The notes beneath the pieces are model-generated. The model was not told the origin of the DNA, ran no database searches, and worked only from the letters and a program-made list of their open reading frames with translations. Made by a program: the position numbers and the translations under genes. Shown here one piece after another: positions 1 to 64,000 of a stretch of 64,000 nt of DNA (positions are counted from its first letter, which is position 1; each line of letters begins with the position of its first letter). This stretch comes from a virus. The stretch lies in the IMG/VR virus record IMGVR_UViG_3300042691_025267, positions 1-64,000 of that record, one strand, 5' to 3'.

Positions 1-9
1 CATAGACTT

Positions 10-198
10 TCATGTGTGCCATACATCTCGTAGTTTAGTGGTTTCATTATAATTCTGTAAACAATTCACAAGGTAATCGGCTATAATAAAATCTGGGGTA
101 TTACACTCACCGTCAATACTCAAGCGATTAACCAGCTCTCGCACTTGTGTTCTAAACTTTTCAATGTTGCGTATCTGTTCATTTCTAGAAACTTTCAT
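10..198 (-). CDS. hypothetical protein
   Basis: 62 aa ORF with ATGA overlap to the upstream methyltransferase stop. Confidence 0.6.
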   Translation of the reverse strand: MKVSRNEQIRNIEKFRTQVRELVNRLSIDGECNTPDFIIADYLVNCLQNYNETTKLRDVWHT

Positions 199-812
199 AG
201 ATATACCTCACGAATGTAATCCCATACGATGATATTCATTGCAGCACTGACATTGAATGAACGCAACACACCACGCTGGGGAATGCTGACTTTATTAAAA
301 AATTTATTTGAAATATATTCAGGGATGCCATGTGACTCGCTCCCAAATAAAAACAATGGGGTATACTTTTCGTGTGGATAGATACCTACATCATACCAGC
401 TAAATTTTCCTAGTTCATGTCCGCCGTGTTCACACAAGACAATATCATGCGTAGTATCGTGAAGATTGCATAATGCGCCGAAAATATCTTCGTCTGCGTG
501 AATCGGGTCATCATATACAAACTGATGAATGTTAATATAATTCTCCGCGCCTACTGTGCTTCTCTTGTCAAACTTCTTGCGACCAAAGATATAAAAGTTT
601 TCGGCTCCCAACAAACACGCCGAACGGATCATCATTCCAATATTCAAGTCACCTGCGATATTGATACATCCTACAGAAAATGCACGTTGTCCTAATCCAC
701 AAATTGTTTGATTTTCTTCTACTGTATTGTTCTTATATTCATCACGGACGTTGTAATGGTTGCTCACGGTATCTTTAATAATACGCGAATAATTCACCAT
801 AGGGTTTTCCAT
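195..812 (-). CDS. SpoU/TrmH-family (SPOUT) RNA 2'-O-methyltransferase
   Basis: Motifs NIGMMIRSA, LFLFGSESHGI, IPQRGVLRSFNVSAA; start moved to ATG at 812, which has GGAG upstream. Confidence 0.85.
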   Translation of the reverse strand: MENPMVNYSRIIKDTVSNHYNVRDEYKNNTVEENQTICGLGQRAFSVGCINIAGDLNIGMMIRSACLLGAENFYIFGRKKFDKRSTVGAENYINIHQFVYDDPIHADEDIFGALCNLHDTTHDIVLCEHGGHELGKFSWYDVGIYPHEKYTPLFLFGSESHGIPEYISNKFFNKVSIPQRGVLRSFNVSAAMNIIVWDYIREVYL

Positions 813-840
813 AACAAAACTCCCATATTGAGTATACTGT

Positions 841-869
841 AATATAACACAATATGGGAGAAAAGTCAA
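841..869 (-). promoter_or_regulatory. sigma70-type promoter with extended -10
   Basis: Minus strand TTGACT-17 nt-TATATT with TGn before the -10. Confidence 0.8.
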
Positions 870-881
870 GTGGGAGTATTA

Positions 882-1757
882 TTACTTATTAATTCCCACT
901 GAACACAATTCTTTATTGTTTCTGAAATTACACCAACGACATGCTTCCTTAGAGGGCTTAGGAGACTGAGTTATAATGTAATTACCCTCATCGTCAAATG
1001 CCTTATTAATGAATTCATGTAATGCCGTCCAACTCTTATTGACAGACGGTGTGCCATTAGACGGTTCAAACTTACTCACGCGAGGAATGGTAAACTGGCT
1101 ATTCTCCATCACGGTACGCTTGAGAATAATAAACTCTACGGAGATATTCTTCTCATCAATTCCCAACTGCTGTGCGAAGAACCGCTTGTACAACAACAAT
1201 TGACTGAGCTTCTTCGGATCACTCTTCTCTGACTGTGACCAACCTGCACGGGAAGTCTTGAGATCATATAACACATACCGATTTGTTGCCGTATTATGCG
1301 TTACAATGTCAATAAATCCCACATAGTTTACACCAGGCTTTACTTCTGCTTTCAACTCATATTCAATACCAAACAGTTTCGTATTTGCGGTAGGAAAGAG
1401 TTTCTTATAATTCTGCTGGACATAGGTAAGAATCTGACACCCCTGCTCGTAATATTGCATAAGGGTTTTCTTATCACTGAGGAATGTCTTCTCTCCATTC
1501 TCATTCAGTACCGTCTTTTCCTTAAACAAGTCCAGCAACGTATCCTTGAACGTATCATGGAGGTAGACAGTCTTTGCCACGGACTCGCTCTTATTATATA
1601 GCGTGTCAAGCCAATCTTGAATCACTTCATGAATAGCCGTGCCGAAGATGGTATTGATGCTTGTATCATCAATCTTATGTCCATCAACATACTTGAGCTT
1701 CCATGCCTGCGGACAGTTTGCCCATAACGTATATTGACTGTAACTGATTTTATTCAT
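882..1757 (-). CDS. PD-(D/E)XK Cas4/RecB-like exonuclease, probable Fe-S cluster
   Basis: ISYSQ..W.NCP, FGTAIHE, GFIDIV, YDLKT, C-terminal CRWC..C; start trimmed to MNKISYSQ. Confidence 0.85.
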   Translation of the reverse strand: MNKISYSQYTLWANCPQAWKLKYVDGHKIDDTSINTIFGTAIHEVIQDWLDTLYNKSESVAKTVYLHDTFKDTLLDLFKEKTVLNENGEKTFLSDKKTLMQYYEQGCQILTYVQQNYKKLFPTANTKLFGIEYELKAEVKPGVNYVGFIDIVTHNTATNRYVLYDLKTSRAGWSQSEKSDPKKLSQLLLYKRFFAQQLGIDEKNISVEFIILKRTVMENSQFTIPRVSKFEPSNGTPSVNKSWTALHEFINKAFDDEGNYIITQSPKPSKEACRWCNFRNNKELCSVGINK

Positions 1758-1758
1758 A

Positions 1759-1989
1759 TTAGAAATCCAAGAGCTTCTTAAAGGTAGTTTCTTCACGCTT
1801 GTTGTAACTATCAACCGTCATCGTGTGTTGTGTGTGCTTGAGAATTAGTCGAGCCACTTCAAGAGCAACGTCAATGTCGTCCACCCGAAACTGCATCGGA
1901 CCAGTATCTTCCAACTCTATCAATATACTCATCTTGCCCGTAAACTTCAAGGCAAATTCTTTTAATGGTTCTGTCTTTTTCTTTGGCAT
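1759..1989 (-). CDS. hypothetical protein
   Basis: 76 aa ORF packed tightly between neighbours. Confidence 0.6.
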   Translation of the reverse strand: MPKKKTEPLKEFALKFTGKMSILIELEDTGPMQFRVDDIDVALEVARLILKHTQHTMTVDSYNKREETTFKKLLDF

Positions 1990-1991
1990 AA

Positions 1992-2369
1992 TTAAAAGGG
2001 TTGAATTGCTTTACGACCAGTAGCGTGTTCATCACACAAGGTACGATACCACCGACCTTCACGGAGTTGACCAGCGTTCCCACAATCTTCGCAAATGGTA
2101 TAACTTTGCTTCTCTATCTCAATGAGGAACTTATCAAACTCGTCGTATGCAGCATCGTCGTAAAAGGCCCCAGTGTATACACGAAGACCGCCATACTTTT
2201 CTTTGACCTGTACGATCTTTGTATCAATCTTCAGTTCATCGCGTTTGTCAAAGATGGCGTCAATCAGTGTAGACCATCCTTTACCAACACTGTCTTTGGC
2301 AAGTTCACGGTCATAACCACCATCTTCATAAACGACAAAGCCAGGGGCACGAATTTCTTTTTTAATCAT
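1992..2369 (-). CDS. conserved phage hypothetical protein (Zn-binding)
   Basis: GW..LI, QVKEKYGGLRVY, CEDCG...TLC..H pattern typical of a common phage family. Confidence 0.7.
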   Translation of the reverse strand: MIKKEIRAPGFVVYEDGGYDRELAKDSVGKGWSTLIDAIFDKRDELKIDTKIVQVKEKYGGLRVYTGAFYDDAAYDEFDKFLIEIEKQSYTICEDCGNAGQLREGRWYRTLCDEHATGRKAIQPF

Positions 2370-2605
2370 CGGATACTCTCGTCAGTCTTGGGCTTTAAGT
2401 TAGCAACGTATCGTTCGACGGGAGCCTGAACCATCTCTAGCATATAGACTACCAACTTGAAAAATCCCATTGCCACAACGACCGGCCAGAAGAACCAATA
2501 AAAGATTGCCGGATCATACTTATCCATCCAACCAAACTTGGCACATACGGTCATAAAGAAAAAACCAAACGTGAGATATGTTATCAAAAGGATTGATGTG
2601 GTCAT
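2366..2605 (-). CDS. small membrane protein
   Basis: Two hydrophobic segments; AGGAG upstream. Confidence 0.65.
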   Translation of the reverse strand: MTTSILLITYLTFGFFFMTVCAKFGWMDKYDPAIFYWFFWPVVVAMGFFKLVVYMLEMVQAPVERYVANLKPKTDESIR

Positions 2606-2638
2606 AGTCAATGTCTCCTAATTAATGGGATATATTGT

Positions 2639-2667
2639 AATATAACACTTATTCTACCGAAAGTCAA
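2639..2667 (-). promoter_or_regulatory. sigma70-type promoter with extended -10
   Basis: Minus strand TTGACT-17 nt-TATATT, same hexamers and GTGT context as 841..869. Confidence 0.8.
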
Positions 2668-2702
2668 GGGGTCTATTAAATAATATTTTTAACCTAAAAA
2701 AT

Positions 2703-2712
2703 GATATTTATA
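2703..2712 (+). promoter_or_regulatory. putative phage late promoter motif GATATTTATA
   Basis: Sense-strand copy of a motif recurring upstream of several genes. Confidence 0.5.
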
Positions 2713-2736
2713 AAAGGATCCTTTTCTGAGGAAGAT

Positions 2737-4104
2737 ATGTCACAACACAAAATTGTAAAAATCCCCGATTGGGTGTTACCGGAAGCAGAATCGTATATCA
2801 ATGAAGTTGGAAAAGATGGGTGGGAATTAACACATATTTATAATCAACATGCCTATCTAAAGTCTACTGCGGCAGGTACGATTATCAGTGGATCGTTGAA
2901 CGCCTCCGTTGATGCATTTGGTCGCCAACGTATGTCAGAACCATTTACGTTAGGTGATTACAAACACATTTATGGCATTGAAGATCAATTATTTATTAAT
3001 AGAACCACAGGTGATGGAGCAATTGGTAATATTATCAATCATTCCTCAACCATTTTATCCGTAACATCTAGTGGAGCATCTGCTATACATCAAAGTAAAA
3101 TGTATCATCACTACATGCCAGGAAAAAGTCAAGTCACTCTTGCCAGTTTTGTATTAGGAACCGCAGTTAGTGGGTCTACCAAGCGGATTGGATACTTTGA
3201 TGACTATAACGGTATTTTTTTGGAACAAGACGCAACGGGAAGTTTACAATTTGTTATTCGTTCTGCAACCAGTGGAACGGGGTCAATCACGGAACAACGT
3301 GTCAAGCAAACAAATTGGAATGTTAATACGTTATTGAATGGCGACTTTACTCTTGATATCAGTAAAACACAATTGTTCTACATAGACTTCCAATGGTTGG
3401 CAGTTGGGCGTGTTCGTTGTGGGTTCATACATAAAGGGATTACGGTCATCTGTCACGTATTTGATCATACAAATATTTTAGATGTTCCCTATATGCAGAA
3501 CCCCAATCTTCCAGTGCGATGTGAAATTAGAAATTCAGTATCGGCACCGTCTAGTATGGAACAGATTTGTTCAACGGTGATGAGTGAAGGCGGGTATGCA
3601 GAATCTGGAAAGGCGTATTCTATATCTAATGAAACCTTCCGTGTTCTTACTAGTGGGTCTACGTTACCTGTTCTTGCCATTCGGTTGAAGAATAATGTGA
3701 ATGGGATGCCAAATCGTGCATTCGTTCGTATTCAAGATTCGTCGGTATTCACGGATCAACAAAGTGTGCGATACGTACTTACCAAGCTACCCAGTGGGTC
3801 TATGTTAACCACTGCAAGTGCATGGGTATCAATAGATAGTGAATCAGTAGTAGAATATAATGCCAGTGCCACCGCTTATTCTGACGGTAAAGTATTACTC
3901 ACAGGATTTGTTGGGGCAAACTCTTTAAATATTAATCAAGCCAATCCATTAGTGCAAACTCATGCAGGGGTAACTAATAAACAAAACTTTATTGCACAAA
4001 ACTATAATTCTACCGATAGTGAAATCTATGTGTTGGTTGCAAAAAACATGACAGCAAACTCCACGAATATCGGCGCAACGATGTTGTGGTCAGAAATTTA
4101 TTAA
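2737..4104 (+). CDS. probable virion structural protein (beta-rich, SGS-rich)
   Basis: DAFGRQRMSEPFTL, HYMPGKSQ, IDFQWLAVGRVRCGF, NPNLPVRCEI blocks resemble a common large-phage family; GAGG RBS before ATG 2737. Confidence 0.6.
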   Translation: MSQHKIVKIPDWVLPEAESYINEVGKDGWELTHIYNQHAYLKSTAAGTIISGSLNASVDAFGRQRMSEPFTLGDYKHIYGIEDQLFINRTTGDGAIGNIINHSSTILSVTSSGASAIHQSKMYHHYMPGKSQVTLASFVLGTAVSGSTKRIGYFDDYNGIFLEQDATGSLQFVIRSATSGTGSITEQRVKQTNWNVNTLLNGDFTLDISKTQLFYIDFQWLAVGRVRCGFIHKGITVICHVFDHTNILDVPYMQNPNLPVRCEIRNSVSAPSSMEQICSTVMSEGGYAESGKAYSISNETFRVLTSGSTLPVLAIRLKNNVNGMPNRAFVRIQDSSVFTDQQSVRYVLTKLPSGSMLTTASAWVSIDSESVVEYNASATAYSDGKVLLTGFVGANSLNINQANPLVQTHAGVTNKQNFIAQNYNSTDSEIYVLVAKNMTANSTNIGATMLWSEIY

Positions 4105-4123
4105 TCTTCACCGAGTATCGTTT

Positions 4124-4327
4124 ATGCCATTCAAATATTATATCGCACAAATGCCTTCCGGCTCTATGAACAAAACATGGTTAGACCTCGTAGGATCTAA
4201 TACGTCACATGCACTAACAGGTGCACCAAGTGGAAGTTGGAACCTCGTCAACGTGGTTCCTATGGGTCCGTTAAACGAAAATGGTGGCGGATCTGTTATG
4301 TGTTACTTTGTGTCTGGATCCTATTAA
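4124..4327 (+). CDS. small hypothetical SGS-containing protein
   Basis: 67 aa ORF co-oriented just after the structural gene. Confidence 0.55.
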   Translation: MPFKYYIAQMPSGSMNKTWLDLVGSNTSHALTGAPSGSWNLVNVVPMGPLNENGGGSVMCYFVSGSY

Positions 4328-4511
4328 GTAGTTCGTCTTCTAATTCACGAACTTTATTGTGGATATTTTCTATATTAGTAGGATTCTCTACGTGATCATA
4401 TAACACGAGATGATCTTTACTGACTGAAATGTGAAAGGAATTTGGTGCGTCTTGTATGATGCCATACCAAGTTCCTTTTTCAGTTTTACTGATTTCCTTT
4501 CCCATATGCAT
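4296..4511 (-). CDS. hypothetical protein
   Basis: 71 aa ORF coupled to the upstream stop. Confidence 0.55.
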   Translation of the reverse strand: MHMGKEISKTEKGTWYGIIQDAPNSFHISVSKDHLVLYDHVENPTNIENIHNKVRELEDELLNRIQTQSNT

Positions 4512-4825
4512 TAGTCAGCCGTGTACGAATTGACGGATGGCAATCCACTATATTCACAATCTATTTTCTTTACATGTTCCCGCATCATACGTGCCAACAT
4601 CCAGCGTGTCTTGTCTTGTTCCCATTCACCCGTGAGTTCTGGGTACCATTCATAAAACATCCCCGAATGGCGTTCCGTCATGTAAGTAAACTTTTGCTCA
4701 TCAATAACAGATTGCTTTTTTTCTAACGGCGGGACTCGTGTACCGAAGGCTCGTTCCCAATTAGATGCGAATGTTTCTTGATCAACACTAATTGGTCTAG
4801 GGGTATCGCCTTTTCCATTACTCAT
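4511..4825 (-). CDS. hypothetical protein
   Basis: MSNGKGDTPRP..NWERAFG N-terminus; AGGAG RBS. Confidence 0.65.
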   Translation of the reverse strand: MSNGKGDTPRPISVDQETFASNWERAFGTRVPPLEKKQSVIDEQKFTYMTERHSGMFYEWYPELTGEWEQDKTRWMLARMMREHVKKIDCEYSGLPSVNSYTAD

Positions 4826-4833
4826 AACTACTC

Positions 4834-5427
4834 CTATATCCGAAACATGATGCCGGGGGTTTTAAACATAATTTTTAAATCAGTTAATACGGACTGTGTT
4901 TTAATATATTCTTGGTCCACTGCTAATTTTGCACGAACATCACTAATTCTTTTATCAGAAGGAAGTTGGATCTGTGCGAGTCCCGTAATTCCTGGTAGAG
5001 TATCATGTCGTTGATCGTATCCTTCCAACGTAGTACTTAAATACTCCGCAGTTCGTGGTTGTTCTGGACGGGGGCCTACAACATTCATGTGACCCAACAA
5101 TACGTTAATAAACTGTGGAAGTTCATCTAATCGTGTCTTTCGTAGTAACCCACCAATCGGTGTAATTCGTGGGTCAGATGGTATCGCCCAAAATTCACCC
5201 GTCTTTCTCAATCTAACATCAACATGTGGGCCATCTGCATATAATCCATCATACATACTTCTGAACTTGTAGATACGAAAGATACGTCCCTTGTACCCAA
5301 CACGTTCTTGGATATACAGGATGGGTCCAGGCGATGTTACTTTAACGCAGATGGCAATAATCACCATAGGAATTAAAAACAATAGTATTAATACACACGC
5401 CACGATAATGTTAAATGCCCGTCTCAT
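4834..5427 (-). CDS. bacterial sugar transferase (small PglC/WcaJ-type phosphoglycosyl transferase)
   Basis: SPGPILY.QERVG, KFRSM, DPRITPIG..LRKTRLDELPQ, VGPRPE, PGITGLAQI. Confidence 0.92.
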   Translation of the reverse strand: MRRAFNIIVACVLILLFLIPMVIIAICVKVTSPGPILYIQERVGYKGRIFRIYKFRSMYDGLYADGPHVDVRLRKTGEFWAIPSDPRITPIGGLLRKTRLDELPQFINVLLGHMNVVGPRPEQPRTAEYLSTTLEGYDQRHDTLPGITGLAQIQLPSDKRISDVRAKLAVDQEYIKTQSVLTDLKIMFKTPGIMFRI

Positions 5428-5436
5428 AATAACTCC

Positions 5437-5874
5437 TTAATAGTAATCTACAACTACTCCGGCTTCCCGAAACATAATCACACTTCGTTCAGCATGTTCA
5501 CTCCATTTACTACTCATTGCATCATCGTCGTCTTCTATGATAATTCGTCGGATCCCAGCGTTAATAATCCCACGAGCGCAATCAGCACAAGGCATTCCAC
5601 AAGTAAGATACATTGTGCAATCTTTCGTAGACACCCCAATACGAGCTGCGTTATAAATTGCATTACGTTCTGCGTGTTCAAACCAATAATACTTTTCAGG
5701 TCGTTCTTGTCGTGCGTCAACACCATCATGTATACCTCGTGGGAAGGAATTATATCCCGTGGATACAATTTCGTTATCTTTGCCAACGATTACCGCTCCA
5801 ATCTTGGTGTACTTATCTTTTGATTTCAGTTTGACTTGTTGTACGATATTGCGAAAATAATCTTTCCAGTTCAT
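5437..5874 (-). CDS. dCMP deaminase
   Basis: STGYN, HAERNAI and PCADC zinc-binding motifs. Confidence 0.92.
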   Translation of the reverse strand: MNWKDYFRNIVQQVKLKSKDKYTKIGAVIVGKDNEIVSTGYNSFPRGIHDGVDARQERPEKYYWFEHAERNAIYNAARIGVSTKDCTMYLTCGMPCADCARGIINAGIRRIIIEDDDDAMSSKWSEHAERSVIMFREAGVVVDYY

Positions 5875-5878
5875 AATA

Positions 5879-8566
5879 TTAGTTTGCTAATGAAACTCCC
5901 AATGAAATCATTCGTCCCACGTTATATCCTTCACGTTCCAAGTTCCCCTGCATGAACCGATAGCGTGCGTCAAGTATATTACGAACATCCATCTTCAAGT
6001 TTGCCCGTTGAGTGATCGGTGCTTTGATTGTAACATCTACCATATGACGGGCCTTCTCCACAATGTTTGGAAGTGGAAGAACACCGGCGGCAAATATTCT
6101 GTCACCTACCGTGTTATACAATATGGTTGCATTGGTGCGTCCACTCAACGATGAATAGGTGACCCCCATGTTTACCACATACGGTGCTTGACCAACTAAT
6201 GCCCGTTTACTATCCGTGACCGTTAATCCTCTGGTCGTATCTAATTGCACCGTGGAACTCATCACCGTAATATTACTAAAGACGGTGAGGAAAGTCAAGA
6301 CCTGCTTTCGTCCTTCTAATTCAATACCAATATTATCAGCCATTAATGCGTTCTGGAAATTGGCTTGATAGGCGCCAGAGGTTGCTTGTTCTACTCGTTC
6401 AATCGGATCAATAAATTGTTTGGCAAATAATCCAATACTGAAGATTTCATTTGGGTTCGGAAAGTGTTCATATCGGACATCTATATTATTAATTAATCCC
6501 CGACGCAATTTATTATTGCCCGTCACACTTACTCCACCCAACACATCACGGAACGTCACGGGTGCCAACTCACGATATTCTGGACGAGTGACGGTACGAG
6601 ACACCGCAAACCGTAGATTGGTATTATCTGTAAATCGTGTATTGAGCAGAAGTGCTGGTAACACATCAAAGTTGCGTAGATTGGATTCCACCGTAAATCC
6701 ACCTTGTGTTGATGTATTCACATTGATGTCTGCATATTCTGCCCGTCCACCCACAATCATTTTGATATGGTCTGCGAACTGCCATTCCGTCATGACATAT
6801 CCTGCCGTATTCACATCCGTTGCCGTATATGATCCTGCTTGACCAATCGGTTGGACATTGATGGTGTTACACGTTGGACATGCTTGATCCTTACCAAAGA
6901 TAACGTCGGCAGGTTGTGTGGTAACTGTTTGGTTTGCACGAGTGATGAATGCGTAAATCGGTGCTTGGGTATTTCGTTCTGTATTTCGGTAATAGGTTCC
7001 CACCTTTACATTATGTTTATTATTAATGGTCAGTGTGTGATCCAATTGCCCCACGAGATTTTCTTCGTTTAAATCAAAATACAACCGACGAGCCCCATCT
7101 AATGAACCCAACAAGGAATATCCAATTTCTGGATTCCGTGCATACACGACATCAGAGCGGTCAGGTTCACGACGGGACGTATGTGCAGTTGTCAATGACC
7201 ATGACGTTTTATTATTGGTAGAGAGTTGATGATCCCCTTGCCCCGTGATAGAGACAACACCACGCTCGACATATCGTAAGGTGGTACGACGAATACTGTC
7301 CGCAAGGTTTTCATCATATCCCGCATCCACACGGGCTTCATTGTCGGCGTTTCTCGTAAAGGTACTGTTCAATGATACACGGGACATTTGCCCAATCATC
7401 GTGGAGAGATTTGCGATACCACCCCATTGTACACCCACTCGGGCTGTTTGTCCATTCAAGGATGTTAAGGGAACCACGGTATTATTTGGTCCTTGATTAC
7501 CTACGGCAAACTGTTCGTTACTTCTTACTTCTTCACTGTATCCATAGTTTCCACTGAACACATATCCCACATTCTTTCCCAATACTTTATTGCCACCCGC
7601 CGACATACCCAACGAACTATTCCCACGACCACTACGATACTGTGGTGCCCAGACATTCCGTTGAGAACGAATGATGTTATTCATCTGTTCTTGCGTGACA
7701 GATCCCAAGAAGTTTGCCGTTGCTAAATCCGTAGGCATGTTTCGTGATGCACCTGCCACTGCAATCAACTCACCACCGGCGCGAGGAGCAAAGGGTAATG
7801 TATTACTGATAACCCGACTGTTTGCCCCAACACTCATGGAATAGTTTACTTGCTTTCGTGCGGGAAACTCTTTCGTCTTAATGTTCACCGTGGCACCAGC
7901 AAAGTCGCCGGGTTGGTCTGGAGTAAAGGTCTTACTGGTACTGACTTCTTGCAACAAACTAGACGGGAATAAATCCAGTGGAACCACCTTTCGTTCGGGT
8001 TCTGGACTTGGGAGACGAACACCATTCAAGTTTGCTGTGGTGTATCGTTCACTCAACCCACGTACTTGTAGGTACTTGCCATCTTGTACCGTGACACCAC
8101 TAATACGTTGTGCCGCTTGTGCTGCATCTCCGTCTGGTGAACGAGAGATTTGTTCTGCGGTAACTGCGTTCGTCACATTGGTAGCATTCTTCTGTGCATT
8201 CAAGGCGGAATTGATACTACCGTTTTCTTTTACTGCTGTGACACTCACGGTGGAGAGTTGCACGTTGGCTACTTTCATTACGATGTCTTGTTCTACCACA
8301 CCATTTGCAGGAACAATAATACCCGTAATCGTCTTTGGCGTATATCCAATACGACGGACTTGAATAGTAGTCGTACCAGCAACCGTTTGTAACCGATATC
8401 GTCCATCCACCCCAGACATCACGCCTGTAGTGGTTCCGACGACTTGAATACCGACACTTGTCAATCCTTGACCAGTTGCTTCATCAAGTACTCTACCAAC
8501 AATTTGTCCCGTTTGGGCAAATACCGACGAAAACGGGACAAACAACGCCAACAAAATTTTTCTCAT
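5879..8566 (-). CDS. TonB-dependent outer membrane receptor with N-terminal carboxypeptidase-regulatory-like domain
   Basis: Signal peptide (VFA/QTG); GRVLD..TG..DGRY domain; plug VRGLSERY..LDLFPS..SKTFTPD; barrel GNNKL, NIGIELE, VRNILD. Confidence 0.92.
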   Translation of the reverse strand: MRKILLALFVPFSSVFAQTGQIVGRVLDEATGQGLTSVGIQVVGTTTGVMSGVDGRYRLQTVAGTTTIQVRRIGYTPKTITGIIVPANGVVEQDIVMKVANVQLSTVSVTAVKENGSINSALNAQKNATNVTNAVTAEQISRSPDGDAAQAAQRISGVTVQDGKYLQVRGLSERYTTANLNGVRLPSPEPERKVVPLDLFPSSLLQEVSTSKTFTPDQPGDFAGATVNIKTKEFPARKQVNYSMSVGANSRVISNTLPFAPRAGGELIAVAGASRNMPTDLATANFLGSVTQEQMNNIIRSQRNVWAPQYRSGRGNSSLGMSAGGNKVLGKNVGYVFSGNYGYSEEVRSNEQFAVGNQGPNNTVVPLTSLNGQTARVGVQWGGIANLSTMIGQMSRVSLNSTFTRNADNEARVDAGYDENLADSIRRTTLRYVERGVVSITGQGDHQLSTNNKTSWSLTTAHTSRREPDRSDVVYARNPEIGYSLLGSLDGARRLYFDLNEENLVGQLDHTLTINNKHNVKVGTYYRNTERNTQAPIYAFITRANQTVTTQPADVIFGKDQACPTCNTINVQPIGQAGSYTATDVNTAGYVMTEWQFADHIKMIVGGRAEYADINVNTSTQGGFTVESNLRNFDVLPALLLNTRFTDNTNLRFAVSRTVTRPEYRELAPVTFRDVLGGVSVTGNNKLRRGLINNIDVRYEHFPNPNEIFSIGLFAKQFIDPIERVEQATSGAYQANFQNALMADNIGIELEGRKQVLTFLTVFSNITVMSSTVQLDTTRGLTVTDSKRALVGQAPYVVNMGVTYSSLSGRTNATILYNTVGDRIFAAGVLPLPNIVEKARHMVDVTIKAPITQRANLKMDVRNILDARYRFMQGNLEREGYNVGRMISLGVSLAN

Positions 8567-8592
8567 ACAATTGTTCTCAATAAGGGTCAGAC

Positions 8593-8602
8593 TATAAATA
8601 TC
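8593..8602 (-). promoter_or_regulatory. putative phage late promoter motif GATATTTATA
   Basis: Identical to 2703..2712, on the sense strand 26 nt upstream of the TBDR start. Confidence 0.5.
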
Positions 8603-9077
8603 ACAATTTAGCCTTCTTCAAGGTTTTACTATCTATACCATAATTCTTACACAACATAATCAACGCATCTTTATTATGTGTGTAGTAAATTTCCAAATAC
8701 TGGATTGCTTCTACTTTAGATACGCTAAAATGTTTTGCTACAAGGTCTACCAACCACGATTCATACTTTTCATCTTTACTACCTTTAATATATTTGTTAT
8801 ACTGCTTCCCTTTCGGGAGCATACTTGTCAGAAACAAATAATGCGCCCGATCAGGAATAGCAGAATATTTTTGTACTGCATTAACGACTTGTGCATAGTT
8901 GACGTTCATAGAAAGAAACCGATGCATCATATAACGAGAATTCTTATATTTCTTTTTCTCCGCATCATTTAGATTATCAAAGAAATCAGTAGATTGATCA
9001 GTGGTGATCCCACTCAAAAAATCAAATAGTTCTTTTCCTTTATTTGTTTCTTCGGTTTGTACTTTCTTTTTAGGCAT
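8601..9077 (-). CDS. gp62: clamp loader small subunit (T4 gp62-like)
   Basis: LFDFLSGI, YMMHRFLSM, HYLFL...LPKGKQYNKYIK, HFSVSKVEA.QYL; located near gp44/gp45. Confidence 0.8.
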   Translation of the reverse strand: MPKKKVQTEETNKGKELFDFLSGITTDQSTDFFDNLNDAEKKKYKNSRYMMHRFLSMNVNYAQVVNAVQKYSAIPDRAHYLFLTSMLPKGKQYNKYIKGSKDEKYESWLVDLVAKHFSVSKVEAIQYLEIYYTHNKDALIMLCKNYGIDSKTLKKAKL

Positions 9078-9670
9078 TATCGTAGCATCTTTACTTGGTC
9101 AACTAAATTATATTCCTTTGCTTCATCGGCACTCAACCAGACATCTTGCGGAGGAAGTAACTTTTCACGAATCATTTTCTCACTCAACTTGGTACACTTC
9201 TTATAATGAGCAATCATACGTTTCGTTGTCAAGTCAAACTGTTTCTGACTTGCCACCAGTTCATGTTCCTTTCCAAAAGTACCTGCTGACCACTGGTGAG
9301 ACAGGATACTGGTGTTCGGAGTAATGATACGACTCCCAGGCTCTCCGGCAATAAAGGTCATCAATCCAGCACTGGCGATCATACCCAATCCAATCGTATG
9401 AATAGGAATCTTACTTCCTCGCATTACATCAATCAAGGCAAATGCGGAAAATAAATCTCCACCATAGCTGGTAATCATTAACGTCAGACTTTCAAACCGA
9501 TTGGTTGTTTGGAAGTTGTTATCCAAAATCCACGTGATAACATCCTTTGTCGTGTTTGGAGAAAACTCGTTACAGAAATAGTAGACACCGTGATCAGACA
9601 AGGTAGACGGACGATAGTCCTGAATCAAATATCCTTGTAGATCTTGGTTGTTATTATTTGTCTGTAACAT
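9077..9670 (-). CDS. clpP: ClpP-like serine protease
   Basis: ITSYGG, GMIASAG (Ser), SHQ (His), DVWLSADEAKEYNLVD (Asp). Confidence 0.9.
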   Translation of the reverse strand: MLQTNNNNQDLQGYLIQDYRPSTLSDHGVYYFCNEFSPNTTKDVITWILDNNFQTTNRFESLTLMITSYGGDLFSAFALIDVMRGSKIPIHTIGLGMIASAGLMTFIAGEPGSRIITPNTSILSHQWSAGTFGKEHELVASQKQFDLTTKRMIAHYKKCTKLSEKMIREKLLPPQDVWLSADEAKEYNLVDQVKMLR

Positions 9671-9671
9671 C

Positions 9672-9941
9672 TTATGACTCAAGCTTCAGACGCGTCTGTG
9701 CAGTTTCTTCCTGAGTTGGTTCCGCAACCTTGATTGGCAGGAACTGCTTATTAATAAATCCACATGCGTTACATGAGAACGTAGGAATTGGAACGATTGC
9801 TTCCTTACCAGTGGGGGAAACGAGAGCTGATACTCTCTTCATCAATACGACCTCTTGGAACGTATAGTTTCCACAATTCTCGCACGTAACATCCTGTGCG
9901 TTAGAAAGGTCAATATTCATTGGTTGCTGTTGTTTTGCCAT
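9672..9941 (-). CDS. zinc-ribbon protein
   Basis: CENCG...CNACG pairs. Confidence 0.7.
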   Translation of the reverse strand: MAKQQQPMNIDLSNAQDVTCENCGNYTFQEVVLMKRVSALVSPTGKEAIVPIPTFSCNACGFINKQFLPIKVAEPTQEETAQTRLKLES

Positions 9942-9952
9942 AACTTTCTCCG

Positions 9953-10867
9953 TTAACTAATTAAAATTGTATACAACGTTGCTACGAAATTAATTTCTCT
10001 GTCTGGCACCTGTCCGTCACGGAACTGTCCTTCGGCAATAGCGATAACGGATTGTGGAATCTTATTCGGTGCGTACGTCTCCACATGTTCATATAGTAGC
10101 TGGTATAGTTCAGTATAGTCTTGAATCTGTGCGTCCGCTACAATCTTTCGTACTTCGGTAATCTTATCCTTCATTGGCAAGTTGTTGGTCAGTACATCAA
10201 CGATCTTGAGCTTAATATCCTGACCAATCAACTCATCAATACTTATCTGGAGTTTACCGTTTTGTGTTTGAAGTTGTGCGGTATTAATAATCTTTCTAAT
10301 GTCTGGATAATACGCATTGACAATCTGTGCAATCGTCTTCGTATCATATTCGACATTCTCGTTCTTTAGGATATCCGCCAACTTCTTTGCTGCATCCTTC
10401 TTACTAGGTGGAGTCAGTTTGTATACCTGCGTACGACTCACCAGTGGATCAATAATCCGTTCTACATAATTCGCAGTGAGAATGAATCGTGTGGATGCAG
10501 AATACGCCTCCATGAGATTACGGAGTGCAGGTTGTGCTTCTCGTCCCAAGAAGTCAGCCTCATCCAATACCACAATCTTCAGTGGCTTGAATCCAATCGT
10601 TGCCGCAAAGCCTTTGATCTTATCACGAACCGTGTCAATCCCTCGTTCATCGGACGCATTGATAAACATGTAATCGCAATCAATATTCTTGACCAGAATC
10701 TTTGCCGCAGTCGTCTTACCCGTTCCAGCGGTTCCGTAGAACAATAGATGGGGAATGTCTTGTGTGGTAATATACTGTTCAATCTTCGCACGAACCGTAT
10801 CGTTCCCTACATATCCTTCCAACGTACTCGGGCGATATTTTTCTACCCACAGTGTATGTTCACTCAT
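9953..10867 (-). CDS. gp44: clamp loader AAA+ subunit (T4 gp44/RFC-like)
   Basis: LWVEKYRP, GTAGTGKT, INASDERG, LDEAD, SRT. Confidence 0.95.
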   Translation of the reverse strand: MSEHTLWVEKYRPSTLEGYVGNDTVRAKIEQYITTQDIPHLLFYGTAGTGKTTAAKILVKNIDCDYMFINASDERGIDTVRDKIKGFAATIGFKPLKIVVLDEADFLGREAQPALRNLMEAYSASTRFILTANYVERIIDPLVSRTQVYKLTPPSKKDAAKKLADILKNENVEYDTKTIAQIVNAYYPDIRKIINTAQLQTQNGKLQISIDELIGQDIKLKIVDVLTNNLPMKDKITEVRKIVADAQIQDYTELYQLLYEHVETYAPNKIPQSVIAIAEGQFRDGQVPDREINFVATLYTILIS

Positions 10868-12081
10868 ACCTTTCTCCATAACCAAATTGGTTCACAGAAC
10901 GTTTTATTAACTGAATTGTTTGCTCTAGACATTGCATCATCCGTCCATTCGTTTGGTGCACTTCCTTCAAACACCATCCCTGCTCCTGCGCTGTTCGGAC
11001 GTTTTGCCATCTCCATTCCAACCGCACCCATATATTCCATACCTAATGATTTTAAATGATCATTCATGGGATTGGTAATTTCTAGCCATCGTTTCTGACC
11101 TTTGCCAGACGTAGAGAATACATCGGAGATGTTAATTGCCACTATACCATGTAATTTAACACTGGGATAGATATTAGTCAAGACCTTGTGGAGAAACTGT
11201 TCACTCCACATTTCTACTTCTTTATATCGTTTAAAACTCTGCGTATCGTCTTGACTATAATGTTCTACATTGAAATATGGCGGCGAAGTAAATACCATAT
11301 CAAAATGATTTATATATGGTTTAAAATCAAATTCTTCCGCAGGACTTATATGAAATTCACTTTCTTTATCGTTCTCAAAGAATGTTGTATGGGTATTATA
11401 AAACTTTCGTTGAGCATTATAAATTGGATGATTATCTGATTTTGGATCCAACCCTACATAATGTTCGGTAGTATTTCCTGCATAGAATCCTGCGAGACGA
11501 TCTCCCCATCCCATAGAAAAGTCCAATACATTCTTTGACTCAAACTTATCATATAACGCCTTTGCGGTACTTGGACGGAACTGAGAACATGTGTACTTTC
11601 GTAGATGTAGGCACCCACGCAATGTTCCTTTATCAATCTTGGGAACCTTTAATGTGAACAATGATCCCATCAAGGTAATCATAGTGCTCTTCGTACGCCA
11701 CGTCTTAGCGGGTCCAGGCGACCGATTAGAGTTTGCTTCCCATCGGTTCTGTTGTTGGAAGTAGTTGGACGCAGAATTCCCCGTGGTAGACTTGGAAAAA
11801 TAATAGGGACTTAATTCATAACGGGAATTCGTAGACCTATAAAACCATTCACCAGAAGTGTACAGTTTATCCCAACGAACTGCTTTTAAATTGTTATAAG
11901 CAACATACGCATCTTCTTCCGTAATATCATTATACGGAATAGGATAGGTCATACATACCGTTGCCATACTTTCTTTGATGTCGTCTATACTAAATGTTTG
12001 TTTAATATATTCCCATTCCCCCGCACCTATTTCTAGGTACGGAGTCATGTTGAGGAATTTATCAAAGTATGGTTGATACAT
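10864..12081 (-). CDS. DNA amino-methyltransferase (N4-C or N6-A)
   Basis: SAM-binding VLDFSMGWGDR followed by catalytic FTSPPYF. Confidence 0.8.
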   Translation of the reverse strand: MYQPYFDKFLNMTPYLEIGAGEWEYIKQTFSIDDIKESMATVCMTYPIPYNDITEEDAYVAYNNLKAVRWDKLYTSGEWFYRSTNSRYELSPYYFSKSTTGNSASNYFQQQNRWEANSNRSPGPAKTWRTKSTMITLMGSLFTLKVPKIDKGTLRGCLHLRKYTCSQFRPSTAKALYDKFESKNVLDFSMGWGDRLAGFYAGNTTEHYVGLDPKSDNHPIYNAQRKFYNTHTTFFENDKESEFHISPAEEFDFKPYINHFDMVFTSPPYFNVEHYSQDDTQSFKRYKEVEMWSEQFLHKVLTNIYPSVKLHGIVAINISDVFSTSGKGQKRWLEITNPMNDHLKSLGMEYMGAVGMEMAKRPNSAGAGMVFEGSAPNEWTDDAMSRANNSVNKTFCEPIWLWRKV

Positions 12082-12955
12082 TATTATTTAGAATTAAATT
12101 TTGTTTATAGTCACTAAAGAATTTACGTGCGGGTTTTAGTCGCCATTTTTTTTGAGACAAGGGCTCTTCTTTAATATTAAATCTACCAGGCCACAGTGTA
12201 ACAAACTCTTGCAACATGGGCTTTAAAATGTTATCAGAATAATGTGTATTGGTATTTCCACCCGCTTGTTTGCCTGGTGGCGGAGAGTGTGTCATGATGT
12301 GGTCAAATGCAAGTGTACAATATCCCTTTTCCAGTGAAAGTAATGTGTAGTGCCAATCCTCTACTCCACCGTATGCCCAATCAATATCAAATGAATTATT
12401 TACCAATACACATTGACACGTTAGTTTATTTTTTTGTACGGCATTACTTCTGGAAAATGCAAACGTATCTGAATTTATTCCACTGACTGCCACGTTAGTG
12501 AACATATCCGTGCAATATTCTACGATGGATACCGCAAATATTGCATTTACTTTTTCATTCTTATCTACATTTTTTTTTCTAAATTTAAATACTTCTATAT
12601 CATCATCTACTTGCCAATGATATTCTTCGCCGATAGTTCGTGAATATTGTTTAATAAAGTTTCTAGCGTATGCAAGACCTTGATTATTTTTATCCAAACG
12701 AACCACACGTTCGGACGAATGTATCAAACAATATTCATCATAGTCCTGTGGTTCAACTACCAGTTTATAGTTCAATCCACTTAACGTACGAGTTGCCTTA
12801 TTGGTACGTGCTCTACCTTTAGACGGGATATAAATTGTATATTTGTTGTTTTCCGACATAGGCATTGTACGTTCCATATATCCATATACCATTTCGTTTA
12901 GGTCGTCTATTGTAAACGGCTTGGATTCATCGGTAAATGAATATATGTTCATCAT
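12062..12955 (-). CDS. GREB1/TET-associated (TAGT)-type glycosyltransferase
   Basis: IYIPSKGR, LVVEPQDYDEY, GLAYARN, HWQVDDDI, EDW, GGNT. Confidence 0.75.
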   Translation of the reverse strand: MMNIYSFTDESKPFTIDDLNEMVYGYMERTMPMSENNKYTIYIPSKGRARTNKATRTLSGLNYKLVVEPQDYDEYCLIHSSERVVRLDKNNQGLAYARNFIKQYSRTIGEEYHWQVDDDIEVFKFRKKNVDKNEKVNAIFAVSIVEYCTDMFTNVAVSGINSDTFAFSRSNAVQKNKLTCQCVLVNNSFDIDWAYGGVEDWHYTLLSLEKGYCTLAFDHIMTHSPPPGKQAGGNTNTHYSDNILKPMLQEFVTLWPGRFNIKEEPLSQKKWRLKPARKFFSDYKQNLILNNNVSTIL

Positions 12956-14175
12956 GGACTTTGCGGTTTAACTAGTCTCATGTTGTATTCATTAATCAAC
13001 GGTTCTTTGGAAATACCGTCTTTCAATACCAAGTCTTGCTTAAAGATTTTGGTATACGCAATGTGGTGATGTGGACGACCATCCACATGTTTATCGTGTG
13101 TTAACTTCACGATCTTACCCCAGTTCTCTTTCAGTTCATCAAACTTCTTTTTATATCCAGAGTAGACACCACCTTCATAAATGGTATCGGTATTACCGCC
13201 ACGCATGGTTCCCGTAGTTTGCTTTCCACTCAATAACGTATTGAAGTTCACCGTACACAGATCACCTGTGGACAGTACACGAAGCGATAGATCCGTATCT
13301 TCGTTATACGTTCCTCTCCACCGTTCTTCCAATCGGGTGTCGAGCAATTCATTATTAATTAAGATGCAACTATACACTCGGGTATTCTTAATAAACTGAC
13401 TACGACCTGGCTCAGTTGCTGGTACGAATGAAGCGTACTGACACCCGACCAACCCCAAGTTTTCATACCGATCACTAAAGTCTTCCATGATTCTGAAGAA
13501 TACACCATCACGAAGTTTCTTCTTGAGGTTATTATTCCATCGGAAGAACCAGTGGATATTGTCATCAATGACCCAGTGCTTCTTGTGTCCATTATCAACT
13601 GCATGTTGCCATACAAAGTTACGAACAGGAATACTCCCCTGCTTTCGTTTACTGAAGTTCTCTGGGAGTTTAATAATCTTCTTTACGTCTACGTTTGCGG
13701 CATAGTTATCATATTCGTCTGGTTCAACGCAAATGTGAAAATCTACGCCCATATCTTCCAGTGTATTAATCGTAAGGGTGCGTTCCCACCGTCCCTTAGT
13801 AATTACATATAACGGATACTTGGGGTGAATCTTGTGCGTATATTCATATTCATGATCGGTAAGCGGATTCTCTTCTAGTTCATAATGAATATAGCCCGTC
13901 TTGTTTTCTTTCACCCCAAGCATATTATGTAGAATATCTTTTTCTTGCTGGTTCTTCACCATGACACTAATAATATACCGTTCTCTCAGATACGGGGACC
14001 ACACAAACTCTGGTAAATTAAAATAATCCTCACAGGCCAAATCATAGAAATCGTGATTTTTCCAATCATATTCATACGGAAGCGTATAATCCCAGAAGTC
14101 GCCTGGGATTATCGTCGTCTTCAGTAAGTTCTCTAATTTGTCTTTGTTACTTGTGTGTATTTTAATTATTTCCAT
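12952..14175 (-). CDS. GREB1/TAGT-type glycosyltransferase with N-terminal accessory domain
   Basis: KYPLYVITKGR, VEPDEY..Y, RNFVW.H, HWVIDDNI, NTRVYSCIL, WRGTYNEDTDL, T.TMRGGNT. Confidence 0.8.
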   Translation of the reverse strand: MEIIKIHTSNKDKLENLLKTTIIPGDFWDYTLPYEYDWKNHDFYDLACEDYFNLPEFVWSPYLRERYIISVMVKNQQEKDILHNMLGVKENKTGYIHYELEENPLTDHEYEYTHKIHPKYPLYVITKGRWERTLTINTLEDMGVDFHICVEPDEYDNYAANVDVKKIIKLPENFSKRKQGSIPVRNFVWQHAVDNGHKKHWVIDDNIHWFFRWNNNLKKKLRDGVFFRIMEDFSDRYENLGLVGCQYASFVPATEPGRSQFIKNTRVYSCILINNELLDTRLEERWRGTYNEDTDLSLRVLSTGDLCTVNFNTLLSGKQTTGTMRGGNTDTIYEGGVYSGYKKKFDELKENWGKIVKLTHDKHVDGRPHHHIAYTKIFKQDLVLKDGISKEPLINEYNMRLVKPQSP

Positions 14176-14180
14176 ACAAA

Positions 14181-14900
14181 TTAATACTTGACTTGTACCA
14201 GATAGTATGTCGCAGTTGTTCCGTCAAACTCAAACGATGCCTTAGCAAGACCCTTGGAAGAAATCTCAAGTGTACCGTTGGTGACTTCCTTATTTGCCGA
14301 AAGAATTTCTCGGAGATAATTTGCGGAGAAACTAATCGGTTCCATTGCCACCGCGGTGTTGGTAGTTGCAGTAATCACGATGCGATTCGTATTAGTTGCC
14401 GCATATCCAAGAACAACGGATGCAGTGTTATCATTTCCTTCACTCATGACAGTGAACGTCTCCACCTCACTCAATGCACCCTTTGCCTTGATAAACGTAT
14501 TCACAAACTTCGGATCAAGGGTAATCGTAAAATCCATCGGAGGCATCTTCTTCAAGTCTGGAACCGTGGGGATTACCGACTGATCGGCAAGAACAAAGGT
14601 CGTCTTCGTGGAGTTATCCGTAATATTAAGAGCAGTGACCTTATCACCCGTGGTCTGTGCACTGACACTCAGTTGCTCATCAAGCACACTTAGAATGGAC
14701 CGAAGTTTCTTCGTATCATAAATACCAAACTCGCCCTGTGGAAAATCAATATCACTCGTACTGATTTCGCCCAAGACATTCTTATCGTCAGAGATGGAAC
14801 GAACGGATAGCGCACGTCCTTCTGACTTCAGCAATACACTTTCACATGAACCACCCAAATTATACTTCGCAATAAATCTTTCAAACTTTGACTTTTCCAT
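14181..14900 (-). CDS. gp45: DNA polymerase sliding clamp (T4 gp45-like)
   Basis: EFGIYD...L..LS, terminal EISSKGLAK.SF......YYL; size and context. Confidence 0.8.
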   Translation of the reverse strand: MEKSKFERFIAKYNLGGSCESVLLKSEGRALSVRSISDDKNVLGEISTSDIDFPQGEFGIYDTKKLRSILSVLDEQLSVSAQTTGDKVTALNITDNSTKTTFVLADQSVIPTVPDLKKMPPMDFTITLDPKFVNTFIKAKGALSEVETFTVMSEGNDNTASVVLGYAATNTNRIVITATTNTAVAMEPISFSANYLREILSANKEVTNGTLEISSKGLAKASFEFDGTTATYYLVQVKY

Positions 14901-14915
14901 AACCTTTCCTTTTGT

Positions 14916-15281
14916 TTAATATTGTCTATCTACGTACCACATCTTGGACAACTTCCCATCAGTAAACCGTGCATAATAATCACGCCATCTACGTGCATTT
15001 CTATCTTCTGGCGTACCCTTATAGAATATAATATCACCGTGGTAGTCTGTCAAGTACTCACGATGATAACTACCTTCTATTTTTTCCATGTATCCCCCCA
15101 ACCAATGGGTATTTTCTTCTACCCATTCCCACTGCCACCTTTCTTCGTATAACTCACCACGTGCAGAAATAACGTATTTAGTCATAACGTTTTCAAGTGA
15201 CTTGGTTTGATACCATTCATTTGTTATTTCTGTATTACCCGGTAATATTTGTTCTACTCTAATTTCGTCGAACATGCCCAT
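14916..15281 (-). CDS. conserved phage hypothetical protein
   Basis: MGMFD..., YQTKSL, YHGDI.FY, YYARFTDGKL; GGAG RBS. Confidence 0.7.
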   Translation of the reverse strand: MGMFDEIRVEQILPGNTEITNEWYQTKSLENVMTKYVISARGELYEERWQWEWVEENTHWLGGYMEKIEGSYHREYLTDYHGDIIFYKGTPEDRNARRWRDYYARFTDGKLSKMWYVDRQY

Positions 15282-15801
15282 TGTTATACTCCAATAATGT
15301 ATAAAGTTTACCCCAATCAAAATGATCACCGGGATCTTGCTTTCTCCCCCGAGGCGTCGCTATATCACCATGACCTAATATCGTACGTGCAGTGGAATCT
15401 TTGTCTTTGAATCTGATTTGTAATACTTTAATTAACCAAGCCAAACTCGTGTACTGCACTTCCGTGTATTCTTGTGGTGGATTATTCTGTAAGCAAATCC
15501 CAATACTATATAGATTCATTCGTAGATAACTTCTCCACAATGACGGCCCTGCGTGTGCTATTTCATACTTCGGATCTACCAGTTTAATAATTCGACCACT
15601 CCGTTCAATATAATAATGATAGGCAAGATGTCGTTTGATTAACGTTCTACGAGCAACTTCATATCCATCTCCATCATCATAATGTAATACAATAAAGTTG
15701 GTTGACGCTGTATCTCGTATTCTTTTAGCGGCTCTGGGTAGCGGTCTATCAATAACGGTGGGTTCTGCAAGTTGCAGTAACGCTATTAATATCCAGTTCA
15801 T
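15259..15801 (-). CDS. N-acetylmuramoyl-L-alanine amidase (Amidase_2), possible endolysin
   Basis: IVLH, AYHYYI, HAG, SIGICL, GH.DIA...RKQDPG; hydrophobic N-terminus. Confidence 0.88.
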   Translation of the reverse strand: MNWILIALLQLAEPTVIDRPLPRAAKRIRDTASTNFIVLHYDDGDGYEVARRTLIKRHLAYHYYIERSGRIIKLVDPKYEIAHAGPSLWRSYLRMNLYSIGICLQNNPPQEYTEVQYTSLAWLIKVLQIRFKDKDSTARTILGHGDIATPRGRKQDPGDHFDWGKLYTLLEYNNGHVRRN

Positions 15802-15804
15802 ACA

Positions 15805-18324
15805 TCAGAACGCAAACCAATCAGAGGCGTTTTGATTTACCTCCGTTGGAATGTTTCCCCAGTTTAGTGCTGTATAGAAATCATCCAACTTATTTCGTAA
15901 CTCATTTTCAAACAGTGCGTTCGTATCAATATGTTCTTTGATCATCTCAATAATTTGTGGGGGATCTTGATATCCTTTAATTGCTAACGAATCAATTTGT
16001 AGATTATTGGGTTTCAGCATCACATACTTAATCTTCTCACCATCAGTAATTCGTTCATACCGATTATCAATCTTAAAATATTCCAGTAATCTATTGTATA
16101 CGATTGCCGCCTTAATGTGCGCAGGTGCTCCCTTCTTAAAAGCCTTCAGTCCCGGCACATCATGTAAAGTATATTCACTGATATTATTTGCTGATGTGTT
16201 ACGGGCAATATCCAAGAAGTCACGGTCATCCAATGAGTGTTTGAATTCTAAGATCTTCCGATCCACTTCAGTTTTTGGGACACTCTTCAGAATATCATCC
16301 AACATCTGTTTCATGAATTCACGGAATGCTTTTGGAAATGATGATCGTACTACATCCAATCCCTTCACGACCATCTTACTCACATCTTGATTGGTTTCCA
16401 AATCATACGTCTTGTCCAATGCGTAACGTTTCTTTGCAACCCAGAATCCAGTACTAGCAACCGATTCTCCTTTAATGAACAAACGATGATCGTTACAATT
16501 AAATGCTTTCTTAGCAAATACATTATAAAAGTTATTTAACTTATCTTCCATTTGTCGGGCAAGATCAATCGTAAACTGCTTGGGTACAACCCCATCAGTC
16601 AACAACGGTTTGGCAGATGCGTAGATAGAATCCGTATCAATATACACTACGTAATCTTTCTCGTCTCCCAACAACTTTTCATAATACTTGTTAACGACCT
16701 TTGCCGTAGACTTAATCACATCTTGTCCAGAGATCGTAACTGCGGCAGCATTGTCAACGTCATAGAAACGGAAGACGGGCAGACCCAGCACACCATACAA
16801 CGAGTTCAAGAAAATCTTCTGAATATGTTGACGACGATCATAATAGTCCGCCAGTTCCTTGTTTCCTTCATTGACATACTTCTTCATGGTATTCTTGTAT
16901 TCTACACGAAGATTAAACCACGTATCCAATACCTCTGGAATAATACCCTTCTTATCATTATTATATAATACACCGTTGGAACTAATAGTCAGATTATTAT
17001 CCACAAGGAATCCCATGAAGGTATCATAGTCCATTTCCATTGACGTATCTATACCCTTTTCTTCCACCACATATGCAACAATTTCTTTCTTGAAGTGTTG
17101 TTCCATATTCCAGTTGCGAACATACCCCACTTTTGTTTCGGGTGAAATGTTCAAGCTCATGATAATGGATGGATACAGCGACTGTAAGTCCAGTGAATAG
17201 ACCCAATCATACAGACCAGGCGTTGGATCCTTTACGAACGCTCCGATGAATCCTTCTTCCCCATCATCCAGTGCTTCCATCTTTTCCCGTGCATTTTGTG
17301 GCTTATCCGTCACAATGATTCCCTTGCGATGCAGATAGGTTACAATCGTACCTTCAAGGAATCGCGATGACATGGGATAATCTTCGTATGGCACGTGACC
17401 GATATGACAGATCCCACGAACCAACTCAATCAACTTGAGTTTCCGATCCATCTCCACAATGATCCGCACGTCCTGTAAGTTATACTCAATAAACTTATCT
17501 AGATCGTCACGGAACAATTGATCCAGTGATCCTTCATATGGAACCTTACCCATGTTCACTTCAATGCGACCAATCGTATCCAACCGATAATTGGGTTGCT
17601 GCGTATAGGTAAACTTCTTATAGAGATCCAGATAATCTAGACTAGACACACCCGCAATCTTATATCGTTCCAATCGTTCCGAATACTTGACCTTACCGAT
17701 TGGACTGAGTTTATTGGCGATAGACTGACCACATACTTGTCTGATACGATTATACAGATAGGGAACGTCAAATCCATTACTATTCCATCCCGTAATAATA
17801 GTAGGTTGGATTTGTTCGTAGACAGTAATGAACGCATGTAATAGTTCTACCTCACTGGTACAGAAGATAATATCTGTTTCCTCAGTAGATTTATTTTCGT
17901 ACATCGCCGTCTTATCCAACACGAGTACAATATATTTCTTAATCGTAGGATCGTATAAGGCAATAGATGTCACTTCATTATTTGGCGTATGGATGTCTGG
18001 GATTCCATTCGTCATCGACACCTCAATGTCAAAGAACAATACGATATTCCCTTCTGATGGGGAATCTTCGTTTAAATATAAATCAGTTAATACCCGTGTC
18101 TCTTTGGGTAGATCACTTTCAAATATATTGGGATGACCACGGGTAAACCTGCGAGTCTTACTCACACGAACACCCGTCATACTTAGATACTTTCCAGACG
18201 GATCTTTTACATACGCATAATTAAAATCAGACAACGGCAAAGTTACCAGACCCTTTGCGTCATCCCAAATATAAACTGTTTGTTCATCGTCTTGCTGATC
18301 AATATAAATATTTTGATACGCCAT
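15805..18324 (-). CDS. gp43: family B DNA polymerase (T4 gp43-like)
   Basis: Exo FFDIE, GWNSNGFD, YNLQD; pol DLQSLYPS, KIFLNSLYG, YIDTDS, KKRYA. Confidence 0.97.
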   Translation of the reverse strand: MAYQNIYIDQQDDEQTVYIWDDAKGLVTLPLSDFNYAYVKDPSGKYLSMTGVRVSKTRRFTRGHPNIFESDLPKETRVLTDLYLNEDSPSEGNIVLFFDIEVSMTNGIPDIHTPNNEVTSIALYDPTIKKYIVLVLDKTAMYENKSTEETDIIFCTSEVELLHAFITVYEQIQPTIITGWNSNGFDVPYLYNRIRQVCGQSIANKLSPIGKVKYSERLERYKIAGVSSLDYLDLYKKFTYTQQPNYRLDTIGRIEVNMGKVPYEGSLDQLFRDDLDKFIEYNLQDVRIIVEMDRKLKLIELVRGICHIGHVPYEDYPMSSRFLEGTIVTYLHRKGIIVTDKPQNAREKMEALDDGEEGFIGAFVKDPTPGLYDWVYSLDLQSLYPSIIMSLNISPETKVGYVRNWNMEQHFKKEIVAYVVEEKGIDTSMEMDYDTFMGFLVDNNLTISSNGVLYNNDKKGIIPEVLDTWFNLRVEYKNTMKKYVNEGNKELADYYDRRQHIQKIFLNSLYGVLGLPVFRFYDVDNAAAVTISGQDVIKSTAKVVNKYYEKLLGDEKDYVVYIDTDSIYASAKPLLTDGVVPKQFTIDLARQMEDKLNNFYNVFAKKAFNCNDHRLFIKGESVASTGFWVAKKRYALDKTYDLETNQDVSKMVVKGLDVVRSSFPKAFREFMKQMLDDILKSVPKTEVDRKILEFKHSLDDRDFLDIARNTSANNISEYTLHDVPGLKAFKKGAPAHIKAAIVYNRLLEYFKIDNRYERITDGEKIKYVMLKPNNLQIDSLAIKGYQDPPQIIEMIKEHIDTNALFENELRNKLDDFYTALNWGNIPTEVNQNASDWFAF

Positions 18325-18351
18325 AGCACCTCAAGAGTAAATACCTACCGT

Positions 18352-18380
18352 AATATACAACAAAGGGACTTGAAGTTCAA
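18352..18380 (-). promoter_or_regulatory. sigma70-type promoter for polB
   Basis: Minus strand TTGAAC-17 nt-TATATT, followed by GAGG RBS. Confidence 0.65.
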
Positions 18381-18386
18381 GTCCCT
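18358..18386 (-). terminator. hairpin / intrinsic terminator at dUTPase stop
   Basis: Perfect 11-bp inverted repeat AGGGACTTGAA-C-TTCAAGTCCCT followed by TTGTTG on minus strand. Confidence 0.6.
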
Positions 18387-18796
18387 GTGCTGCCGAATCC
18401 GTTTGCATTTCTTCCGTCACTAGACGATATTTCTTGAACTTCCTCTACTGAAAAATCCACGGTCGGAATCAATATGAGTTGTGCAATCTTTTCACCTGCG
18501 TAAATCTTATCAGCACTTTCCGTTGAGTTATATAATGCAATTTTAATCTCTCCCGTGTATCCGTTATCAATTACTCCTGCAACAACAAACAATCCTTGTT
18601 TGGTAGCAACTGATGAACGATCACGAATTAGTCCACCATATCCTTCTGGAAACTGAACAGCGATTCCTGTGGATAGTAGTTTGGTTTCTCCTGCATAAAT
18701 TACAATGTCTTCTACGCAAAAGAGATCGTATCCTAAATCACCTGCATGTGCTTTTCGTGGAAGAGTTGCTTCTTCACGTAACCGTTTAACTTTCAT
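18377..18796 (-). CDS. dut: trimeric dUTPase
   Basis: GYDL, RSS, GVIDNGYTGEI, IAQL, R..GFGSTG. Confidence 0.95.
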   Translation of the reverse strand: MKVKRLREEATLPRKAHAGDLGYDLFCVEDIVIYAGETKLLSTGIAVQFPEGYGGLIRDRSSVATKQGLFVVAGVIDNGYTGEIKIALYNSTESADKIYAGEKIAQLILIPTVDFSVEEVQEISSSDGRNANGFGSTGT

Positions 18797-19170
18797 TATA
18801 TCCGTTCTCCAAATCGTTTAAATACTTCATCAATATTATCATGAATATATTTTTTCATAGTTTCTTCATCACCACCACCTGGCTTATCCGTCAACTCAAT
18901 CCCTCTACAAAATCCTTTGAAGTGTGGTACGCCAGATATTTTCCATGTTTCATAACAGTAGGTCATTTGTTCTCCTGGTTCCCATGCATGAATCTTATAA
19001 AAACGAATCCTTGCATTTCTTTCCTTGAAAAATTTTGCGGCGGCTTCATAGTTAGGCAGTGTTGCTTGACATGGACCACACTTGTCCCCATAAAACATAA
19101 TAATATGAATATCGTTATCGGGAACAGGTAACCCTTTAATCATGTCATTCATTGTAACTTCTGTAACCAT
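18796..19170 (-). CDS. thioredoxin-like protein
   Basis: FYGDKCGPC and cis-Pro motif ISGVPHF. Confidence 0.8.
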   Translation of the reverse strand: MVTEVTMNDMIKGLPVPDNDIHIIMFYGDKCGPCQATLPNYEAAAKFFKERNARIRFYKIHAWEPGEQMTYCYETWKISGVPHFKGFCRGIELTDKPGGGDEETMKKYIHDNIDEVFKRFGERI

Positions 19171-19179
19171 AACAGTTCC

Positions 19180-19539
19180 TCACTTAAGATATCTTTTTAA
19201 CTTAGATCTTATTTTTTTAACATTATCTCTTATATCACATTCCCACAAATTTATAAACCTATATCCAAGTTCTTCAAATCGTTTCTTTCTCTCTAAATCA
19301 CGATTCCAGATTTCTCTTGCAGTTTTTTTCTTACCTTTATTAAAGTAATCCGGTTTATATCTTTGTGGGTTACAGTGCCAGAAATCACCATAACACTCTA
19401 TAATATACTTATCACCGACCAAAAAGTCAACATTATATTTGTCAATTTCTACTTGTACTTTAAACTTGACTTTTAATTTTTTCAGTATATCAAAAACTGT
19501 TTGTTCAATCTTATTAAGCGATGTATTCTTATCGCTCAT
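19180..19539 (-). CDS. Vsr/DUF559-like endonuclease
   Basis: YNVDF, IIECYGDFWH, RD..R......GY....LWECD. Confidence 0.85.
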   Translation of the reverse strand: MSDKNTSLNKIEQTVFDILKKLKVKFKVQVEIDKYNVDFLVGDKYIIECYGDFWHCNPQRYKPDYFNKGKKKTAREIWNRDLERKKRFEELGYRFINLWECDIRDNVKKIRSKLKRYLK

Positions 19540-19549
19540 ACATCAAACG

Positions 19550-19819
19550 TCATGTGGTTTCTCTGGCTGCATCAAATGCGGTAATATATTTTTCTTTATG
19601 ATTTAATCCGACTAATCTAGCAACGATCTGATTATCTTTTTCCACAATCACCGTGGGAACATTACGAATCCCGTACAACTCTGCTGCATCTGAATCGGTA
19701 TCAACGTCCACCGTTTTAAATGTAATATCGGTGAATTGTTCTTCAAACTTCTTGAACTCTGGTGCCAGCACTTTACACGGCTGACACCAGGGGGCGGTAA
19801 ATCTTGTAACATTAATCAT
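19550..19819 (-). CDS. trxA: thioredoxin
   Basis: FTAPWCQPCK, VDVD, YGIRNVPT. Confidence 0.92.
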   Translation of the reverse strand: MINVTRFTAPWCQPCKVLAPEFKKFEEQFTDITFKTVDVDTDSDAAELYGIRNVPTVIVEKDNQIVARLVGLNHKEKYITAFDAARETT

Positions 19820-19840
19820 GAACCATTTCTCCAATAAATA

Positions 19841-21691
19841 TTAAATTACTTCACATCCACCACCACCGCACGCAACTTCACCAGCCAGATTCGTATCATC
19901 GCCGATTTCTACGACTTGACTTAAATCAATTGCATGTAAGTGGGAAATTAATTCTTCGTACTTCTCCTTTGTGCAGTCTTCAAACGGAGCCTGAACATAC
20001 GAGTGATCAGAATGTGGCAACACCGACAGTGCTGTAAAGTTTTCCTTGTTCGTCCACATCCATTCCCCAACGTCAACCCATTCTCCATCTTTAATAGATA
20101 CGGTAACGGAGACATTGTTTTTGTTCTCACCCTTACGATGTCCTTGCTTCACCCATTCCTTCCACACCTTACTCACACGATGAAGAAGATCTAACGCACT
20201 TTCTTCACGGGTCACAGCACCTTCTGGAGCACGTTGCGGAACACTGATTACTGACTGTTGGTTGGGCTTGAAGTAATCGTCTTCCAAGAGTTCTGGATGA
20301 TTGAACATCAAGTATGAATAAATACTTTCGTTCTTACCCACTCGTACACGACGGATGTAGTAATCGTTATGCCAAGCGTGAATTCCAGAAGAAGTTCCAA
20401 GAACCAGAGAAGAGGTACCTTCGGGTTTTACCGTAGTAGTACGGGCAGCCTTCTTGATGCCGATGATTTCTGCGACTCGTTCGTTTTCCGCCTTCACTAC
20501 GTTCGCTGCTTCCTTCATGTCCAACTTCAGTACTGCACCAGACGCAATGCCGGTCATACTGACGCCAATCAACGCTTCTCGTTCCGTGGTCTTTTTCCAT
20601 ATATCTCTCAAGTAATGAAAGTTCGTGTAACTTGCTTGAAGAGTCCCGATGAAGGCGGCAGCCCGTGCGCGGGCATTCAAATCATCTTGACTATCAACAT
20701 TACCCGCATTGATAGTGGTCAAGTTACAGAATTGAAAGGGACGGAGAGAGATTTCCGCGCACGGGTTTAAGCCCCAACTTGCATCATTCGTGAAAAAGAA
20801 ACCAGGTTCGCCGGATCCACTAAGTTCAATCTTCTTCCACAATTCTAAGAAGACTTCCTTTTCAATCTTATGACGAACAATGACCGCACTGTTATTCGCA
20901 CGGGCACGTTGTGGATTGTTTTCCCACCAGTTACCGAACTTACAGGTGAGCATATCATCATCGTCCAAATCAAACAGAGAGATCATTGCCGAACGACGAA
21001 TACCACCAGACAATACTGCATCAGCAATGTAGCAAAGGATGTCATGGACTTCAATAGATGACAACTGTTCACCACTCTGCTTACGATCAAAGATCTTTTG
21101 GATGTTATGAAGTGCATCCTTGAGTGGTTCTGGACCAGGCGCCTTTCCGCCACTCGTCAACAGTAATGCACCTTTCTGACGAACATCACGGAAATCAAAT
21201 AATGGAAGTGGCTTACCCTTTAAGTATGAGGCAACCAATACCTTCACTGCATCTGCCCATCCTTCAATACTATCACCGACAAGATATCGGCGTGTCTTTG
21301 ATGGTTTGGTGACCTCTGGAAGTTTTTCAATATGCTGACGTTGTACTGAATATCCTACACCTGTTCCCGAAAGAAGAAGGAACATCACTTCACTAAACGC
21401 ATCTGCGTGATCAATAGGTAAGAAGCAACAGTTATATAGACGTGCGTTATTAATTCCAATCGGCTTTCCTGCGAACTGTAATGAACGCATGGATGGAAGA
21501 ATCTTTTTATCGTATACAAATTTATAAGCTGCTTCAATTTCATCTACTAAATGTGGAAACTTTTCCACATGCATTTGTTTATTTCTTGTTACTAACTCGT
21601 CCCACGTTTCTCTTCGTTGTTTTTCTGGTACGTACTTTGCGTACTTCATGAATGTCGTAATGTCTGACAGCAGCTTAGATTCTAACAACAT
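19841..21691 (-). CDS. nrdJ: class II (adenosylcobalamin-dependent) ribonucleotide reductase, monomeric RTPR type
   Basis: YNCC, GGIRRSAMI, NPCAEI, KPEGT, C-terminal ACGGGGC; no NrdB in the window. Confidence 0.92.
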   Translation of the reverse strand: MLLESKLLSDITTFMKYAKYVPEKQRRETWDELVTRNKQMHVEKFPHLVDEIEAAYKFVYDKKILPSMRSLQFAGKPIGINNARLYNCCFLPIDHADAFSEVMFLLLSGTGVGYSVQRQHIEKLPEVTKPSKTRRYLVGDSIEGWADAVKVLVASYLKGKPLPLFDFRDVRQKGALLLTSGGKAPGPEPLKDALHNIQKIFDRKQSGEQLSSIEVHDILCYIADAVLSGGIRRSAMISLFDLDDDDMLTCKFGNWWENNPQRARANNSAVIVRHKIEKEVFLELWKKIELSGSGEPGFFFTNDASWGLNPCAEISLRPFQFCNLTTINAGNVDSQDDLNARARAAAFIGTLQASYTNFHYLRDIWKKTTEREALIGVSMTGIASGAVLKLDMKEAANVVKAENERVAEIIGIKKAARTTTVKPEGTSSLVLGTSSGIHAWHNDYYIRRVRVGKNESIYSYLMFNHPELLEDDYFKPNQQSVISVPQRAPEGAVTREESALDLLHRVSKVWKEWVKQGHRKGENKNNVSVTVSIKDGEWVDVGEWMWTNKENFTALSVLPHSDHSYVQAPFEDCTKEKYEELISHLHAIDLSQVVEIGDDTNLAGEVACGGGGCEVI

Positions 21692-21727
21692 CTATACTTC
21701 TCCAAATAGTTGAGGTTTGTCGGTTCT

Positions 21728-21736
21728 TATAAGTAT
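21728..21736 (-). promoter_or_regulatory. putative late promoter motif ATACTTATA
   Basis: Variant of the recurring motif in the intergenic region upstream of nrdJ. Confidence 0.4.
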
Positions 21737-21737
21737 A

Positions 21738-23123
21738 TCACTCGCCGTCAGAAAAATCGTCGTGTAACTCATTAAATTTCTTTGCTAGAGTTTTCTTCAA
21801 CATACTTTCCCCGGCTTGCATTTGCTTCTTCAATAGAATTCCCTTGGAGGAATTTTCATCATAAATTTCAATTTTTCCAATACTCGTATTCATAAATACT
21901 GGGAGCGTAACACCATCAGCACCGAAACGATTTTTCATTACGTGTGCTCTACCTGTATGATTTGCTTTATCTTCCAGTTTACGGGAAAGTGAAATCACCA
22001 AGTCTGCGTTCATAATCTTTTCATACGACGATGCAATCTTATCTGCTTGAATGACTTCATCTTGGATACTAGACCGTTGTGTTTGACTCGCAGTCCAGCA
22101 CGGAAGTCCCATCTCACCAGAGAGTCCGCGAAGTTCCTTGTAGATTTGTCCAAGTTCTTCATGTCGTGCATCAGACCGTTCTGTAGACCTCATAAGATCT
22201 GCGTAGTCAATCAACATGATATCGGGTTTCATCTTATTCGCAATCAAGTGTTCTAAGTGTGCTTGAATGGTGTGAGTGGTGATGGCGCTAGGTGGATAGT
22301 ATTTAATAACAATATCACCCATTACTCCATCAACGACACCACGAACTTGATCTGCATTATTTGGAATATTCCCAGGTTCAATTCCTGTGAAGATGGTATC
22401 AAATCGTAGACCCACATAATTTTCATTTAATTCTAATGTGTAGTACACCACACGTTTTCCTGCACGTGCCGCATTCGCACCAATCGTGGCAAGTGCCCAA
22501 CTCTTACCGATACCAGACGGAGCAGCAATAACACCCAATTCGCCAGACGCAAGTCCACCACCAATCAATGTATCAATTGCATCCCATCCCGTAGGAATAA
22601 CATTTCGTGTTTCACCTGCCAACCGCATTTCAATATCTTTCTTCCAATCATGACCAATGTTGCGTGGCTGACCAGACTTCAATGCAGTATCTACGAGACT
22701 CTTAATGTCTCCATATCGTCCAGCTTGAAGAAGATCAACGGACTTAATGATTGCAGACTTCAGTGCTTGATTCTTTGCGAAGTCAAGAAAACTATCTTTG
22801 ATATACTGCAAGTCATCATCGTTCTTACGTTGAAACGCCGTACGTAGTTGTTCCTTCACGGCAATCTTCAATACATCATCATTTACTCTATCCAATTCAA
22901 TCTTAAATACTTCAAGAGTAGGAACTGCTTTATATTGTGTGAAATAATCCATCGTCTGTTCAACAATCCATTGACCCGCATCACTTTCAAAGAATTTTGG
23001 ATTGAGTACATCCAATGACTGTTGTAAGAAATCAGTTGATGATAACAAGTTAGCCAACACTTTCGCCTGAAAGGTTGGTCCATATTTTGCCAAATTGTCT
23101 ACGGTCGTATCAGTTTGTGTCAT
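21738..23123 (-). CDS. gp41: replicative helicase (T4 gp41/DnaB family)
   Basis: IPTGW..ID, AAPSGIGKS, TLEL, IDYADL, WTASQ, KNRFG. Confidence 0.95.
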   Translation of the reverse strand: MTQTDTTVDNLAKYGPTFQAKVLANLLSSTDFLQQSLDVLNPKFFESDAGQWIVEQTMDYFTQYKAVPTLEVFKIELDRVNDDVLKIAVKEQLRTAFQRKNDDDLQYIKDSFLDFAKNQALKSAIIKSVDLLQAGRYGDIKSLVDTALKSGQPRNIGHDWKKDIEMRLAGETRNVIPTGWDAIDTLIGGGLASGELGVIAAPSGIGKSWALATIGANAARAGKRVVYYTLELNENYVGLRFDTIFTGIEPGNIPNNADQVRGVVDGVMGDIVIKYYPPSAITTHTIQAHLEHLIANKMKPDIMLIDYADLMRSTERSDARHEELGQIYKELRGLSGEMGLPCWTASQTQRSSIQDEVIQADKIASSYEKIMNADLVISLSRKLEDKANHTGRAHVMKNRFGADGVTLPVFMNTSIGKIEIYDENSSKGILLKKQMQAGESMLKKTLAKKFNELHDDFSDGE

Positions 23124-24159
23124 GCGTAAATCTATTAAGGGGAATGAACGTCTGTGCTAACCACGAGTCGTAGTTAGGGAACGCACCTAGTAATTTAGTT
23201 CTCATCATTAACTTTGTCAAGTCATATTTTCTGAATTCAACTGTTGCATTATGAAACATATTCACCACTTTCATACGTGCATCGGTTGACATCATACCTT
23301 CGTGTAGATTCATCAGCTGAATATTTCGTTCCACAATATCACGATTATCAAGGATATTAGAAATAACTTTAGGTATCTTTTTTGTGTCACCATATTTATC
23401 TTCAATAAATTGTAAATTAATATCAATGGATGGATCAACAATTTCTGGAATATATTTCTTTAATGTTGCTTGTCCAACGCCCTTAACTCCTTCAATATTG
23501 TCGCTGTTATCACCATCAAGTGCTCTATAAAAATAGAAATGCTTCGGATGTATTCCATACTCTTCCAGAACTACATCCACATCAAATGTTTTCTTCTTGA
23601 CGGGATTATACATTTTAACTGAGTCAGACACGAGTTGTAAGAAATCTTTATCAGTGGAATAAATAATACTATGTCCACCTTCCGCTGTTACTAATTGACT
23701 TAGTTGTCCAATTACATCATCTGCTTCAACATTATCTAATGCAAGAATTGTGACGGGTAAACATTCTAACATCTCAATCAGTGATACCAATTGAAACTTC
23801 ATGTTTTCTTTTTCTTGTTCGTCCGTAGTTAAATCATACGCACGATTTAGACGTACTGGTGGCTTTCTATTTGCCTTATACTGTGGGTAAATCTTTCTCC
23901 GTCGTTGACTTCCACCTTTTCCATCAAATACCAACACGACACGAGTCGGCTTGAATGTACGAATCGCAAGACCAATACTTTTGAGAAATCCAATCATTCC
24001 GCCAATATGATGTCCATCTTCATTCATTGACGGAACCACTGTATAAGATCGTAAGAATGTATTAAGTCCATCGACCAACAGGACACGAGAATTATATCCC
24101 ATGCCCTGTTGGTCGTTTTCAAACTTCATGTTGTGGAAAATACTTTGGAGATCAGCCAT
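23110..24159 (-). CDS. 5'-3' exonuclease / flap endonuclease (T4 RNase H-like)
   Basis: LLVDG, VFDG, YKANR, EADD, STDKDFLQL, GDNSDNIEGVKGVG. Confidence 0.93.
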   Translation of the reverse strand: MADLQSIFHNMKFENDQQGMGYNSRVLLVDGLNTFLRSYTVVPSMNEDGHHIGGMIGFLKSIGLAIRTFKPTRVVLVFDGKGGSQRRRKIYPQYKANRKPPVRLNRAYDLTTDEQEKENMKFQLVSLIEMLECLPVTILALDNVEADDVIGQLSQLVTAEGGHSIIYSTDKDFLQLVSDSVKMYNPVKKKTFDVDVVLEEYGIHPKHFYFYRALDGDNSDNIEGVKGVGQATLKKYIPEIVDPSIDINLQFIEDKYGDTKKIPKVISNILDNRDIVERNIQLMNLHEGMMSTDARMKVVNMFHNATVEFRKYDLTKLMMRTKLLGAFPNYDSWLAQTFIPLNRFTHDTN

Positions 24160-24394
24160 GTAGTAAAATGTTATGAGAACTGGTTGCGTTACTAATCGTG
24201 TTGGTGTTCCATGTTCCCATCAAATTTCCCCTATTAATTGTATAGGTATGTGATGGTAGATTAGAGCAATACTTTTGCATTAACGCCGTTCGCACTTCCA
24301 ACTCAAACATGGGTGTAATATCATATTCATCACCATGTGTATCGGAATATGCACGCATGACTAACTGTACGATGTCTTCTAAATTATTCGTCAT
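24152..24394 (-). CDS. hypothetical protein
   Basis: ORF filling the gap between recA and the exonuclease, overlapping both. Confidence 0.55.
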   Translation of the reverse strand: MTNNLEDIVQLVMRAYSDTHGDEYDITPMFELEVRTALMQKYCSNLPSHTYTINRGNLMGTWNTNTISNATSSHNILLHG

Positions 24395-25520
24395 CGGAGG
24401 CTCCCGTAATACTAATGGCTTCTGGATCAAATTCGGTCTGATACTTCATGATGAGTGAGTCACAGATCGTTTGATAAATGACTTCCTTTCGTTCCGCATC
24501 TGCATCCAAGAACTTACTGAACTCCTTGGATTGGAATTTGGTTTCTTCGCCTGTCGTTGGATCCACATAGGTATACCACGCACCTGCTTGCTTCACCAAC
24601 TTGTTTTCCTTCATGACATCCAACCACGATCCCGCATCATCAATTCCACGATTGAAATAAATTTGGAATTCCGCAGTACGATGTGGTGGACCCAAACGAT
24701 TCTTGACGATGTTTGCTTTCACCTTCACACCAATCACATCACCGCCAGAATTACTAATCTTACCCATCAGATTCAAACGGAGCCGAGTAGATGCATGGAA
24801 TGCAATTGCCTTACCACCCGAAGTCGTCCACGGATCACTAAACGCCATTGCGTTCATCTTCTGACGGAGTTGGTTTGTAAAGACTAGTGCGATTCGCTCT
24901 CGTCCAAGAAGTCCTGTAATCTTACGCATTGCCTTGGAGATAATGATTGCTTTATCTGTAGCATATCCGTCCTTTCCAAAATCGGCTTCCATTTCTTTCT
25001 TCGTGGAGGCAGCAGCAACAGAATCCACGACAATGGTAACCAACTTATCCTTATCTTTCCCAGTCCGTACCTTCTCAATAATTGTGGTGACAGCATCAAA
25101 AATTTCCTCAACAGTCTGTAAATGAACATAGACTAGTTTATTTGTATCAATACCCACCGCCTTAAAGAACTCAGGGTTGACTGCCGTTTCCGTATCAATG
25201 AGTACACCGACACCACCACGCTTCTGTGTGTTAGCGATCAACTGTGCTCCAATCAACGACTTACCAGAACCTTCCAATCCCGTCAATTCGGTAATACGAC
25301 CAACGGCAATACCACCGTGCGGACGATTACTGATAGCAATGTCCAACATGGTATTACCCGTTGAAATGAAATCGGTAAAGTCGGTAGGTGTTTCTTCACG
25401 ACCATCAAGGAAGTATGCGATCTGATCGCTATCCTTGTTCATCTTATTGAGTGAGTCTGCAATAAGGGACGCCAGTTCATCACGATCTGGTTCTTGAATG
25501 ACCTTCTTTTCTTTTGCCAT
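24384..25520 (-). CDS. recA: RecA/UvsX recombinase
   Basis: ISTG...LDIAI, GRITEL.GLEGSGKS, IDTE, VVDSVAA, FTNQLR, TTSGGKA. Confidence 0.95.
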   Translation of the reverse strand: MAKEKKVIQEPDRDELASLIADSLNKMNKDSDQIAYFLDGREETPTDFTDFISTGNTMLDIAISNRPHGGIAVGRITELTGLEGSGKSLIGAQLIANTQKRGGVGVLIDTETAVNPEFFKAVGIDTNKLVYVHLQTVEEIFDAVTTIIEKVRTGKDKDKLVTIVVDSVAAASTKKEMEADFGKDGYATDKAIIISKAMRKITGLLGRERIALVFTNQLRQKMNAMAFSDPWTTSGGKAIAFHASTRLRLNLMGKISNSGGDVIGVKVKANIVKNRLGPPHRTAEFQIYFNRGIDDAGSWLDVMKENKLVKQAGAWYTYVDPTTGEETKFQSKEFSKFLDADAERKEVIYQTICDSLIMKYQTEFDPEAISITGASDDE

Positions 25521-25531
25521 AAATGTTTCCT

Positions 25532-25580
25532 ATAAAATACGTTAATGACTCACTAAGAAATCTAGTGAGCCATTAGCGTA
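25532..25580 (-). terminator. intrinsic terminator after ssb
   Basis: 18-bp stem TACGCTAATGGCTCACTA/TAGTGAGTCATTAACGTA (one mismatch, one G-U), 7-nt loop, then TTTTAT. Confidence 0.7.
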
Positions 25581-25587
25581 ATGTCAA
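25559..25587 (-). promoter_or_regulatory. sigma70-type promoter for recA
   Basis: Minus strand TTGACA-17 nt-TAGATT. Confidence 0.6.
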
Positions 25588-25593
25588 GAGTGA

Positions 25594-26379
25594 TTAATTA
25601 AATACTTCGTCAAACTCATCAATCATATCTTTGACTGATGTTGTCTTCTGGGTAGTTGCAGACTTTGCTGCTGTCGGTGAAGTGACGGGAGTATCCTCAA
25701 CGGTCTTCTGTGTTGGGACCGCTGGACCACTGCTTGGATCAAGATACCGTTCAAGGGTGACCTTCAATTCCTCATACGAGGGTTCCTTGAAGATGGCACG
25801 AATGTCGGGCTGATCAGTGAGGAACTTTTCAATCTGTTCGGCAGTTCCAGCCGGAGTCTGATTTGGCTTTGGACGAACCATCGTCTTAGCGAAGTTCGTG
25901 TCGGACTTTTCCTGTGGGACATACTCAACCACAATGTCACGACCGTTCTTTACATCGGTGATATCGCCGTAATCGGGATCAGAGATGATAGAGAGAAGCT
26001 CGGTATACACCGTCTTGCCAAACGACATGAAACGAACGCCCTTATCTTCCTCACCACGAACGAGGATTGGAACAAACGTACGGAGCTTCGGACGGAATAC
26101 ACGAGACTGTGCCCAATCATCCTTAGTACCGCCGGCAGCAAGTGCCTCGGCGAACTCCATGATCGGATCACGGTTACCATAGGATGTTGGGGAAAGGTGG
26201 GTCTTATTACCCAGATAGTGGAAGTACAGTTCAATAAAAGGATTTTCCTTATTTTCCTTCCACGGAACAATACGAATGACGTGCTTGCCTTCGGTGGGCT
26301 TCCAGAGAGCGTCGGTACGATCTCCCTGGCGATTAAACTGATTGAGCTTAGCCTTAAGTGCTGCGATGTTTAGCGACAT
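25594..26379 (-). CDS. gp32: single-stranded DNA-binding protein (T4 gp32-like)
   Basis: WKP..GKHVIRIVP, FGKTV, DYGDITD..NGRDI, acidic tail DEFDEVFN. Confidence 0.88.
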   Translation of the reverse strand: MSLNIAALKAKLNQFNRQGDRTDALWKPTEGKHVIRIVPWKENKENPFIELYFHYLGNKTHLSPTSYGNRDPIMEFAEALAAGGTKDDWAQSRVFRPKLRTFVPILVRGEEDKGVRFMSFGKTVYTELLSIISDPDYGDITDVKNGRDIVVEYVPQEKSDTNFAKTMVRPKPNQTPAGTAEQIEKFLTDQPDIRAIFKEPSYEELKVTLERYLDPSSGPAVPTQKTVEDTPVTSPTAAKSATTQKTTSVKDMIDEFDEVFN

Positions 26380-26433
26380 AGTGTACTCCTTAGTGTTTAG
26401 TGTGTTTAGTGAGTTTAAAACTCCCTATCACGA

Positions 26434-26462
26434 ATAGTAATAGGGTACTGCTTAGATGTCAA
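26434..26462 (-). promoter_or_regulatory. sigma70-type promoter for ssb
   Basis: Minus strand TTGACA-17 nt-TACTAT. Confidence 0.75.
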
Positions 26463-26471
26463 GTCAAATGT

Positions 26472-26873
26472 TTAGCAATCTATAATGTGTAATAATTTAG
26501 TGTTTACGATTTTCAGTTTTCCGTAGGCAGTCACTAATACCATATTTTGTAATTCGTTCCAATCAATACGATATGATTTATCCAGCACACCACCGTTCTT
26601 AGATTCAATCAGTTTATTAATTGCATTAATCGTATAAATGGTATTCGTTTGTTTCTTTCTATGTACTGATATAGTTGAAGCAGGTGGTGTTAATGACTCG
26701 TTTAATTGTTTTGATACGTTATATGTCAACACGAGCTGATTAGCATCTTCGGTATTTTCTAGTACATATATTTTATTAAATACTAATTTATATGAACTTT
26801 TCACCTTTTCTACAGCAGCATCAAGTTCAGCAACTGTGGTGAACGTACATAATAATTGTGTTTCAGATTCCAT
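26472..26873 (-). CDS. conserved phage hypothetical protein
   Basis: QLLCTF, TYNV, TISVHRKKQTNTIYTINAIN; well-formed ORF. Confidence 0.7.
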   Translation of the reverse strand: MESETQLLCTFTTVAELDAAVEKVKSSYKLVFNKIYVLENTEDANQLVLTYNVSKQLNESLTPPASTISVHRKKQTNTIYTINAINKLIESKNGGVLDKSYRIDWNELQNMVLVTAYGKLKIVNTKLLHIIDC

Positions 26874-26936
26874 ATGTAACATCCATTAAGAGTAAAACCT
26901 CTTAATAAATATTACCGTTAATGCATAAAGTACGTA

Positions 26937-27797
26937 TTATTCGGAAACTGCTCGTCCTTTCATCTGCTCCCAATCTCTCTCTGGACGATCAACGAAAATG
27001 TTACGTTTCCAGACTGCCTCTAGCAACGGAGTTCCAACGCCTTTGGAATGTGCATAATGAATAATAGCTGACATATCTTTCGGGAAACAGGTACCACCGA
27101 ATCCATTGCGTCCATCGGGACCAGGTACTTTCCAGTGTCCTGTGCCAAGGCGGGAATCATTGACGATCAACTGACGAAGATCTTCCCACTCCACACCAGA
27201 CTCCTTGGCAACCGTCGCCATTTCATTTGCAAACGATACCTTGGTTGCCAAGAATAGGTTTGCGGTATACTTGTATAGTTCGGCGGTGTTGGACGATACG
27301 ACCTTACCAAACTTCGGATTAGACATTAAGCTGGTTTGACTGTTCAATGCCCATTCGGCAACCGCATCGGGTGTGGTAGACGACTTTCCAATCAGTGTGA
27401 CTTCTTGGTTAATATAGTCGGTTAGATAATTTGCTTCCGTCAAAAACTCTGGACTGAACATGATGATATGTTCGGGATGCTGCTGTTGTAATCGTTCCGT
27501 CGTTCCCGGTGACACAGTGGATTTAATCACGATTACCTTCTTCTCACTGGTCATGCACAGATCATGTACTACCCGCTCTACAATACCCGTATCACATGCT
27601 CCATTACTCATCATCGGAGTCGGAACCGCAACATAGATAAAGTTTGTACTTTCTAGAAATTCTTCAAATGAAGTGTGCGTGGGATTTCTTGCAGGATCTA
27701 TATCAAATGTATGAACCGCATGTCCTTTCAACGTATATGCGTTTAATACTGCACCGCCTACATATCCCAATCCTACAATTCCAATATTAAATGTCAT
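26937..27797 (-). CDS. UDP-glucose/GDP-mannose dehydrogenase family protein (short form)
   Basis: GIVGLGYVG, VAVPTP, IKSTV.PGTT, SPEFL, GFGGTCFPKD; lacks the C-terminal domain. Confidence 0.9.
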   Translation of the reverse strand: MTFNIGIVGLGYVGGAVLNAYTLKGHAVHTFDIDPARNPTHTSFEEFLESTNFIYVAVPTPMMSNGACDTGIVERVVHDLCMTSEKKVIVIKSTVSPGTTERLQQQHPEHIIMFSPEFLTEANYLTDYINQEVTLIGKSSTTPDAVAEWALNSQTSLMSNPKFGKVVSSNTAELYKYTANLFLATKVSFANEMATVAKESGVEWEDLRQLIVNDSRLGTGHWKVPGPDGRNGFGGTCFPKDMSAIIHYAHSKGVGTPLLEAVWKRNIFVDRPERDWEQMKGRAVSE

Positions 27798-29038
27798 AAC
27801 CGTATCTCCGAAATATTACCATATGTTGTGCCCGTATATAAACGAACGGGGAATTTTTTATCTTCTTCAAGGATGGCAACAATCTGCATAACCAATTCTG
27901 TATCAAATCGTTCCATGTCTAGTAAGATACTATCATAAGTATAAAGTATCAAGTGGTTGCGCGAGGTTTTTAGTAAGTCCAATACTTGTCGTAATTTAGG
28001 TAAAGTTTTTATTACTTCCAATGATTGTACGTAATAATTAAACATTTTACTTGCGTTTGGTTCTGGAAACTCCACCGTTATCCCATTGGGTAGTTCCAAG
28101 GTTCCCGTTGTTGTTTGAAACAGTTTCCGCAGTTCTACGACTCGTTCAAACAAATGAATACCATAGGTTTCATCCGACATACCATAGAGAATCTCAAACG
28201 TCTTTTGCTTACTCATTGCATACAGTTCATCGGTAATATCATCTGTACCGAAATACTTCTTTGCAAGCTCCATATGAAGTGATCCGCTCGGTAAAGTAAT
28301 ATCAAACTCATCGGCAATTAGTCGGAGATGATATGCCTCAAAATCCATTTGGACCAGTACTCCATTATCATACCGACTAATAAACGCATCACGAGTACCA
28401 TCCGATTTATTCAATGCGGAAAAATTAATACCACCAAATCTATTACTGGGTCTTCCGGTAATCGTATAGGGATTATATTCTGAATACACCAGATTATCTT
28501 TGAACGTTCGCAGTGTCCTTGGTTCAAAATGTTGTTGTAATACCTCCCGATCCACACAGATCCCCGCATCTTCTATTTCACGCAACGTATGAATCATAGT
28601 TCGGACGGATTCACAGGTGTCTGTTATTGTAGTATTATTAATAATGTCCCATTGCTTCTTTGCATACTTCTTAATAATTGATCCCCATGTTGACAGCGGA
28701 ATCAATCGGTTGACATCATTTATACTATAAAAATGGTTATGCGTGTCGTTAATGTACGGCGTATACTCCCATTCAATCAATGGAAGGTTGTGGACGTAGG
28801 CACGTATGTGAACGTCCTCTGTGGTCAAATACGGACCCAGCGGTACCGTAAAAGGTTGAGCATCTTCATGAGACACTGAAATAATATACGTTTCATCGGA
28901 AAAACTTACCCCCACACATAATATGTTATTTTCCTTTCTGTGGTAATGGATATCACGAAAAATCGGGGTCAATATACATTGCTCCCGATTCATTCGTTGG
29001 ATTAGGTTTTCGTATTCAATAACCGTTGTAATAACCAT
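27794..29038 (-). CDS. divergent family A DNA polymerase-like protein
   Basis: TITGRPSN..GINF, R.AFI, MDFEAYHLR (motif A), KQKTF..LYG (B), NYYVQS, TYDSILLD (C). Confidence 0.8.
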   Translation of the reverse strand: MVITTVIEYENLIQRMNREQCILTPIFRDIHYHRKENNILCVGVSFSDETYIISVSHEDAQPFTVPLGPYLTTEDVHIRAYVHNLPLIEWEYTPYINDTHNHFYSINDVNRLIPLSTWGSIIKKYAKKQWDIINNTTITDTCESVRTMIHTLREIEDAGICVDREVLQQHFEPRTLRTFKDNLVYSEYNPYTITGRPSNRFGGINFSALNKSDGTRDAFISRYDNGVLVQMDFEAYHLRLIADEFDITLPSGSLHMELAKKYFGTDDITDELYAMSKQKTFEILYGMSDETYGIHLFERVVELRKLFQTTTGTLELPNGITVEFPEPNASKMFNYYVQSLEVIKTLPKLRQVLDLLKTSRNHLILYTYDSILLDMERFDTELVMQIVAILEEDKKFPVRLYTGTTYGNISEIRL

Positions 29039-29442
29039 TAAGTCTCCGATACCCAGTACTCCAGATAACTTGAAATATATCTACGTAACCCCCCAAAAGT
29101 CAAGTCCGCATCTGCAACGGTTATTCTATTTTGATCTTCTACACCATATAAGTTGGCACCACTACTGTGTTTTATAGTTTCTTTTTTACCTACTATTTTC
29201 CATTTAATGGTGGTTGTAATAAACCGAGGATTTTCTTTTAAATCTTCATATTGTGTCTTATCTATTTCCGTTACATACATTTGGTCATTAACCTGTCTAA
29301 CAAAATATCTGACAATAAACTTCTTCGACGCATCCTCTTGGGTAACTACGGGAAGTGCGGGTGTTGGTAATTTATCTATTGTGTCTCGTAACTCCTCTTC
29401 TGAGTCTTTATATAATTTTTTAAGAAGTTCTTCGTCTATCAT
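29038..29442 (-). CDS. conserved phage hypothetical protein
   Basis: 134 aa coupled ORF at the end of the baseplate block. Confidence 0.65.
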   Translation of the reverse strand: MIDEELLKKLYKDSEEELRDTIDKLPTPALPVVTQEDASKKFIVRYFVRQVNDQMYVTEIDKTQYEDLKENPRFITTTIKWKIVGKKETIKHSSGANLYGVEDQNRITVADADLTFGGLRRYISSYLEYWVSET

Positions 29443-29453
29443 GTACGTTTTAG

Positions 29454-32400
29454 TTAGGGATTGCGAGGTTTATTTACTCTTCCGGCAACTCTTTTAGCAG
29501 CACTGAGTCCGCCCAATAGGTTCTTTTGTAGCGCACCTCTGGCAGCTTCTTCAAATGTCTTTACTTTAATATCGCTTGGTATTTTTACTGATGGACTACT
29601 TGATTTATTTTCCGTAGAAGGGGTTGGTGCGGTTAGTATACCAAACATTTTTCGTTTCCATTCTTCGCCAAGATAGTTAAACACCGCATGTATTTTGGTT
29701 TTCCATCCAGAATTGTCGATGACATCTTCTATCGTTAATGTTTGAAATGCACCAAATGCTTTATAAAATGCGGGGATCCGGTCAATCCAGAACAATTCAC
29801 CAAGTCTAAATCCATTAATTCCAGGCATAGTGATGTCTGCTTTTATTGCTAATGCGCCAGGTGCAGCACCAAAAGAATTGGAGCGAATTCCGTTTGCATT
29901 ACCGGCAATTTGAGCAACCATGTGTTCGGGATATATTTCCGAGTATCTGAACAGGGTTTGTAATTTATGTAGTTCACGTATTTCTGCCTGTTTTTCTTCG
30001 GCAGCTTCTGTGCCGCTATCCAATATTTGTACTTGTCTGACAATTTCTTGTTGCCGTGCACATTCTTGGCAAAGACTTTTCCCTGCATCAGCATTACCGT
30101 CGCCTGCGTTTTTATATACATCTTCCGTACATTGATCACTAGGAGATACCGTTGTTGGACTAGTTGTTGATGGAATCAATGGCAGACCGACTCCGCCATA
30201 ATATTCATTCAATTTAGCAAATGCTGCTGGGTTATTTTCTACCCAACCATTTGTAGTCCACAGGTCAAGTTCTGCTTTAGCAGTACTGACAATTGTCGAA
30301 ACTGCTTCAGCAGGTGGTCTAAGGATGACATATACGTTTTTATCCGTGACAAGTCCATTGCTCAAACCATATGATGCATAGGAAACTTTATCAGAAACAT
30401 TGCCTCCTATGGCAGATGCTTTATTAGATATATTTACAACAATATCTCCGTGCCCGGCTTTACCAGACCAATCGGATGTTGTATATGTATTATCACTAAC
30501 TTTACCTGAATCAGGATTTACTCTATTACCAACAATGATGTCACCCAGTTGTACCTTTGTACTTGCTGGACTTAGTGCTAACCAGCCAGGTGCTTTATTA
30601 TTTTTTATACTTTGTGCGTAGTTTGAATGTTTTCCATTTCCAGGAAAGTTTGTTTTGCTCTGTTTCATGACGTAACTTATGAATGCACCACTCCAATGAT
30701 GTTCTTCAATCCATTTTGTTAAGTCGTCTGGTGCAGTCTGTGTCGGTAAACATGGTTTACATTTTTTACATTGGGGTCCATTAACTAATTTTTGTGCCTC
30801 TGACTGTAATACTTTTCGTTCTTCAACAGTTTTATTAGACACATCAACTGGACTAATCACTATTGGTGCCGAACGATTCCCTACACCAGAGGTTTGTGCA
30901 GTGGTTTGAGTATTTTGTTTTTTACATCTACCATATGCTTCCACCAATTTTTTACGTTCTGTTCTAGGTAATATGGTTAAGTCTGGTCCTTGCTCAGTAT
31001 CACCACCTGGATATATGGAGAGTACCGCAAACATTCTTCGCAGTACATCATTTGGATCAGATAATGAAGGATCGCGTGGAATGTCTCCATCAGATATATC
31101 CGTTCCTGTGGATTGCGCAGGTTGTTGTCCAGGCGGGGGAGCGTTGATGGCATCCATATCACTTTGTTGCACCAATCCGGTGGCAACAATTTGAGTAAAC
31201 AATCGTTTTGGTAACGATAAATCTACAGAACAATCTATTAACTCAGATCCTATTAATTCACCCGACTCGGTATCCGTGCGAATATACTTGTTGAATAAAT
31301 GTACTTTATCCATGAACCTAGACACCACATCATTTCCATTTTCACGCCAATTTGCGTCAACTACCATCCGATTATGTACTGGATTAATTTCTGCATTAGC
31401 CGTTGGTTCTAGATCATCCAGCACCAAATTCCAATAGTTTCTAGTAGCAGCACTCATTCGTTGAAGTAATAGTGATATACCCCGAAGGAGTGTATCGCCT
31501 TGAATCATGCACTCAATAACTGCTTTATGGTTAATCCACACACCAGTACTTAGAAATGCCTTGTCTGGATTATTTGGATCCGTTACGGTTGCCGAGTTTT
31601 CAAACAAACCCACCTTACTAAAATCTTCGGTGTCTTTTGTTTTTTTCATGGATGTCTGTTGAGAACCCTGTGTTTTATATTCAGGATCTTTTTCTGCAAG
31701 TGTTGCTGCGAGTTCATTAACGATAACCAACGTGGTAAGATCGGTGGAACGCAAGTGTTTATTAATTCCAACATACGATTCCGCCGGATCCGTTAAAATA
31801 AGTGGACCGGGAGATGATGATGCAGTCTTTAAATCCCCTGTCGTGTTATAGGGCTTGAGTACTGCAATCTTAGCCAGTTCAACGGGAGTAAGTGCTGCAC
31901 CTTTGAATATGGATTTTACGCCAACGTCTTCGTCATTCAAGACCACGTTAACAAAAAACCTCCAAGTCATAAAATAGGCGTCTTCTGCGTCACCGAAGGA
32001 TATAGAATTTGTGTTTACGTTTTTATCGTTTGGTTTTGGTTCACCGCGTTTACTGTTACTTTGTTTAAATATTTTTACATGGTCTTTCCACGGACTATTC
32101 TTATTCGGATCCACCGTGTTATCTAACAACGTTTTTAAATTTTTTCCAGCCGAAGTATTTGTAAAATATCCGTAAATACTATTTGAATTATCTGCACAAA
32201 TTGGCGTTCCTCGTGCTCTTGCAGGAGTTACTGTATTTTTTGTGGAGTATGCCCATGAATCTTCGGAAGTACCAACGATTTTCACTGTACATTCAGCCGA
32301 TCCATCTGAATTAGACTTTACATTAAAGTTTGCCACTCGACCAAACAACCACATGTATTGTCCGTTTGTCTTATATGCGTAGTCTTCTAAAATTTCTTCC

Positions 32401-33104
32401 GTACCAACTTCGTTTCTCCCAAGTCTCTGTAACATTTCTTTTAATTTTATGCGATCATGCCACGGAAACATGTGATCTCCAATCTTTGGCATTTCATCAG
32501 CGGACTTTGTTAGATTGGACAGTAAAGAAAATTCCTGACCCCACTCCAGTATCATACCAATACCAGGAACTAGGAATGTCCGATGTAAACTTTCTAATTG
32601 AATTAATGATGGAATTGAAATTTGTAAATCAGCACTTGCCAACATTCCGTTCTTTCCACGATTTATTGTAACTCTGGTTATTCCAGGCGGTGGTATACGA
32701 ACATAGTTACCCGTATTGGTTGATAACGTTGCTCGTTTATCAAAGATTTGACCAATTGTAATAGCAAGTTCTGCGTCAGGGTCTTTTGCATAGACTCGTT
32801 TGGTTTCACCATTCGGTCCATAGGTGTATCCTATCAGTGGAGTATTATCACCTGCCTCAGCGTACATGTCTTCATACGCTACATCTTCTGCTATTCCGTG
32901 CAACCCCAACGAGAATCCAATATATCCTTCGCTTAAATCAGCACTCGCTTCGCCACCCAACATTTTATGACGTAACGTTGTTGTTGCTTTTACAAAGGGC
33001 ATAGCCATTTGTATTGTATTATTTAGACGCGATCTATTATCCAATACGTCTGCAATTTTTCTGTTTATTACTTTGTAGTCAAAAGAACTTTTATCGTGCG
33101 CCAT
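29454..33104 (-). CDS. baseplate hub protein with embedded DUF2272 (CHAP/NlpC-like) domain
   Basis: PPPGIT..., FLVPG..MILEWG, C-terminal ITMPGINGF..G; WSGAFISYVM/GDIIV/HGDIVV/IGGNVSD; context after tape measure and LysM genes. Confidence 0.7.
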   Translation of the reverse strand: MAHDKSSFDYKVINRKIADVLDNRSRLNNTIQMAMPFVKATTTLRHKMLGGEASADLSEGYIGFSLGLHGIAEDVAYEDMYAEAGDNTPLIGYTYGPNGETKRVYAKDPDAELAITIGQIFDKRATLSTNTGNYVRIPPPGITRVTINRGKNGMLASADLQISIPSLIQLESLHRTFLVPGIGMILEWGQEFSLLSNLTKSADEMPKIGDHMFPWHDRIKLKEMLQRLGRNEVGTEEILEDYAYKTNGQYMWLFGRVANFNVKSNSDGSAECTVKIVGTSEDSWAYSTKNTVTPARARGTPICADNSNSIYGYFTNTSAGKNLKTLLDNTVDPNKNSPWKDHVKIFKQSNSKRGEPKPNDKNVNTNSISFGDAEDAYFMTWRFFVNVVLNDEDVGVKSIFKGAALTPVELAKIAVLKPYNTTGDLKTASSSPGPLILTDPAESYVGINKHLRSTDLTTLVIVNELAATLAEKDPEYKTQGSQQTSMKKTKDTEDFSKVGLFENSATVTDPNNPDKAFLSTGVWINHKAVIECMIQGDTLLRGISLLLQRMSAATRNYWNLVLDDLEPTANAEINPVHNRMVVDANWRENGNDVVSRFMDKVHLFNKYIRTDTESGELIGSELIDCSVDLSLPKRLFTQIVATGLVQQSDMDAINAPPPGQQPAQSTGTDISDGDIPRDPSLSDPNDVLRRMFAVLSIYPGGDTEQGPDLTILPRTERKKLVEAYGRCKKQNTQTTAQTSGVGNRSAPIVISPVDVSNKTVEERKVLQSEAQKLVNGPQCKKCKPCLPTQTAPDDLTKWIEEHHWSGAFISYVMKQSKTNFPGNGKHSNYAQSIKNNKAPGWLALSPASTKVQLGDIIVGNRVNPDSGKVSDNTYTTSDWSGKAGHGDIVVNISNKASAIGGNVSDKVSYASYGLSNGLVTDKNVYVILRPPAEAVSTIVSTAKAELDLWTTNGWVENNPAAFAKLNEYYGGVGLPLIPSTTSPTTVSPSDQCTEDVYKNAGDGNADAGKSLCQECARQQEIVRQVQILDSGTEAAEEKQAEIRELHKLQTLFRYSEIYPEHMVAQIAGNANGIRSNSFGAAPGALAIKADITMPGINGFRLGELFWIDRIPAFYKAFGAFQTLTIEDVIDNSGWKTKIHAVFNYLGEEWKRKMFGILTAPTPSTENKSSSPSVKIPSDIKVKTFEEAARGALQKNLLGGLSAAKRVAGRVNKPRNP

Positions 33105-33112
33105 ATGAATCC

Positions 33113-33376
33113 TTAATAGGTTTGTGGAATAATAATTCGTGTTCCCGGTTTAATAAATATGGAGCCGTTTACTCCATCATTTCTATTTGCGATGACATGC
33201 CACAGTGTTGCCGATCCTAAATACTTATATGCTAATGTATCCCACCGATCTCCAACTCTAGCAACATGTTCATATTCTATTAAATCTTCTATTGGATCAT
33301 TTGGTATTCCCGTACTATAGTACCGTTTCCCATCATCCATTCGTAGTATATTGATATTATTAATATATCTTGCCAT
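33113..33376 (-). CDS. LysM/tail-X baseplate wedge protein
   Basis: GDRWDTLAYKYLG...LWHVIA..N...PG.RIIIP. Confidence 0.85.
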   Translation of the reverse strand: MARYINNINILRMDDGKRYYSTGIPNDPIEDLIEYEHVARVGDRWDTLAYKYLGSATLWHVIANRNDGVNGSIFIKPGTRIIIPQTY

Positions 33377-33397
33377 AAGTATTATACCGATAGGTTA

Positions 33398-35257
33398 TTA
33401 AGGTGTTCTACGTCCAATGCCTAGTCCTGACGCAAACCCTGCGGCTGCGGTTTTTACGGTTCCAAAGTTGGGTTTAAATGCAGGAATTTTAATCGGTCCC
33501 AATTGTGGTGCCCGTCGTTCGGTCGTCGTAGTTTCTGCTGGTTGTGGCGTGGAAGATTTTGGTATACTTTCTTCTTTTATGATAGTCGAGAAGTTATCCG
33601 TATCTTGTTCCGTCATTCCATAGAAAGGAGAACTTGCAATTCTTGTTGCTTTTTCTATCAATGTGAATTTCATATCCATGACAGCAGAAATTGGAACTTG
33701 TCGGTCTATATCCCACGATTCTGATATTTCATTAAAATTGGTATTTAACGCTGTCACATAACCTGGTTGGTTCGTGTATACATTACCGATAGTTAAACGT
33801 ACGATGTTTGGTTGTAATATTCCTCGACTGAATCCATACGGAAATACTAGTCCGGTCAAATAATTTATACGTCTCCATACACCGTCCAATTCATCTGCGC
33901 CAAATGCAATTATTCCAAGTTTAAATGATATTTCTCGTTGCACTCCCACGTAGTTAATAAACTTTTCCATGCGTCCAATATATTGATATGGTTTATATTC
34001 AGGAGTTGCAGTTTGTTGCAAATCACGAATATACGCACGAAATCGTATCGGAGATGTGTCATCGCCCATCGCAAACGATACTACTATTGGATCTTCAAAT
34101 GATGAATTAATTGCACGATAGGGAATATTTTTAACTTCAGTGTTTACTTGTTTTGGTGGTAAATTACTTGGATCTTTAATATAAGAAATACGTTTTTTAG
34201 CATCAGTTGGTTCCGATAACTGGCCGTCACCAGATCGTTTTGCTTTTGCTGTTTGTGGTGTATCATTGTCTGACCATACTGCTTTACTTAAAGAATCACT
34301 GGCGTCAAAATATTTTATGAACGATACCGATTTGGTAGATACCGATGTACCAAGTTGCGGATTTTGTGTAGACGTACCGAGTTGAACATTGTCGGTAAGT
34401 GATTTTGGAAGTTTTACACCACCCAAATTAAATACTGAACCCAGCGCACGTTTACCCAACGACGACACTGCAGAAGTTTTATTATTTGGCTTTACAACCT
34501 CACTAACCGTTTCGTCTGCATAACTCTGTTGTTGTTCATATAATCGTTTTTGTATATCAGGAATATATTTGGATAATTCCGGTCTACTAACCTTCCAACT
34601 TTCCGCATTCCAGTTACCACCAAGTTGACCAACATTTCGTTTTTGTAATGGACTCACAGCAGATACTGCGCTCTTTGCAGTATCTACTACCGATTTAAGT
34701 GGACCTAACAATCTACCTTTTAATGCACCTCCAATCTTTCCCAACGTAGATGATGCACCAGGAGGTGCCGTTGGATCTTCTCCTAACAAGGGAATACTTT
34801 TAGATTTCAATGCGTTATACGTAGACATCTGTAACTGTCCCATCGTTCTAACACTTTGATATGAACGATCAGTTTTACCGATCAGTTCATTTGCCGGTCG
34901 TAGATTTCGTTTGATGTGTAAAAATGGCACTGCATTTGCAACAACAAATGCCGGATTTATCAATCGTGTGGATTCAAACGTGTTACCCAATTGTAACACT
35001 TGTTGTTTTGCCAAGAACAATAACCCGTTCGTACTGAGTTGGAACAACGTTAGTCGTTTCACATCTTCCACCGTACTTCTTAGTGGAAGCATTCGGGATT
35101 CCGCTTTGTTCCAATATCCCTTACCAGGCTTTCGTACTATAAACGGTGCATCATTTCTTCCATTGCTGGGTTTACCGTTTTCAAACTTACTGGTTGCCCC
35201 AGCGTACAACTTGTCTACGTTCTGGTTAAATCGTTGTTCTAGAGTTAGAAATGACAT
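33398..35257 (-). CDS. baseplate / tail tube initiator-like protein
   Basis: C-terminal FRAYI, YIGR.E....Y..VQREISF, P.IVRLTIG domain; between tape measure and LysM. Confidence 0.6.
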   Translation of the reverse strand: MSFLTLEQRFNQNVDKLYAGATSKFENGKPSNGRNDAPFIVRKPGKGYWNKAESRMLPLRSTVEDVKRLTLFQLSTNGLLFLAKQQVLQLGNTFESTRLINPAFVVANAVPFLHIKRNLRPANELIGKTDRSYQSVRTMGQLQMSTYNALKSKSIPLLGEDPTAPPGASSTLGKIGGALKGRLLGPLKSVVDTAKSAVSAVSPLQKRNVGQLGGNWNAESWKVSRPELSKYIPDIQKRLYEQQQSYADETVSEVVKPNNKTSAVSSLGKRALGSVFNLGGVKLPKSLTDNVQLGTSTQNPQLGTSVSTKSVSFIKYFDASDSLSKAVWSDNDTPQTAKAKRSGDGQLSEPTDAKKRISYIKDPSNLPPKQVNTEVKNIPYRAINSSFEDPIVVSFAMGDDTSPIRFRAYIRDLQQTATPEYKPYQYIGRMEKFINYVGVQREISFKLGIIAFGADELDGVWRRINYLTGLVFPYGFSRGILQPNIVRLTIGNVYTNQPGYVTALNTNFNEISESWDIDRQVPISAVMDMKFTLIEKATRIASSPFYGMTEQDTDNFSTIIKEESIPKSSTPQPAETTTTERRAPQLGPIKIPAFKPNFGTVKTAAAGFASGLGIGRRTP

Positions 35258-35270
35258 ATGTTAGTTTTAC

Positions 35271-38200
35271 CTATTGAGATTGTGCGCGATATAATCCACT
35301 AACCACTGCCGAATCACTTGCATTTACTAGAACCTTTCCTACCTTGGCACCGTCCATGTGAATTTGAATACCTTGTAGTGCGGTAATAAAGTTATTCAAT
35401 TTTTGTTCCATGCCACTAGTATCCACCGTCACTGGTTTTTGTTCAGTTTCTCGTGGTTCCTGTTGTTGCTGCTGTCCACCTGCCATCGTTCCAAGATCTA
35501 CTGATGGTGATGATATGCCTGGTCCCGATGGCGTTGCTTGAGGTTTCTTCTTACCGAATAGTCCACCCGCCAATTTACCGAGCTTAGATCCAACCAATGA
35601 ACCAATTGCAGTTCCTACGCCTGGTATTGGGATTGCCGTTCCGATTGCTCCGCCGAGTGCCTTTCCAATACCACCTTTGGCAAGTGATCCTAACGCACCT
35701 TTTACCCCACCTTGCTTAAAGGCAGAGAATGCGTTCATTGCCCCAGAAAGTCCTGGAACCTTTTTACCAAGCATGCCTAGTCCTTGGGTTAATAATGAAC
35801 TCTTGACTCCACCAACGCCACCTTCTTTAAAGGCACCCATTGCTCCAGAAAGTCCGGGAACCTTTCCACCTAAGAAGCCCAATCCTGTATTCAATAAACT
35901 AGATTTCAATCCGCCGACGCCACCTTCTTTAAAGGCGCCAATTGAACCAGATAAAGAAGAGAATCTATTTCCTAACAATCCCAATCCAGTATTCAACGCG
36001 TTAGATTTTATTCCACCAACTCCACCTTGTTTGTACGTATCATACATGTTAGTTGCTTGTGGCATATACTTCGCAAAGCCTGGCACTCTACTACCGGCAA
36101 GTCCCATTCCTTTGGACATCAAATTGGATTTCAGACTACCTACCAATCCACCATCACGCATTTTAACACCGACGCCCGCAGCAAAGTTTTTTGACCATTC
36201 ACTTGGTTGTTTCCGTGGCATTGCTTTCCCACGTTCACGACTATTCTTTACCCATTCTGGTTCTGCTTTCCCAACATCATATCCAGTATAAAACAATGGG
36301 TTTTTTCCTTTATTCCACGACATTTGTGATTGTTCTTTGTAAGTATCATAGGTTTCTGATAATCCCAGTCCAATAATAAATGCTTCTGCTCCTGCAACAT
36401 TAACCGCACGTGAAATGAGGGATTCTGCTCCATCCATGCCAACCGTCTCAGCTATTGCTTTCCATTGACCTTTTAAGATTTGTTGGATTAAGGCAAAGTT
36501 TTTCAGTTTTCCCGTCACGCCTTCAACTTTATCAAGTGTTTGTGCATACCGAGTTATATCTTTTAGAACTGCGGCAATAGAACCTACCGTTGATGCAGAG
36601 TCAAGTGCAGCACTTCCAGTTTTATTTAAACTATCTAATTTATCCACACCAATAGAAGAAACTGCTTTTGCGTTTAATACATATTCACCATTAGACAACA
36701 TTGCAGGAATACTATCACTAGTTGGAGTTCCCGGTCCTGTAACTTTTCCACCTTCTGCAAATCCCGTCGCTGAGACTTTAGGTTTATTTGTTGGGATTTG
36801 AGTAGAAGGTTGTACTGGTTGAAATAAATTACCTCTGTATGTTCCTGGCAGAATATTGCCGTATGTATTGTTGAGATACTGTATGTTGCTCGCCGTAATA
36901 GCATCCTCTTGAGCTTTTCTTATGTTTTCTTGACTAATCTGTGCCGCACGCATAGCAGGTAAGTTACGCATCTGTACTGCTTTATTTTCTTTATCTTTTG
37001 CATAACCGACATCACTTTCGGTAAATACATTTGTGTTTGTTTCTGCCGAATATCTAGCTCCTTGTACTTTACCTGCCTTAATCTGTTCTTGCACCTTACT
37101 ATTATTTTCAGAAAGCCAAGTTTGTGTCAGTTTTTCAATTACAGTCTTATCTACACCAGCTTGACGTAAAACATCTCGTGCTTCGTATCCTTTATTTTGA
37201 GAAAATAGTTGCCTTGCTTGATTTTCTGCTTTAATTTTATCCCCAATAAATGGTATTTCAGCAGCAATACGTAGAATTAGTTCGGATAACGCACCAAACC
37301 CAGTCGTGATGGCAGCAATAAGTGCTATCGTACCTCCAGGACCCTCTAAAAACTTCATCAGATCGCCAGCAGGCCCCATTGCTTTCAATAGACTATCTAA
37401 CAAAGAATTACCTTTTTCTGCTTCAGTTAATTCTGGAGATTTTGTTGGTTTTGGTGCGGCAAGTTTTTGTAATTCACTGATACTCATACCCATGAATCGT
37501 TCTAATGCAATTCTGGTAGGTCGGTCAAGGTCCGTAATGTCCTTGCCTAGAGTTTGAAGTTGTCTATTAAGTTCATTATATAGATCGGCATCACTTCCTG
37601 TTACCGAAACTTCCATCAGTCTATTTGCGTCAATGTTCATTCCCATTGCGCCCAATTCAGCAGATCCCTCTAAGAATCCTTCATAATTGTCAATAATACT
37701 ATCACCAAATTGACTTACTTTATTTAAATCAACACCCATTCGTTTTGCATCAGCAGCGGCGCGTGCAAACGAATCAGCAAATCGTGATCCATTTCGTGCC
37801 ATCAATTCTGAATATTTTCCGATTGCCTCCATTGCAACTTTTGGAGTCATACCTGCTTTACTAAACTGTGTTAAAAATTTATTTTGAAGAACCCCTGCTT
37901 TGTTAAGATCACCGAGCGCTTGTGTGGCAAATACTCGACGTGCTTTTACGATAGCATCAGTAGATAATCCTCTTTCTGCTGCAAGATTTGCCACACTTTT
38001 CATTGCACCTTCGTCTAATACGCCAAACTCTTCTTGCACAGATTTTAATGCATCTTCTCTAGTTTTTTGATCTACATAAATTTTTGCTTTTTCTACCAAT
38101 GGGCCACGATCTGCGGTGAGTCTTTCGGCTAACCCCTTAAATTCTGTCATTGCGCCAGAGAATACATCCCCAACCGATCCTTGTCCAAATGCAGCACTTG

Positions 38201-39044
38201 TTAAACCACGACCAGCATTAAATAACGTTGAAAATGTGTCTCCAATGAGATCACCGAGTCCTGTAAAATCTAATGACTCAAAAGTTTCTTTCATCCCTAC
38301 AAATGAATCTTTCAGCATCCGTGCTTGTAACTCGGCTGCTTGAGTCATTGAAAGACCAAAGTCTTGTTGTGTTTTCTTAATAGAATTAACAAAATCTATT
38401 GCCGCACTTGCCGCCTTACCTAATCCAATAGCAAGTAGACTTAATCCTCCGACAACCAGACCAAGCGCTGCCGCAGCGCTTGCAAGTGTTGCGCCTCCTG
38501 CCATCTTGGCAATGTTACCAGCCACTGCCAATCTACTTGGTGCCGGTCCCGCCGAGGTTAATGCTTCCGATGCTTTTTGTTCTGTAGAAGATGATTTTTC
38601 GTATTTCTGTGATGCTTTTTCTGCTTTACTCTTTAAATCTTTACGTTGCGCATACAAGTCACGAAATTTGATTTCTTCAGTAATTGATGCCAGTGCTCCG
38701 CCCGATGCTGCTCGTTTCCGTGTCAAGGTCACATATTCATCATATTGACGAGCACGGAGTTGCATTTCTCTACGATCAATATCAGCTTTTCGTTTAGCAG
38801 TAGCTAAACTTGCCTGCAACATAGTATTTTCTTGTCGTTTTAATTGAGCAGTTTTTAATTCTTCAACTATACTGTTTTTAAATTCAACAACACGGGCTCT
38901 AAATGTTTTGTTTTGCTCTTTAAGATGTTTAACCTGTTCCGTGTGCGCAGAAATTAAACTACGAGTTTCCTCTTGTAGTTTTTTATATAATTTAGCTTGA
39001 TCGGCCGCTTCTTTTTTAAGTTGGTCTACACTAGGATCTGCCAT
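35271..39044 (-). CDS. tail tape measure protein
   Basis: 1257 aa, helical A/G/L/K-rich; FAEGGKVTGPGTPTSDSIPAMLSNGEYV; terminal I.MDGAKVG; downstream of chaperone pair. Confidence 0.85.
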   Translation of the reverse strand: MADPSVDQLKKEAADQAKLYKKLQEETRSLISAHTEQVKHLKEQNKTFRARVVEFKNSIVEELKTAQLKRQENTMLQASLATAKRKADIDRREMQLRARQYDEYVTLTRKRAASGGALASITEEIKFRDLYAQRKDLKSKAEKASQKYEKSSSTEQKASEALTSAGPAPSRLAVAGNIAKMAGGATLASAAAALGLVVGGLSLLAIGLGKAASAAIDFVNSIKKTQQDFGLSMTQAAELQARMLKDSFVGMKETFESLDFTGLGDLIGDTFSTLFNAGRGLTSAAFGQGSVGDVFSGAMTEFKGLAERLTADRGPLVEKAKIYVDQKTREDALKSVQEEFGVLDEGAMKSVANLAAERGLSTDAIVKARRVFATQALGDLNKAGVLQNKFLTQFSKAGMTPKVAMEAIGKYSELMARNGSRFADSFARAAADAKRMGVDLNKVSQFGDSIIDNYEGFLEGSAELGAMGMNIDANRLMEVSVTGSDADLYNELNRQLQTLGKDITDLDRPTRIALERFMGMSISELQKLAAPKPTKSPELTEAEKGNSLLDSLLKAMGPAGDLMKFLEGPGGTIALIAAITTGFGALSELILRIAAEIPFIGDKIKAENQARQLFSQNKGYEARDVLRQAGVDKTVIEKLTQTWLSENNSKVQEQIKAGKVQGARYSAETNTNVFTESDVGYAKDKENKAVQMRNLPAMRAAQISQENIRKAQEDAITASNIQYLNNTYGNILPGTYRGNLFQPVQPSTQIPTNKPKVSATGFAEGGKVTGPGTPTSDSIPAMLSNGEYVLNAKAVSSIGVDKLDSLNKTGSAALDSASTVGSIAAVLKDITRYAQTLDKVEGVTGKLKNFALIQQILKGQWKAIAETVGMDGAESLISRAVNVAGAEAFIIGLGLSETYDTYKEQSQMSWNKGKNPLFYTGYDVGKAEPEWVKNSRERGKAMPRKQPSEWSKNFAAGVGVKMRDGGLVGSLKSNLMSKGMGLAGSRVPGFAKYMPQATNMYDTYKQGGVGGIKSNALNTGLGLLGNRFSSLSGSIGAFKEGGVGGLKSSLLNTGLGFLGGKVPGLSGAMGAFKEGGVGGVKSSLLTQGLGMLGKKVPGLSGAMNAFSAFKQGGVKGALGSLAKGGIGKALGGAIGTAIPIPGVGTAIGSLVGSKLGKLAGGLFGKKKPQATPSGPGISSPSVDLGTMAGGQQQQQEPRETEQKPVTVDTSGMEQKLNNFITALQGIQIHMDGAKVGKVLVNASDSAVVSGLYRAQSQ
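35690..36152 (-). repeat. about 102-bp (34 aa) tandem coding repeats in tape measure C-terminus
   Basis: CCACCTT anchor at 35707, 35818, 35920 and 36022; unit GGVGGxKSSLLxxGLGxLGxKVPGLSGAMGAFKE. Confidence 0.85.
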
Positions 39045-39047
39045 ATA

Positions 39048-39419
39048 TTACTCAAACAGGGCGTGATATGCTACCGCCAACAATAGTTGTATATTACCAC
39101 TTGGTACTGTTCCTAATGGATACCCCGATACGCCTGTTCCTTTAAATACACGAGTGCCACTAATACGTGCAATCGGCATACCACTTACTGCATTTCCTTT
39201 AAATACCAAGTCTCCCACAAGCGTTACCAGTGGGCTACCAGATGGAGACATTCCTTTAAACAGTTTGTTTCCAGATACCGTGTATACTGCAGCGCCCGAT
39301 ACACCGGACCCACCATATACTCTAGAATCTCCCACGATAGTTAACGTGGGAGATCCAGAGACAGATGATCCTTTATAAGCTCTATCAGTATTTTCCAACA
39401 AGTATCGCAATCGTATCAT
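39048..39419 (-). CDS. small beta-repeat protein (five about 19 aa repeats)
   Basis: Repeat (Y/F)KGxxVSGxPxxTxxG five times; N-terminus MIRLRYLLE. Confidence 0.75.
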   Translation of the reverse strand: MIRLRYLLENTDRAYKGSSVSGSPTLTIVGDSRVYGGSGVSGAAVYTVSGNKLFKGMSPSGSPLVTLVGDLVFKGNAVSGMPIARISGTRVFKGTGVSGYPLGTVPSGNIQLLLAVAYHALFE

Positions 39420-39614
39420 CGTCGTTTACTCGCTTTCTCTATTTGTTTAGATTCTTCTTCTTTCAGTTTACCAAATTCTCTAATCATAAAGTTTCGCATG
39501 TAAACCGGCATTTGGTATAAATCCATCACACTAAACGCACCTTTTGAGTAATGAGCAACCGTCATTATGATTTTTAACGTTTCAGCTTTATACTCTTGAG
39601 TCAGGCCAAAAAAA
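39416..39614 (-). CDS. tail assembly chaperone C-terminal ORF (gp51/gpT-like), probably reached by frameshift
   Basis: FSVMDLYQMPVYMRNF....KEEE; frame is open across the T7 run near the end of the upstream gene. Confidence 0.65.
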
Positions 39615-40352
39615 GTTGGTGCCGAGCGGCAACCTCGTCTCTTCTGAAGTACCACACACACAGTCTAATGTAATCTTAAAATTAATATCTGGGATAATGT
39701 TTCTGTATGTTTCCCGAAGATACCGTGCATCTCGTACTAACATATTGTCCACAAAACTCCAGATCGTAGACTTTGATGTATCTCCATTCACCGACAAAAT
39801 CATATGCTTTAATCGTGTAGTTGCGTCTGCTTCCACATCTGAGTTGATTTTTTTCAGTGACTTAACTTCTTTTTCTATTGCTAATTCATCACCACGAGTC
39901 AGTAACTTAAGAACAATTTCGGCCTTTGATAACGGAAGTACAATTTTAAAATCTGGCTTAGTTCCCACTTGTGGTTCATTTTGGGTACTAAGTTCTGCCA
40001 AGTTTACCGTTTGATCTACCTGCTTTCCACAGGACGGACATTCCAGCGATACTTCATAGTCTTTACCATATCCTAAAATACGTGAGGCAACCATGACAGC
40101 ATTTAAATCACCCACCAATAAATCGGTAGTCTTTACTCCTTTTGTGGCAATGATAGCGTCCATAAATCTATCTAACACAATTCCCTTTTGAATCAAGTTC
40201 GGTGATGTTAAGATATCTTCGTGCTTTGCTGTCATGTAATGTAATTCAATTTGACCACTACGTAACGGACTTCCCTCTGGATAAAATAGTCCCTTAGATG
40301 GGAGATCAATGGTTTCCGTGGGAAATGTTGTTGTAACTGATTGTTGTTCCAT
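39588..40352 (-). CDS. T4 gp26-like baseplate hub assembly / tail assembly chaperone
   Basis: IDLPSKG, MTAKHEDIL, GDLNA....RI..YG, CPSCG, C.CG, terminal NFFWP. Confidence 0.8.
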   Translation of the reverse strand: MEQQSVTTTFPTETIDLPSKGLFYPEGSPLRSGQIELHYMTAKHEDILTSPNLIQKGIVLDRFMDAIIATKGVKTTDLLVGDLNAVMVASRILGYGKDYEVSLECPSCGKQVDQTVNLAELSTQNEPQVGTKPDFKIVLPLSKAEIVLKLLTRGDELAIEKEVKSLKKINSDVEADATTRLKHMILSVNGDTSKSTIWSFVDNMLVRDARYLRETYRNIIPDINFKITLDCVCGTSEETRLPLGTNFFWPDSRV

Positions 40353-40379
40353 AAAACCCTCTTGTTAAAGTTATACCCT

Positions 40380-40389
40380 AATAAATATC
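40380..40389 (-). promoter_or_regulatory. putative late promoter motif GATATTTATT
   Basis: At the head of the tail/baseplate operon, 27 nt upstream of the start. Confidence 0.55.
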
Positions 40390-42271
40390 ATTCGTCTACA
40401 GTTTCTATATCAAAACGTTCGTTATAATCTGTACTTAATCGTCTGACAAACTCTTTAAAATAGGACTTTTGCTTCTCTGGCGTGACCAATGCTCCATCCA
40501 CAATAATGTCCGCAACTTCCTGTTTCTCTTTCAGAATATCCCGCATATATTCGTCCATTGTATTATCGCACACCATATAATAGACTTGGACTTGGGCAGT
40601 TTGACCTATACGATGGGTACGATCTTCTGCTTGTTCATGGTTTGCTGGCACGTAGTCCATATTAAGAAAGACCACGGTATCAATTTTATGTTGGAGTCCG
40701 TCAATACCCATACCTGCTGCTAGGAGACTGAACAGTCCGACTTTTGCTTTCCCCGATACCAACTTATCAATCGTTTCTTGACGTTCGTTACGGTTCATCT
40801 CACCCGTCAATATTGCCGCTTGATCCCCATAATGTTCTAATAATAATTTAAGTGGGGCAATATAGTTACTGAAGATCAGAATCGGTTTGTCGTTATCCAA
40901 GAATTCATCCACCATTTCCAGTAACCGTGGGAGTTTCTTTTCAATCAAGAATCCCTGCAACTTCGGCATATGCTTAACAGACGGTTTCCCATCCGATTTC
41001 CATTTTCCGAAGAGTTCTTTTAGTAATTGATTATATTCTTTCCGTTCGTCTTTGGTGAGTTCCACATAGAGATCGTTTCGTTGCTTAGCGGGTAACTCGG
41101 TGAGCACTTGATCTTTCTTTCTGCGAATTACGAGGTCTTTCGTACGATCATGAAGGTCTTGCAAGTTCATGGGTGCCGCACCTTTCCATCCCCCATATCG
41201 TTGTGTAAAATGAAAGAAGTTATTGAACCTGTCTTTGTCCAAGAAGTTCAACAAACTAAATGCTTCTATGGGACGAGACATGACCGGCGTTCCCGTCAAA
41301 AAAATGGTATACTTGGTTTTCACGCCGGGATACTTTCGTCGTTCTTTCCACGATCCCAAGATAGACTTTGCCCGAATAGTTTGACGGTTCTTCAAATACG
41401 TTGCTTCATCACATACTAATAAATCAAATCCTTGGTCACGTAACCAGTGATTGTTCTTGGCTACTGCATCGTAATGCGTGATGTGAAATTGGTGTTTGAG
41501 ATGACCATCATATGTTTTACTATCCCAAATGGTACTGTCCTTTCCCGTAAACTTTTTAATTTCACGTTGCCAGTTCACCACCACAGACAATGGACAGACA
41601 ATAATGGTTTTGAGATTATGTAATTGTGCGTACGCAATAGCTTGTACCGTTTTACCCAATCCCGGTGCATCGGCAATGAGGCATCGACCACCTGCTCTAT
41701 CCACAAATTGTACGCCGACTTTCTGATAGGGGTATAGATTTAGTTTTAAGCCGGGTACAGTGAAGTCCGTATCCTCTAATTGACGAATTTCATCAAGGTC
41801 TTCCCGACGTTCTTGTAATTTTGTTAATAACTTTTCCGCAGATGATGACAGTGTACTTTGCGGGAAAAGTTTCTTCACTTTCGGTAGATGGACTGCGGGA
41901 AACTCCCATCGCTTCTCATCCCCATTCCATTTCCGCCCGTCAATTTCATATTTGAACTGTTCCACTAACAGCTTATTATATGGCATGACAAGATAGGCCG
42001 TTTTGGAATCCTTTAAGTGAATTTCAATCGGACCTACCTTTTCTTCTTTTTGTTCTTGCGGTTTTTCTGAGAGTTTTGTTCGTGGGAGGGATAGATCACT
42101 CACATCATCCCCGACTAAGGCACGTTTTGCTGCTTCTACCCACACCTCGGGCAATCCAGGAGTCGTACTAATCCATTGGAGATATTGTGGTGCGGTACGT
42201 CTAACATTCCCTAACGTAGTTCCCTTATATTTTCCCCACGTAAAAATGACTTCATCCAGTGACGGGTGCAT
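40388..42271 (-). CDS. SNF2-family (SMARCAL1/HARP-like) helicase
   Basis: LYPYQ, IADAPGLGKT, CDEAT, LTGTP, IRRKK, QAEDRTHRIGQ; N-terminal WGKYKG..QYLQW domain. Confidence 0.92.
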   Translation of the reverse strand: MHPSLDEVIFTWGKYKGTTLGNVRRTAPQYLQWISTTPGLPEVWVEAAKRALVGDDVSDLSLPRTKLSEKPQEQKEEKVGPIEIHLKDSKTAYLVMPYNKLLVEQFKYEIDGRKWNGDEKRWEFPAVHLPKVKKLFPQSTLSSSAEKLLTKLQERREDLDEIRQLEDTDFTVPGLKLNLYPYQKVGVQFVDRAGGRCLIADAPGLGKTVQAIAYAQLHNLKTIIVCPLSVVVNWQREIKKFTGKDSTIWDSKTYDGHLKHQFHITHYDAVAKNNHWLRDQGFDLLVCDEATYLKNRQTIRAKSILGSWKERRKYPGVKTKYTIFLTGTPVMSRPIEAFSLLNFLDKDRFNNFFHFTQRYGGWKGAAPMNLQDLHDRTKDLVIRRKKDQVLTELPAKQRNDLYVELTKDERKEYNQLLKELFGKWKSDGKPSVKHMPKLQGFLIEKKLPRLLEMVDEFLDNDKPILIFSNYIAPLKLLLEHYGDQAAILTGEMNRNERQETIDKLVSGKAKVGLFSLLAAGMGIDGLQHKIDTVVFLNMDYVPANHEQAEDRTHRIGQTAQVQVYYMVCDNTMDEYMRDILKEKQEVADIIVDGALVTPEKQKSYFKEFVRRLSTDYNERFDIETVDE

Positions 42272-42491
42272 TCTCTTCTGGAGTTTCTTCTATACGGACG
42301 TAGACCATATTTTCCATGTCTAACCGCCATCCGTTCTTGGGGTCAATTTGTAATATTTGCATCATTTGTATATTTGCTTCTTGAATTTCGGTCATCAATT
42401 GTGTCTGATAACTCTTTAATAGTGCATTATTTGACTTGATTAGATTTTGTAACGCAAGTGGAACATCTACCGTAACTTGTTTAGTGCTCAT
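42252..42491 (-). CDS. hypothetical protein
   Basis: 79 aa; GGAGG RBS. Confidence 0.65.
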   Translation of the reverse strand: MSTKQVTVDVPLALQNLIKSNNALLKSYQTQLMTEIQEANIQMMQILQIDPKNGWRLDMENMVYVRIEETPEENAPVTG

Positions 42492-43140
42492 GTATACCTC
42501 CTAAAAACATCTGTTTAATTTCTATTGCATTTTTTTCTGGGAACTGTTGTACCAATTTAGCCAGTTGTCCCGATACTCGTGCTGCTGCCAACGAAGTACC
42601 AGACGCTATCTGTGTTTCTCCGTCTAGTGTTGTAACTTCTACGTCAATCCCCAAGGCAATCACATCAACTTCTGGTCCAAAATTACTTCCCCGACCTTCT
42701 TCCCATGACATGACTTGATTATACATATCACATGCACCAACGCCAATTACTTCATTCATATTCACGGGAGAAAATTCAGAGGCTGGTCGCATTTCGTTTC
42801 CTGCTGCTGCAACTACAATAAACTTTGTAGGATCCAACTCTCGTATCTTATCGTCAATAATATGATGGCGTGGAACTGCCCATGCGCAGGTGACGATATT
42901 GACAGGTTCCGTTGCATCGTGTTGTATTGCGGTAAATGCTTCCATCATCTGTCCAAATGTACCCACTGAACCCAATCCAATTTTTACATTCTTTAGTAGA
43001 ACGTTGGGGTTAGTTCGTCTAATGACACTTGCTACTCCTGTGCCATGTCCATCTAGATCGTCAAACGTTCCATCATAGGTGTATACGTTTATCCCGTTTG
43101 GTATTCCACTGTCTACTACGTAAATTGTTACACTTCCCAT
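42481..43140 (-). CDS. subtilisin-like S8 peptidase, minimal catalytic domain
   Basis: Triad motifs VVDSGI, HGTGVAS, SGTSLAA; oxyanion AAAGN. Confidence 0.88.
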   Translation of the reverse strand: MGSVTIYVVDSGIPNGINVYTYDGTFDDLDGHGTGVASVIRRTNPNVLLKNVKIGLGSVGTFGQMMEAFTAIQHDATEPVNIVTCAWAVPRHHIIDDKIRELDPTKFIVVAAAGNEMRPASEFSPVNMNEVIGVGACDMYNQVMSWEEGRGSNFGPEVDVIALGIDVEVTTLDGETQIASGTSLAAARVSGQLAKLVQQFPEKNAIEIKQMFLGGIHEH

Positions 43141-43364
43141 TTACCTTTTGGACATGCACTTGGTCCTTTTGGACTATATACTTTTTTTGACAATGGACAT
43201 CCACATGCACCACAGATATGCGTCCGTATTAACATTTTAAACTCTTTGAACTCACACGCATCGCAAACTTCTGCTCTACGTTCAGCAGTTTCTTTTTGTT
43301 CAATAGTTGGATTACTGGCACGATGCCATGCAGTGATAATTTCTCGTATATCAGGAATATTCAT
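43128..43364 (-). CDS. Cys-rich small protein (DUF6171-like)
   Basis: ERRAEVCDAC...CGACGCPLSKK....ACPKGKW. Confidence 0.7.
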   Translation of the reverse strand: MNIPDIREIITAWHRASNPTIEQKETAERRAEVCDACEFKEFKMLIRTHICGACGCPLSKKVYSPKGPSACPKGKWEV

Positions 43365-44080
43365 ATTGGAAATTCATAATTAAAATATACAAAATCGTCG
43401 TGAAACAAATATTTCACCAAGTTCTTAAATTTTTCTGAGTTAATATCTATATTAATTTTTATTTTTTCCTTGGGTGTGATATTTTCTTGTTTAATTACAG
43501 ATGTGTCATATCCCAACGTGACTTCTATCCAATCATTAAATTCGTTTATATTTTCATATCTAAATATTTTAACCTTTGGTTTGTACGCCCATTCTACTTG
43601 AGTTGTAAAAAATGAGGACACAAACCCCGGTCCGTCTGCATCAAAAATTAACTGTAAATTATTTATATATTTTGGTACACAATTTTTATAAAACGAGTCA
43701 TAACAAAAATCGTAAAAAAACTTTTCCGATTGAAATATGTCTATAAAGTTAAATCCCTTCGTCCTTGGATCAGTTTCTTCAATTTTAATTCTTTGTTTTG
43801 AATCGACATCAAACTGATATGTGGTTTTATATACGTTTCCTTGTAAATACGAATCACGTTTAAACTTCATGAAATATAGTGCTGAAATAAATCTTTTATA
43901 CGGATTTCTTATTACGGTAAACGCCGGAATATCTATGTGTTCTTTAGTATATGGATCGTGTGTATGTAAAAAGTTTTCACCGATCTCTGGGAAAAATAAC
44001 TTCGTATATGCAATGGTTCCTGTTTTTGGTATTTTTATATAAAAAAACTTATTATTATTAATTCTTGAAGTAACTATCAT
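43361..44080 (-). CDS. sulfotransferase family 2 protein
   Basis: 5'-PSB IKIPKTGT, 3'-PB FTVIRNPYKRFISA, FRYENI, terminal DDF..FNY. Confidence 0.8.
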   Translation of the reverse strand: MIVTSRINNNKFFYIKIPKTGTIAYTKLFFPEIGENFLHTHDPYTKEHIDIPAFTVIRNPYKRFISALYFMKFKRDSYLQGNVYKTTYQFDVDSKQRIKIEETDPRTKGFNFIDIFQSEKFFYDFCYDSFYKNCVPKYINNLQLIFDADGPGFVSSFFTTQVEWAYKPKVKIFRYENINEFNDWIEVTLGYDTSVIKQENITPKEKIKINIDINSEKFKNLVKYLFHDDFVYFNYEFPI

Positions 44081-44081
44081 A

Positions 44082-45608
44082 TTAAGCTTGTGTAAAACAT
44101 TCACCATTAGAACATCCGCAACTGTACCCTTTGGGGGGGATAGCACCACAGGTCTGAAAGCAAAACCCTTCGCATGCAGCAGGTATTACCACTATTGTAC
44201 CATTTTCTTCTTTATATTGATACACTTCTTCCGTTGTAGATTCTTCTGGATCATTTATATATGTACCTATCAACAACGGGTATACTTCTAACTGTGTATC
44301 ATTTTGATCTACTACTTTGATAAATATTCTCGTATTTTTAACATAATTAACATCCGTTGGACTAAACCTAATAGTATTAGTAGTTGTGTCAATCGTAACC
44401 CACTCAGGATAATATCTACGTATGTTACCGAAAACAACATCATCTATGTCTATTCCATAGGCATATTGATCATTTAATTCTAATATTAATTCATACTCTG
44501 TACCAATCTGTACATTTATTTTTTCTTTCGGGATATTTTTTATAAACTTATCAAATGATGAGATGTATAGTATACTATTTGGTGTTGTGCCATAGATACT
44601 TTCATTTCTAAACAAAATATCAGTAATTCCACTATTAATTACTATGAATTGTATGTGGTATGCAGTAAGATTATTCGTTGAATTTAAATCTTTTATATAT
44701 TGTGCAACTACCCCCGACGTTAATGCAGCAGCAAGTGAAGTACCAGAAGATTCTTTTATAGTACCGTCTATGTTTAGAACATTAACTCCAATTCCTGGCG
44801 CAAAAATATCTACATCGGGCCCCCAGTTTGAACCAGCTCCACCCCCCCAACTAATAACTCTATCATATGGATCGGATGCACCTACACCTATCACCGTATC
44901 TAACCCCACGGGCGATAGATTATTTGCGTCTGACATGGTGTTACCTGCTGCGGCCACTACTACAAAATTACTATCTTGCAATTCTTTAATTTTTGTATCA
45001 AGAATTTTACTTCGTGGAATAGTCCATGAGCAATTTACTACAGCAACTTCGGTTATATCGGTTCGGTCTTGCAAAATTGCGTCAAATGCAAGTAACAAAT
45101 CACTTATGTTAATCACTGCTGCCATTTCAATTCTTACGTTTTTTAATTCTACGTTAGTTGCTACACCAAGTGTGCTACCAACTATTAGACTTGCCATAGC
45201 AGTACCGTGACCCAACTCGTCAGAAAAATCACCATTGAAACTATAACAGTTAACAATATTTGCGTCAACTAATTCTGGTAACGTTGCGTTTATTCCACTA
45301 TCAATCAAATAAACTTTTACTCCATCCCCATGATTTAATGGAAAATACTTTTCTTTCATTGGAAGTGCATTAGAAATAATTCTTAATTGGTGCCACTCCG
45401 AATTAGATGGATGTACTTCCGTACTCAAGTCTTCTTCTATATCTAATACACCAGATATGTTCGTAAATACGTCTTCTGATTCGCACGATACATTGACTAC
45501 CTGCATGGAAGTAAATATACGATTTACTACTATACCTTGATTGGTCATACTGCTAAGTAAATTTTCTATATTAATATCTTTTTCAAAAACTACATTATAG
45601 TTTTTCAT
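44082..45608 (-). CDS. S8 subtilase with prodomain, Ig-like domain and six-Cys C-terminal peptide
   Basis: LIDSGI, HGTAMAS, AAAGN, SGTSLAA; PEWVTID..T.TI Ig-like stretch; tail CEGFCFQTCGAIPPKGYSCGCSNGEC. Confidence 0.88.
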   Translation of the reverse strand: MKNYNVVFEKDINIENLLSSMTNQGIVVNRIFTSMQVVNVSCESEDVFTNISGVLDIEEDLSTEVHPSNSEWHQLRIISNALPMKEKYFPLNHGDGVKVYLIDSGINATLPELVDANIVNCYSFNGDFSDELGHGTAMASLIVGSTLGVATNVELKNVRIEMAAVINISDLLLAFDAILQDRTDITEVAVVNCSWTIPRSKILDTKIKELQDSNFVVVAAAGNTMSDANNLSPVGLDTVIGVGASDPYDRVISWGGGAGSNWGPDVDIFAPGIGVNVLNIDGTIKESSGTSLAAALTSGVVAQYIKDLNSTNNLTAYHIQFIVINSGITDILFRNESIYGTTPNSILYISSFDKFIKNIPKEKINVQIGTEYELILELNDQYAYGIDIDDVVFGNIRRYYPEWVTIDTTTNTIRFSPTDVNYVKNTRIFIKVVDQNDTQLEVYPLLIGTYINDPEESTTEEVYQYKEENGTIVVIPAACEGFCFQTCGAIPPKGYSCGCSNGECFTQA

Positions 45609-45637
45609 AATAATCCTCAATCAAAGTACTTGAATTT

Positions 45638-46225
45638 TCATATAAGTACGTCATTTATATTTAATAAATTTGCAGCCCACTGACGTTCCATGCAGAAGTA
45701 ACACCCACCACACTTCTCCACACCATCTTTATTTTTTATACCACATGACCTAGTTAATTTCAACAAATCCAACACATTCTCTGTAACATACAATTGCATT
45801 ATTTCTTTTTTATCCATATCAATAAACGGTCTGATATGTTTATCATTGTAAGGAGGGCCCCTAAACGGTGGTGTATCGTTTTTTATGTATATAGTGGGGG
45901 TAAATTCATCCGTTAGTACTTTATTACATCCACTATATACATACCCGCCTTCCGTCAATAATATGTTTTCCACCAACTCCCGTATATTGTAGTTTTTATA
46001 TAATTTTTTATTACTAAAGTTAATTCCTTTCATAGTAAACCATTCCTGTACTCTCTTTACATTATTCACCGCATCTGCGGTTGGCATCGTATACGAGAGA
46101 ATCGGGATGGTCCTATTTTCTTCATAGAGTTGCTTTTGTAATAAAAATAATAAAATAGAACTATCCATTCCGCCAGAAAATAATACGTTAATTTTTTCGC
46201 AGTCGGATGGTATTTTTATTGTCAT
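45638..46225 (-). CDS. QueC-like PP-loop ATPase
   Basis: FSGGMDSS, RPF..MDK, TRSC..CGGCYFCMER. Confidence 0.8.
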   Translation of the reverse strand: MTIKIPSDCEKINVLFSGGMDSSILLFLLQKQLYEENRTIPILSYTMPTADAVNNVKRVQEWFTMKGINFSNKKLYKNYNIRELVENILLTEGGYVYSGCNKVLTDEFTPTIYIKNDTPPFRGPPYNDKHIRPFIDMDKKEIMQLYVTENVLDLLKLTRSCGIKNKDGVEKCGGCYFCMERQWAANLLNINDVLI

Positions 46226-46238
46226 ATATAAGTATCAA

Positions 46239-47012
46239 TTATATTCCCATTTGCTTACGAATGTCGGTTGCGCTGATCGCTTCTGTGGACGCGTCCAGAT
46301 TGATTTTCTCCACCTTATAGCCCACATCTCTACCGTAATACACGCCGGTAATGTTTGGTAGGAATATCACTTCAAATTTTCCTTGATATTTGTCATTTAA
46401 TTTTTTATAAATGAAATCAGATACTTCTTCATAATCAAACGGATTCTTTTCATCAATGTTGTGGGTATTGCGGACCCCAATAAGTACCTGTCCTTCTTTT
46501 TCCAGGATGGTTTCAAACAATTTCAAATGACCATCGTGGAATGGCTGGAATCGTCCAATCATCAATCCTGTGGGTGCTTGCCAATCAAATTCTGGAACCG
46601 GCTCCATCTTTTTAGTAAGGCGTGCGATAATCTCGTCAGTTTGTTCACCGACATCACCCCATGCAGTAATTTCCACATCTACTACTTCTGGTCGTTGGAA
46701 TACCTTATTGGTGTCCTCAAACCGACCTTCGTTGATTGTATTCATAAACACGATATAGTCGGGAGCAAACGCATCTCTGGTTTCTTCTAATGGACACACG
46801 AAATCGGCAACTACGTGGTCTGAACTGGCAATATCGGCAAGATGATACATTCTATCCGCCTGTCGGAGCCGTCCTTCTTCACTGAAGTCCCAATCATTAA
46901 ACATCTTACGAACTTCGTCTGCATTAAAATATGCGGCTTTCAACTTCTCTGCCAACACTTTGGAAAGGGTCGTTTTTCCAGACCCCGGTAATCCCATAAC
47001 TAAAATTTTCAT
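46239..47012 (-). CDS. adenylylsulfate kinase-like domain fused to HxGH nucleotidyltransferase
   Basis: MGLPGSGKTT, NADEVR, DFSEEGR, ADFVCP; then IGRFQPFHDGH and ISATDIR. Confidence 0.82.
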   Translation of the reverse strand: MKILVMGLPGSGKTTLSKVLAEKLKAAYFNADEVRKMFNDWDFSEEGRLRQADRMYHLADIASSDHVVADFVCPLEETRDAFAPDYIVFMNTINEGRFEDTNKVFQRPEVVDVEITAWGDVGEQTDEIIARLTKKMEPVPEFDWQAPTGLMIGRFQPFHDGHLKLFETILEKEGQVLIGVRNTHNIDEKNPFDYEEVSDFIYKKLNDKYQGKFEVIFLPNITGVYYGRDVGYKVEKINLDASTEAISATDIRKQMGI

Positions 47013-47019
47013 ATAACCC

Positions 47020-47229
47020 TCATTCTTTAATTCCGTACGATACCCATTTGTACCATACTCGTTCGTGTAGAAAATATAACACCATTTTGGTCAGTACTTC
47101 CGCACCACCAATTGACAACCCAACTTTCCAATTACCCGATATGAGTCCTGCGAGTATTATGGTGTCTAGTGTACCAACAGCTCTCCAACTAATCGTCTTT
47201 GCTATATGTCGTTTTACATGTACTGTCAT
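47020..47229 (-). CDS. DUF2061 membrane protein
   Basis: RHIAKTISWR..GTLDT, E..TK..LYFLHERVW. Confidence 0.88.
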   Translation of the reverse strand: MTVHVKRHIAKTISWRAVGTLDTIILAGLISGNWKVGLSIGGAEVLTKMVLYFLHERVWYKWVSYGIKE

Positions 47230-47776
47230 AATATGAATAGTTAATTGCCCAAGTTCGTTCTATACAATTTAAACAACTTCCGCAATGTCCATATTTTTGT
47301 AAATAACAACTGTGCGTAAGTTCCAGTAGTTCCCAAATATTTTCGTTCCTATATAATTGGACTACTTCGTGCTTATACATATCTTTGAATGGTATCAAGA
47401 CTTGTGGATATTCAAAAAATTTTCTCTCTGGAAACTGAGGCATAAATTTATTACTTCCGATAACAAACTGATCCACCTCTCCAGTTCTTAGATACAATTT
47501 AATCCACCTAGTAAACGTTCTATTACTTGTTGAATCTTTATCGTTAATTTCTTCTGGTGGTATTATACTTGTGTTTAGTTTTGTGTTTATCCAACTTAAA
47601 ATATTACGAATTCTATCCATACAAATCGTTGATTGAATCATTGTATAACACCGTATGTTTACATTCAATTTAGCTAATAGGTATAATAGCAACGAACTCT
47701 CTAGGCCACCTGACAAATATAGTCCAATATTATTTGTTGTTGGGCTTATACTAATTAAATTGGACACAGATGTCAT
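47189..47776 (-). CDS. QueC-like PP-loop ATPase
   Basis: LSGGLESS, PF..MYK, THSC..HCGSCLNCIER. Confidence 0.78.
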   Translation of the reverse strand: MTSVSNLISISPTTNNIGLYLSGGLESSLLLYLLAKLNVNIRCYTMIQSTICMDRIRNILSWINTKLNTSIIPPEEINDKDSTSNRTFTRWIKLYLRTGEVDQFVIGSNKFMPQFPERKFFEYPQVLIPFKDMYKHEVVQLYRNENIWELLELTHSCYLQKYGHCGSCLNCIERTWAINYSYYDSTCKTTYSKDD

Positions 47777-48411
47777 AAGTATGTAATACTTGGTTCCAAT
47801 AATTCATAGTCGTCTTTATATAGATTCATACACATCTCTTGTATTTTTTGCATGTCTCTAAATTTAGCAGGAGTAATATTAAAGTTATCAATTGCAGAAG
47901 GTCTAGCTTTTACAGTGTCGCCAAATGTTAAATAAATCCATTTTGTATACTGGTCCATTGATACAATTTTATACTCTTTTATGTCTTGGACGGATTCGTT
48001 ATAAGCAACCTCTATATTAACGGGTGGGATGTTATAAAAATAATCCATCTGGGATCTAGTGTGCATATCCAGTCTATAGTTTTTTAAAATCAATTCCTTT
48101 GCATTTAAAAAATCAGATAGTAAATCATGTCCACGACTTTTAGGAATAAATAATGGTATGTGTTCAACTTTAACAGTTTTATATAAAAATGGTTCGTATA
48201 TAAATTGATTGTAAAACGACAATAATCTTATGCATGGATCTCTATATAGGAAAGTTTTGTGTTCTGCTTCTGTAATTACATTTTTAAATATGGGAACGTG
48301 AGTCACATCTGTCAAATTGTACTTAAATACATTATTTACTAGATGTGATGATCCATTTCTTGAAGGAGTTACGATGAGATGCCTTTTTTTTAAATCATAA
48401 AACACTCGCAC
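47773..48411 (-). CDS. sulfotransferase-like protein
   Basis: PSRNGSS, LYRDP..RLLSFY, HT.SQ, LYKDDY. Confidence 0.65.
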   Translation of the reverse strand: MRVFYDLKKRHLIVTPSRNGSSHLVNNVFKYNLTDVTHVPIFKNVITEAEHKTFLYRDPCIRLLSFYNQFIYEPFLYKTVKVEHIPLFIPKSRGHDLLSDFLNAKELILKNYRLDMHTRSQMDYFYNIPPVNIEVAYNESVQDIKEYKIVSMDQYTKWIYLTFGDTVKARPSAIDNFNITPAKFRDMQKIQEMCMNLYKDDYELLEPSITYL

Positions 48412-48434
48412 AAAAAATTCTCAACAAATTATAG

Positions 48435-49064
48435 TCAGAGATATGTAATGTTTGGTTCTAGTAATTCGTAATCGTCTTTATACAACGTCATACATAAATC
48501 TTGTATTCTTTGCATATTACGAAAATTAGAAGGATTGATGATAATACTATCTAACGCAGACGTTGATTGCGTAGTTTTTTTATCTACAAACGTCAGTTTT
48601 AGCCATTTGGCATATTGATTGATTGAAACTATTTCATAGTCACTTATATTTTGGTCATATCGTTCATCTTTGAAATAGTCACTCTGCGGGGTTGTATGAA
48701 AATCTTCCTTATAATTTTTTATCAATTTATCGGTAGCGAGAATCATATCAGATAGTAAATCGTTTCCACGAGTTACCGGTTTAAATAATTTATTGGCTAA
48801 ATTCGTATCTTGATCTTCCTTGGCAAATGTTTTTACTGCCTGTGTATCAAATACAAATCTTTTATAATATGACATCAGTCTAACACAGGGATCTCTGTAT
48901 AAAAAGGTTTTTTTCTCGACTTCCGAAATTATACCATTAAATATAGGACTGTGAGTTACCTCGGTTAATTTGTATTCTATTGCGTGATGATGTAGATGCG
49001 AAGATCCATTGCGAAATGGCACCACTATGAGATGTCGTTGACTTATATTGTAAAATATTTTCAT
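48435..49064 (-). CDS. sulfotransferase-like protein (paralog of 47773..48411)
   Basis: PFRNGSS, LYRDP..RLMSYY, HTTPQ, LYKDDY. Confidence 0.65.
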   Translation of the reverse strand: MKIFYNISQRHLIVVPFRNGSSHLHHHAIEYKLTEVTHSPIFNGIISEVEKKTFLYRDPCVRLMSYYKRFVFDTQAVKTFAKEDQDTNLANKLFKPVTRGNDLLSDMILATDKLIKNYKEDFHTTPQSDYFKDERYDQNISDYEIVSINQYAKWLKLTFVDKKTTQSTSALDSIIINPSNFRNMQRIQDLCMTLYKDDYELLEPNITYL

Positions 49065-50561
49065 TTATAGTACCGTTACTTTATAAAAATGTTCAAACTC
49101 AAGTGCATCGTTTCGTGTATTTACAATAGGTTGCCCCTTGATATTCAAACTGGTGTTTAGTAACATAGGGCACCCCGTTTCCTCATACCACGACATTAAT
49201 AGTTGATAATATCCTGGATTATTTTCTTTAGTTACCGTTTGAACTCGTGAGGTACCATCGGCGTGAATAATTGCAGGAAACTCCTCTGGACGTTTACACT
49301 TTACTACATACTGCATATACGGACTTTCATCTGTCACCATATCAAAATAGTCAGCCGCATGTTCTTGGAGAATGGAAGGAGCAAACGGACGAAACTTCTG
49401 TCGGCGTTTGATTGCATTCACCGTATCCTTAATTTCTGGACCCCGTGGGTCTGCTAATAAACTTCTATTACCCAACGCACGGGGTCCAAATTCTGCTCGC
49501 CCATTTGCCACTCCTACTAATTTATTCGTTTTCAATTCAGAAATCAACCCCCCAACGGGATATTCTCCTTCAATATTATACCCTAGAAATGGACTAGTGA
49601 ATTGAATATGTTCGTTAGTATATGATAAGATTGCTCCTAGACTGTTTCCCGCATCGCCTGGATTAGGTATGATCCATACATTCTTAAAGTATTCCAACGT
49701 TATTGGATTAGCAACGCAATTCAGTGCGCATCCACCACCTAATACCAGATTATCAGATTTTATCAACTCTTTGGTCTTTTTTAAAAGATCACGAAAGTAT
49801 AGTTCGTATACATACTGCGTTGCAGCTGCTATATCATACAAATCCTGCGGATCGTTGGTTCGGTTCAATTCAGGAAACCACCAAGAACATCCACGATGTA
49901 AGTTGTGTTTTAATCGCAATAAATTTGATTTATAATAGAATTCATTCATATATTCTTTTTTATCAAAAAAATCTTCTATTATCATCGCAGAGTATTTGTG
50001 CGGATCACCATATGCGGCCATGCCCATGAGAATATATTCTTCTTCATTTGGTTTTAATCCCACCCGTTGCGTCATGGCAGAATACCACAATCCTAGACTA
50101 TGAGGATAACCAATACCTAATTTGTTGGTAAGTTTTGTACCTTTTCCTTCCCAAATTGTTGTCGTATCAAATTCACCAATTGCATCAATAATAAGAACTG
50201 CTGCTTCTTGAAACTGCGATGTATAGTATCCCGCCGATGCGTGACTTTTGTGATGGCCGGTAATTTTGACGGGAGCAGTGATTCCATAGGTGGACAGATA
50301 TCGTCGTATATTATTTTCTTTAATACGCAATCCTTGACCAGCATATAGTTGTCGTAGGGTTTTTACATATGGATTCTCGTACCAAACAACGGACGATGGC
50401 TTTCCATATCGTAATGCATCCTTAATTAACTCCGGATGTAGATCTTTGTCGTTTTTATTTTTTGAATACCGTTCGCTTTGTGACGCAAATACCAACGAGT
50501 TATCTTTTATTACCGATAATGCAGCGTCATGACTGTTAGCAGAGATTCCCCATATTACCAT
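49065..50561 (-). CDS. NodU/CmcH/TobZ-family O-carbamoyltransferase
   Basis: HDAA, ERYS..K, HH.SHA, DAIGE, GGCALNC, PGDAG, EFGPRALGNRS, FRPFAP, LLNTSLN. Confidence 0.95.
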   Translation of the reverse strand: MVIWGISANSHDAALSVIKDNSLVFASQSERYSKNKNDKDLHPELIKDALRYGKPSSVVWYENPYVKTLRQLYAGQGLRIKENNIRRYLSTYGITAPVKITGHHKSHASAGYYTSQFQEAAVLIIDAIGEFDTTTIWEGKGTKLTNKLGIGYPHSLGLWYSAMTQRVGLKPNEEEYILMGMAAYGDPHKYSAMIIEDFFDKKEYMNEFYYKSNLLRLKHNLHRGCSWWFPELNRTNDPQDLYDIAAATQYVYELYFRDLLKKTKELIKSDNLVLGGGCALNCVANPITLEYFKNVWIIPNPGDAGNSLGAILSYTNEHIQFTSPFLGYNIEGEYPVGGLISELKTNKLVGVANGRAEFGPRALGNRSLLADPRGPEIKDTVNAIKRRQKFRPFAPSILQEHAADYFDMVTDESPYMQYVVKCKRPEEFPAIIHADGTSRVQTVTKENNPGYYQLLMSWYEETGCPMLLNTSLNIKGQPIVNTRNDALEFEHFYKVTVL

Positions 50562-51367
50562 TGTTTAGGTACTCCTAAATGTTTATTTTCATACTTCTCA
50601 GGAGGAGTTTTGTTTATAAGATAAGAATGTTCATAGGAAATGAGATTAAACAAACGTTCAGTTATTATTGCATAACCTTTCTCGTTGGGATGTCCGCAAA
50701 ATGCAACGGTATCTAAATCTTTATTTGCACGTACTTCGTGTAAAATATCTCGATGTTCTGGATACAGAATTTTATGGGTAAAGTTTAAACTTGCTGAATT
50801 TTTCATAAGGACATCTAACCCCCGACCTTCGTCGGCATTAACATTAATATAAAAAAATTTATAGTTAGATAATGTACATATGTTTTTTATTAGATTAACA
50901 TAAAAATATGACTCCAGTACAACATCTCTGGTAGGATTATTACCCAAAAAATTGAAATAACTATCAGATAAATTCTGATATTCTGGTGTCATGTTTGTTA
51001 CGTGCGAAAGTACCGATGAGATTTTTCCGTTTCTATAAAAACTTATTCTAGTAGAAAATGTAACCATCCATATTACCAATACGTCATATTCGTCGGAAAG
51101 ATTTCTATCAGAAAACAATTCCATCCATCGTTTGACGGTTTCGGAATTTGAACACCCACCGTGACCTAAATTCCATAAGTAATGATAACCCAACTTCTTT
51201 TGCAGTTGATGTGGCCATCCCATAACATGAAATCTATCAGTACTGGCATTATACGGAGAAATTGTTTTATCTAACGGCTTTCTTCGTTCGTTCAACAAAG
51301 AAGGTTCATAACACCCAACTCCCTCCGTATAGGAACATCCTAATGTTATTAGAAGTTTCTTTTTCAT
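50555..51367 (-). CDS. SGNH hydrolase-like protein
   Basis: GCSYTEG, NLGHGGCSN, GHPNEKGY. Confidence 0.7.
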   Translation of the reverse strand: MKKKLLITLGCSYTEGVGCYEPSLLNERRKPLDKTISPYNASTDRFHVMGWPHQLQKKLGYHYLWNLGHGGCSNSETVKRWMELFSDRNLSDEYDVLVIWMVTFSTRISFYRNGKISSVLSHVTNMTPEYQNLSDSYFNFLGNNPTRDVVLESYFYVNLIKNICTLSNYKFFYINVNADEGRGLDVLMKNSASLNFTHKILYPEHRDILHEVRANKDLDTVAFCGHPNEKGYAIITERLFNLISYEHSYLINKTPPEKYENKHLGVPKQW

Positions 51368-51381
51368 ATAATTATCCGTAA

Positions 51382-52194
51382 CTATTGAGAAATTTTATTC
51401 ACCATCCATCTGGAAATGCAATCGTATCCAAGTGGATTTGGATGACTGCATCTAGAAAATCCTTTACTGGAGTGAGTGGATACTATTAATTCTTTAAAGC
51501 TGTCAAACTCAGTTGGATGTAAACATCCTTCAATTTTATACTTGTTTATAATTTCGTTGACCGGAGTAAACGCCGTACCCCAGTGAAATTTATATCCACA
51601 ACTTTTTGCAAAATATTCAACTGCTCTAATACTAAACAAAGTTTCTTGCATAGCCCCATGTGGTATCATGTGGGAAATATATAAGTCATGTATATATGCA
51701 GGAATGTAAGGTGGTTTATATAAATTTTCTCCCGTACTTCCCGTTTCTTCATTAATGGTAAATCCACGGGTTGTCACACTCCATAATATACTACTGTTCC
51801 CGTTTGTGTTCAAGTACAAACTAAAACGATGTGGATCGGTCAATAAAAAAACTAGTACAACCTCATCATAATTAGATCTAAAATTTGCATACTTATCGTT
51901 TATAAACGTTTTTGCAATGCCGGGGTTTGTAAATCCCGCAATACCTAGATTTTTTAGATCGTAATTTAATATCCTAGAGGTGATTGATGGCCAACTATAT
52001 TGTTTTTCCATTTTTTCAATTTCATCGTCGTAGTCTTTTCTTTCTTCTGATGATAAATGAATACTGAGGTTATTGGTTCGTTCTAAGTATTCTGGTGTAT
52101 AACACCCAACCCCGTGTGTCCAGCTATCTCCAAGTGTTATTAACAATTTTTTAGTCATGTTATCTCCAAGTGTTATTAACAATTTTTTAGTCAT
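51382..52194 (-). CDS. SGNH hydrolase-like protein with duplicated N-terminus
   Basis: GDSWTHG, NLGIAG.TN, SHPNPLGY. Confidence 0.7.
   Translation of the reverse strand: MTKKLLITLGDNMTKKLLITLGDSWTHGVGCYTPEYLERTNNLSIHLSSEERKDYDDEIEKMEKQYSWPSITSRILNYDLKNLGIAGFTNPGIAKTFINDKYANFRSNYDEVVLVFLLTDPHRFSLYLNTNGNSSILWSVTTRGFTINEETGSTGENLYKPPYIPAYIHDLYISHMIPHGAMQETLFSIRAVEYFAKSCGYKFHWGTAFTPVNEIINKYKIEGCLHPTEFDSFKELIVSTHSSKGFSRCSHPNPLGYDCISRWMVNKISQ
52125..52194. repeat. perfect 34-bp direct repeat x2 (period 36)
   Basis: TATCTCCAAGTGTTATTAACAATTTTTTAGTCAT at 52125 and 52161. Confidence 0.95.
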
Positions 52195-53131
52195 CAAGTA
52201 TGCCAGAATTTATAATTTTTTCACCCCAAAGTTTATGAGTATCTTCATTTGGGTGAGTAACTTTAAATAAAATATTATTATACTTACGCTGCCAATTAAA
52301 ATAATTCAAGGTTTTGTTTAATTCCTTATTAATAAAACTCATGTCATCAGGAGTGAATTGTTTGTAAACATCAAACGGATTAATATTAGTGTTAATCACC
52401 CAATCATAAAAAGTTTTGATTAACGTTTCCCAATAATAACTACTCAAATCAACGGGTGGAATTATTGGATCATTTTTTAATAAACTAAGATGTTCTACCA
52501 TTGAAATATCTATTGCATTTTTGTATGGTCTATCTATCCATCTAGTAAAATTTTTCCAGAAAATATATTTTACGTTTGAATGTTTATCTAAAACAGAATT
52601 ATACAAAGTTTCCAGTCTACGTTCATACCACGAATAAAATGCTTGTATAGAAATAGGATCTTTAATTATTTCTTGAAAAAAGCCACGATATGTAAAATCA
52701 AAAGGTATCTCATAGTTTAATAACCAATACCCCTTTATACCTAATTGAAAAAAATCACGGGATGGTTCAGTTAGTTGAATTATACATCGTACAGTATCAT
52801 ATTTACCAGCAACTTCATTCAACAATCTACGCAAAGAAAGTGCAATATTAACATTGTTACCACCGGGCAGTGCGCACAGACAAAAATCCGAATCATATTT
52901 AATTGCACTATAAATTCCCAAATTATTATTAATACGATGTTCCGTGTTATCAATTCCCAGTGCGTGTTGACCTCCCATTGAATCTCCCCAAGACCAACTT
53001 TCTCCTACTACTATAACCAAATCTTTTTTATTTCTATTCAACCAAACTTCTGTGTTTAAATTTGGAGGATTTTTATAGTGTGATTCTAGTAATAATTTTT
53101 TGGTAACAATACTTTCCTTATATATATTCAT
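52187..53131 (-). CDS. SGNH hydrolase-like protein
   Basis: VGESWSWGD, ALPGGNN, THPNEDTH. Confidence 0.65.
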   Translation of the reverse strand: MNIYKESIVTKKLLLESHYKNPPNLNTEVWLNRNKKDLVIVVGESWSWGDSMGGQHALGIDNTEHRINNNLGIYSAIKYDSDFCLCALPGGNNVNIALSLRRLLNEVAGKYDTVRCIIQLTEPSRDFFQLGIKGYWLLNYEIPFDFTYRGFFQEIIKDPISIQAFYSWYERRLETLYNSVLDKHSNVKYIFWKNFTRWIDRPYKNAIDISMVEHLSLLKNDPIIPPVDLSSYYWETLIKTFYDWVINTNINPFDVYKQFTPDDMSFINKELNKTLNYFNWQRKYNNILFKVTHPNEDTHKLWGEKIINSGILDD

Positions 53132-53143
53132 TTTATGGATCTC

Positions 53144-53923
53144 TTATCTTAGTAAAAATCTTCCACAATTTCTGTTTATATTGTAGTTATGTCGCATTGC
53201 AGCCTGTTGATCATGTAGTGGTATATTATTTTCTATAAATTCCGCAGATAACTGATTGGTATAATATTCCGACAAATACAACCTACACCACAATTCATGA
53301 TGCTTCACGGTTGGATGGTAATCTACCCAATTATCACCTGCGTTTGATTTTTTAAACACGTATGGTTTAAATTGACGATTTTGCTGTAGCCAGGTTAGCA
53401 TGTTGGGTTCTTGTCCAAAATAAGAATCTATGTCGTCTACATATTCTTTATAAAATTCTTGTTCCTGTACGGGTGGGTTGAACTGTTGCAATTCATGTCC
53501 TACTGTTGGACTAATATCAAACGCTTTCATAAATTTATAATTACATCCGATACTGTCGAGTAATATTTTTGTTTGCTTAATTGCCATCCATGTATTATAA
53601 AATCCTTGCGTAAAGGACCAATTATTATCACGCCACTGTTGTTCATATGGCAATGAATGAGCATTGAATATATTGCCATTTCTGGTCCATGCGCTCGTAT
53701 AAAAATCTATTCTTGGAATACTAGTATACATTACGAACACTGTGTCGTTTGCTGTAAGTTTATTTACCTGATGACATTCTAATACTCTTGATGATATCAA
53801 ATAATTACCACTACCAGCAAGTCCCCAATTTTCGTAATAATCAAAGGATTGTCCGACAATATCTGCCCACGTTGGCCATACATATTCTGTAAAACTGCAA
53901 CCAAATGCAAACATTCGTTTCAT
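53144..53923 (-). CDS. SGNH hydrolase-like protein
   Basis: FGCSFTEY.WPTWAD, NWGLAGSGN, DYHPT..HH. Confidence 0.7.
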   Translation of the reverse strand: MKRMFAFGCSFTEYVWPTWADIVGQSFDYYENWGLAGSGNYLISSRVLECHQVNKLTANDTVFVMYTSIPRIDFYTSAWTRNGNIFNAHSLPYEQQWRDNNWSFTQGFYNTWMAIKQTKILLDSIGCNYKFMKAFDISPTVGHELQQFNPPVQEQEFYKEYVDDIDSYFGQEPNMLTWLQQNRQFKPYVFKKSNAGDNWVDYHPTVKHHELWCRLYLSEYYTNQLSAEFIENNIPLHDQQAAMRHNYNINRNCGRFLLR

Positions 53924-54657
53924 AATTTTAACCTATCAAAAATGTTATTTGCTAATTCTGCATATCCGATCTCATTAAAATGAGAGCAAAAAGATGTGTT
54001 TTCTGGGGTGAGTTGTGGAAATTTTATATTCAAATATGCATCTTCTTGTAAATACGATACGTTTCTATCTGCTCCTTCTTTAAATAGAAAATCAAAATAG
54101 AACTTATACCCTCTTAGTTGACAGAAGTATTTTATTATTTGTATATAAAAATCTCTTTCTAGGTGTAAATCTTCTTCTGGATTTTTCATCAATTCCAACA
54201 AACCAGTTATTAATTTACTATATTCATTTCTATTATTATTGATGTGTATATCCTTTACTAATCCGTTTATAAAAAAACTTATTCGTGAAGACGAGGGGAC
54301 TAGCCATATAACTGTCACATCATATCCTACAGAAAAATCAACTTCTCCATACCCACTTAAAAATCGTTTTACTTGTCCCGATGGTCCACTACCGCCACGT
54401 CCTAAATTGATAACTCTATCAAACCCCATCATTTCTTTTAGTACATTTGGCCAAGAATATTCTAAAAATCTAGACTTACTTAAAAATAACATTTCATGAA
54501 ATTTATCAATTCTATCTTCTGGCAAAGGAGTCGCCCAATTAGGATTGTGACTAATATCTTTATTTCCTAACAGAAACTCTGCAAGTTTTGTTGGATCATA
54601 ATTTCCCCATCCCTCAGTAAAACTATCACCAAGCGCAATAAGTAATTTAGGTTTCAT
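53920..54657 (-). CDS. SGNH hydrolase-like protein
   Basis: GDSFTEG, NLGRGGSG, SHFNEIGY. Confidence 0.68.
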   Translation of the reverse strand: MKPKLLIALGDSFTEGWGNYDPTKLAEFLLGNKDISHNPNWATPLPEDRIDKFHEMLFLSKSRFLEYSWPNVLKEMMGFDRVINLGRGGSGPSGQVKRFLSGYGEVDFSVGYDVTVIWLVPSSSRISFFINGLVKDIHINNNRNEYSKLITGLLELMKNPEEDLHLERDFYIQIIKYFCQLRGYKFYFDFLFKEGADRNVSYLQEDAYLNIKFPQLTPENTSFCSHFNEIGYAELANNIFDRLKL

Positions 54658-55661
54658 ATATCGCATCTATTCTTAGATTTTAATGTTCTATAGTTATACT
54701 CTACTATTTCTTTTATATTTTTTTGCCATAATAACCAGTATTCGTCTGGCATAGTACTTAATCTTAATAGTTCTTTCATAATAGCGTTATGACGTTCTTC
54801 TGAATCAGTAATTGTATCGTACTCTTCATTTATAAATGGCGAAAACGTTTTGTATCCCAATTTTCTTAATTCAATCAATGCTGTTGGCCATCCTGCTATT
54901 ATAAACGGGTGTTTTAATGAAATCGGTTTAAAAACCTTTTCAGAAAAAAATTTATAAGCTCCAGTAGTTTCTACGTTTACATCAAACATAGTTTCTGTTA
55001 CTACGCTAAAATAACTTTCCGAAAAATATTGAATATCATCCTCAATGATATTTGTTGGGTTCGTTCTAGTTTCTGTTATGTTTAATCGTATGGGTAACAT
55101 ACCGAGTACATCGTTGAGGTTGTCGTACTGTTTATTACGAAATTTATTATCGTTTAATAAATTTTCTATACACGCCCCTTCGAAAGAAAAAAAAGATTTG
55201 TTAAATAAATTATATTTAATACTATCATATAGTAAATTAAATCTATATAGTTTTGCAACTCTATTAAAGCTCAGAAATAATTTTTTTTTATTTATTATTT
55301 CATAACTTACTTCTGGCATATGAAGTAACTGTTCAGCAGCGTTTACTTCAAATATTGGCGTATATTTTACTTCTATCTTATTTTTCCAACCAAATTTTTC
55401 AAACATCACATCATATTTTTCTTGTCCATCAATAGATCCAGTAAATGTTATAAACTTTATTGGGTGGTCTACAAAATAATCTGCAATTCTCTGCATTTTT
55501 CTGATGTTATCACTTAACCACTCTGAGGAGTTGCTTAATACTATCACAGATACGTTTTTAGAAAGTGCAGTTTTAATTTCAGTCACTATAGATTTAAATG
55601 CCCTTTTTATAAAGCCAAAATCTGCATTATGACCGGCGTATATATAATAGTAATTTTCCAT
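54654..55661 (-). CDS. putative glycosyltransferase-like phage protein
   Basis: FLSFNR, SVVTET, SEKVFKPI..KHPFI, GYKTF...INEEYD; paralog of 56953 and 57970. Confidence 0.5.
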   Translation of the reverse strand: MENYYYIYAGHNADFGFIKRAFKSIVTEIKTALSKNVSVIVLSNSSEWLSDNIRKMQRIADYFVDHPIKFITFTGSIDGQEKYDVMFEKFGWKNKIEVKYTPIFEVNAAEQLLHMPEVSYEIINKKKLFLSFNRVAKLYRFNLLYDSIKYNLFNKSFFSFEGACIENLLNDNKFRNKQYDNLNDVLGMLPIRLNITETRTNPTNIIEDDIQYFSESYFSVVTETMFDVNVETTGAYKFFSEKVFKPISLKHPFIIAGWPTALIELRKLGYKTFSPFINEEYDTITDSEERHNAIMKELLRLSTMPDEYWLLWQKNIKEIVEYNYRTLKSKNRCDI

Positions 55662-55662
55662 A

Positions 55663-56916
55663 TCACAAATATTTGAATTCGTGCTCTTGGAAGATCAGTC
55701 GTGTTTCTTCGTCCATAATATTTACTGGATTTTGATTTCTGGTATTACCGTAATGAATGATTTCTCCGGGATGTTGGAACGATGTTAATTTTCTCCACGG
55801 ATCTATAACCGTTACCCAACTAGGGAACCGAATATTTTCCACGTATTCTTCCCAATAACCGATTAAATACACATCCGTCCAATCAGTTCGTAAATCAGAA
55901 TCTCCTGTGTGTTCATCGTAGTAATTTACTTCTCCGCCCAATTGTTCTATATAATGTCCGACCAATAGACTAGAACTACCGTTTAAATAAGGTACACCGG
56001 GTTTGTATGATTTACCTATTATTGTAATCTTTTTACCGTTTTCAATACATCGTTCTGCTATATTTTTTGCTTGTATTTCTCGTGCAACCATTATAGAATC
56101 AAATAAATCATAACCTAAATTTAATTTCTTTGCCAAATATCTTAATGCAATGTTGTCACGTGGATGACACGCACCGCCGTCACCCATTCCCGCAGTCATA
56201 TACTTTGGTCCCATTATACGATCAGTGGATTTCTTTAATGCGTTAGTAACTACATCTACATTTATGTTACCGTTACGTTCAGCAACGTCTTGTATCATAT
56301 TTACCAATGCAATTTTGGTAGAGATAAATGTATTATAAAAAATTTTAATTGATTCTGCCTCATCCCATGTACCAACTTCATATCGTGGATCGTTCTGCAT
56401 CATCGTTTTATAAAAATCAATTAAAATTTTAGCATCACCAGTCAATGAACCATCCTGGGTTCCTATGATTACCATTTCAGGATTTACCATATCCCGTTCA
56501 ACCGTACCCATTGCTATTAGATATGGATTATATATAAACCTATAATTTGTGGTGTGTTGTATAAATTGACTGCGTACTGTTCCTGGAAGTACTGTACTTA
56601 TTAACACCACCAACTGATCTTGCGTACAGTGATTATTTAGTTCTCTGAGAACGTCTGTTACTGTGAAGTAGTCAAAGTCTCTTGGTTCTAAATGTGAAGT
56701 TGGCGTTTCTCCGCCATAAAATTCTTCATGTGGAGTTGGAACTGCCACGAATATTAATTCGGCATCCAATACTGCTTCTTGAATACTGTTAGCCAATGGA
56801 AACTTCGGTGTCGGTGGACGCATTGGATCATATCCAGTAACCGTATGTCCAGCGTTCACCATTTCATTTGCACACGGTGCACCGAGTTTACCGCACCCAA
56901 TCATAGATACTTTCAT
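55663..56916 (-). CDS. UDP-glucose/GDP-mannose dehydrogenase family protein
   Basis: IGCGKLG, FVAVPTP, ISTVLPGT, YNP, GDGGACHPRD, GKSYK. Confidence 0.9.
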   Translation of the reverse strand: MKVSMIGCGKLGAPCANEMVNAGHTVTGYDPMRPPTPKFPLANSIQEAVLDAELIFVAVPTPHEEFYGGETPTSHLEPRDFDYFTVTDVLRELNNHCTQDQLVVLISTVLPGTVRSQFIQHTTNYRFIYNPYLIAMGTVERDMVNPEMVIIGTQDGSLTGDAKILIDFYKTMMQNDPRYEVGTWDEAESIKIFYNTFISTKIALVNMIQDVAERNGNINVDVVTNALKKSTDRIMGPKYMTAGMGDGGACHPRDNIALRYLAKKLNLGYDLFDSIMVAREIQAKNIAERCIENGKKITIIGKSYKPGVPYLNGSSSLLVGHYIEQLGGEVNYYDEHTGDSDLRTDWTDVYLIGYWEEYVENIRFPSWVTVIDPWRKLTSFQHPGEIIHYGNTRNQNPVNIMDEETRLIFQEHEFKYL

Positions 56917-56952
56917 CAAAACCCCTCAACTTAAAGTAATTTTTAATATATA

Positions 56953-57966
56953 TTATTCAATTTCAATTGCATCGTATTTTAATATATTGTTTATTAAAAT
57001 TGGTTTTATTATATCGGGATAGGTTGTTCCCAACTTTATAGCATGTTCTTTGTTTGCCAAAAGTTTATCTTTAACTTTATTATACAATAAAAACTGGTCT
57101 TTCCTTGACAATAAATTAAGTCTGTGTATTTCTAATACAGCCATTTCAAATCTACGAACGTCATCTTCTATAGAATCAAATGAATAATCAAATATTTCCT
57201 CATATAATTCAAATCCAAGTTCTTTCAACCATAAATTATAATTTATTTTGTTGATCACAATAAATGGTTTCTTTAAAAATAAAGGAATTGTAGTTTTTTC
57301 CGTTATGAAATAATGATCTATTGTTGATTCATTTACTAGTTGTATAAACGAATTATTGTATTCTGACGGTAGAGTTCTAAATGGGTTTGGTGCGGTGAGA
57401 AACTTCTCGTCCAAAACAAGTTGTTTTTCTTTCCAGTATAGAAATTCGTAGGCATAATCCGTATATTTTCTGGTAGGTATTATCCAAGAAATTGCTTGAT
57501 CATCAATCAAATTATGTTTTTGCAATAGATCCATCATTAAACATCTGTGTGGATGTGGTCTATTATTTAGAGATATTAATGTATATTTAATATCTGCTTC
57601 GGAGTTTAATTCATATGCAAATCTATCTAAATCACCAGGTTCATCAAACCCATTATTTTGCAATGATACATTAAAAAATGCAGTTTCCCACGGAACAACA
57701 TTCTTTATACAGTTAAATTTAGTAGAAGTAATATCGTGCAATAAAGCTTCCGTAGATTTCCAGCAATTAACAATGGTTATATTAATATGTTTTTCATTTG
57801 CCCAATCCAATAAAACATCAAAATTAAAAGAACCGTCTGCGCTGAAGAATGATACATAATTATGTTCTTGTTCATTTACCAGTATGACCTCGTTAATATC
57901 TTGTCTTTCCCGTAATGAGTTAATGTCTATTAGATCTGCTGCTCTAGTTCCTATATACAGTCTCAT
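56953..57966 (-). CDS. putative glycosyltransferase-like phage protein
   Basis: SLNNRPHPHR, LVNES, ITEKT..P...KKPFI, LGFELY.EIFDYSFD. Confidence 0.5.
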   Translation of the reverse strand: MRLYIGTRAADLIDINSLRERQDINEVILVNEQEHNYVSFFSADGSFNFDVLLDWANEKHINITIVNCWKSTEALLHDITSTKFNCIKNVVPWETAFFNVSLQNNGFDEPGDLDRFAYELNSEADIKYTLISLNNRPHPHRCLMMDLLQKHNLIDDQAISWIIPTRKYTDYAYEFLYWKEKQLVLDEKFLTAPNPFRTLPSEYNNSFIQLVNESTIDHYFITEKTTIPLFLKKPFIVINKINYNLWLKELGFELYEEIFDYSFDSIEDDVRRFEMAVLEIHRLNLLSRKDQFLLYNKVKDKLLANKEHAIKLGTTYPDIIKPILINNILKYDAIEIE

Positions 57967-57969
57967 ATA

Positions 57970-59277
57970 TCATCTCAATGTTTCCCAAAAGTCCAGTTGT
58001 ATATTTTTATGTCTACTTTTAAGTACTTCAAAATTGTGATCCACTACTTCGTTCGTTTCTTGAATAAATTGTGATTTTTTTGCATGACTCCATGAATCAA
58101 TTTCTTTACATACATTTGAAATTGCAAAAACTCGTTCGCGATGGTTGTCAATAGTATCATAACTTTCATCAAACCAATTAGAAAATGTTCTATAGCCCTT
58201 TTTCTTTAATGATACCAAAGAATTTGGTGCACCAACTAAAATAAACGGGTGTCTATATTTAATAGGCTTGAACGTCTTTTCTGTTTCTGCAATTGCATGT
58301 TGATATGCGTGGGTTTCCGTTACAACACTTAATAAAGTACCTTTATAAAAATGCTCAGTAGAATGTCCTATTTCCATTGTCATTTCTGCATGTCTCGTAT
58401 GATCAGATGACAGGTGATCTATTTTTAATGGCAGAATATATTGTTGAATATACTGTAGTTCTTCTTCCGAAATATCCAGCTGTTGCGCAATGTTACGATC
58501 TACCGTCTCTATAAATGAATTTGGAGACTCAGGATTTTTTTCAGGAAATGTAAACAAAGAACTTCCCAATAAATTTTGTTTGTAGAATGCCAAAAACAAA
58601 TCAAGTCTATGTGGTCTGTATCTATAATTTAAACTCAAGAAAGTTTTATGTATGTGTCTGATGTGTCGGTCGTTTACATACTCTCGGTTTGTCAATTGTT
58701 TTGACATATTCCACTCAAACGAATCCCAACAAAATATTTTAAGTCTGTTAGATGTGGGTGTATTACGTTGATCACAAAAGTTTTGGTATAAATCATCTCC
58801 ATTTGGACATCCCGTCATATAAATTACTTTATGCGGTGGTATTTGATGATTTAAAAAGTATTGTTCCATTAGATGAAAAAAGTTTGGATATACGAAAGAT
58901 TCCATAGAAAAATCAAGTAACATGTATCCTTTCCCATTCCTAAGTCCATCCATCACTCTACTAGATACTTTAGAATTTTCAAATAATCCAGTGGGAACTC
59001 CAAACGTAAATAAAGATTCCGCAGTTGTTTTATAAATGTATTGAAAATCGTATATAAAAATATCTTCTCTAGTAACTTCACTGGCAGATTTTAATACAAA
59101 GTTTTCGGGAAATTTTGATAACACCTCTTTATAAAAGTATGCGGACGTTGCCCTACGATTATCAGATATCGTTACATTTTCCACGGATAATGCAAGATCA
59201 TAAATGTTTGGCATTCGTGCATTACATAATGGACCTTGTGGTCCTATCCATTCGTAAATTACATTTATTTTAGTCAT
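57970..59277 (-). CDS. putative glycosyltransferase-like phage protein
   Basis: FLSLN.R.RPHR, SVVTET, TEKTFKPI..RHPFI, GYRTFS.WFDESYD. Confidence 0.5.
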   Translation of the reverse strand: MTKINVIYEWIGPQGPLCNARMPNIYDLALSVENVTISDNRRATSAYFYKEVLSKFPENFVLKSASEVTREDIFIYDFQYIYKTTAESLFTFGVPTGLFENSKVSSRVMDGLRNGKGYMLLDFSMESFVYPNFFHLMEQYFLNHQIPPHKVIYMTGCPNGDDLYQNFCDQRNTPTSNRLKIFCWDSFEWNMSKQLTNREYVNDRHIRHIHKTFLSLNYRYRPHRLDLFLAFYKQNLLGSSLFTFPEKNPESPNSFIETVDRNIAQQLDISEEELQYIQQYILPLKIDHLSSDHTRHAEMTMEIGHSTEHFYKGTLLSVVTETHAYQHAIAETEKTFKPIKYRHPFILVGAPNSLVSLKKKGYRTFSNWFDESYDTIDNHRERVFAISNVCKEIDSWSHAKKSQFIQETNEVVDHNFEVLKSRHKNIQLDFWETLR

Positions 59278-60154
59278 TATTTATTATAGTATAAATTTGA
59301 TTTGCTACTGATATTTGGTGTTTTTCGCCGAAATGAACCCCATCGTATGCTGGAAAGATGTAGTCACTTCCCGAAAAATACCAACCACTTAATCCTTTGG
59401 TAAAATCAACTACATGTGGAACTATTCCTGTATATTGATTAAAATCTTCTATATTACAATTCCACATACTATTGATCAGTAAGTTATAAACTTTTACGTT
59501 TAACGCTTTTAGTAATACATTAACCGCACAATAATCTTCTATGAAATCATTGCTCCACATAGTATTTGACAGTATTGCCTTATCATAAACATCATTGATT
59601 ACTCTATCGTGTAAATCTAATGCAGGATCAATTTTCCATTTTACATTTAAGTGCTGTGGAGCGCCACCCTCTCGTATGAAAGTTTTTCTTGTCGGTTCAG
59701 TCCAAAGAATTAACACTCGTTCTGGCAACGGCATTCCAGACAAGACCCACGAAAATAATGTATGTTTTACATATTTTGCGCTGGATCCTCCTTTCCCTAA
59801 ATTAAGTATTTTCGTATTCAATTTACCTTCTAGGTGATGTACCCACATTTCTGTATGACGTACACCAATTCCCTCGGTAAACGAACATCCAATTGCAATA
59901 TCAAATTTTCTATCTTGTACAGTAGAAAACTCATAAGTTCTATATCCCATAGAATTATAGGTATAGAAATCATCTTCCATTTCATAATAAGGCCAGTCAG
60001 AAGATGGAATGTTCAATACTTTTATTTTTTCTAAAAACTCTAGATACTGTCTTTCACTATAAGTACCGTCAAACTTAGAACTACCGACGTTTCCATAAAA
60101 ATGGGCAAAATTGAACAGTTGATTGTACTTATGTGTTGGAGAAAACTTAAGCAT
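59270..60154 (-). CDS. SGNH hydrolase-like protein
   Basis: YNSMGYR, IGCSFTEG, NLGKGGSS, DGVHFG. Confidence 0.68.
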   Translation of the reverse strand: MLKFSPTHKYNQLFNFAHFYGNVGSSKFDGTYSERQYLEFLEKIKVLNIPSSDWPYYEMEDDFYTYNSMGYRTYEFSTVQDRKFDIAIGCSFTEGIGVRHTEMWVHHLEGKLNTKILNLGKGGSSAKYVKHTLFSWVLSGMPLPERVLILWTEPTRKTFIREGGAPQHLNVKWKIDPALDLHDRVINDVYDKAILSNTMWSNDFIEDYCAVNVLLKALNVKVYNLLINSMWNCNIEDFNQYTGIVPHVVDFTKGLSGWYFSGSDYIFPAYDGVHFGEKHQISVANQIYTIINND

Positions 60155-61124
60155 TACTAAAACTCCGTTTAGGAATAATGATATCTGTCCCGCAGTGGCA
60201 ATGGTATTTATTGCAAGAAATAGTTTTCGGACCAACTCCGTCAACGTTTTCTAAAATATGTCCCACGTTGCCAGACAATCCGCAACTAGCCATTGATACA
60301 TATCCCGCTGGGTTGATAAAAATACTGTCACCAATGTCACAGTCCCATCCAGTAAAAAAGTTTTCCCGTTTAATAATCAATTCGTTACTATTAGTGGGGG
60401 AGGTTGACCCATCGTCCCATCTGTTAAGAGAAACTGCTTGACTTTCCTTGTAAATTTTATTCGGTGGCCATTTTACTTCCAAATCCCGATGTTCTTCCAG
60501 CCACCTATCTTTAAAAGATTCCTTATATTTCCAAGGTGAAGCGTTTCCCGACATTTCGTCAAATAACGGAGTCCACTCAATAACATATCCAGGAAGTTTT
60601 TCTTTTAACATTTCCCCGTACTCTACTACTTCCCAAAAACGTTCCTCGTGCATCAACATTTTATTACAAAAATAACTAATCTTGTCACACATTAATAAAC
60701 TATTTTCAAGATATCGTTGTTTGTTTACACTTTCAATGTGAAAACTTGCCACAACATCATCAAATAAATGATAATATTTTTCCCACCAATCCGTAGCGCG
60801 ACTGAGATTGGTGTTAATTGCTATCGTGTTGTTTGGGGTATATTCTTTAAAAAATTCTACTACTGGTAATAGGTTCTTCCAGATGGTTGGTTCTCCACCA
60901 CTTAGGTATATTTTAAATGCATCATATCCACCGTCTAAATACCTGTCAACGATCAATTTTAAATTTTTTAAATATATATTTAAATTTTGACTGTTTTTAT
61001 GGTTACCACTCCAGTTACCAGGATTACAATATGAGCATTTATAATTACAATGATCATTTACCTGCCACGTGATGGCTAAGTATTTAGTTTTTGGATAAAT
61101 TTCTAAGAGTTTTTTCTCAGCCAT
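60147..61124 (-). CDS. radical SAM protein with C-terminal Cys cluster
   Basis: CNYKCSYC, SGGEPT, INTNLS; C-terminal C..C..C...CHC. Confidence 0.9.
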   Translation of the reverse strand: MAEKKLLEIYPKTKYLAITWQVNDHCNYKCSYCNPGNWSGNHKNSQNLNIYLKNLKLIVDRYLDGGYDAFKIYLSGGEPTIWKNLLPVVEFFKEYTPNNTIAINTNLSRATDWWEKYYHLFDDVVASFHIESVNKQRYLENSLLMCDKISYFCNKMLMHEERFWEVVEYGEMLKEKLPGYVIEWTPLFDEMSGNASPWKYKESFKDRWLEEHRDLEVKWPPNKIYKESQAVSLNRWDDGSTSPTNSNELIIKRENFFTGWDCDIGDSIFINPAGYVSMASCGLSGNVGHILENVDGVGPKTISCNKYHCHCGTDIIIPKRSFSNA

Positions 61125-62395
61125 AGATATAGTTCCGTTAATTCAGGTATACTTTCGTACCACAGTTCATTTCTAAGTCCATCGTATTTTTTATTCTTAT
61201 CAAAAAATTCTTTCAATAAACCTACATTTGCTTCTGCTTTTTCTAATGCACCACACACAGTTCTAAATTGCCCAACGTTTTGCTCATACTGTTCGGAATC
61301 CAAATATTTACCCTTGATCCAGTGGAAATGGTACCACCACTTGTCTTCCAACTTAGCAGCAATTTCTCGTGGTAGATTACCTATATTCATTTCTGGAGGA
61401 TACGTTAAAATGTTTAATCGTAAACCAGATACGTCAATCAACCCTTCCTCTATGAGCCACCGATGAAAATCTGGAAAACTGAACACGTTGAATAGTGATA
61501 TTGTCGGAGTTATTCCTAATTTTACATGCGGTACGTATTTCTTAATATCAAGTAAATTTTTATGTATTTGTTTCCACTCGGTACCATGACGCAACAATTC
61601 TGCAACATCATCTCGACCATCTAAACTAGCCCAAATCTGTACGTTCGGAAATTTTTCCCAGTACTCAATTGCATGTTTATTTTTATACCGAAGAGTCAAT
61701 AAATTTGTAGTGTACGTTAGTTCCACATTAGTATGATTGTGTTCTATCCAATAATCCAAAATATCATAATGTTCGTTCGTAATTAACGATTCTCCTCCGG
61801 CAAAATACACTTCTTCCGTATCCAATAAGTATGGCTTTAATTTAGTCAGTAGAGTTCCATCGTCGTTTGCGTTTACTACAGTACTGTCCATATTAAAGAA
61901 TTTTTTTAGATCCTTTTTACCAGACTTACCCTGCATCTTGACAAATTCATCTGCCCATCTACTACTACATCCCGGTCCACACGTACGACACTTCATATTA
62001 CAAATATTACTAAAGCGTATATCTAAGTATTTTAGTTTAAACTTGTTAATTGATCCATCTGTATTAGTACTTTCTACCAAATCAATTGACTGTTCATATC
62101 GTCTGGCATTATTTGATTTACGCATGGACCAAATACCCATATCTTCCAAATCATAACACCGTTTGCAAACGTCAACATATTCATCGTTTAACATTTTTAA
62201 ACGCATCTCATTAAAATCTGGACTGTTCATAATATCCAGTACGGTGTCTTTATCTGTAGAAGATACAGGCTTATTAGAGTCTGCTATACAACATGGCATA
62301 ACTCGTTTATCTGGCCATGCATGAAAATGTATCCACGGCAGAATACAAAAATGTTTTGTTTCTGAAATAACCGGTAATTGTTTAGATAGACTCAT
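61103..62395 (-). CDS. radical SAM protein with N-terminal SPASM/twitch-like domain
   Basis: FCILPW..PCC..CKRC, then CNMKCRTC, YFAGGE, YTTN, ASLDG. Confidence 0.9.
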   Translation of the reverse strand: MSLSKQLPVISETKHFCILPWIHFHAWPDKRVMPCCIADSNKPVSSTDKDTVLDIMNSPDFNEMRLKMLNDEYVDVCKRCYDLEDMGIWSMRKSNNARRYEQSIDLVESTNTDGSINKFKLKYLDIRFSNICNMKCRTCGPGCSSRWADEFVKMQGKSGKKDLKKFFNMDSTVVNANDDGTLLTKLKPYLLDTEEVYFAGGESLITNEHYDILDYWIEHNHTNVELTYTTNLLTLRYKNKHAIEYWEKFPNVQIWASLDGRDDVAELLRHGTEWKQIHKNLLDIKKYVPHVKLGITPTISLFNVFSFPDFHRWLIEEGLIDVSGLRLNILTYPPEMNIGNLPREIAAKLEDKWWYHFHWIKGKYLDSEQYEQNVGQFRTVCGALEKAEANVGLLKEFFDKNKKYDGLRNELWYESIPELTELYLWLRKNS

Positions 62396-63626
62396 ACCAT
62401 TCCTTTAATTCTGGGTAGGTTTCTGAAAAGTTGTCGTTGCGGATACTATCAAAGTGTTGCGTGAGTTGTTTAAACTTCAGTTGGTGTTCTCGTACAGGGT
62501 CTAATTCTTCTTGAATAAAATGATAAATATCTGTTAATCCGTGCGCAATTGGACCATCTGGTGCGGTTTCTAACCACTGACCAATTTTACTCTTTATATC
62601 ACGTTTCATTTCTCTCGTAAATACGTTGTTTAAATTATAATGGTCAGGATTTATAAGTTTGTAAAAAGAACAGTGCGTATTATGTAAATCTATTACTTGG
62701 TGTTGTTGTAAATTTTCTAAAAATTCTATAATAGTATATGCGTTAAACACTCCCACCACACAATTAAATCGTATTGATACGGTTGGGCAGTTATTCCGAA
62801 TGAACTGTAGGTTTCCTATTACTTCACTCCACACGGTACCCTTTCGCATATACTCTGCTCTCGCACCAAATGAGTCCAGACTGGCATAAAATTCTACTTG
62901 TTTAAATTTATTCCATAGATCAGTAACGTGTGTATTACCAAATTTTAATTTACTACTGTTACTGTTATATCGCAAAACAAGATCCGTATTATTATTCTCA
63001 ATCAAGAACTGGAGTATTTCGTAGTGTTCGGGAGTAATCAGTGGTTCCCCACCTGCAAAATATAACATTTCCAATTCTCCTAGATGTGGCTTAAACTGCT
63101 CTAAAAGATTTGGATTTCCATTTGATGCATGCATCAATCCATTAACTTCGCCGTATCCTTGTTTGAAGGATTCGGCCGCCCACGTGGAAGAAAACATATC
63201 TCCACACGTACGACATTTAAAATTACACAAGTTACTGAACCGTACGTCGAAATATTTTAGATGCATACCAGGAAGATATCCATCATTTTCTGTTACTTTA
63301 GTTAAATCAAAATGATGACCAAACTCATTATTTGCAAAATTACGAAATGAAAAACCACCGCCTCCAGTAGATTCGTGCTTATAACAATTTGCACATCCAT
63401 CAACTCGTTCTCCAGCAAGTAATTTTTTACGAATTACTTTTAAATCCTCACCATTCCAAATTTCATCAATTGTTTGTTCACGAACGTTACCTATTGGATT
63501 TTCGTATTTTGTAGTACAGCACGGGTACGTGGCCCCATCTGTGTTCACATACAGATGAAGCCACGGAAACATACAAAATGTTTTATTATGTGTTAATAAC
63601 TGGGAGAGTTCTGGATGTTGATTCAT
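62382..63626 (-). CDS. radical SAM protein with N-terminal SPASM/twitch-like domain
   Basis: FCMFPW..PCC..CANC, then CNFKCRTC, YFAGGEP, ASLDS. Confidence 0.9.
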   Translation of the reverse strand: MNQHPELSQLLTHNKTFCMFPWLHLYVNTDGATYPCCTTKYENPIGNVREQTIDEIWNGEDLKVIRKKLLAGERVDGCANCYKHESTGGGGFSFRNFANNEFGHHFDLTKVTENDGYLPGMHLKYFDVRFSNLCNFKCRTCGDMFSSTWAAESFKQGYGEVNGLMHASNGNPNLLEQFKPHLGELEMLYFAGGEPLITPEHYEILQFLIENNNTDLVLRYNSNSSKLKFGNTHVTDLWNKFKQVEFYASLDSFGARAEYMRKGTVWSEVIGNLQFIRNNCPTVSIRFNCVVGVFNAYTIIEFLENLQQHQVIDLHNTHCSFYKLINPDHYNLNNVFTREMKRDIKSKIGQWLETAPDGPIAHGLTDIYHFIQEELDPVREHQLKFKQLTQHFDSIRNDNFSETYPELKEWYESI

Positions 63627-64000
63627 TTGCCCCACTCAAGTAAAACGTTTTATATTCAGGAAATGTTTCTGGAAAGTTTGTGCCGCGTCGTTTATCATAT
63701 TCAGTAAACCAGTTATAAAAGTCTTTACGAGCTTCCTCAAGTTTATCTTCTGAATATACTGTATTTTCCATGTATTTAACCACCCGACGAAACCGCTCAA
63801 GTTCCAACTCAGAGAACTTTGTGACATCGTTTTCGTCAGTATTCTCTTCCATAAATGTAAGGTGACTGTGCATATAAGGCATGAACTCTTCTTTTGGTAA
63901 GATGTTCATATCATACTGCAAAGGTTCTTTTAAGTATGGAGTATCAAACCGAATCTTTCTTTCCAATGGTCTTATTTGATCGTCTGGAATAATATCGTTG
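63586..64000 (-). CDS. C-terminal part of a probable further radical SAM protein (truncated by window)
   Basis: FDTPYLKEP..MNILP and DF..WF.EYDKRRGTNF.ETFPE resemble the C-termini of the two adjacent radical SAM proteins. Confidence 0.6.
   Translation of the reverse strand, partial: NDIIPDDQIRPLERKIRFDTPYLKEPLQYDMNILPKEEFMPYMHSHLTFMEENTDENDVTKFSELELERFRRVVKYMENTVYSEDKLEEARKDFYNWFTEYDKRRGTNFPETFPEYKTFYLSGANESTSRTLPVINT

Follow-up and report, generated by a model that had tools for sequence, protein, structure and literature searches.

A four-module block of putative glycan-tailoring genes beside the tail genes of an uncultured phage

Introduction

What would a phage build with sulfotransferases, a carbamoyltransferase, SGNH-like proteins, glycosyltransferases and radical SAM enzymes encoded back to back, and on which acceptor? 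The question is raised by the first 64,000 nucleotides of IMG/VR record IMGVR_UViG_3300042691_025267 (the window), where a first-pass annotation had proposed a complete pathway for a decorated glycan or glycopeptide. Families, folds and synteny uphold phage-encoded tailoring of this kind; a single complete pathway is not upheld, because its modules occur separately in other phages. We propose, with a probability of roughly 0.45, that the block is a mosaic of soluble cytoplasmic enzymes that build and edit a glycan, and that the acceptor is most likely a phage protein, here a mucin-like threonine/proline-repeat protein encoded beside them. We found no published description of such a phage product in the literature searched.

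Results

Within the window, the tailoring block comprises 26 minus-strand ORFs, close to the roughly 25 first counted. Of these, 23 encode 195–512 aa, the last being truncated at the window end, and three are small (79 aa, 78 aa and a 69-aa DUF2061 protein); intergenic spacers run from −98 to +33 nt. The GC content of the block (0.31–0.37, against 0.37–0.45 in positions 1–42,000) agrees with its description as AT-richer than the replication core. The island, initially put at 21.5 kb or more, continues past position 64,000 to about 38 kb and about 40 genes, all on a single strand, and extends as far as the viral contig itself (80,386 bases), the window holding its promoter-distal two thirds. 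The contig represents about one third of the genome, probably ~250 kb, of an uncultured giant phage whose host is probably a member of Flavobacteriia. SNF2 and a T4-type baseplate gene directly follow the block (Table 1), where the annotation had placed the SNF2 gene and a tail operon.

The block is a composite of four modules. Module D (42.5–49 kb), syntenic in close kin, holds sulfation, PP-loop and S8 protease genes; module C, the carbamoyltransferase and six SGNH-like paralogs; module B, N-terminal-twitch radical SAM enzymes (NCBIfam NF033640), GT-B glycosyltransferases and a micropeptide; and module A, which lies past the window end, a mucin-like protein with PSVTQT repeats and two homologues of GT60 polypeptide-GlcNAc-transferases. 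Almost all of the families first named were verified. Relatives keep the gene order within each module, and the catalytic motifs of the block are intact. Families, folds, motif integrity, synteny and co-occurrence are established.

Table 1. Features of the tailoring block and its surroundings (contig coordinates).
Feature	Position	Strand	Evidence or remark
Two TET-associated glycosyltransferase (TAGT) genes	12062-14175		
T4-type baseplate gene	39588-40352		after tailoring block, with SNF2
SNF2	40388-42271		directly after tailoring block
Tailoring block, window part	42252-64000	-	26 back-to-back ORFs
Short S8 subtilase, 219 aa	42481-43140	-	PF00082 E 6e-20; D, H, S motifs visible
Cys-rich small ORF, 78 aa, filling apparent gap	43128-43364	-	weak zinc-ribbon-like matches
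Putative sulfotransferase, Sulfotransfer_2-like	43361-44149	-	Pfam E 7e-4; PKTGT, RNPYKRFIS motifs
S8 protease, 512 aa, proteinase-K subfamily	44082-45620	-	proteinase K E 1.5e-25
PP-loop ATPase, QueC-like C-terminus	45638-46225	-	SGGMDS motif; syntenic in kin
APS-kinase-like P-loop kinase + HxGH nucleotidyltransferase fusion	46239-47012	-	homology
DUF2061 small membrane protein, 69 aa	47020-47229	-	Pfam E 2.8e-21
Second PP-loop ATPase, QueC-like	47189-47776	-	homology
Two putative Sulfotransfer_2-like paralogs	47773-48411, 48435-49064	-	YRDPCxRLxS motif; 49% identical
NodU/CmcH-type carbamoyltransferase, both domains	49065-50561	-	PF02543 E 1e-44; PF16861 E 5e-57
Five SGNH-like paralogs (50555, 51382, 52187, 53144, 53920)	50555-54666	-	family HMM
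GT-B glycosyltransferase-like, family C	54654-55661	-	paralog of 57970
UDP-glucose/GDP-mannose dehydrogenase family	55663-56919	-	three Pfam domains
Two more GT-B family C paralogs	56953-57966, 57970-59277	-	predicted fold
Sixth SGNH-like protein, family F12	59270-60244	-	family HMM
Short radical SAM protein without twitch domain	60147-61124	-	PF04055
Two N-terminal-twitch radical SAM enzymes	61103-63635	-	NF033640, 371 and 363 bits
Third N-twitch radical SAM gene	63586-64000, on to 65004	-	NF033640, 326 bits
ORF	65001-65642	-	
Micropeptide	65620-65742	-	
B12 radical SAM	65717-67936	-	
GT-A-fold protein	67951-69072	-	
Anp1-like GT	69072-69764	-	
Mucin-like PT-repeat protein	70292-71563	-	
Small ORF	71579-71764	-	
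Small ORF	71778-72011	-	
ORF	72013-72876	-	
MT+HtrL_YibB	72918-75263	-	
GT2-like	75646-76446	-	
GT60 paralogs	77441-78694, 78691-79965	-	PF11397, E 9e-53 and 7e-67

In module D, the D/H/S triad is visible in both of the S8 proteases first reported. The two are 44% identical, and the longer, kept in nine viral loci, has a propeptide-like region at its N-terminus and ends in a Cys-rich tail. For the putative sulfotransferases and the SGNH-like proteins, the assignment combines motifs with Pfam scores below threshold and a lead from a language model. Motifs and Atlas clusters favor the three sulfotransferases that had been called: the protein at 43361 pairs PKTGT with RNPxxRxxS but, at 20.3 bits, stays just under the Pfam cut-off of 22, and a homologue occupies the same place in two kin loci (L094 and L096); the nearest named Atlas clusters of the other two are PF03567 (Sulfotransfer_2) at 0.96. 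The two proposed QueC-like proteins are PP-loop ATPases with SGGxDS/SGGxES motifs, but the match to QueC is limited to the C-terminal 50 aa. In the predicted APS kinase fusion, the N-terminal domain is indeed CysC-like (29% identity over 168 aa to flavobacterial CysC, E 7e-11) and its partner is an HxGH nucleotidyltransferase closest to NMN adenylyltransferases; the fusion is 71% identical to its counterpart in kin, and no sulfate adenylyltransferase (ATP sulfurylase) was detected among the ORFs scanned in the 80 kb. DUF2061, whose closest relatives are from Flavobacteriaceae (64–71% identity), is tied to cysC/D/N/Q in bacteria: in 22 of 80 loci 1–147 nt separate it from cysC, and cysD or cysN is nearby in 45–46. 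Gene order at this sulfation/S8 end is retained in kin whose SNF2 is 70% identical.

The carbamoyltransferase of module C is present in 63 related loci. A single family HMM matches all six SGNH-like proteins (E 4e-56 to 1.5e-7), in keeping with the six first listed, but Pfam GDSL matches fall below threshold. In the five paralogs a G[DC]S[FWY]T block lies close to the N-terminus and HPN marks a block towards the C-terminal end; the sixth, of family F12, immediately follows radical SAM genes in 15 loci. GT-B family C is present in 72 loci, and its model (pLDDT 86) has only GT-B proteins as top Foldseek matches. In VIA, the best structural match is T4 beta-glucosyltransferase (Z 12.9), with other GT-B enzymes at 11–11.7 and alpha-glucosyltransferase at 10.5.

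At least four radical SAM proteins had been noted; the window holds four, and a fifth, B12-dependent, lies beyond it. The short one scores 40 bits against NF033640 (cut-off 170 bits), and in the N-twitch enzymes the cluster Cys residues and the GGE motif are invariant. Module B was found in more than 200 viral contigs, where its core of radical SAM, GT-B and carbamoyltransferase genes is conserved. Two settings suggest a fibre-like target: i) in jumbo phages the core comes after a tail-fibre-like gene with a sub-threshold match to Peptidase_G2, an autoproteolytic chaperone domain (23.8 bits; Pfam cut-off 25), and ii) a Bacteroidota genome encodes a secreted, fibre-like protein bearing a Peptidase_S74 chaperone domain in a locus that contains two N-twitch and two B12 radical SAM genes together with genes for a carbamoyltransferase, a GT2 and a GDSL protein.

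Module A, at 70–80 kb of the contig, provides a concrete candidate substrate for the glycopeptide option of the first-pass annotation. The PSVTQT repeats of the mucin-like protein have an 18-nt, in-frame period, and its homologues share the same build with differing repeat sequences. The mucin-like/GT60 set recurs in 11 viral contigs; in all eight loci with enough flank, the mucin-like gene has GT60 paralogs no more than about 8 kb away, and less than 5 kb away in seven of them. A homologue of the ORF at 72013 is always directly upstream in these loci, and of the 11, 7 have the MT/HtrL gene and 5 a carbamoyltransferase. No DxD motif is present in the GT-A-like protein. GT60-type enzymes are known to modify Thr in Thr-rich mucin peptides with alpha-GlcNAc (PMC3769586); this activity, the in-frame repeats and the proximity of the GT60 genes make the mucin-like protein the most likely acceptor, and the product would therefore probably be a virion fibre or surface decoration.

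Modules A and B are each found without the other in near-complete genomes, leaving a single complete pathway unsupported. Two kin genomes (89–90% complete) carry the mucin-like/GT60 module but no N-twitch radical SAM gene, and no PT-rich ORF lies less than 10 kb from any of 80 radical SAM loci. The radical SAM module must thus have another acceptor elsewhere, and may have one in this phage also.

Proposed product and alternatives

For glycosylation of the mucin-like protein we infer the substrates, the order of steps and the location of the product as follows. GT60 enzymes would place the first GlcNAc onto Thr of the PT repeats, and GT-A and GT-B transferases would extend the chain. The UDP-sugar dehydrogenase would supply uronic acid, perhaps amidated by the PP-loop ATPases, and the N-twitch and B12 radical SAM enzymes would oxidize, epimerize or C-methylate sugars. 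O-carbamoylation by the carbamoyltransferase, addition or removal of acyl groups by SGNH-like proteins, and sulfation by the three sulfotransferases using PAPS from the APS-kinase fusion would then follow, with the S8 proteases perhaps processing the protein.

The block may instead yield no single product, being a hypervariable accessory region in which three or four unrelated modules (glycoprotein, radical SAM, sulfation/protease) act on different targets. Every module is seen without the others in other phages, the low GC is consistent with accreted accessory DNA, and only the lineage of this phage has the S8, QueC-like and sulfotransferase genes. Yet all 40 genes lie on one strand with ends overlapping or touching, and carbamoyltransferases, SGNH-like proteins and glycosyltransferases turn up repeatedly alongside module A as well as module B, which suggests a shared chemistry acting on related substrates; we regard this alternative as unlikely.

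Three further readings are less likely than an O-glycan on a phage-encoded protein. In a remodelling of the host cell surface, the enzymes would act on the infected Flavobacterium's LPS, capsule or secreted glycoproteins and not on virion proteins, for instance to exclude superinfection or to block re-adsorption of progeny. Polysaccharides are the usual substrates of the NodU/NodH-like, HtrL_YibB, Anp1-like and SGNH families, DUF2061 and the APS kinase resemble flavobacterial genes adjoining polysaccharide sugar-nucleotide genes, and similar carbamoyltransferases occur in cyanophages. Against this, each block ORF has at most one hydrophobic segment, the Pfam matches of the ORFs scanned include no lipid-carrier (Und-P) priming transferase, flippase, polymerase or export component, and the GT60 genes are tightly linked to the phage-encoded PT-repeat protein. 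The lack of ORFs with several membrane segments and of a priming transferase or flippase among these matches points to cytoplasmic protein glycosylation, and surface remodelling seems to us improbable.

A peptide-derived product, which we rate lower still, would use the micropeptide (...LKELRKRDPFIYK) as a precursor or scaffold like MftA or PqqA: radical SAM enzymes would modify its C-terminal Tyr region, a protease would release it, and glycosylation (as for mycofactocin), carbamoylation and sulfation would follow. The micropeptide gene sits inside the radical SAM module, in this phage between the B12 radical SAM gene and the ORF at 65001. It occurs in 72 of 82 loci and is near-invariant, ending in ...RKRDPFIY, the tail being unchanged at the protein level over 66 DNA versions with free synonymous change; the module's enzymes, by comparison, share 25–35% identity. 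S8 proteases are also a classical type of leader peptidase. However, the proteins scanned yielded no PqqD/RRE-type domain, the jumbo-phage clade is without S8 genes, two bacterial N-twitch radical SAM loci are missing the peptide motif, the gene downstream varies (carbamoyltransferase 39 times, F11 12, F15 10 and F24 8), and the very basic, helical micropeptide looks more like a binding partner.

Hypermodification of phage DNA, with GT-B and tailoring enzymes building a decorated sugar on hydroxymethylated bases, is very improbable: the T4 match, the two TAGT genes and the presence of another UDP-sugar dehydrogenase-like gene within the replication module are set against many generic GT-B enzymes scoring no more than 1–2 Z units below the top match, no TET found in 80 kb, the poor fit of GT60, mucin-like protein, S8 proteases and a place beside tail genes to a DNA target, and TAGT in none of 39 related records searched (six at least 90% complete), so that the radical SAM/GT-B module is not linked to TAGT.

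Comparison with known systems

Three island genes resemble NF033640 (N_Twi_rSAM) in score, in the N-terminal auxiliary Cys domain and in the CxxxCxxC and GGE motifs, and differ in being tandem paralogs inside a phage island. Among the best 120 of 1,977 relatives, nearly all are unnamed or "hypothetical protein", with a few generic radical-SAM labels; the databases searched gave no functional name and the literature searched no paper. With mycofactocin and PQQ the island shares a small conserved peptide with a C-terminal Tyr motif among auxiliary-cluster radical SAM enzymes and a glycosyltransferase, but here the auxiliary domain sits at the N-terminus, an RRE/PqqD domain was not found, the micropeptide is dissimilar to MftA and PqqA, and a peptidase accompanies it in this lineage only.

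Virion glycosylation by phage-encoded glycosyltransferases in mycobacteriophages (Freeman et al. 2023, cited in PMC12801897) is a further parallel. Shared features are phage GT genes beside structural genes and a phage protein as presumed acceptor. The mycobacteriophage system reportedly has a few GTs and, to our knowledge, no radical SAM, sulfation, carbamoylation or SGNH layers, no GT60 and no separate mucin-like repeat protein. The GT60 enzymes of Trypanosoma cruzi and Dictyostelium, members of PF11397, have a counterpart in the two island PF11397 proteins encoded beside a Thr-rich repeat protein; the eukaryotic enzymes reside in the Golgi or cytoplasm, whereas the activity, sugar and acceptor of the phage GT60 proteins are putative. 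The Nod-factor system (NodU, NodH, NodPQ) likewise brings together a NodU-family carbamoyltransferase, Sulfotransfer_2-type enzymes and an APS-kinase homologue. Neither a NodP/NodQ-type sulfurylase nor NodABC was found in the island, and in place of a lipo-chitooligosaccharide its acceptor is probably a protein-linked glycan.

Layout and extent of the tailoring island

All sizeable ORFs between 42252 and 64000 lie on the minus strand: 23 ORFs of 195–512 aa together with three small ones, the last large ORF being cut by the window end. Neighbouring island ORFs overlap or are spaced by at most 33 nt, and the apparent gaps at 42272–42480, 43141–43360 and 47013–47188 are occupied by ORFs of 79, 78 and 69 aa. 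The GC content is 0.31–0.37 in the island vs 0.37–0.45 over the window's replication and tail genes. ORF layout and GC thus bear out the co-oriented, tightly packed, AT-rich block that the first-pass annotation had placed at 42481–64000. The window takes up the initial 64 kb of a viral record of 80,386 bases, which CheckV rates 32% complete; the same-strand block runs on to 79965, close to the contig end, so that about 40 genes are spread over ~38 kb.

The T4 late-promoter motif TATAAATA shows no enrichment (5 occurrences vs 8.5 expected), and sigma-70-like promoters and terminators occur at chance level within 42000–61999. No close isolate turned up: with the island as query, megablast gave no match in 50,697 phage records. 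Elsewhere in the window, a ClpP-family protease is encoded among clamp-loader genes, and the tail region carries a 1216-aa protein with a DUF2272 domain.

Features in and beyond the window (ORFs are named by start coordinate; L002 is a retrieved stretch of the same virus contig)
Feature	Position	Strand	Remark
SusC-like TonB-dependent receptor	5879–8566	-	895 aa
ClpP-family protease	9077–9682	-	
Two paralogous TET-associated glycosyltransferase (TAGT) genes	12062–14175	-	adjoining DNA polymerase
Shorter UDP-glucose/GDP-mannose dehydrogenase-like gene	26937–27797	-	286 aa
DUF2272-domain protein	29454–33104	-	
T4-type baseplate protein	39588–40352	-	after the island, same strand as SNF2
SNF2	40388–42271	-	next after the island, same strand
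S8 protease	44082–45620	-	512 aa
Remainder of third N-twitch radical SAM gene	from 64000	-	beyond window
ORF 65001		-	beyond window
40-aa micropeptide	65620–65742 (L002 3620–3742)	-	beyond window
B12-radical SAM gene		-	beyond window
GT-A-fold protein (67951)		-	beyond window
Anp1-like GT		-	beyond window
423-aa Ser/Thr/Pro-rich repeat protein	70292–71563	-	beyond window
Small ORFs, 61 and 77 aa	71579–71764 and 71778–72011 (L002 9579–10011)	-	fill the spacer
287-aa ORF (72013)		-	beyond window
Methyltransferase+HtrL_YibB protein		-	beyond window
GT2-like protein		-	beyond window
Two GT60 (PF11397) paralogs	77441 and 78691	-	beyond window

N-twitch radical SAM enzymes and their gene neighbourhoods

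The radical SAM genes noted in the first pass have firm Pfam/NCBIfam matches. Taking membership of NF033640 as a whole-protein score over the NCBI curated cut-off of 170 bits, ORFs 61103, 62382 and 63586 are full members (370.6, 362.7 and 326.3 bits); the short radical SAM ORF 60147, at 40 bits, is not. The auxiliary domain, Cys-rich and twitch/SPASM-like, is N-terminal, with a SPASM Pfam match at residues 17–85 ahead of Radical_SAM at 127–296 and its CxxxCxxC core. In an alignment of 18 diverse N-twitch members, C21, C84, C137, C141, C144 and G195–E197 (GGE) are invariant and C81 is conserved in at least 90%. The chemistry that these enzymes would perform in the island is putative.

An IMG/VR search with one N-twitch radical SAM protein yielded 203 relatives, of which 80 loci were retained; the ORFs of the retained loci were clustered into families and counted over 82 loci. 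The radical SAM family has 427 members in 82 loci, about five per locus, followed by the GT-B family (147 members, 72 loci), the GT-A-like family of ORF 67951 (83 members, 67 loci) and the carbamoyltransferase family (64 members, 63 loci). The order common to the close kin of this virus (L003–L012) is B12-radical SAM, micropeptide, ORF 65001 family, three N-twitch radical SAM, short radical SAM, SGNH-like and GT-B. For this radical SAM module (module B), gene order is strongly conserved in contigs of 200–350 kb, where the module stands behind a tail-fibre-like gene in which Pfam detects an autoproteolytic chaperone domain only weakly.

Among isolated phages, N-twitch relatives were found only in RsoM2USA, Vibrio phages K566 and K567 and one marine single-virus contig, all of them weak. 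The protein database holds 1,977 relatives, with no functional name among the matches listed, and a literature search found no paper describing this module. N-twitch genes occur in only 3–4 of 401 Bacteroidota genomes, and are in tandem there too. One such bacterial locus (L193+L194; genome G121, contig C2, 1200000–1236000) carries N-twitch and B12 radical SAM genes, two of each kind, and a carbamoyltransferase, along with GT2, GDSL, methyltransferase, PhyH, WelO5-like oxygenase and CN_hydrolase genes; the DPFIY micropeptide motif is absent from it. In addition, the locus encodes a fibre-like, T9SS-sorted protein of 842 aa carrying a Peptidase_S74 chaperone domain. This neighbourhood parallels that of the tail-fibre-like gene in jumbo phages and favours, as a single case, a fibre-type protein as the acceptor.

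A conserved micropeptide

The micropeptide, whose gene has the B12-radical SAM gene on one side and ORF 65001 on the other, ends in KKRDPFIYY. It recurs (...LKELRKRDPFIYK) in 72 of the 82 related loci, Ralstonia phage RsoM2USA among them; the loci that lack it are mostly truncated. Of the isolates RsoM2USA, K566 and K567, RsoM2USA alone showed the micropeptide. Its last 13 residues are nearly invariant across 66 distinct DNA versions, with up to six synonymous codons per position, which argues that it is translated and under strong purifying selection. The downstream gene varies (carbamoyltransferase 39 times, the ORF families F11, F15 and F24 12, 10 and 8 times), so that a strict partnership with the carbamoyltransferase is ruled out and the micropeptide is a component of module B, where it may act as a substrate, scaffold or subunit.

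A peptide-derived product would recall the mycofactocin and PQQ systems, in which a radical SAM enzyme with a C-terminal SPASM domain is joined by a precursor peptide, an RRE/PqqD chaperone and a peptidase. A conserved peptide is indeed present here, but the auxiliary domain of the island enzymes is N-terminal, the peptidase is lineage-specific, and no PqqD/RRE match was obtained in the proteins scanned.

Glycosyltransferases, carbamoyltransferase and SGNH-like proteins

The three GT-like proteins recognized earlier (54654, 56953 and 57970) form one paralog family. The model of 57970 (pLDDT 86, pTM 0.87) has a GT-B fold with two Rossmann-like domains; all 19 Foldseek matches listed at E up to 1e-3 are GT-B, and structural comparison of the model by VIA gave Z 9–12.9 across 260–310 residues. 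PDB sequence searches were uninformative for 57970, 67951, GT60, 43361, 45638, 72013 and the profile of the GT-B family. The NodU-type carbamoyltransferase is secure, with Carbam_trans_N (153 bits) and Carbam_trans_C (192 bits) both over the gathering score, and so is the UDP-sugar dehydrogenase, which has a firm Pfam match. A second, shorter dehydrogenase-like gene, lacking the C-terminal domain, is found in the replication module, far from the island.

The six proteins called SGNH-like are all covered by one family HMM; their Pfam GDSL scores, however, reach only 15–18 bits vs the cut-off of 32.9. A G[DC]S[FWY]T motif lies close to the N-terminus in all six, and an HPN block close to the C-terminus in most.

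The PP-loop, S8 protease and putative sulfation end

Both S8 proteases are firm assignments (Pfam 72 and 79 bits), with the triad motifs DSGI, HGT and GTSLAA in both paralogs; their nearest solved relative is proteinase K (E 1.5e-25). In the 512-aa S8 protease the N-terminus resembles a propeptide, a signal peptide is absent, and seven Cys fall within the C-terminal 35 residues. The pair described as QueC-like are PP-loop ATPases whose likeness to QueC is restricted to the C-terminal zinc motif. The island role of the S8 proteases and PP-loop enzymes is putative.

Of the three sulfotransferases that had been proposed, ORF 43361 has a PKxGT 5'-PSB and an RxPxxRxxS 3'-PB motif, with PF03567 at 20.3 bits vs a cut-off of 22; its paralogs 47773 and 48435 have a 3'-PB-like motif only and no Pfam match, together with a language-model (Atlas) lead of 0.96 to Sulfotransfer_2 clusters. 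The presumed APS kinase fusion resolves into a P-loop kinase, predicted to be an APS kinase, and an HxGH nucleotidyltransferase nearest to NMN adenylyltransferases. PF01583 matches the kinase domain at 26.5 bits (cut-off 21.1), confined to residues 3–81, and BLASTP aligns it with a flavobacterial CysC at 29% identity over 168 aa (E 7e-11).

DUF2061, also a firm Pfam match, is 64–71% identical to Flavobacteriaceae proteins. Across 80 bacterial DUF2061 loci, cysD is found in 46, cysN in 45, cysC in 22 and cysQ in 19; where present, cysC is always 1–147 nt from DUF2061, and sugar-nucleotide epimerase genes often adjoin. A DUF2061–APS kinase fusion was not seen among the best 120 longer homologues, which are tandem DUF2061 proteins. 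The phage pair of DUF2061 and APS-kinase-like genes repeats the bacterial arrangement, which supports the view that the three putative sulfotransferases are supplied with PAPS. As the contig encodes no sulfurylase, APS would be provided by the host or made by the fused nucleotidyltransferase domain. The order of this end (QueC-like, kinase–nucleotidyltransferase, QueC-like, S8, sulfotransferase, then SNF2 and baseplate) is kept only in the lineage of this virus (L091, L092, L094 and L096).

The SusC-like receptor in the window has CarboxypepD_reg, Plug and beta-barrel domains; its presence also points to a Bacteroidota host. TonB-dependent receptors are unusual phage cargo.

A mucin-like protein linked to GT60 enzymes

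Module A, beyond the window, encodes the 423-aa repeat protein, 53% Ser+Thr+Pro, in which PSVTQT/PTVTPS repeats with an 18-nt period flank a Cys-containing domain on both sides. N-terminal homologues in eleven viral contigs are 46–77% identical and lie in ORFs of 53–68% Ser+Thr+Pro, and a 653-aa database homologue keeps the N-terminus and middle domain with different PT repeats. Judged by these comparisons, the mucin-like ORF is a real gene family. A 72013 homologue is directly upstream in all eleven contigs. The ~440-nt spacer between 72013 and the mucin-like gene, the only large gap of the block, is filled by two conserved small ORFs, both with the N-terminal motif of the mucin-like protein, (F/Y)P(F/Y/L)G..S.S(Y/F)A..AS; the arrangement is kept in the related loci L195–L203.

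Both GT60 paralogs are well over the PF11397 cut-off (180 and 227 bits vs 21) and have no match in a PDB sequence search. GT60 paralogs lie at most ~8 kb from the mucin-like gene in 8/8 loci with enough flank, and within 5 kb in seven; of the 11 loci, seven also have a methyltransferase/HtrL gene and five have carbamoyltransferases. In T. cruzi and Dictyostelium, GT60-type enzymes initiate mucin-type O-glycosylation by adding alpha-GlcNAc onto Thr of Thr-rich peptides (PMC3769586). The gene linkage suggests that the PT-repeat protein may be the GT60 acceptor.

In kin whose SNF2 is 82–86% identical, module A lies only a few kb from SNF2, which argues that module A adjoined the tail genes first and that the other modules were apparently inserted in between in the lineage of this virus. 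Xanthomonas phage XacN1, an isolated jumbo phage (L206, 213153–232499), carries a GT60 gene (41% identical) followed directly by a gene for a 765-aa carbamoyltransferase, and thus offers a culturable system with both. A GT9 gene and a ~9.9 kb gene for a giant hypothetical protein are also in this XacN1 neighbourhood. Further cultured phages with GT60 are Xanthomonas phage Xoo-sp13 and Stenotrophomonas phages CM1 and RAS14.

A model for the target of the island

Assortment of the genes is not random, gene order being kept within modules across related viral loci. The modules are separable: two kin genomes, 89–90% complete, have module A and no N-twitch radical SAM gene. The interpretation in the first-pass annotation is partly supported, and its single complete pathway is not demonstrated.

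Taken together, the island most likely serves to build an O-glycan in the cytoplasm, and to edit it chemically, on a protein that the phage itself encodes; in this genome the foremost candidate for that protein is the PT-repeat mucin-like one. As a general acceptor of the radical SAM module a PT-rich protein was rejected: the 80 radical SAM loci, like the S8 loci and the other GT60 loci, lack any PT-rich ORF. Put in full, the model would be a viral mucin: a virion-associated Thr/Pro-repeat fibre protein, its O-glycans initiated by GT60 and then sulfated, carbamoylated, acylated and rewritten by N-twitch radical SAM enzymes. We hold this full form tentatively, at a probability of roughly one in four.

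As for a host polysaccharide as target, the scan of the ORFs turned up neither a priming transferase or flippase nor a multi-pass membrane protein. That the island targets DNA is highly improbable: the GT-B model is closest to T4 beta-glucosyltransferase (Z 12.9), but many other GT-B enzymes follow at Z 11–11.7, no TET/JBP is encoded in the 80-kb contig, and none of the 39 related records carrying the radical SAM module, six of them at least 90% complete, has TAGT, so that a DNA-modification link of the module was rejected. Separately, this contig does carry a TAGT pair (PF20691, E 1e-20 and 9e-40), and the DNA of the phage probably bears sugars on hydroxymethylated bases.

Implications and comparison with known systems

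Thousands of metagenome proteins belong to the N-twitch radical SAM family, for which, to our knowledge, no reaction is known. On this contig the family is found alongside a candidate acceptor and a putative sulfation module, which provides concrete proteins to express. If true, the viral-mucin model would give the N-twitch enzymes a first function, glycan editing. It would also mean that tailed phages infecting aquatic Bacteroidota wear a coat of heavily decorated glycoprotein, which could influence adsorption to polysaccharide-rich marine particles, protease resistance and host recognition. Were the target instead the host surface or a peptide-derived molecule, the phage function would be just as unknown.

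Glycosylated virions have been described in a few phages and in giant viruses, and phage-encoded glycosylation beside structural genes is a known kind of system. We know of no tailed phage that makes a sulfated, carbamoylated, radical-SAM-edited glycan, nor of one that encodes a mucin-like acceptor protein. The island stands apart through how far its tailoring goes, through a radical SAM family that is uncharacterised, and through its putative sulfation module and candidate mucin-like acceptor.

Follow-up and report, generated by a model that had tools for sequence, protein, structure and literature searches.

A phage-encoded fusion of a short APS-kinase-like domain with an NMNAT-related nucleotidyltransferase as a candidate minimal PAPS synthase

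A 257-aa open reading frame (ORF) on the minus strand of the window, by which we mean the whole 64,000-nucleotide stretch of viral DNA analysed (IMG/VR record IMGVR_UViG_3300042691_025267, positions 1 to 64,000), joins a kinase to a nucleotidyltransferase (NT) and is a candidate minimal two-step sulfate-activating enzyme, with both activities, and above all the sulfurylase step, predicted; we put the probability of this reading at roughly 0.6. The genes found next to the NT in phages and in SAR11 bacteria make it probable that it represents a novel type of ATP sulfurylase, and we lean towards the view that this compact NMNAT-derived domain defines a new ATP sulfurylase family ('mini-Sat'). To our knowledge, the enzymes now credited with ATP sulfurylase activity fall into two families, Sat and CysDN, and our literature searches found no paper describing a non-canonical ATP sulfurylase, or the phage and SAR11 NT as such. 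Comparative genomics (CysC fusions, sulfotransferases, cys operons and aprBA) speaks for the original prediction for this locus, a minimal PAPS synthase whose ATP sulfurylase part is non-canonical, with the activity itself predicted, and every independent context test that was run supports a role in sulfate activation.

The region 46239-47229 consists of two minus-strand ORFs, one of 257 aa (46239-47012) and one of 69 aa (47020-47229). The longer of the two is made up as follows:
46239..47012, minus strand: kinase-then-NT fusion ORF, 257 aa, candidate minimal PAPS synthase (stop codon 46239-46241; domain matches, alignment and AF2 model)
46599..47012, minus strand: short lid-less APS-kinase-like P-loop domain, residues 1-138 (PF01583, 26.5 bits; structural matches)
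46242..46571, minus strand: compact HxGH / ISxTxxR nucleotidyltransferase, residues 148-257, proposed non-canonical ATP sulfurylase (PF01467; archaeal/NadM NMNAT relatives)

The earlier description of this ORF as a fusion of an APS kinase with an HxGH nucleotidyltransferase was borne out by profile searches, in which residues 3-81 matched P-loop kinase families, including PF01583 APS_kinase (26.5 bits against a cut-off of 21.1), and residues 151-196 matched PF01467 CTP_transf_like (35.3 bits against a cut-off of 21). The family phrog_10255, annotated as 'kinase', covers the fusion over its full length (6e-62), and the motifs GLPGSGKT, GRFQPFHDGH and ISATDIR are all present and are invariant or nearly so in an alignment of 46 homologues. 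A model of the fusion folded from the single sequence was of no use (pLDDT 37), and the alignment-based AF2 model (pLDDT 90.5) was taken for structural comparison; the structure searches used the whole fusion model, and the kinase domain dominates their matches.

The N-terminal domain, foreseen as a CysC-like P-loop kinase, indeed has APS kinases as its nearest relatives both in sequence and in predicted structure. The top five structural matches of the kinase domain are all APS kinases (Z 16.6-15.7, vs 15.0 for gluconate kinase), and Foldseek analysis of the predicted fusion structure also placed APS kinases nearest to the N-domain. With its best structural match, the APS kinase CysC (PF01583), the domain shares the P-loop, the DxxR motif, the LGF-type Phe, the DR-type Arg, the FxxP strand and the overall fold, and residues G7, L8, G10, S11, G12, K13, D32, R35, F43, R48 and P108 are invariant in an alignment of short and canonical kinases. 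We take DxxR, the Phe of LGF, the Arg of DR and the FxSP strand to be APS-contacting elements, as in the P. chrysogenum and human structures. The short kinase differs from CysC in its length (~135 aa as against ~175 aa), in the loss of the mobile lid RDxKGLYKKAR through a deletion of ~27 residues, and in an invariant NAD that replaces the DGD of canonical CysC. The PF01583 match of the fusion spans only profile positions 5-91 of 152, and the fusion scores far below the cut-off of NCBIfam apsK (21.6 vs 138.7).

Sequence comparison relates the NT to the NMNATs and does not place it in the Sat family. The best NCBIfam matches of the C-terminal part are archaeal/NadM NMNATs, all far below their cut-offs (TIGR01527, 38.5 vs 181.2 bits; NF002243, 39.6 vs 127 bits; profile positions ~2-66 only), and archaeal/NadM NMNATs are also its nearest solved relatives (profile E 8e-11). 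No Sat chain was returned when the PDB was searched with the NT profile, even at E<=10, and PF01747 (Sat) matched neither the NT nor anything else in the 80-kb record (~32% complete). HDGH and ISATDIR are invariant in the NT family and correspond to the HxxH nucleotidyltransferase fold with its C-terminal SxT/R phosphate-binding motif; these features are common to the whole superfamily and are therefore not specific to Sat. Possible counterparts of the Sat motifs QxRN and GRDHAG in the NT family are RFQP before HxGH and YGR[D/G/E]VGY later, in which, of the Sat-like GRD, only the G and the R are invariant. Further to HxGH and ISxTxxR, several more Arg residues are invariant throughout the family; the invariant Arg181, Arg228 and Arg252 are predicted to line a sulfate-holding pocket at the site of the 25-residue deletion described below.

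When compared with the archaeal NMNAT of M. jannaschii (MJ0541, PDB 1f9a), the NT shares the GRFQPFHxGH, NPF and SxTxIR motifs and the first three beta-alpha units, but has a 25-residue internal deletion (chain residues 72-107), lacks the C-terminal 35 residues or subdomain, and possesses a family-specific invariant Arg181, a PNIT motif and the YGRxVGY motif that set it apart from NMNATs. As suggested by this sequence comparison, the 110-residue NT may descend from NadM-type NMNATs and may have lost a segment and a subdomain flanking the second-substrate site; a literature search on the NMN-contact residues of archaeal NMNAT gave nothing usable. A NAD salvage enzyme following the logic of NadR, with a nicotinamide riboside kinase and an NMN adenylyltransferase that help the phage to restore NAD+, would agree with the NT being closest in sequence to NadM/archaeal NMNATs and with the frequent carriage of NMNAT genes by phages. 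We nevertheless regard it as highly improbable, as the NT lies far under the NMNAT equivalog cut-offs (38.5 vs 181 bits), carries the deletion and lacks the subdomain mentioned above, and is joined to a kinase that is closest to APS kinases and not of the NadR type. Moreover, the genomic context of the NT is one of sulfur and not of NAD: NAD genes are not recurrent in the surveyed neighbourhoods, whereas sulfotransferases, aprBA and cys genes are.

The layout of the fusion resembles that of established PAPS synthases (animal PAPSS1/2 and bacterial and fungal Sat-CysC fusions) in its two-step logic and in the animal order of kinase followed by an HxxH-type nucleotidyltransferase. The fusion model could be aligned over both domains with human PAPSS1 (1x6v_B; 244 residues, Z 15.8), the rmsd of 17.8 being due to a different orientation of the domains. 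Canonical PAPS synthases are much longer (~620 aa as against ~257 aa) and, unlike them, the phage protein has an NMNAT-related NT that is not PF01747 and has no PUA-like domain, and a kinase without the mobile lid. Both domain orders occur among canonical PAPS synthase fusions, as they do in the NT-kinase family, in which protein P0165 shows the reversed order, NT and then short kinase. In P0196 the NT is placed N-terminal to a full-length canonical CysC (PF01583, 5.7e-63), a form present in at least 177 protein clusters. The kinase and the NT are encoded by separate, overlapping genes at most of the loci in Pelagibacteraceae genomes and also at viral loci. None of 400 further Pseudomonadota genomes, sampled evenly, contained the NT (0/400), so that in cells its distribution is mostly limited to Pelagibacterales and scattered Alphaproteobacteria.

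In the window, the following genes lie near the fusion:
47020..47229, minus strand: DUF2061 small membrane protein, 69 aa, directly upstream of the fusion (PF09834, 2.8e-21, 76.1 bits vs a cut-off of 23.1)
43361..44149, minus strand: probable sulfotransferase, Sulfotransfer_2-like (PF03567, 7e-4, 20.3 bits, under the cut-off of 22; phrog_3347)
47773..48411, minus strand: probable divergent Sulfotransfer_2-like protein, paralogue a (family match and YRDPxxR motif; no Pfam match of its own)
48435..49064, minus strand: probable divergent Sulfotransfer_2-like protein, paralogue b (as paralogue a; no Pfam match of its own)

The adjacent DUF2061 gene, which had been noticed before, was confirmed by the PF09834 match of the 69-aa ORF. 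DUF2061 adjoins the fusion in 16/16 close viral loci and in two MAG contigs, and in the Flavobacteriaceae loci inspected it lies inside canonical cys operons (cysH-cysD; cysQ-DUF2061x2-cysC-cysD). Proteins joining DUF2061 to APS kinase were searched for, and only tandem DUF2061 duplications came up; literature searches on DUF2061 function returned nothing relevant.

Three nearby sulfotransferases had also been claimed. This held in part: the 43361-44149 product has its own, weak Sulfotransfer_2 and PHROG matches, whereas the products of 47773-48411 and 48435-49064 have no Pfam match of their own and are assigned at the family level only. The former matches the PHROG Gal-3-O-sulfotransferase family phrog_3347 (3e-8) and, weakly, heparan sulfate 2-O-sulfotransferase, and contains PKTGT and RNPxxRxxS motifs as well as invariant KxPxTxT and RxPxxRFxS patterns. 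Paralogues a and b are 49% identical to each other; two of the five members of their family match PF03567 Sulfotransfer_2 (1.3e-4), and a C-terminal block is common to this family and that of 43361-44149.

The association with sulfotransferases was observed in other viruses as well, where they are the commonest neighbours in a second viral lineage and a third viral set. In the second lineage a PF13469/PF00685 sulfotransferase gene lies upstream in 51/64 loci and overlaps the kinase start in 47 of these, and in the third set a Sulfotransfer_3/1 or Sulfotransfer_2 gene is found within 4 kb in 41/77 loci. In the bacterium Inquilinus limosus the fusion is followed by ASST and Sulfotransfer_3 genes. 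No sulfotransferase was found nearby in the remaining 36/77 loci of the third set, and in Xylella phage Salvo and Stenotrophomonas phage DLP_6 none was found at a distance of up to 8 kb from the fusion. The co-occurrence with sulfotransferases that the original prediction had put forward as a check is seen in the two viral groups and in Inquilinus, and fails in the 36 loci and in the Xylella and Stenotrophomonas phages. The function of phage sulfotransferases was stated to be unclear in one phage study (PMC10580990).

These neighbours also bear on the possibility that the kinase-NT pair makes another PAPS-like donor, in which an NMP-X anhydride, made by the NT with some other small anion or a phosphate ester, would be 3'-phosphorylated by the kinase. 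The model for such a route is Cj1416/Cj1415 of Campylobacter jejuni, a CTP:phosphoglutamine cytidylyltransferase and a cytidine diphosphoramidate 3'-kinase that together yield CDP-phosphoramidate 3'-phosphate, and there, as in the phage protein, a nucleotidyltransferase and an APS-kinase homologue produce a 3'-phosphorylated group donor (PMC11800397). Campylobacter APS-kinase homologues such as Cj1415 act on other NDP-X donors (PMC11800397), Cj1415-1418-like sets occur in SAR11 islands, protein P0265 joins the short kinase to a PF00483 NTP_transferase, and the lid-less short kinase is itself atypical. We consider this route quite unlikely for the fusion, however, since the genes most often found next to it encode sulfotransferases from families for which PAPS is the only known donor, and since the NT is linked to an aprBA operon with tauE and to canonical CysC by fusion, and DUF2061 to cys operons. 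The Campylobacter nucleotidyltransferase, moreover, has a PF00483-type fold and works with glutamine kinase and amidohydrolase partners, neither of which was found near the fusion in the window or in the neighbour surveys.

A second body of evidence for the ATP sulfurylase reading comes from SAR11. These bacteria have aprBA, 'cysC' and cysQ and no sat or cysDN (PMC5069961), and it has been stated that 'most SAR11 lack ATP sulfurylase' (PMC10356861). In our analysis SAR11 was seen to carry APS reductase, 'cysC', cysQ and several PAPS-type sulfotransferases, and literature searches on SAR11 PAPS synthesis yielded nothing relevant. Co-distribution was counted in 151 Pelagibacterales genomes, with no phylogenetic correction. 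Sat occurs in only 6 of these genomes and is missing in 145. Uncorrected for phylogeny, the NT is strongly associated with AprA (116/6/6/23, odds ratio 74) and also with PF00685 sulfotransferases (odds ratio 6.7), and it never occurs together with the canonical CysN/C fusion (0/122 vs 7/29). The distance between the NT and aprA is at most ~2 kb in 18 Pelagibacterales genomes, and NT-aprM(like)-aprB-aprA-116aa-tauE forms one same-strand operon in the three loci inspected. Here the NT gene, which is ~52% identical to the phage NT at the protein level, occupies beside aprM-aprB-aprA the place that sat usually takes in the dissimilatory sat-aprBA module of organisms that oxidise sulfur or reduce sulfate, with tauE, which encodes a sulfite exporter, following, but the NT gene is not a Sat homologue. 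This operon layout group comprises five genomes, in none of which (0/5) was the short kinase found and four of which are missing PF00685; in most SAR11 genomes the NT is located elsewhere, beside the short kinase. Other replacements were considered and rejected. Five SAR11 genomes keep CoaD, NadD and CoaE, and the kinase-NT pair is therefore not their replacement, be it as a CoA-synthase-like pair (PPAT + DPCK) or as a NaMNAT.

The expected complementarity between NT and Sat in Pelagibacterales had to be rejected, as canonical Sat and the NT are found together in 5/6 Sat-bearing genomes. This retention of the NT beside Sat agrees with an alternative in which the kinase is an APS kinase that draws its APS from the host (CysDN/Sat) or from AprBA, and the NT has some other APS-linked job: an adenylylsulfate:phosphate adenylyltransferase (APS + Pi -> ADP + sulfate), an enzyme of APS/PAPS breakdown, or a nucleotide-binding regulatory or scaffold domain. 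The co-occurrence of the NT with AprBA, itself a maker of APS from sulfite, points the same way, as do 18/64 loci of the second viral lineage that have a sulfotransferase and a kinase without the NT, so that the kinase apparently can work without it. On the other hand, HxGH enzymes use an NTP and release PPi, the invariance of HxGH, ISxTxxR and the further Arg residues across the family argues for a working NTP-dependent transferase, and the mutual exclusion with CysN/C fits a replacement of the sulfurylase step. Overall, we consider this alternative unlikely and prefer the NT as a sulfurylase.

In the mechanism proposed, the NT would adenylylate sulfate (ATP + sulfate -> APS + PPi) and the lid-less APS-kinase-like domain would phosphorylate the 3'-OH of APS to give PAPS, which would supply the phage sulfotransferases in a putative glycan-modification island, with the DUF2061 membrane protein as a likely conserved companion. 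In most SAR11, Sat/CysDN would be replaced in function by the NT, either by itself or together with the short kinase, and the NT would work with AprBA (APS + PPi <-> ATP + sulfate). If this is true, the NT would represent a third, much smaller, NMNAT-derived ATP sulfurylase family, a case in which an old reaction has acquired a new enzyme, and together with the lid-less APS kinase it would be the smallest PAPS synthase known to us. SAR11, among the most abundant bacteria of the ocean, has no recognised sulfate-APS interconversion, a long-standing puzzle that would become directly testable, with the NT being the missing sat: it would complete sulfite oxidation by way of AprBA and, together with the short CysC, provide the SAR11 sulfotransferases with PAPS. 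The donor supply of sulfotransferase-carrying phages would likewise be explained, even in hosts unable to activate sulfate, and marine and soil phages would be seen to spread the NT widely as an auxiliary gene that drives sulfation during infection; sulfation of glycans or hydroxylated targets may then be a widespread phage modification that has gone unstudied.

Two further genes flank the fusion and are given as context only:
45638..46225, minus strand: QueC-like PP-loop protein (PF06508, 2e-9 on the C-terminal Zn motif, plus PP-loop)
47189..47776, minus strand: second QueC-like PP-loop protein (PF06508, 2e-8)

Both were considered as CysD-like sulfurylases and rejected, as they gave only generic PP-loop matches (E ~2e-3) and are missing from all other kinase-NT contexts; the two proteins are confined to the close viral group.

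The region 46239-47229, where the original prediction had placed a kinase-nucleotidyltransferase fusion adjoining DUF2061, indeed encodes both and resolves into two minus-strand ORFs:

46239-47012, minus strand: fusion ORF, 257 aa (ORF call and domain matches)
47020-47229, minus strand: DUF2061 ORF, 69 aa (DUF2061 match, 2.8e-21)

Pfam recognised a P-loop kinase in residues 3-81 of the fusion (APS_kinase, 26.5 bits against a threshold of 21.1) and CTP_transf_like in residues 151-196 (35.3 bits), the whole protein corresponded to phrog_10255 'kinase' in PHROGs (6e-62), and the first-ranked NCBIfam models for the C-terminal part were archaeal/NadM NMNATs, with scores far under their cut-offs. 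Both halves were strongly conserved in an alignment of 46 homologues, with GLPGSGK, NAD..R, DWDF...R..Q..RM and DFVCP invariant or near-invariant in the kinase and GRFQPFHxGH, R181, NPF, PNIT, YGRxVGY and ISAT.IR in the nucleotidyltransferase (NT), and on the strength of these motifs both domains look catalytically intact. The source record (IMG/VR, 80,386 bp) has a CheckV completeness estimate of 32%, and no close cultured relative of it was found.

In a structure model built on the homologue alignment (pLDDT 90.5), APS kinases took the first five VIA-align ranks for residues 1-138 (Z 16.6-15.7; identity 22-29% for the four that are single-domain), ahead of gluconate kinase (Z 15.0) and then shikimate kinase (13.4); Foldseek likewise ranked APS kinases best. 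The short kinase shares with canonical CysC the P-loop, the DxxR Asp/Arg, the LGF Phe, the DR Arg and the FxxP strand, whereas the ~27-residue RDxKGLYKKAR lid is absent and the DGD of CysC is replaced by NAD. The closest relatives of the NT were the NMNATs of M. jannaschii and the NadM type (profile E 8e-11), with an alignment limited to the first two thirds, and a PDB profile search returned no ATP sulfurylase chains even at E<=10; on sequence the NT is thus a trimmed NMNAT relative outside the Sat family. No Sat-specific signature was found in it, and of the 'GRD' likeness to Sat only GR is invariant. Unlike NMNATs, it lacks the C-terminal subdomain and ~25 residues from the stretch linking the third strand to the SxT motif; the NMNAT-type ATP-site motifs are all kept. 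In archaeal NMNATs the deleted segment probably contains NMN-contacting residues. That the fusion serves as an NAD salvage enzyme is highly improbable.

The fusion is widespread, with >7,600 clusters at 90% identity, and also occurs at ~47% identity in Xylella, Xanthomonas, Stenotrophomonas and Clavibacter phages. A representative homologue search recovered stand-alone kinases, stand-alone NTs, a protein with the NT preceding the short kinase (P0165), a short kinase joined to a PF00483 nucleotidyltransferase (P0265), and the same NT ahead of a full-length canonical CysC (P0196; PF01583 5.7e-63), a form comprising at least 177 clusters, mostly of ~310 aa. Independent fusions in both orders, together with split adjacent genes, are a classic sign of two steps in one pathway, and the kinase and NT show both. 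The homologue P0134 (395 aa) carries a DUF4118 membrane domain N-terminal to the fusion which, with the DUF2061 neighbour, hints at an enzyme working at the membrane.

Among 16 loci of close relatives (64-74% identity), DUF2061 adjoins the fusion in all 16, a homologue of a window sulfotransferase-like gene is present in 14, and QueC-like genes in most. In the 64 loci of a second viral lineage, kinase and NT are encoded separately by overlapping genes, with a sulfotransferase gene ahead of the kinase. This sulfotransferase is an unambiguous PF13469/PF00685 member (1.7e-16 / 1.4e-14); 51 loci have it, and in 47 of them its gene runs into the start of the kinase gene. Genes of three 2OG-Fe(II) oxygenase families come next, and 18 loci show the same arrangement except that the NT is missing. 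This conserved marine viral cassette (L019-L082, e.g. L049:7202-10870), which ends with a gene for an unknown protein, hints at a hydroxylate-then-sulfate modification of some target. In a third set of 77 loci, 66 of them with kinase-NT fusions, sulfotransferases supply the two neighbour families that recur most (Sulfotransfer_3/1 in 25, Sulfotransfer_2 in 16; 41 loci altogether), their genes often overlapping the fusion gene's end, and in 10 loci the gene immediately upstream encodes an Asp/Arg hydroxylase. In the Xylella and Stenotrophomonas phage loci no sulfotransferase was found within 8 kb of the fusion, and in many viral loci a recognisable sulfotransferase is not nearby.

The prediction of three nearby sulfotransferases was borne out in part. 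The ORF at 43361-44149 has a Sulfotransfer_2 match under threshold, a PHROG sulfotransferase match and motifs of the PAPS-binding type that such an enzyme should carry. Neither of the two paralogues (47773-48411 and 48435-49064) gave a direct Pfam match; two of five members of their family match Sulfotransfer_2, and the family shares a C-terminal block with that of 43361-44149. Beside these genes lies a NodU/Nol-like carbamoyltransferase (49065-50561, minus strand; PF16861 5e-57, PF02543 1e-44), and carbamoylation plus sulfation recalls Nod-factor decoration (NodU, NodH, NodPQ). Just past it (50555-52197, minus strand) are arrayed paralogous SGNH-like genes resembling the C-terminal GDS(F/W)-motif domain which follows the short kinase in P0195 and P0220 (~430 aa); these fusions suggest that the arrayed SGNH-like genes are functionally tied to the kinase-NT module. 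On either side of the DUF2061 and fusion genes is a QueC-like PP-loop protein of 195 aa (45638-46225 and 47189-47776, minus strand); other deazaguanine genes are absent from the surroundings, and the two proteins recur in the closest viral relatives only; a carboxylate-amidating role in a glycan island is a guess.

Of 41 Flavobacteriaceae genomes sampled, 34 had DUF2061. At each of the four annotated loci it lies inside canonical sulfate-assimilation operons, ordered either Rrf2, DUF2061, CysH-like, CysD or CysQ-like, tandem DUF2061, CysC (6e-70), CysD, and ORF lengths at the remaining eight (of L166-L177) fit the former. The phage pair of DUF2061 and fusion thus gains a separate link to sulfate activation.

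When species-representative genomes were scanned, the NT turned up mainly in Pelagibacteraceae, where its gene adjoins and overlaps that of the short kinase (e.g. L153, 9582-9989 and 9989-10363). A single 289-aa frame in one Pelagibacterales genome (G161:C2:161404-162147) shows that the fused form occurs there too; it is also found in a few other Alphaproteobacteria, and in Inquilinus limosus genes for an arylsulfotransferase and a Sulfotransfer_3 protein come after it. SAR11 has been described as having aprBA, 'cysC' and cysQ but not sat and cysDN (PMC5069961), ATP sulfurylase being absent from most of the group (PMC10356861). Likewise, neither PF01747 Sat nor a convincing CysD was found in five near-complete SAR11 genomes; all five had AprA (~989 bits), with two or more full-length PF00685 sulfotransferases each. 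CoaD, NadD and CoaE were all present in these genomes, so the pair does not replace any of them. Among 151 Pelagibacterales genomes (completeness >=85%), NT, AprA and PF00685 were each found in 122 and Sat in 6, five of which kept the NT. With phylogeny ignored, NT and AprA were associated (116 both, 6 and 6 one only, 23 neither; odds ratio 74, Fisher p 2e-16), as were NT and PF00685 (107/15/15/14, odds ratio 6.7), and a canonical CysN/C fusion (ORF >600 aa) occurred in 7/29 NT-negative versus 0/122 NT-positive genomes (p 5e-6). Including the unpublished genome G122 raises the positive cells by one, and none of the conclusions rests on it.

Gene order near aprA is stronger evidence than these correlations. 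The NT lies within ~2 kb of aprA in 18 genomes, and six inspected loci revealed two layouts. In 13 genomes (inspected: G070, G074, G062) the kinase-NT genes converge on a unit encoding a membrane protein, AprB, AprA and a 116-aa protein, whereas in five (inspected: G125, G163, G173) a single same-strand operon encodes a TENA-like protein, the NT, an AprM-like membrane protein with four TM segments, AprB, AprA, the 116-aa protein and a TauE sulfite exporter; that of G125 (L179:3033-8834) runs from a TENA/THI-4 family protein to a TauE/SafE exporter. The 116-aa protein, whose gene follows aprA in both layouts, is conserved and belongs to no known family. Neither a SAR11 kinase query nor PF01583 found the short kinase in the five operon-type genomes; in one, G193, the only APS-kinase gene is of canonical type and stands apart, on a different contig. 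PF00685 is absent from four of the five; the NT can thus partner AprBA alone. By analogy with sat-aprBA modules, where ATP sulfurylase occupies the same position, this would be a sulfurylase's role, unexpected for an NMNAT. Some other APS-linked role of the NT is rather unlikely.

CysC fusions, sulfotransferase neighbours, DUF2061 in cys operons and aprA gene order thus support the prediction of a minimal PAPS synthase, to which we assign a probability of roughly 0.6; we infer both activities, the nucleotide, the reaction direction and any DUF2061 role from domain identities, motifs, fusions, neighbourhoods and phyletic patterns. The NT would adenylylate sulfate (ATP + sulfate <-> APS + PPi), the fused or translationally coupled kinase would make PAPS, pulling the unfavourable first step forward, and neighbouring sulfotransferases would use it up; in SAR11 the same NT may partner AprBA in oxidising sulfite and the short CysC in providing PAPS. 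Our literature search found no paper presenting the NT family as a sulfurylase, and a PAPS synthase built on a non-Sat, non-CysDN adenylyltransferase is probably new here, bearing directly on SAR11 sulfur metabolism and phage-encoded sulfation.

It is distinctly unlikely that the pair makes another 3'-phospho-NDP-X donor, although APS-kinase homologues can phosphorylate such donors: Campylobacter Cj1415-Cj1418 make CDP-phosphoramidate 3'-phosphate (PMC11800397), and the more canonical APS_kinase genes of SAR11 islands sit in a similar set. In G002 and G004 (L163:3406-9050 and L164:6889-12643) this fuller APS_kinase accompanies PPDK_N/PEP-utilizer, Peptidase_C26 glutamine amidotransferase and nucleotidyltransferase genes, and the resemblance to the O-methyl phosphoramidate donor pathway suggests that some SAR11 strains may carry phosphoramidate-modified surface glycans.
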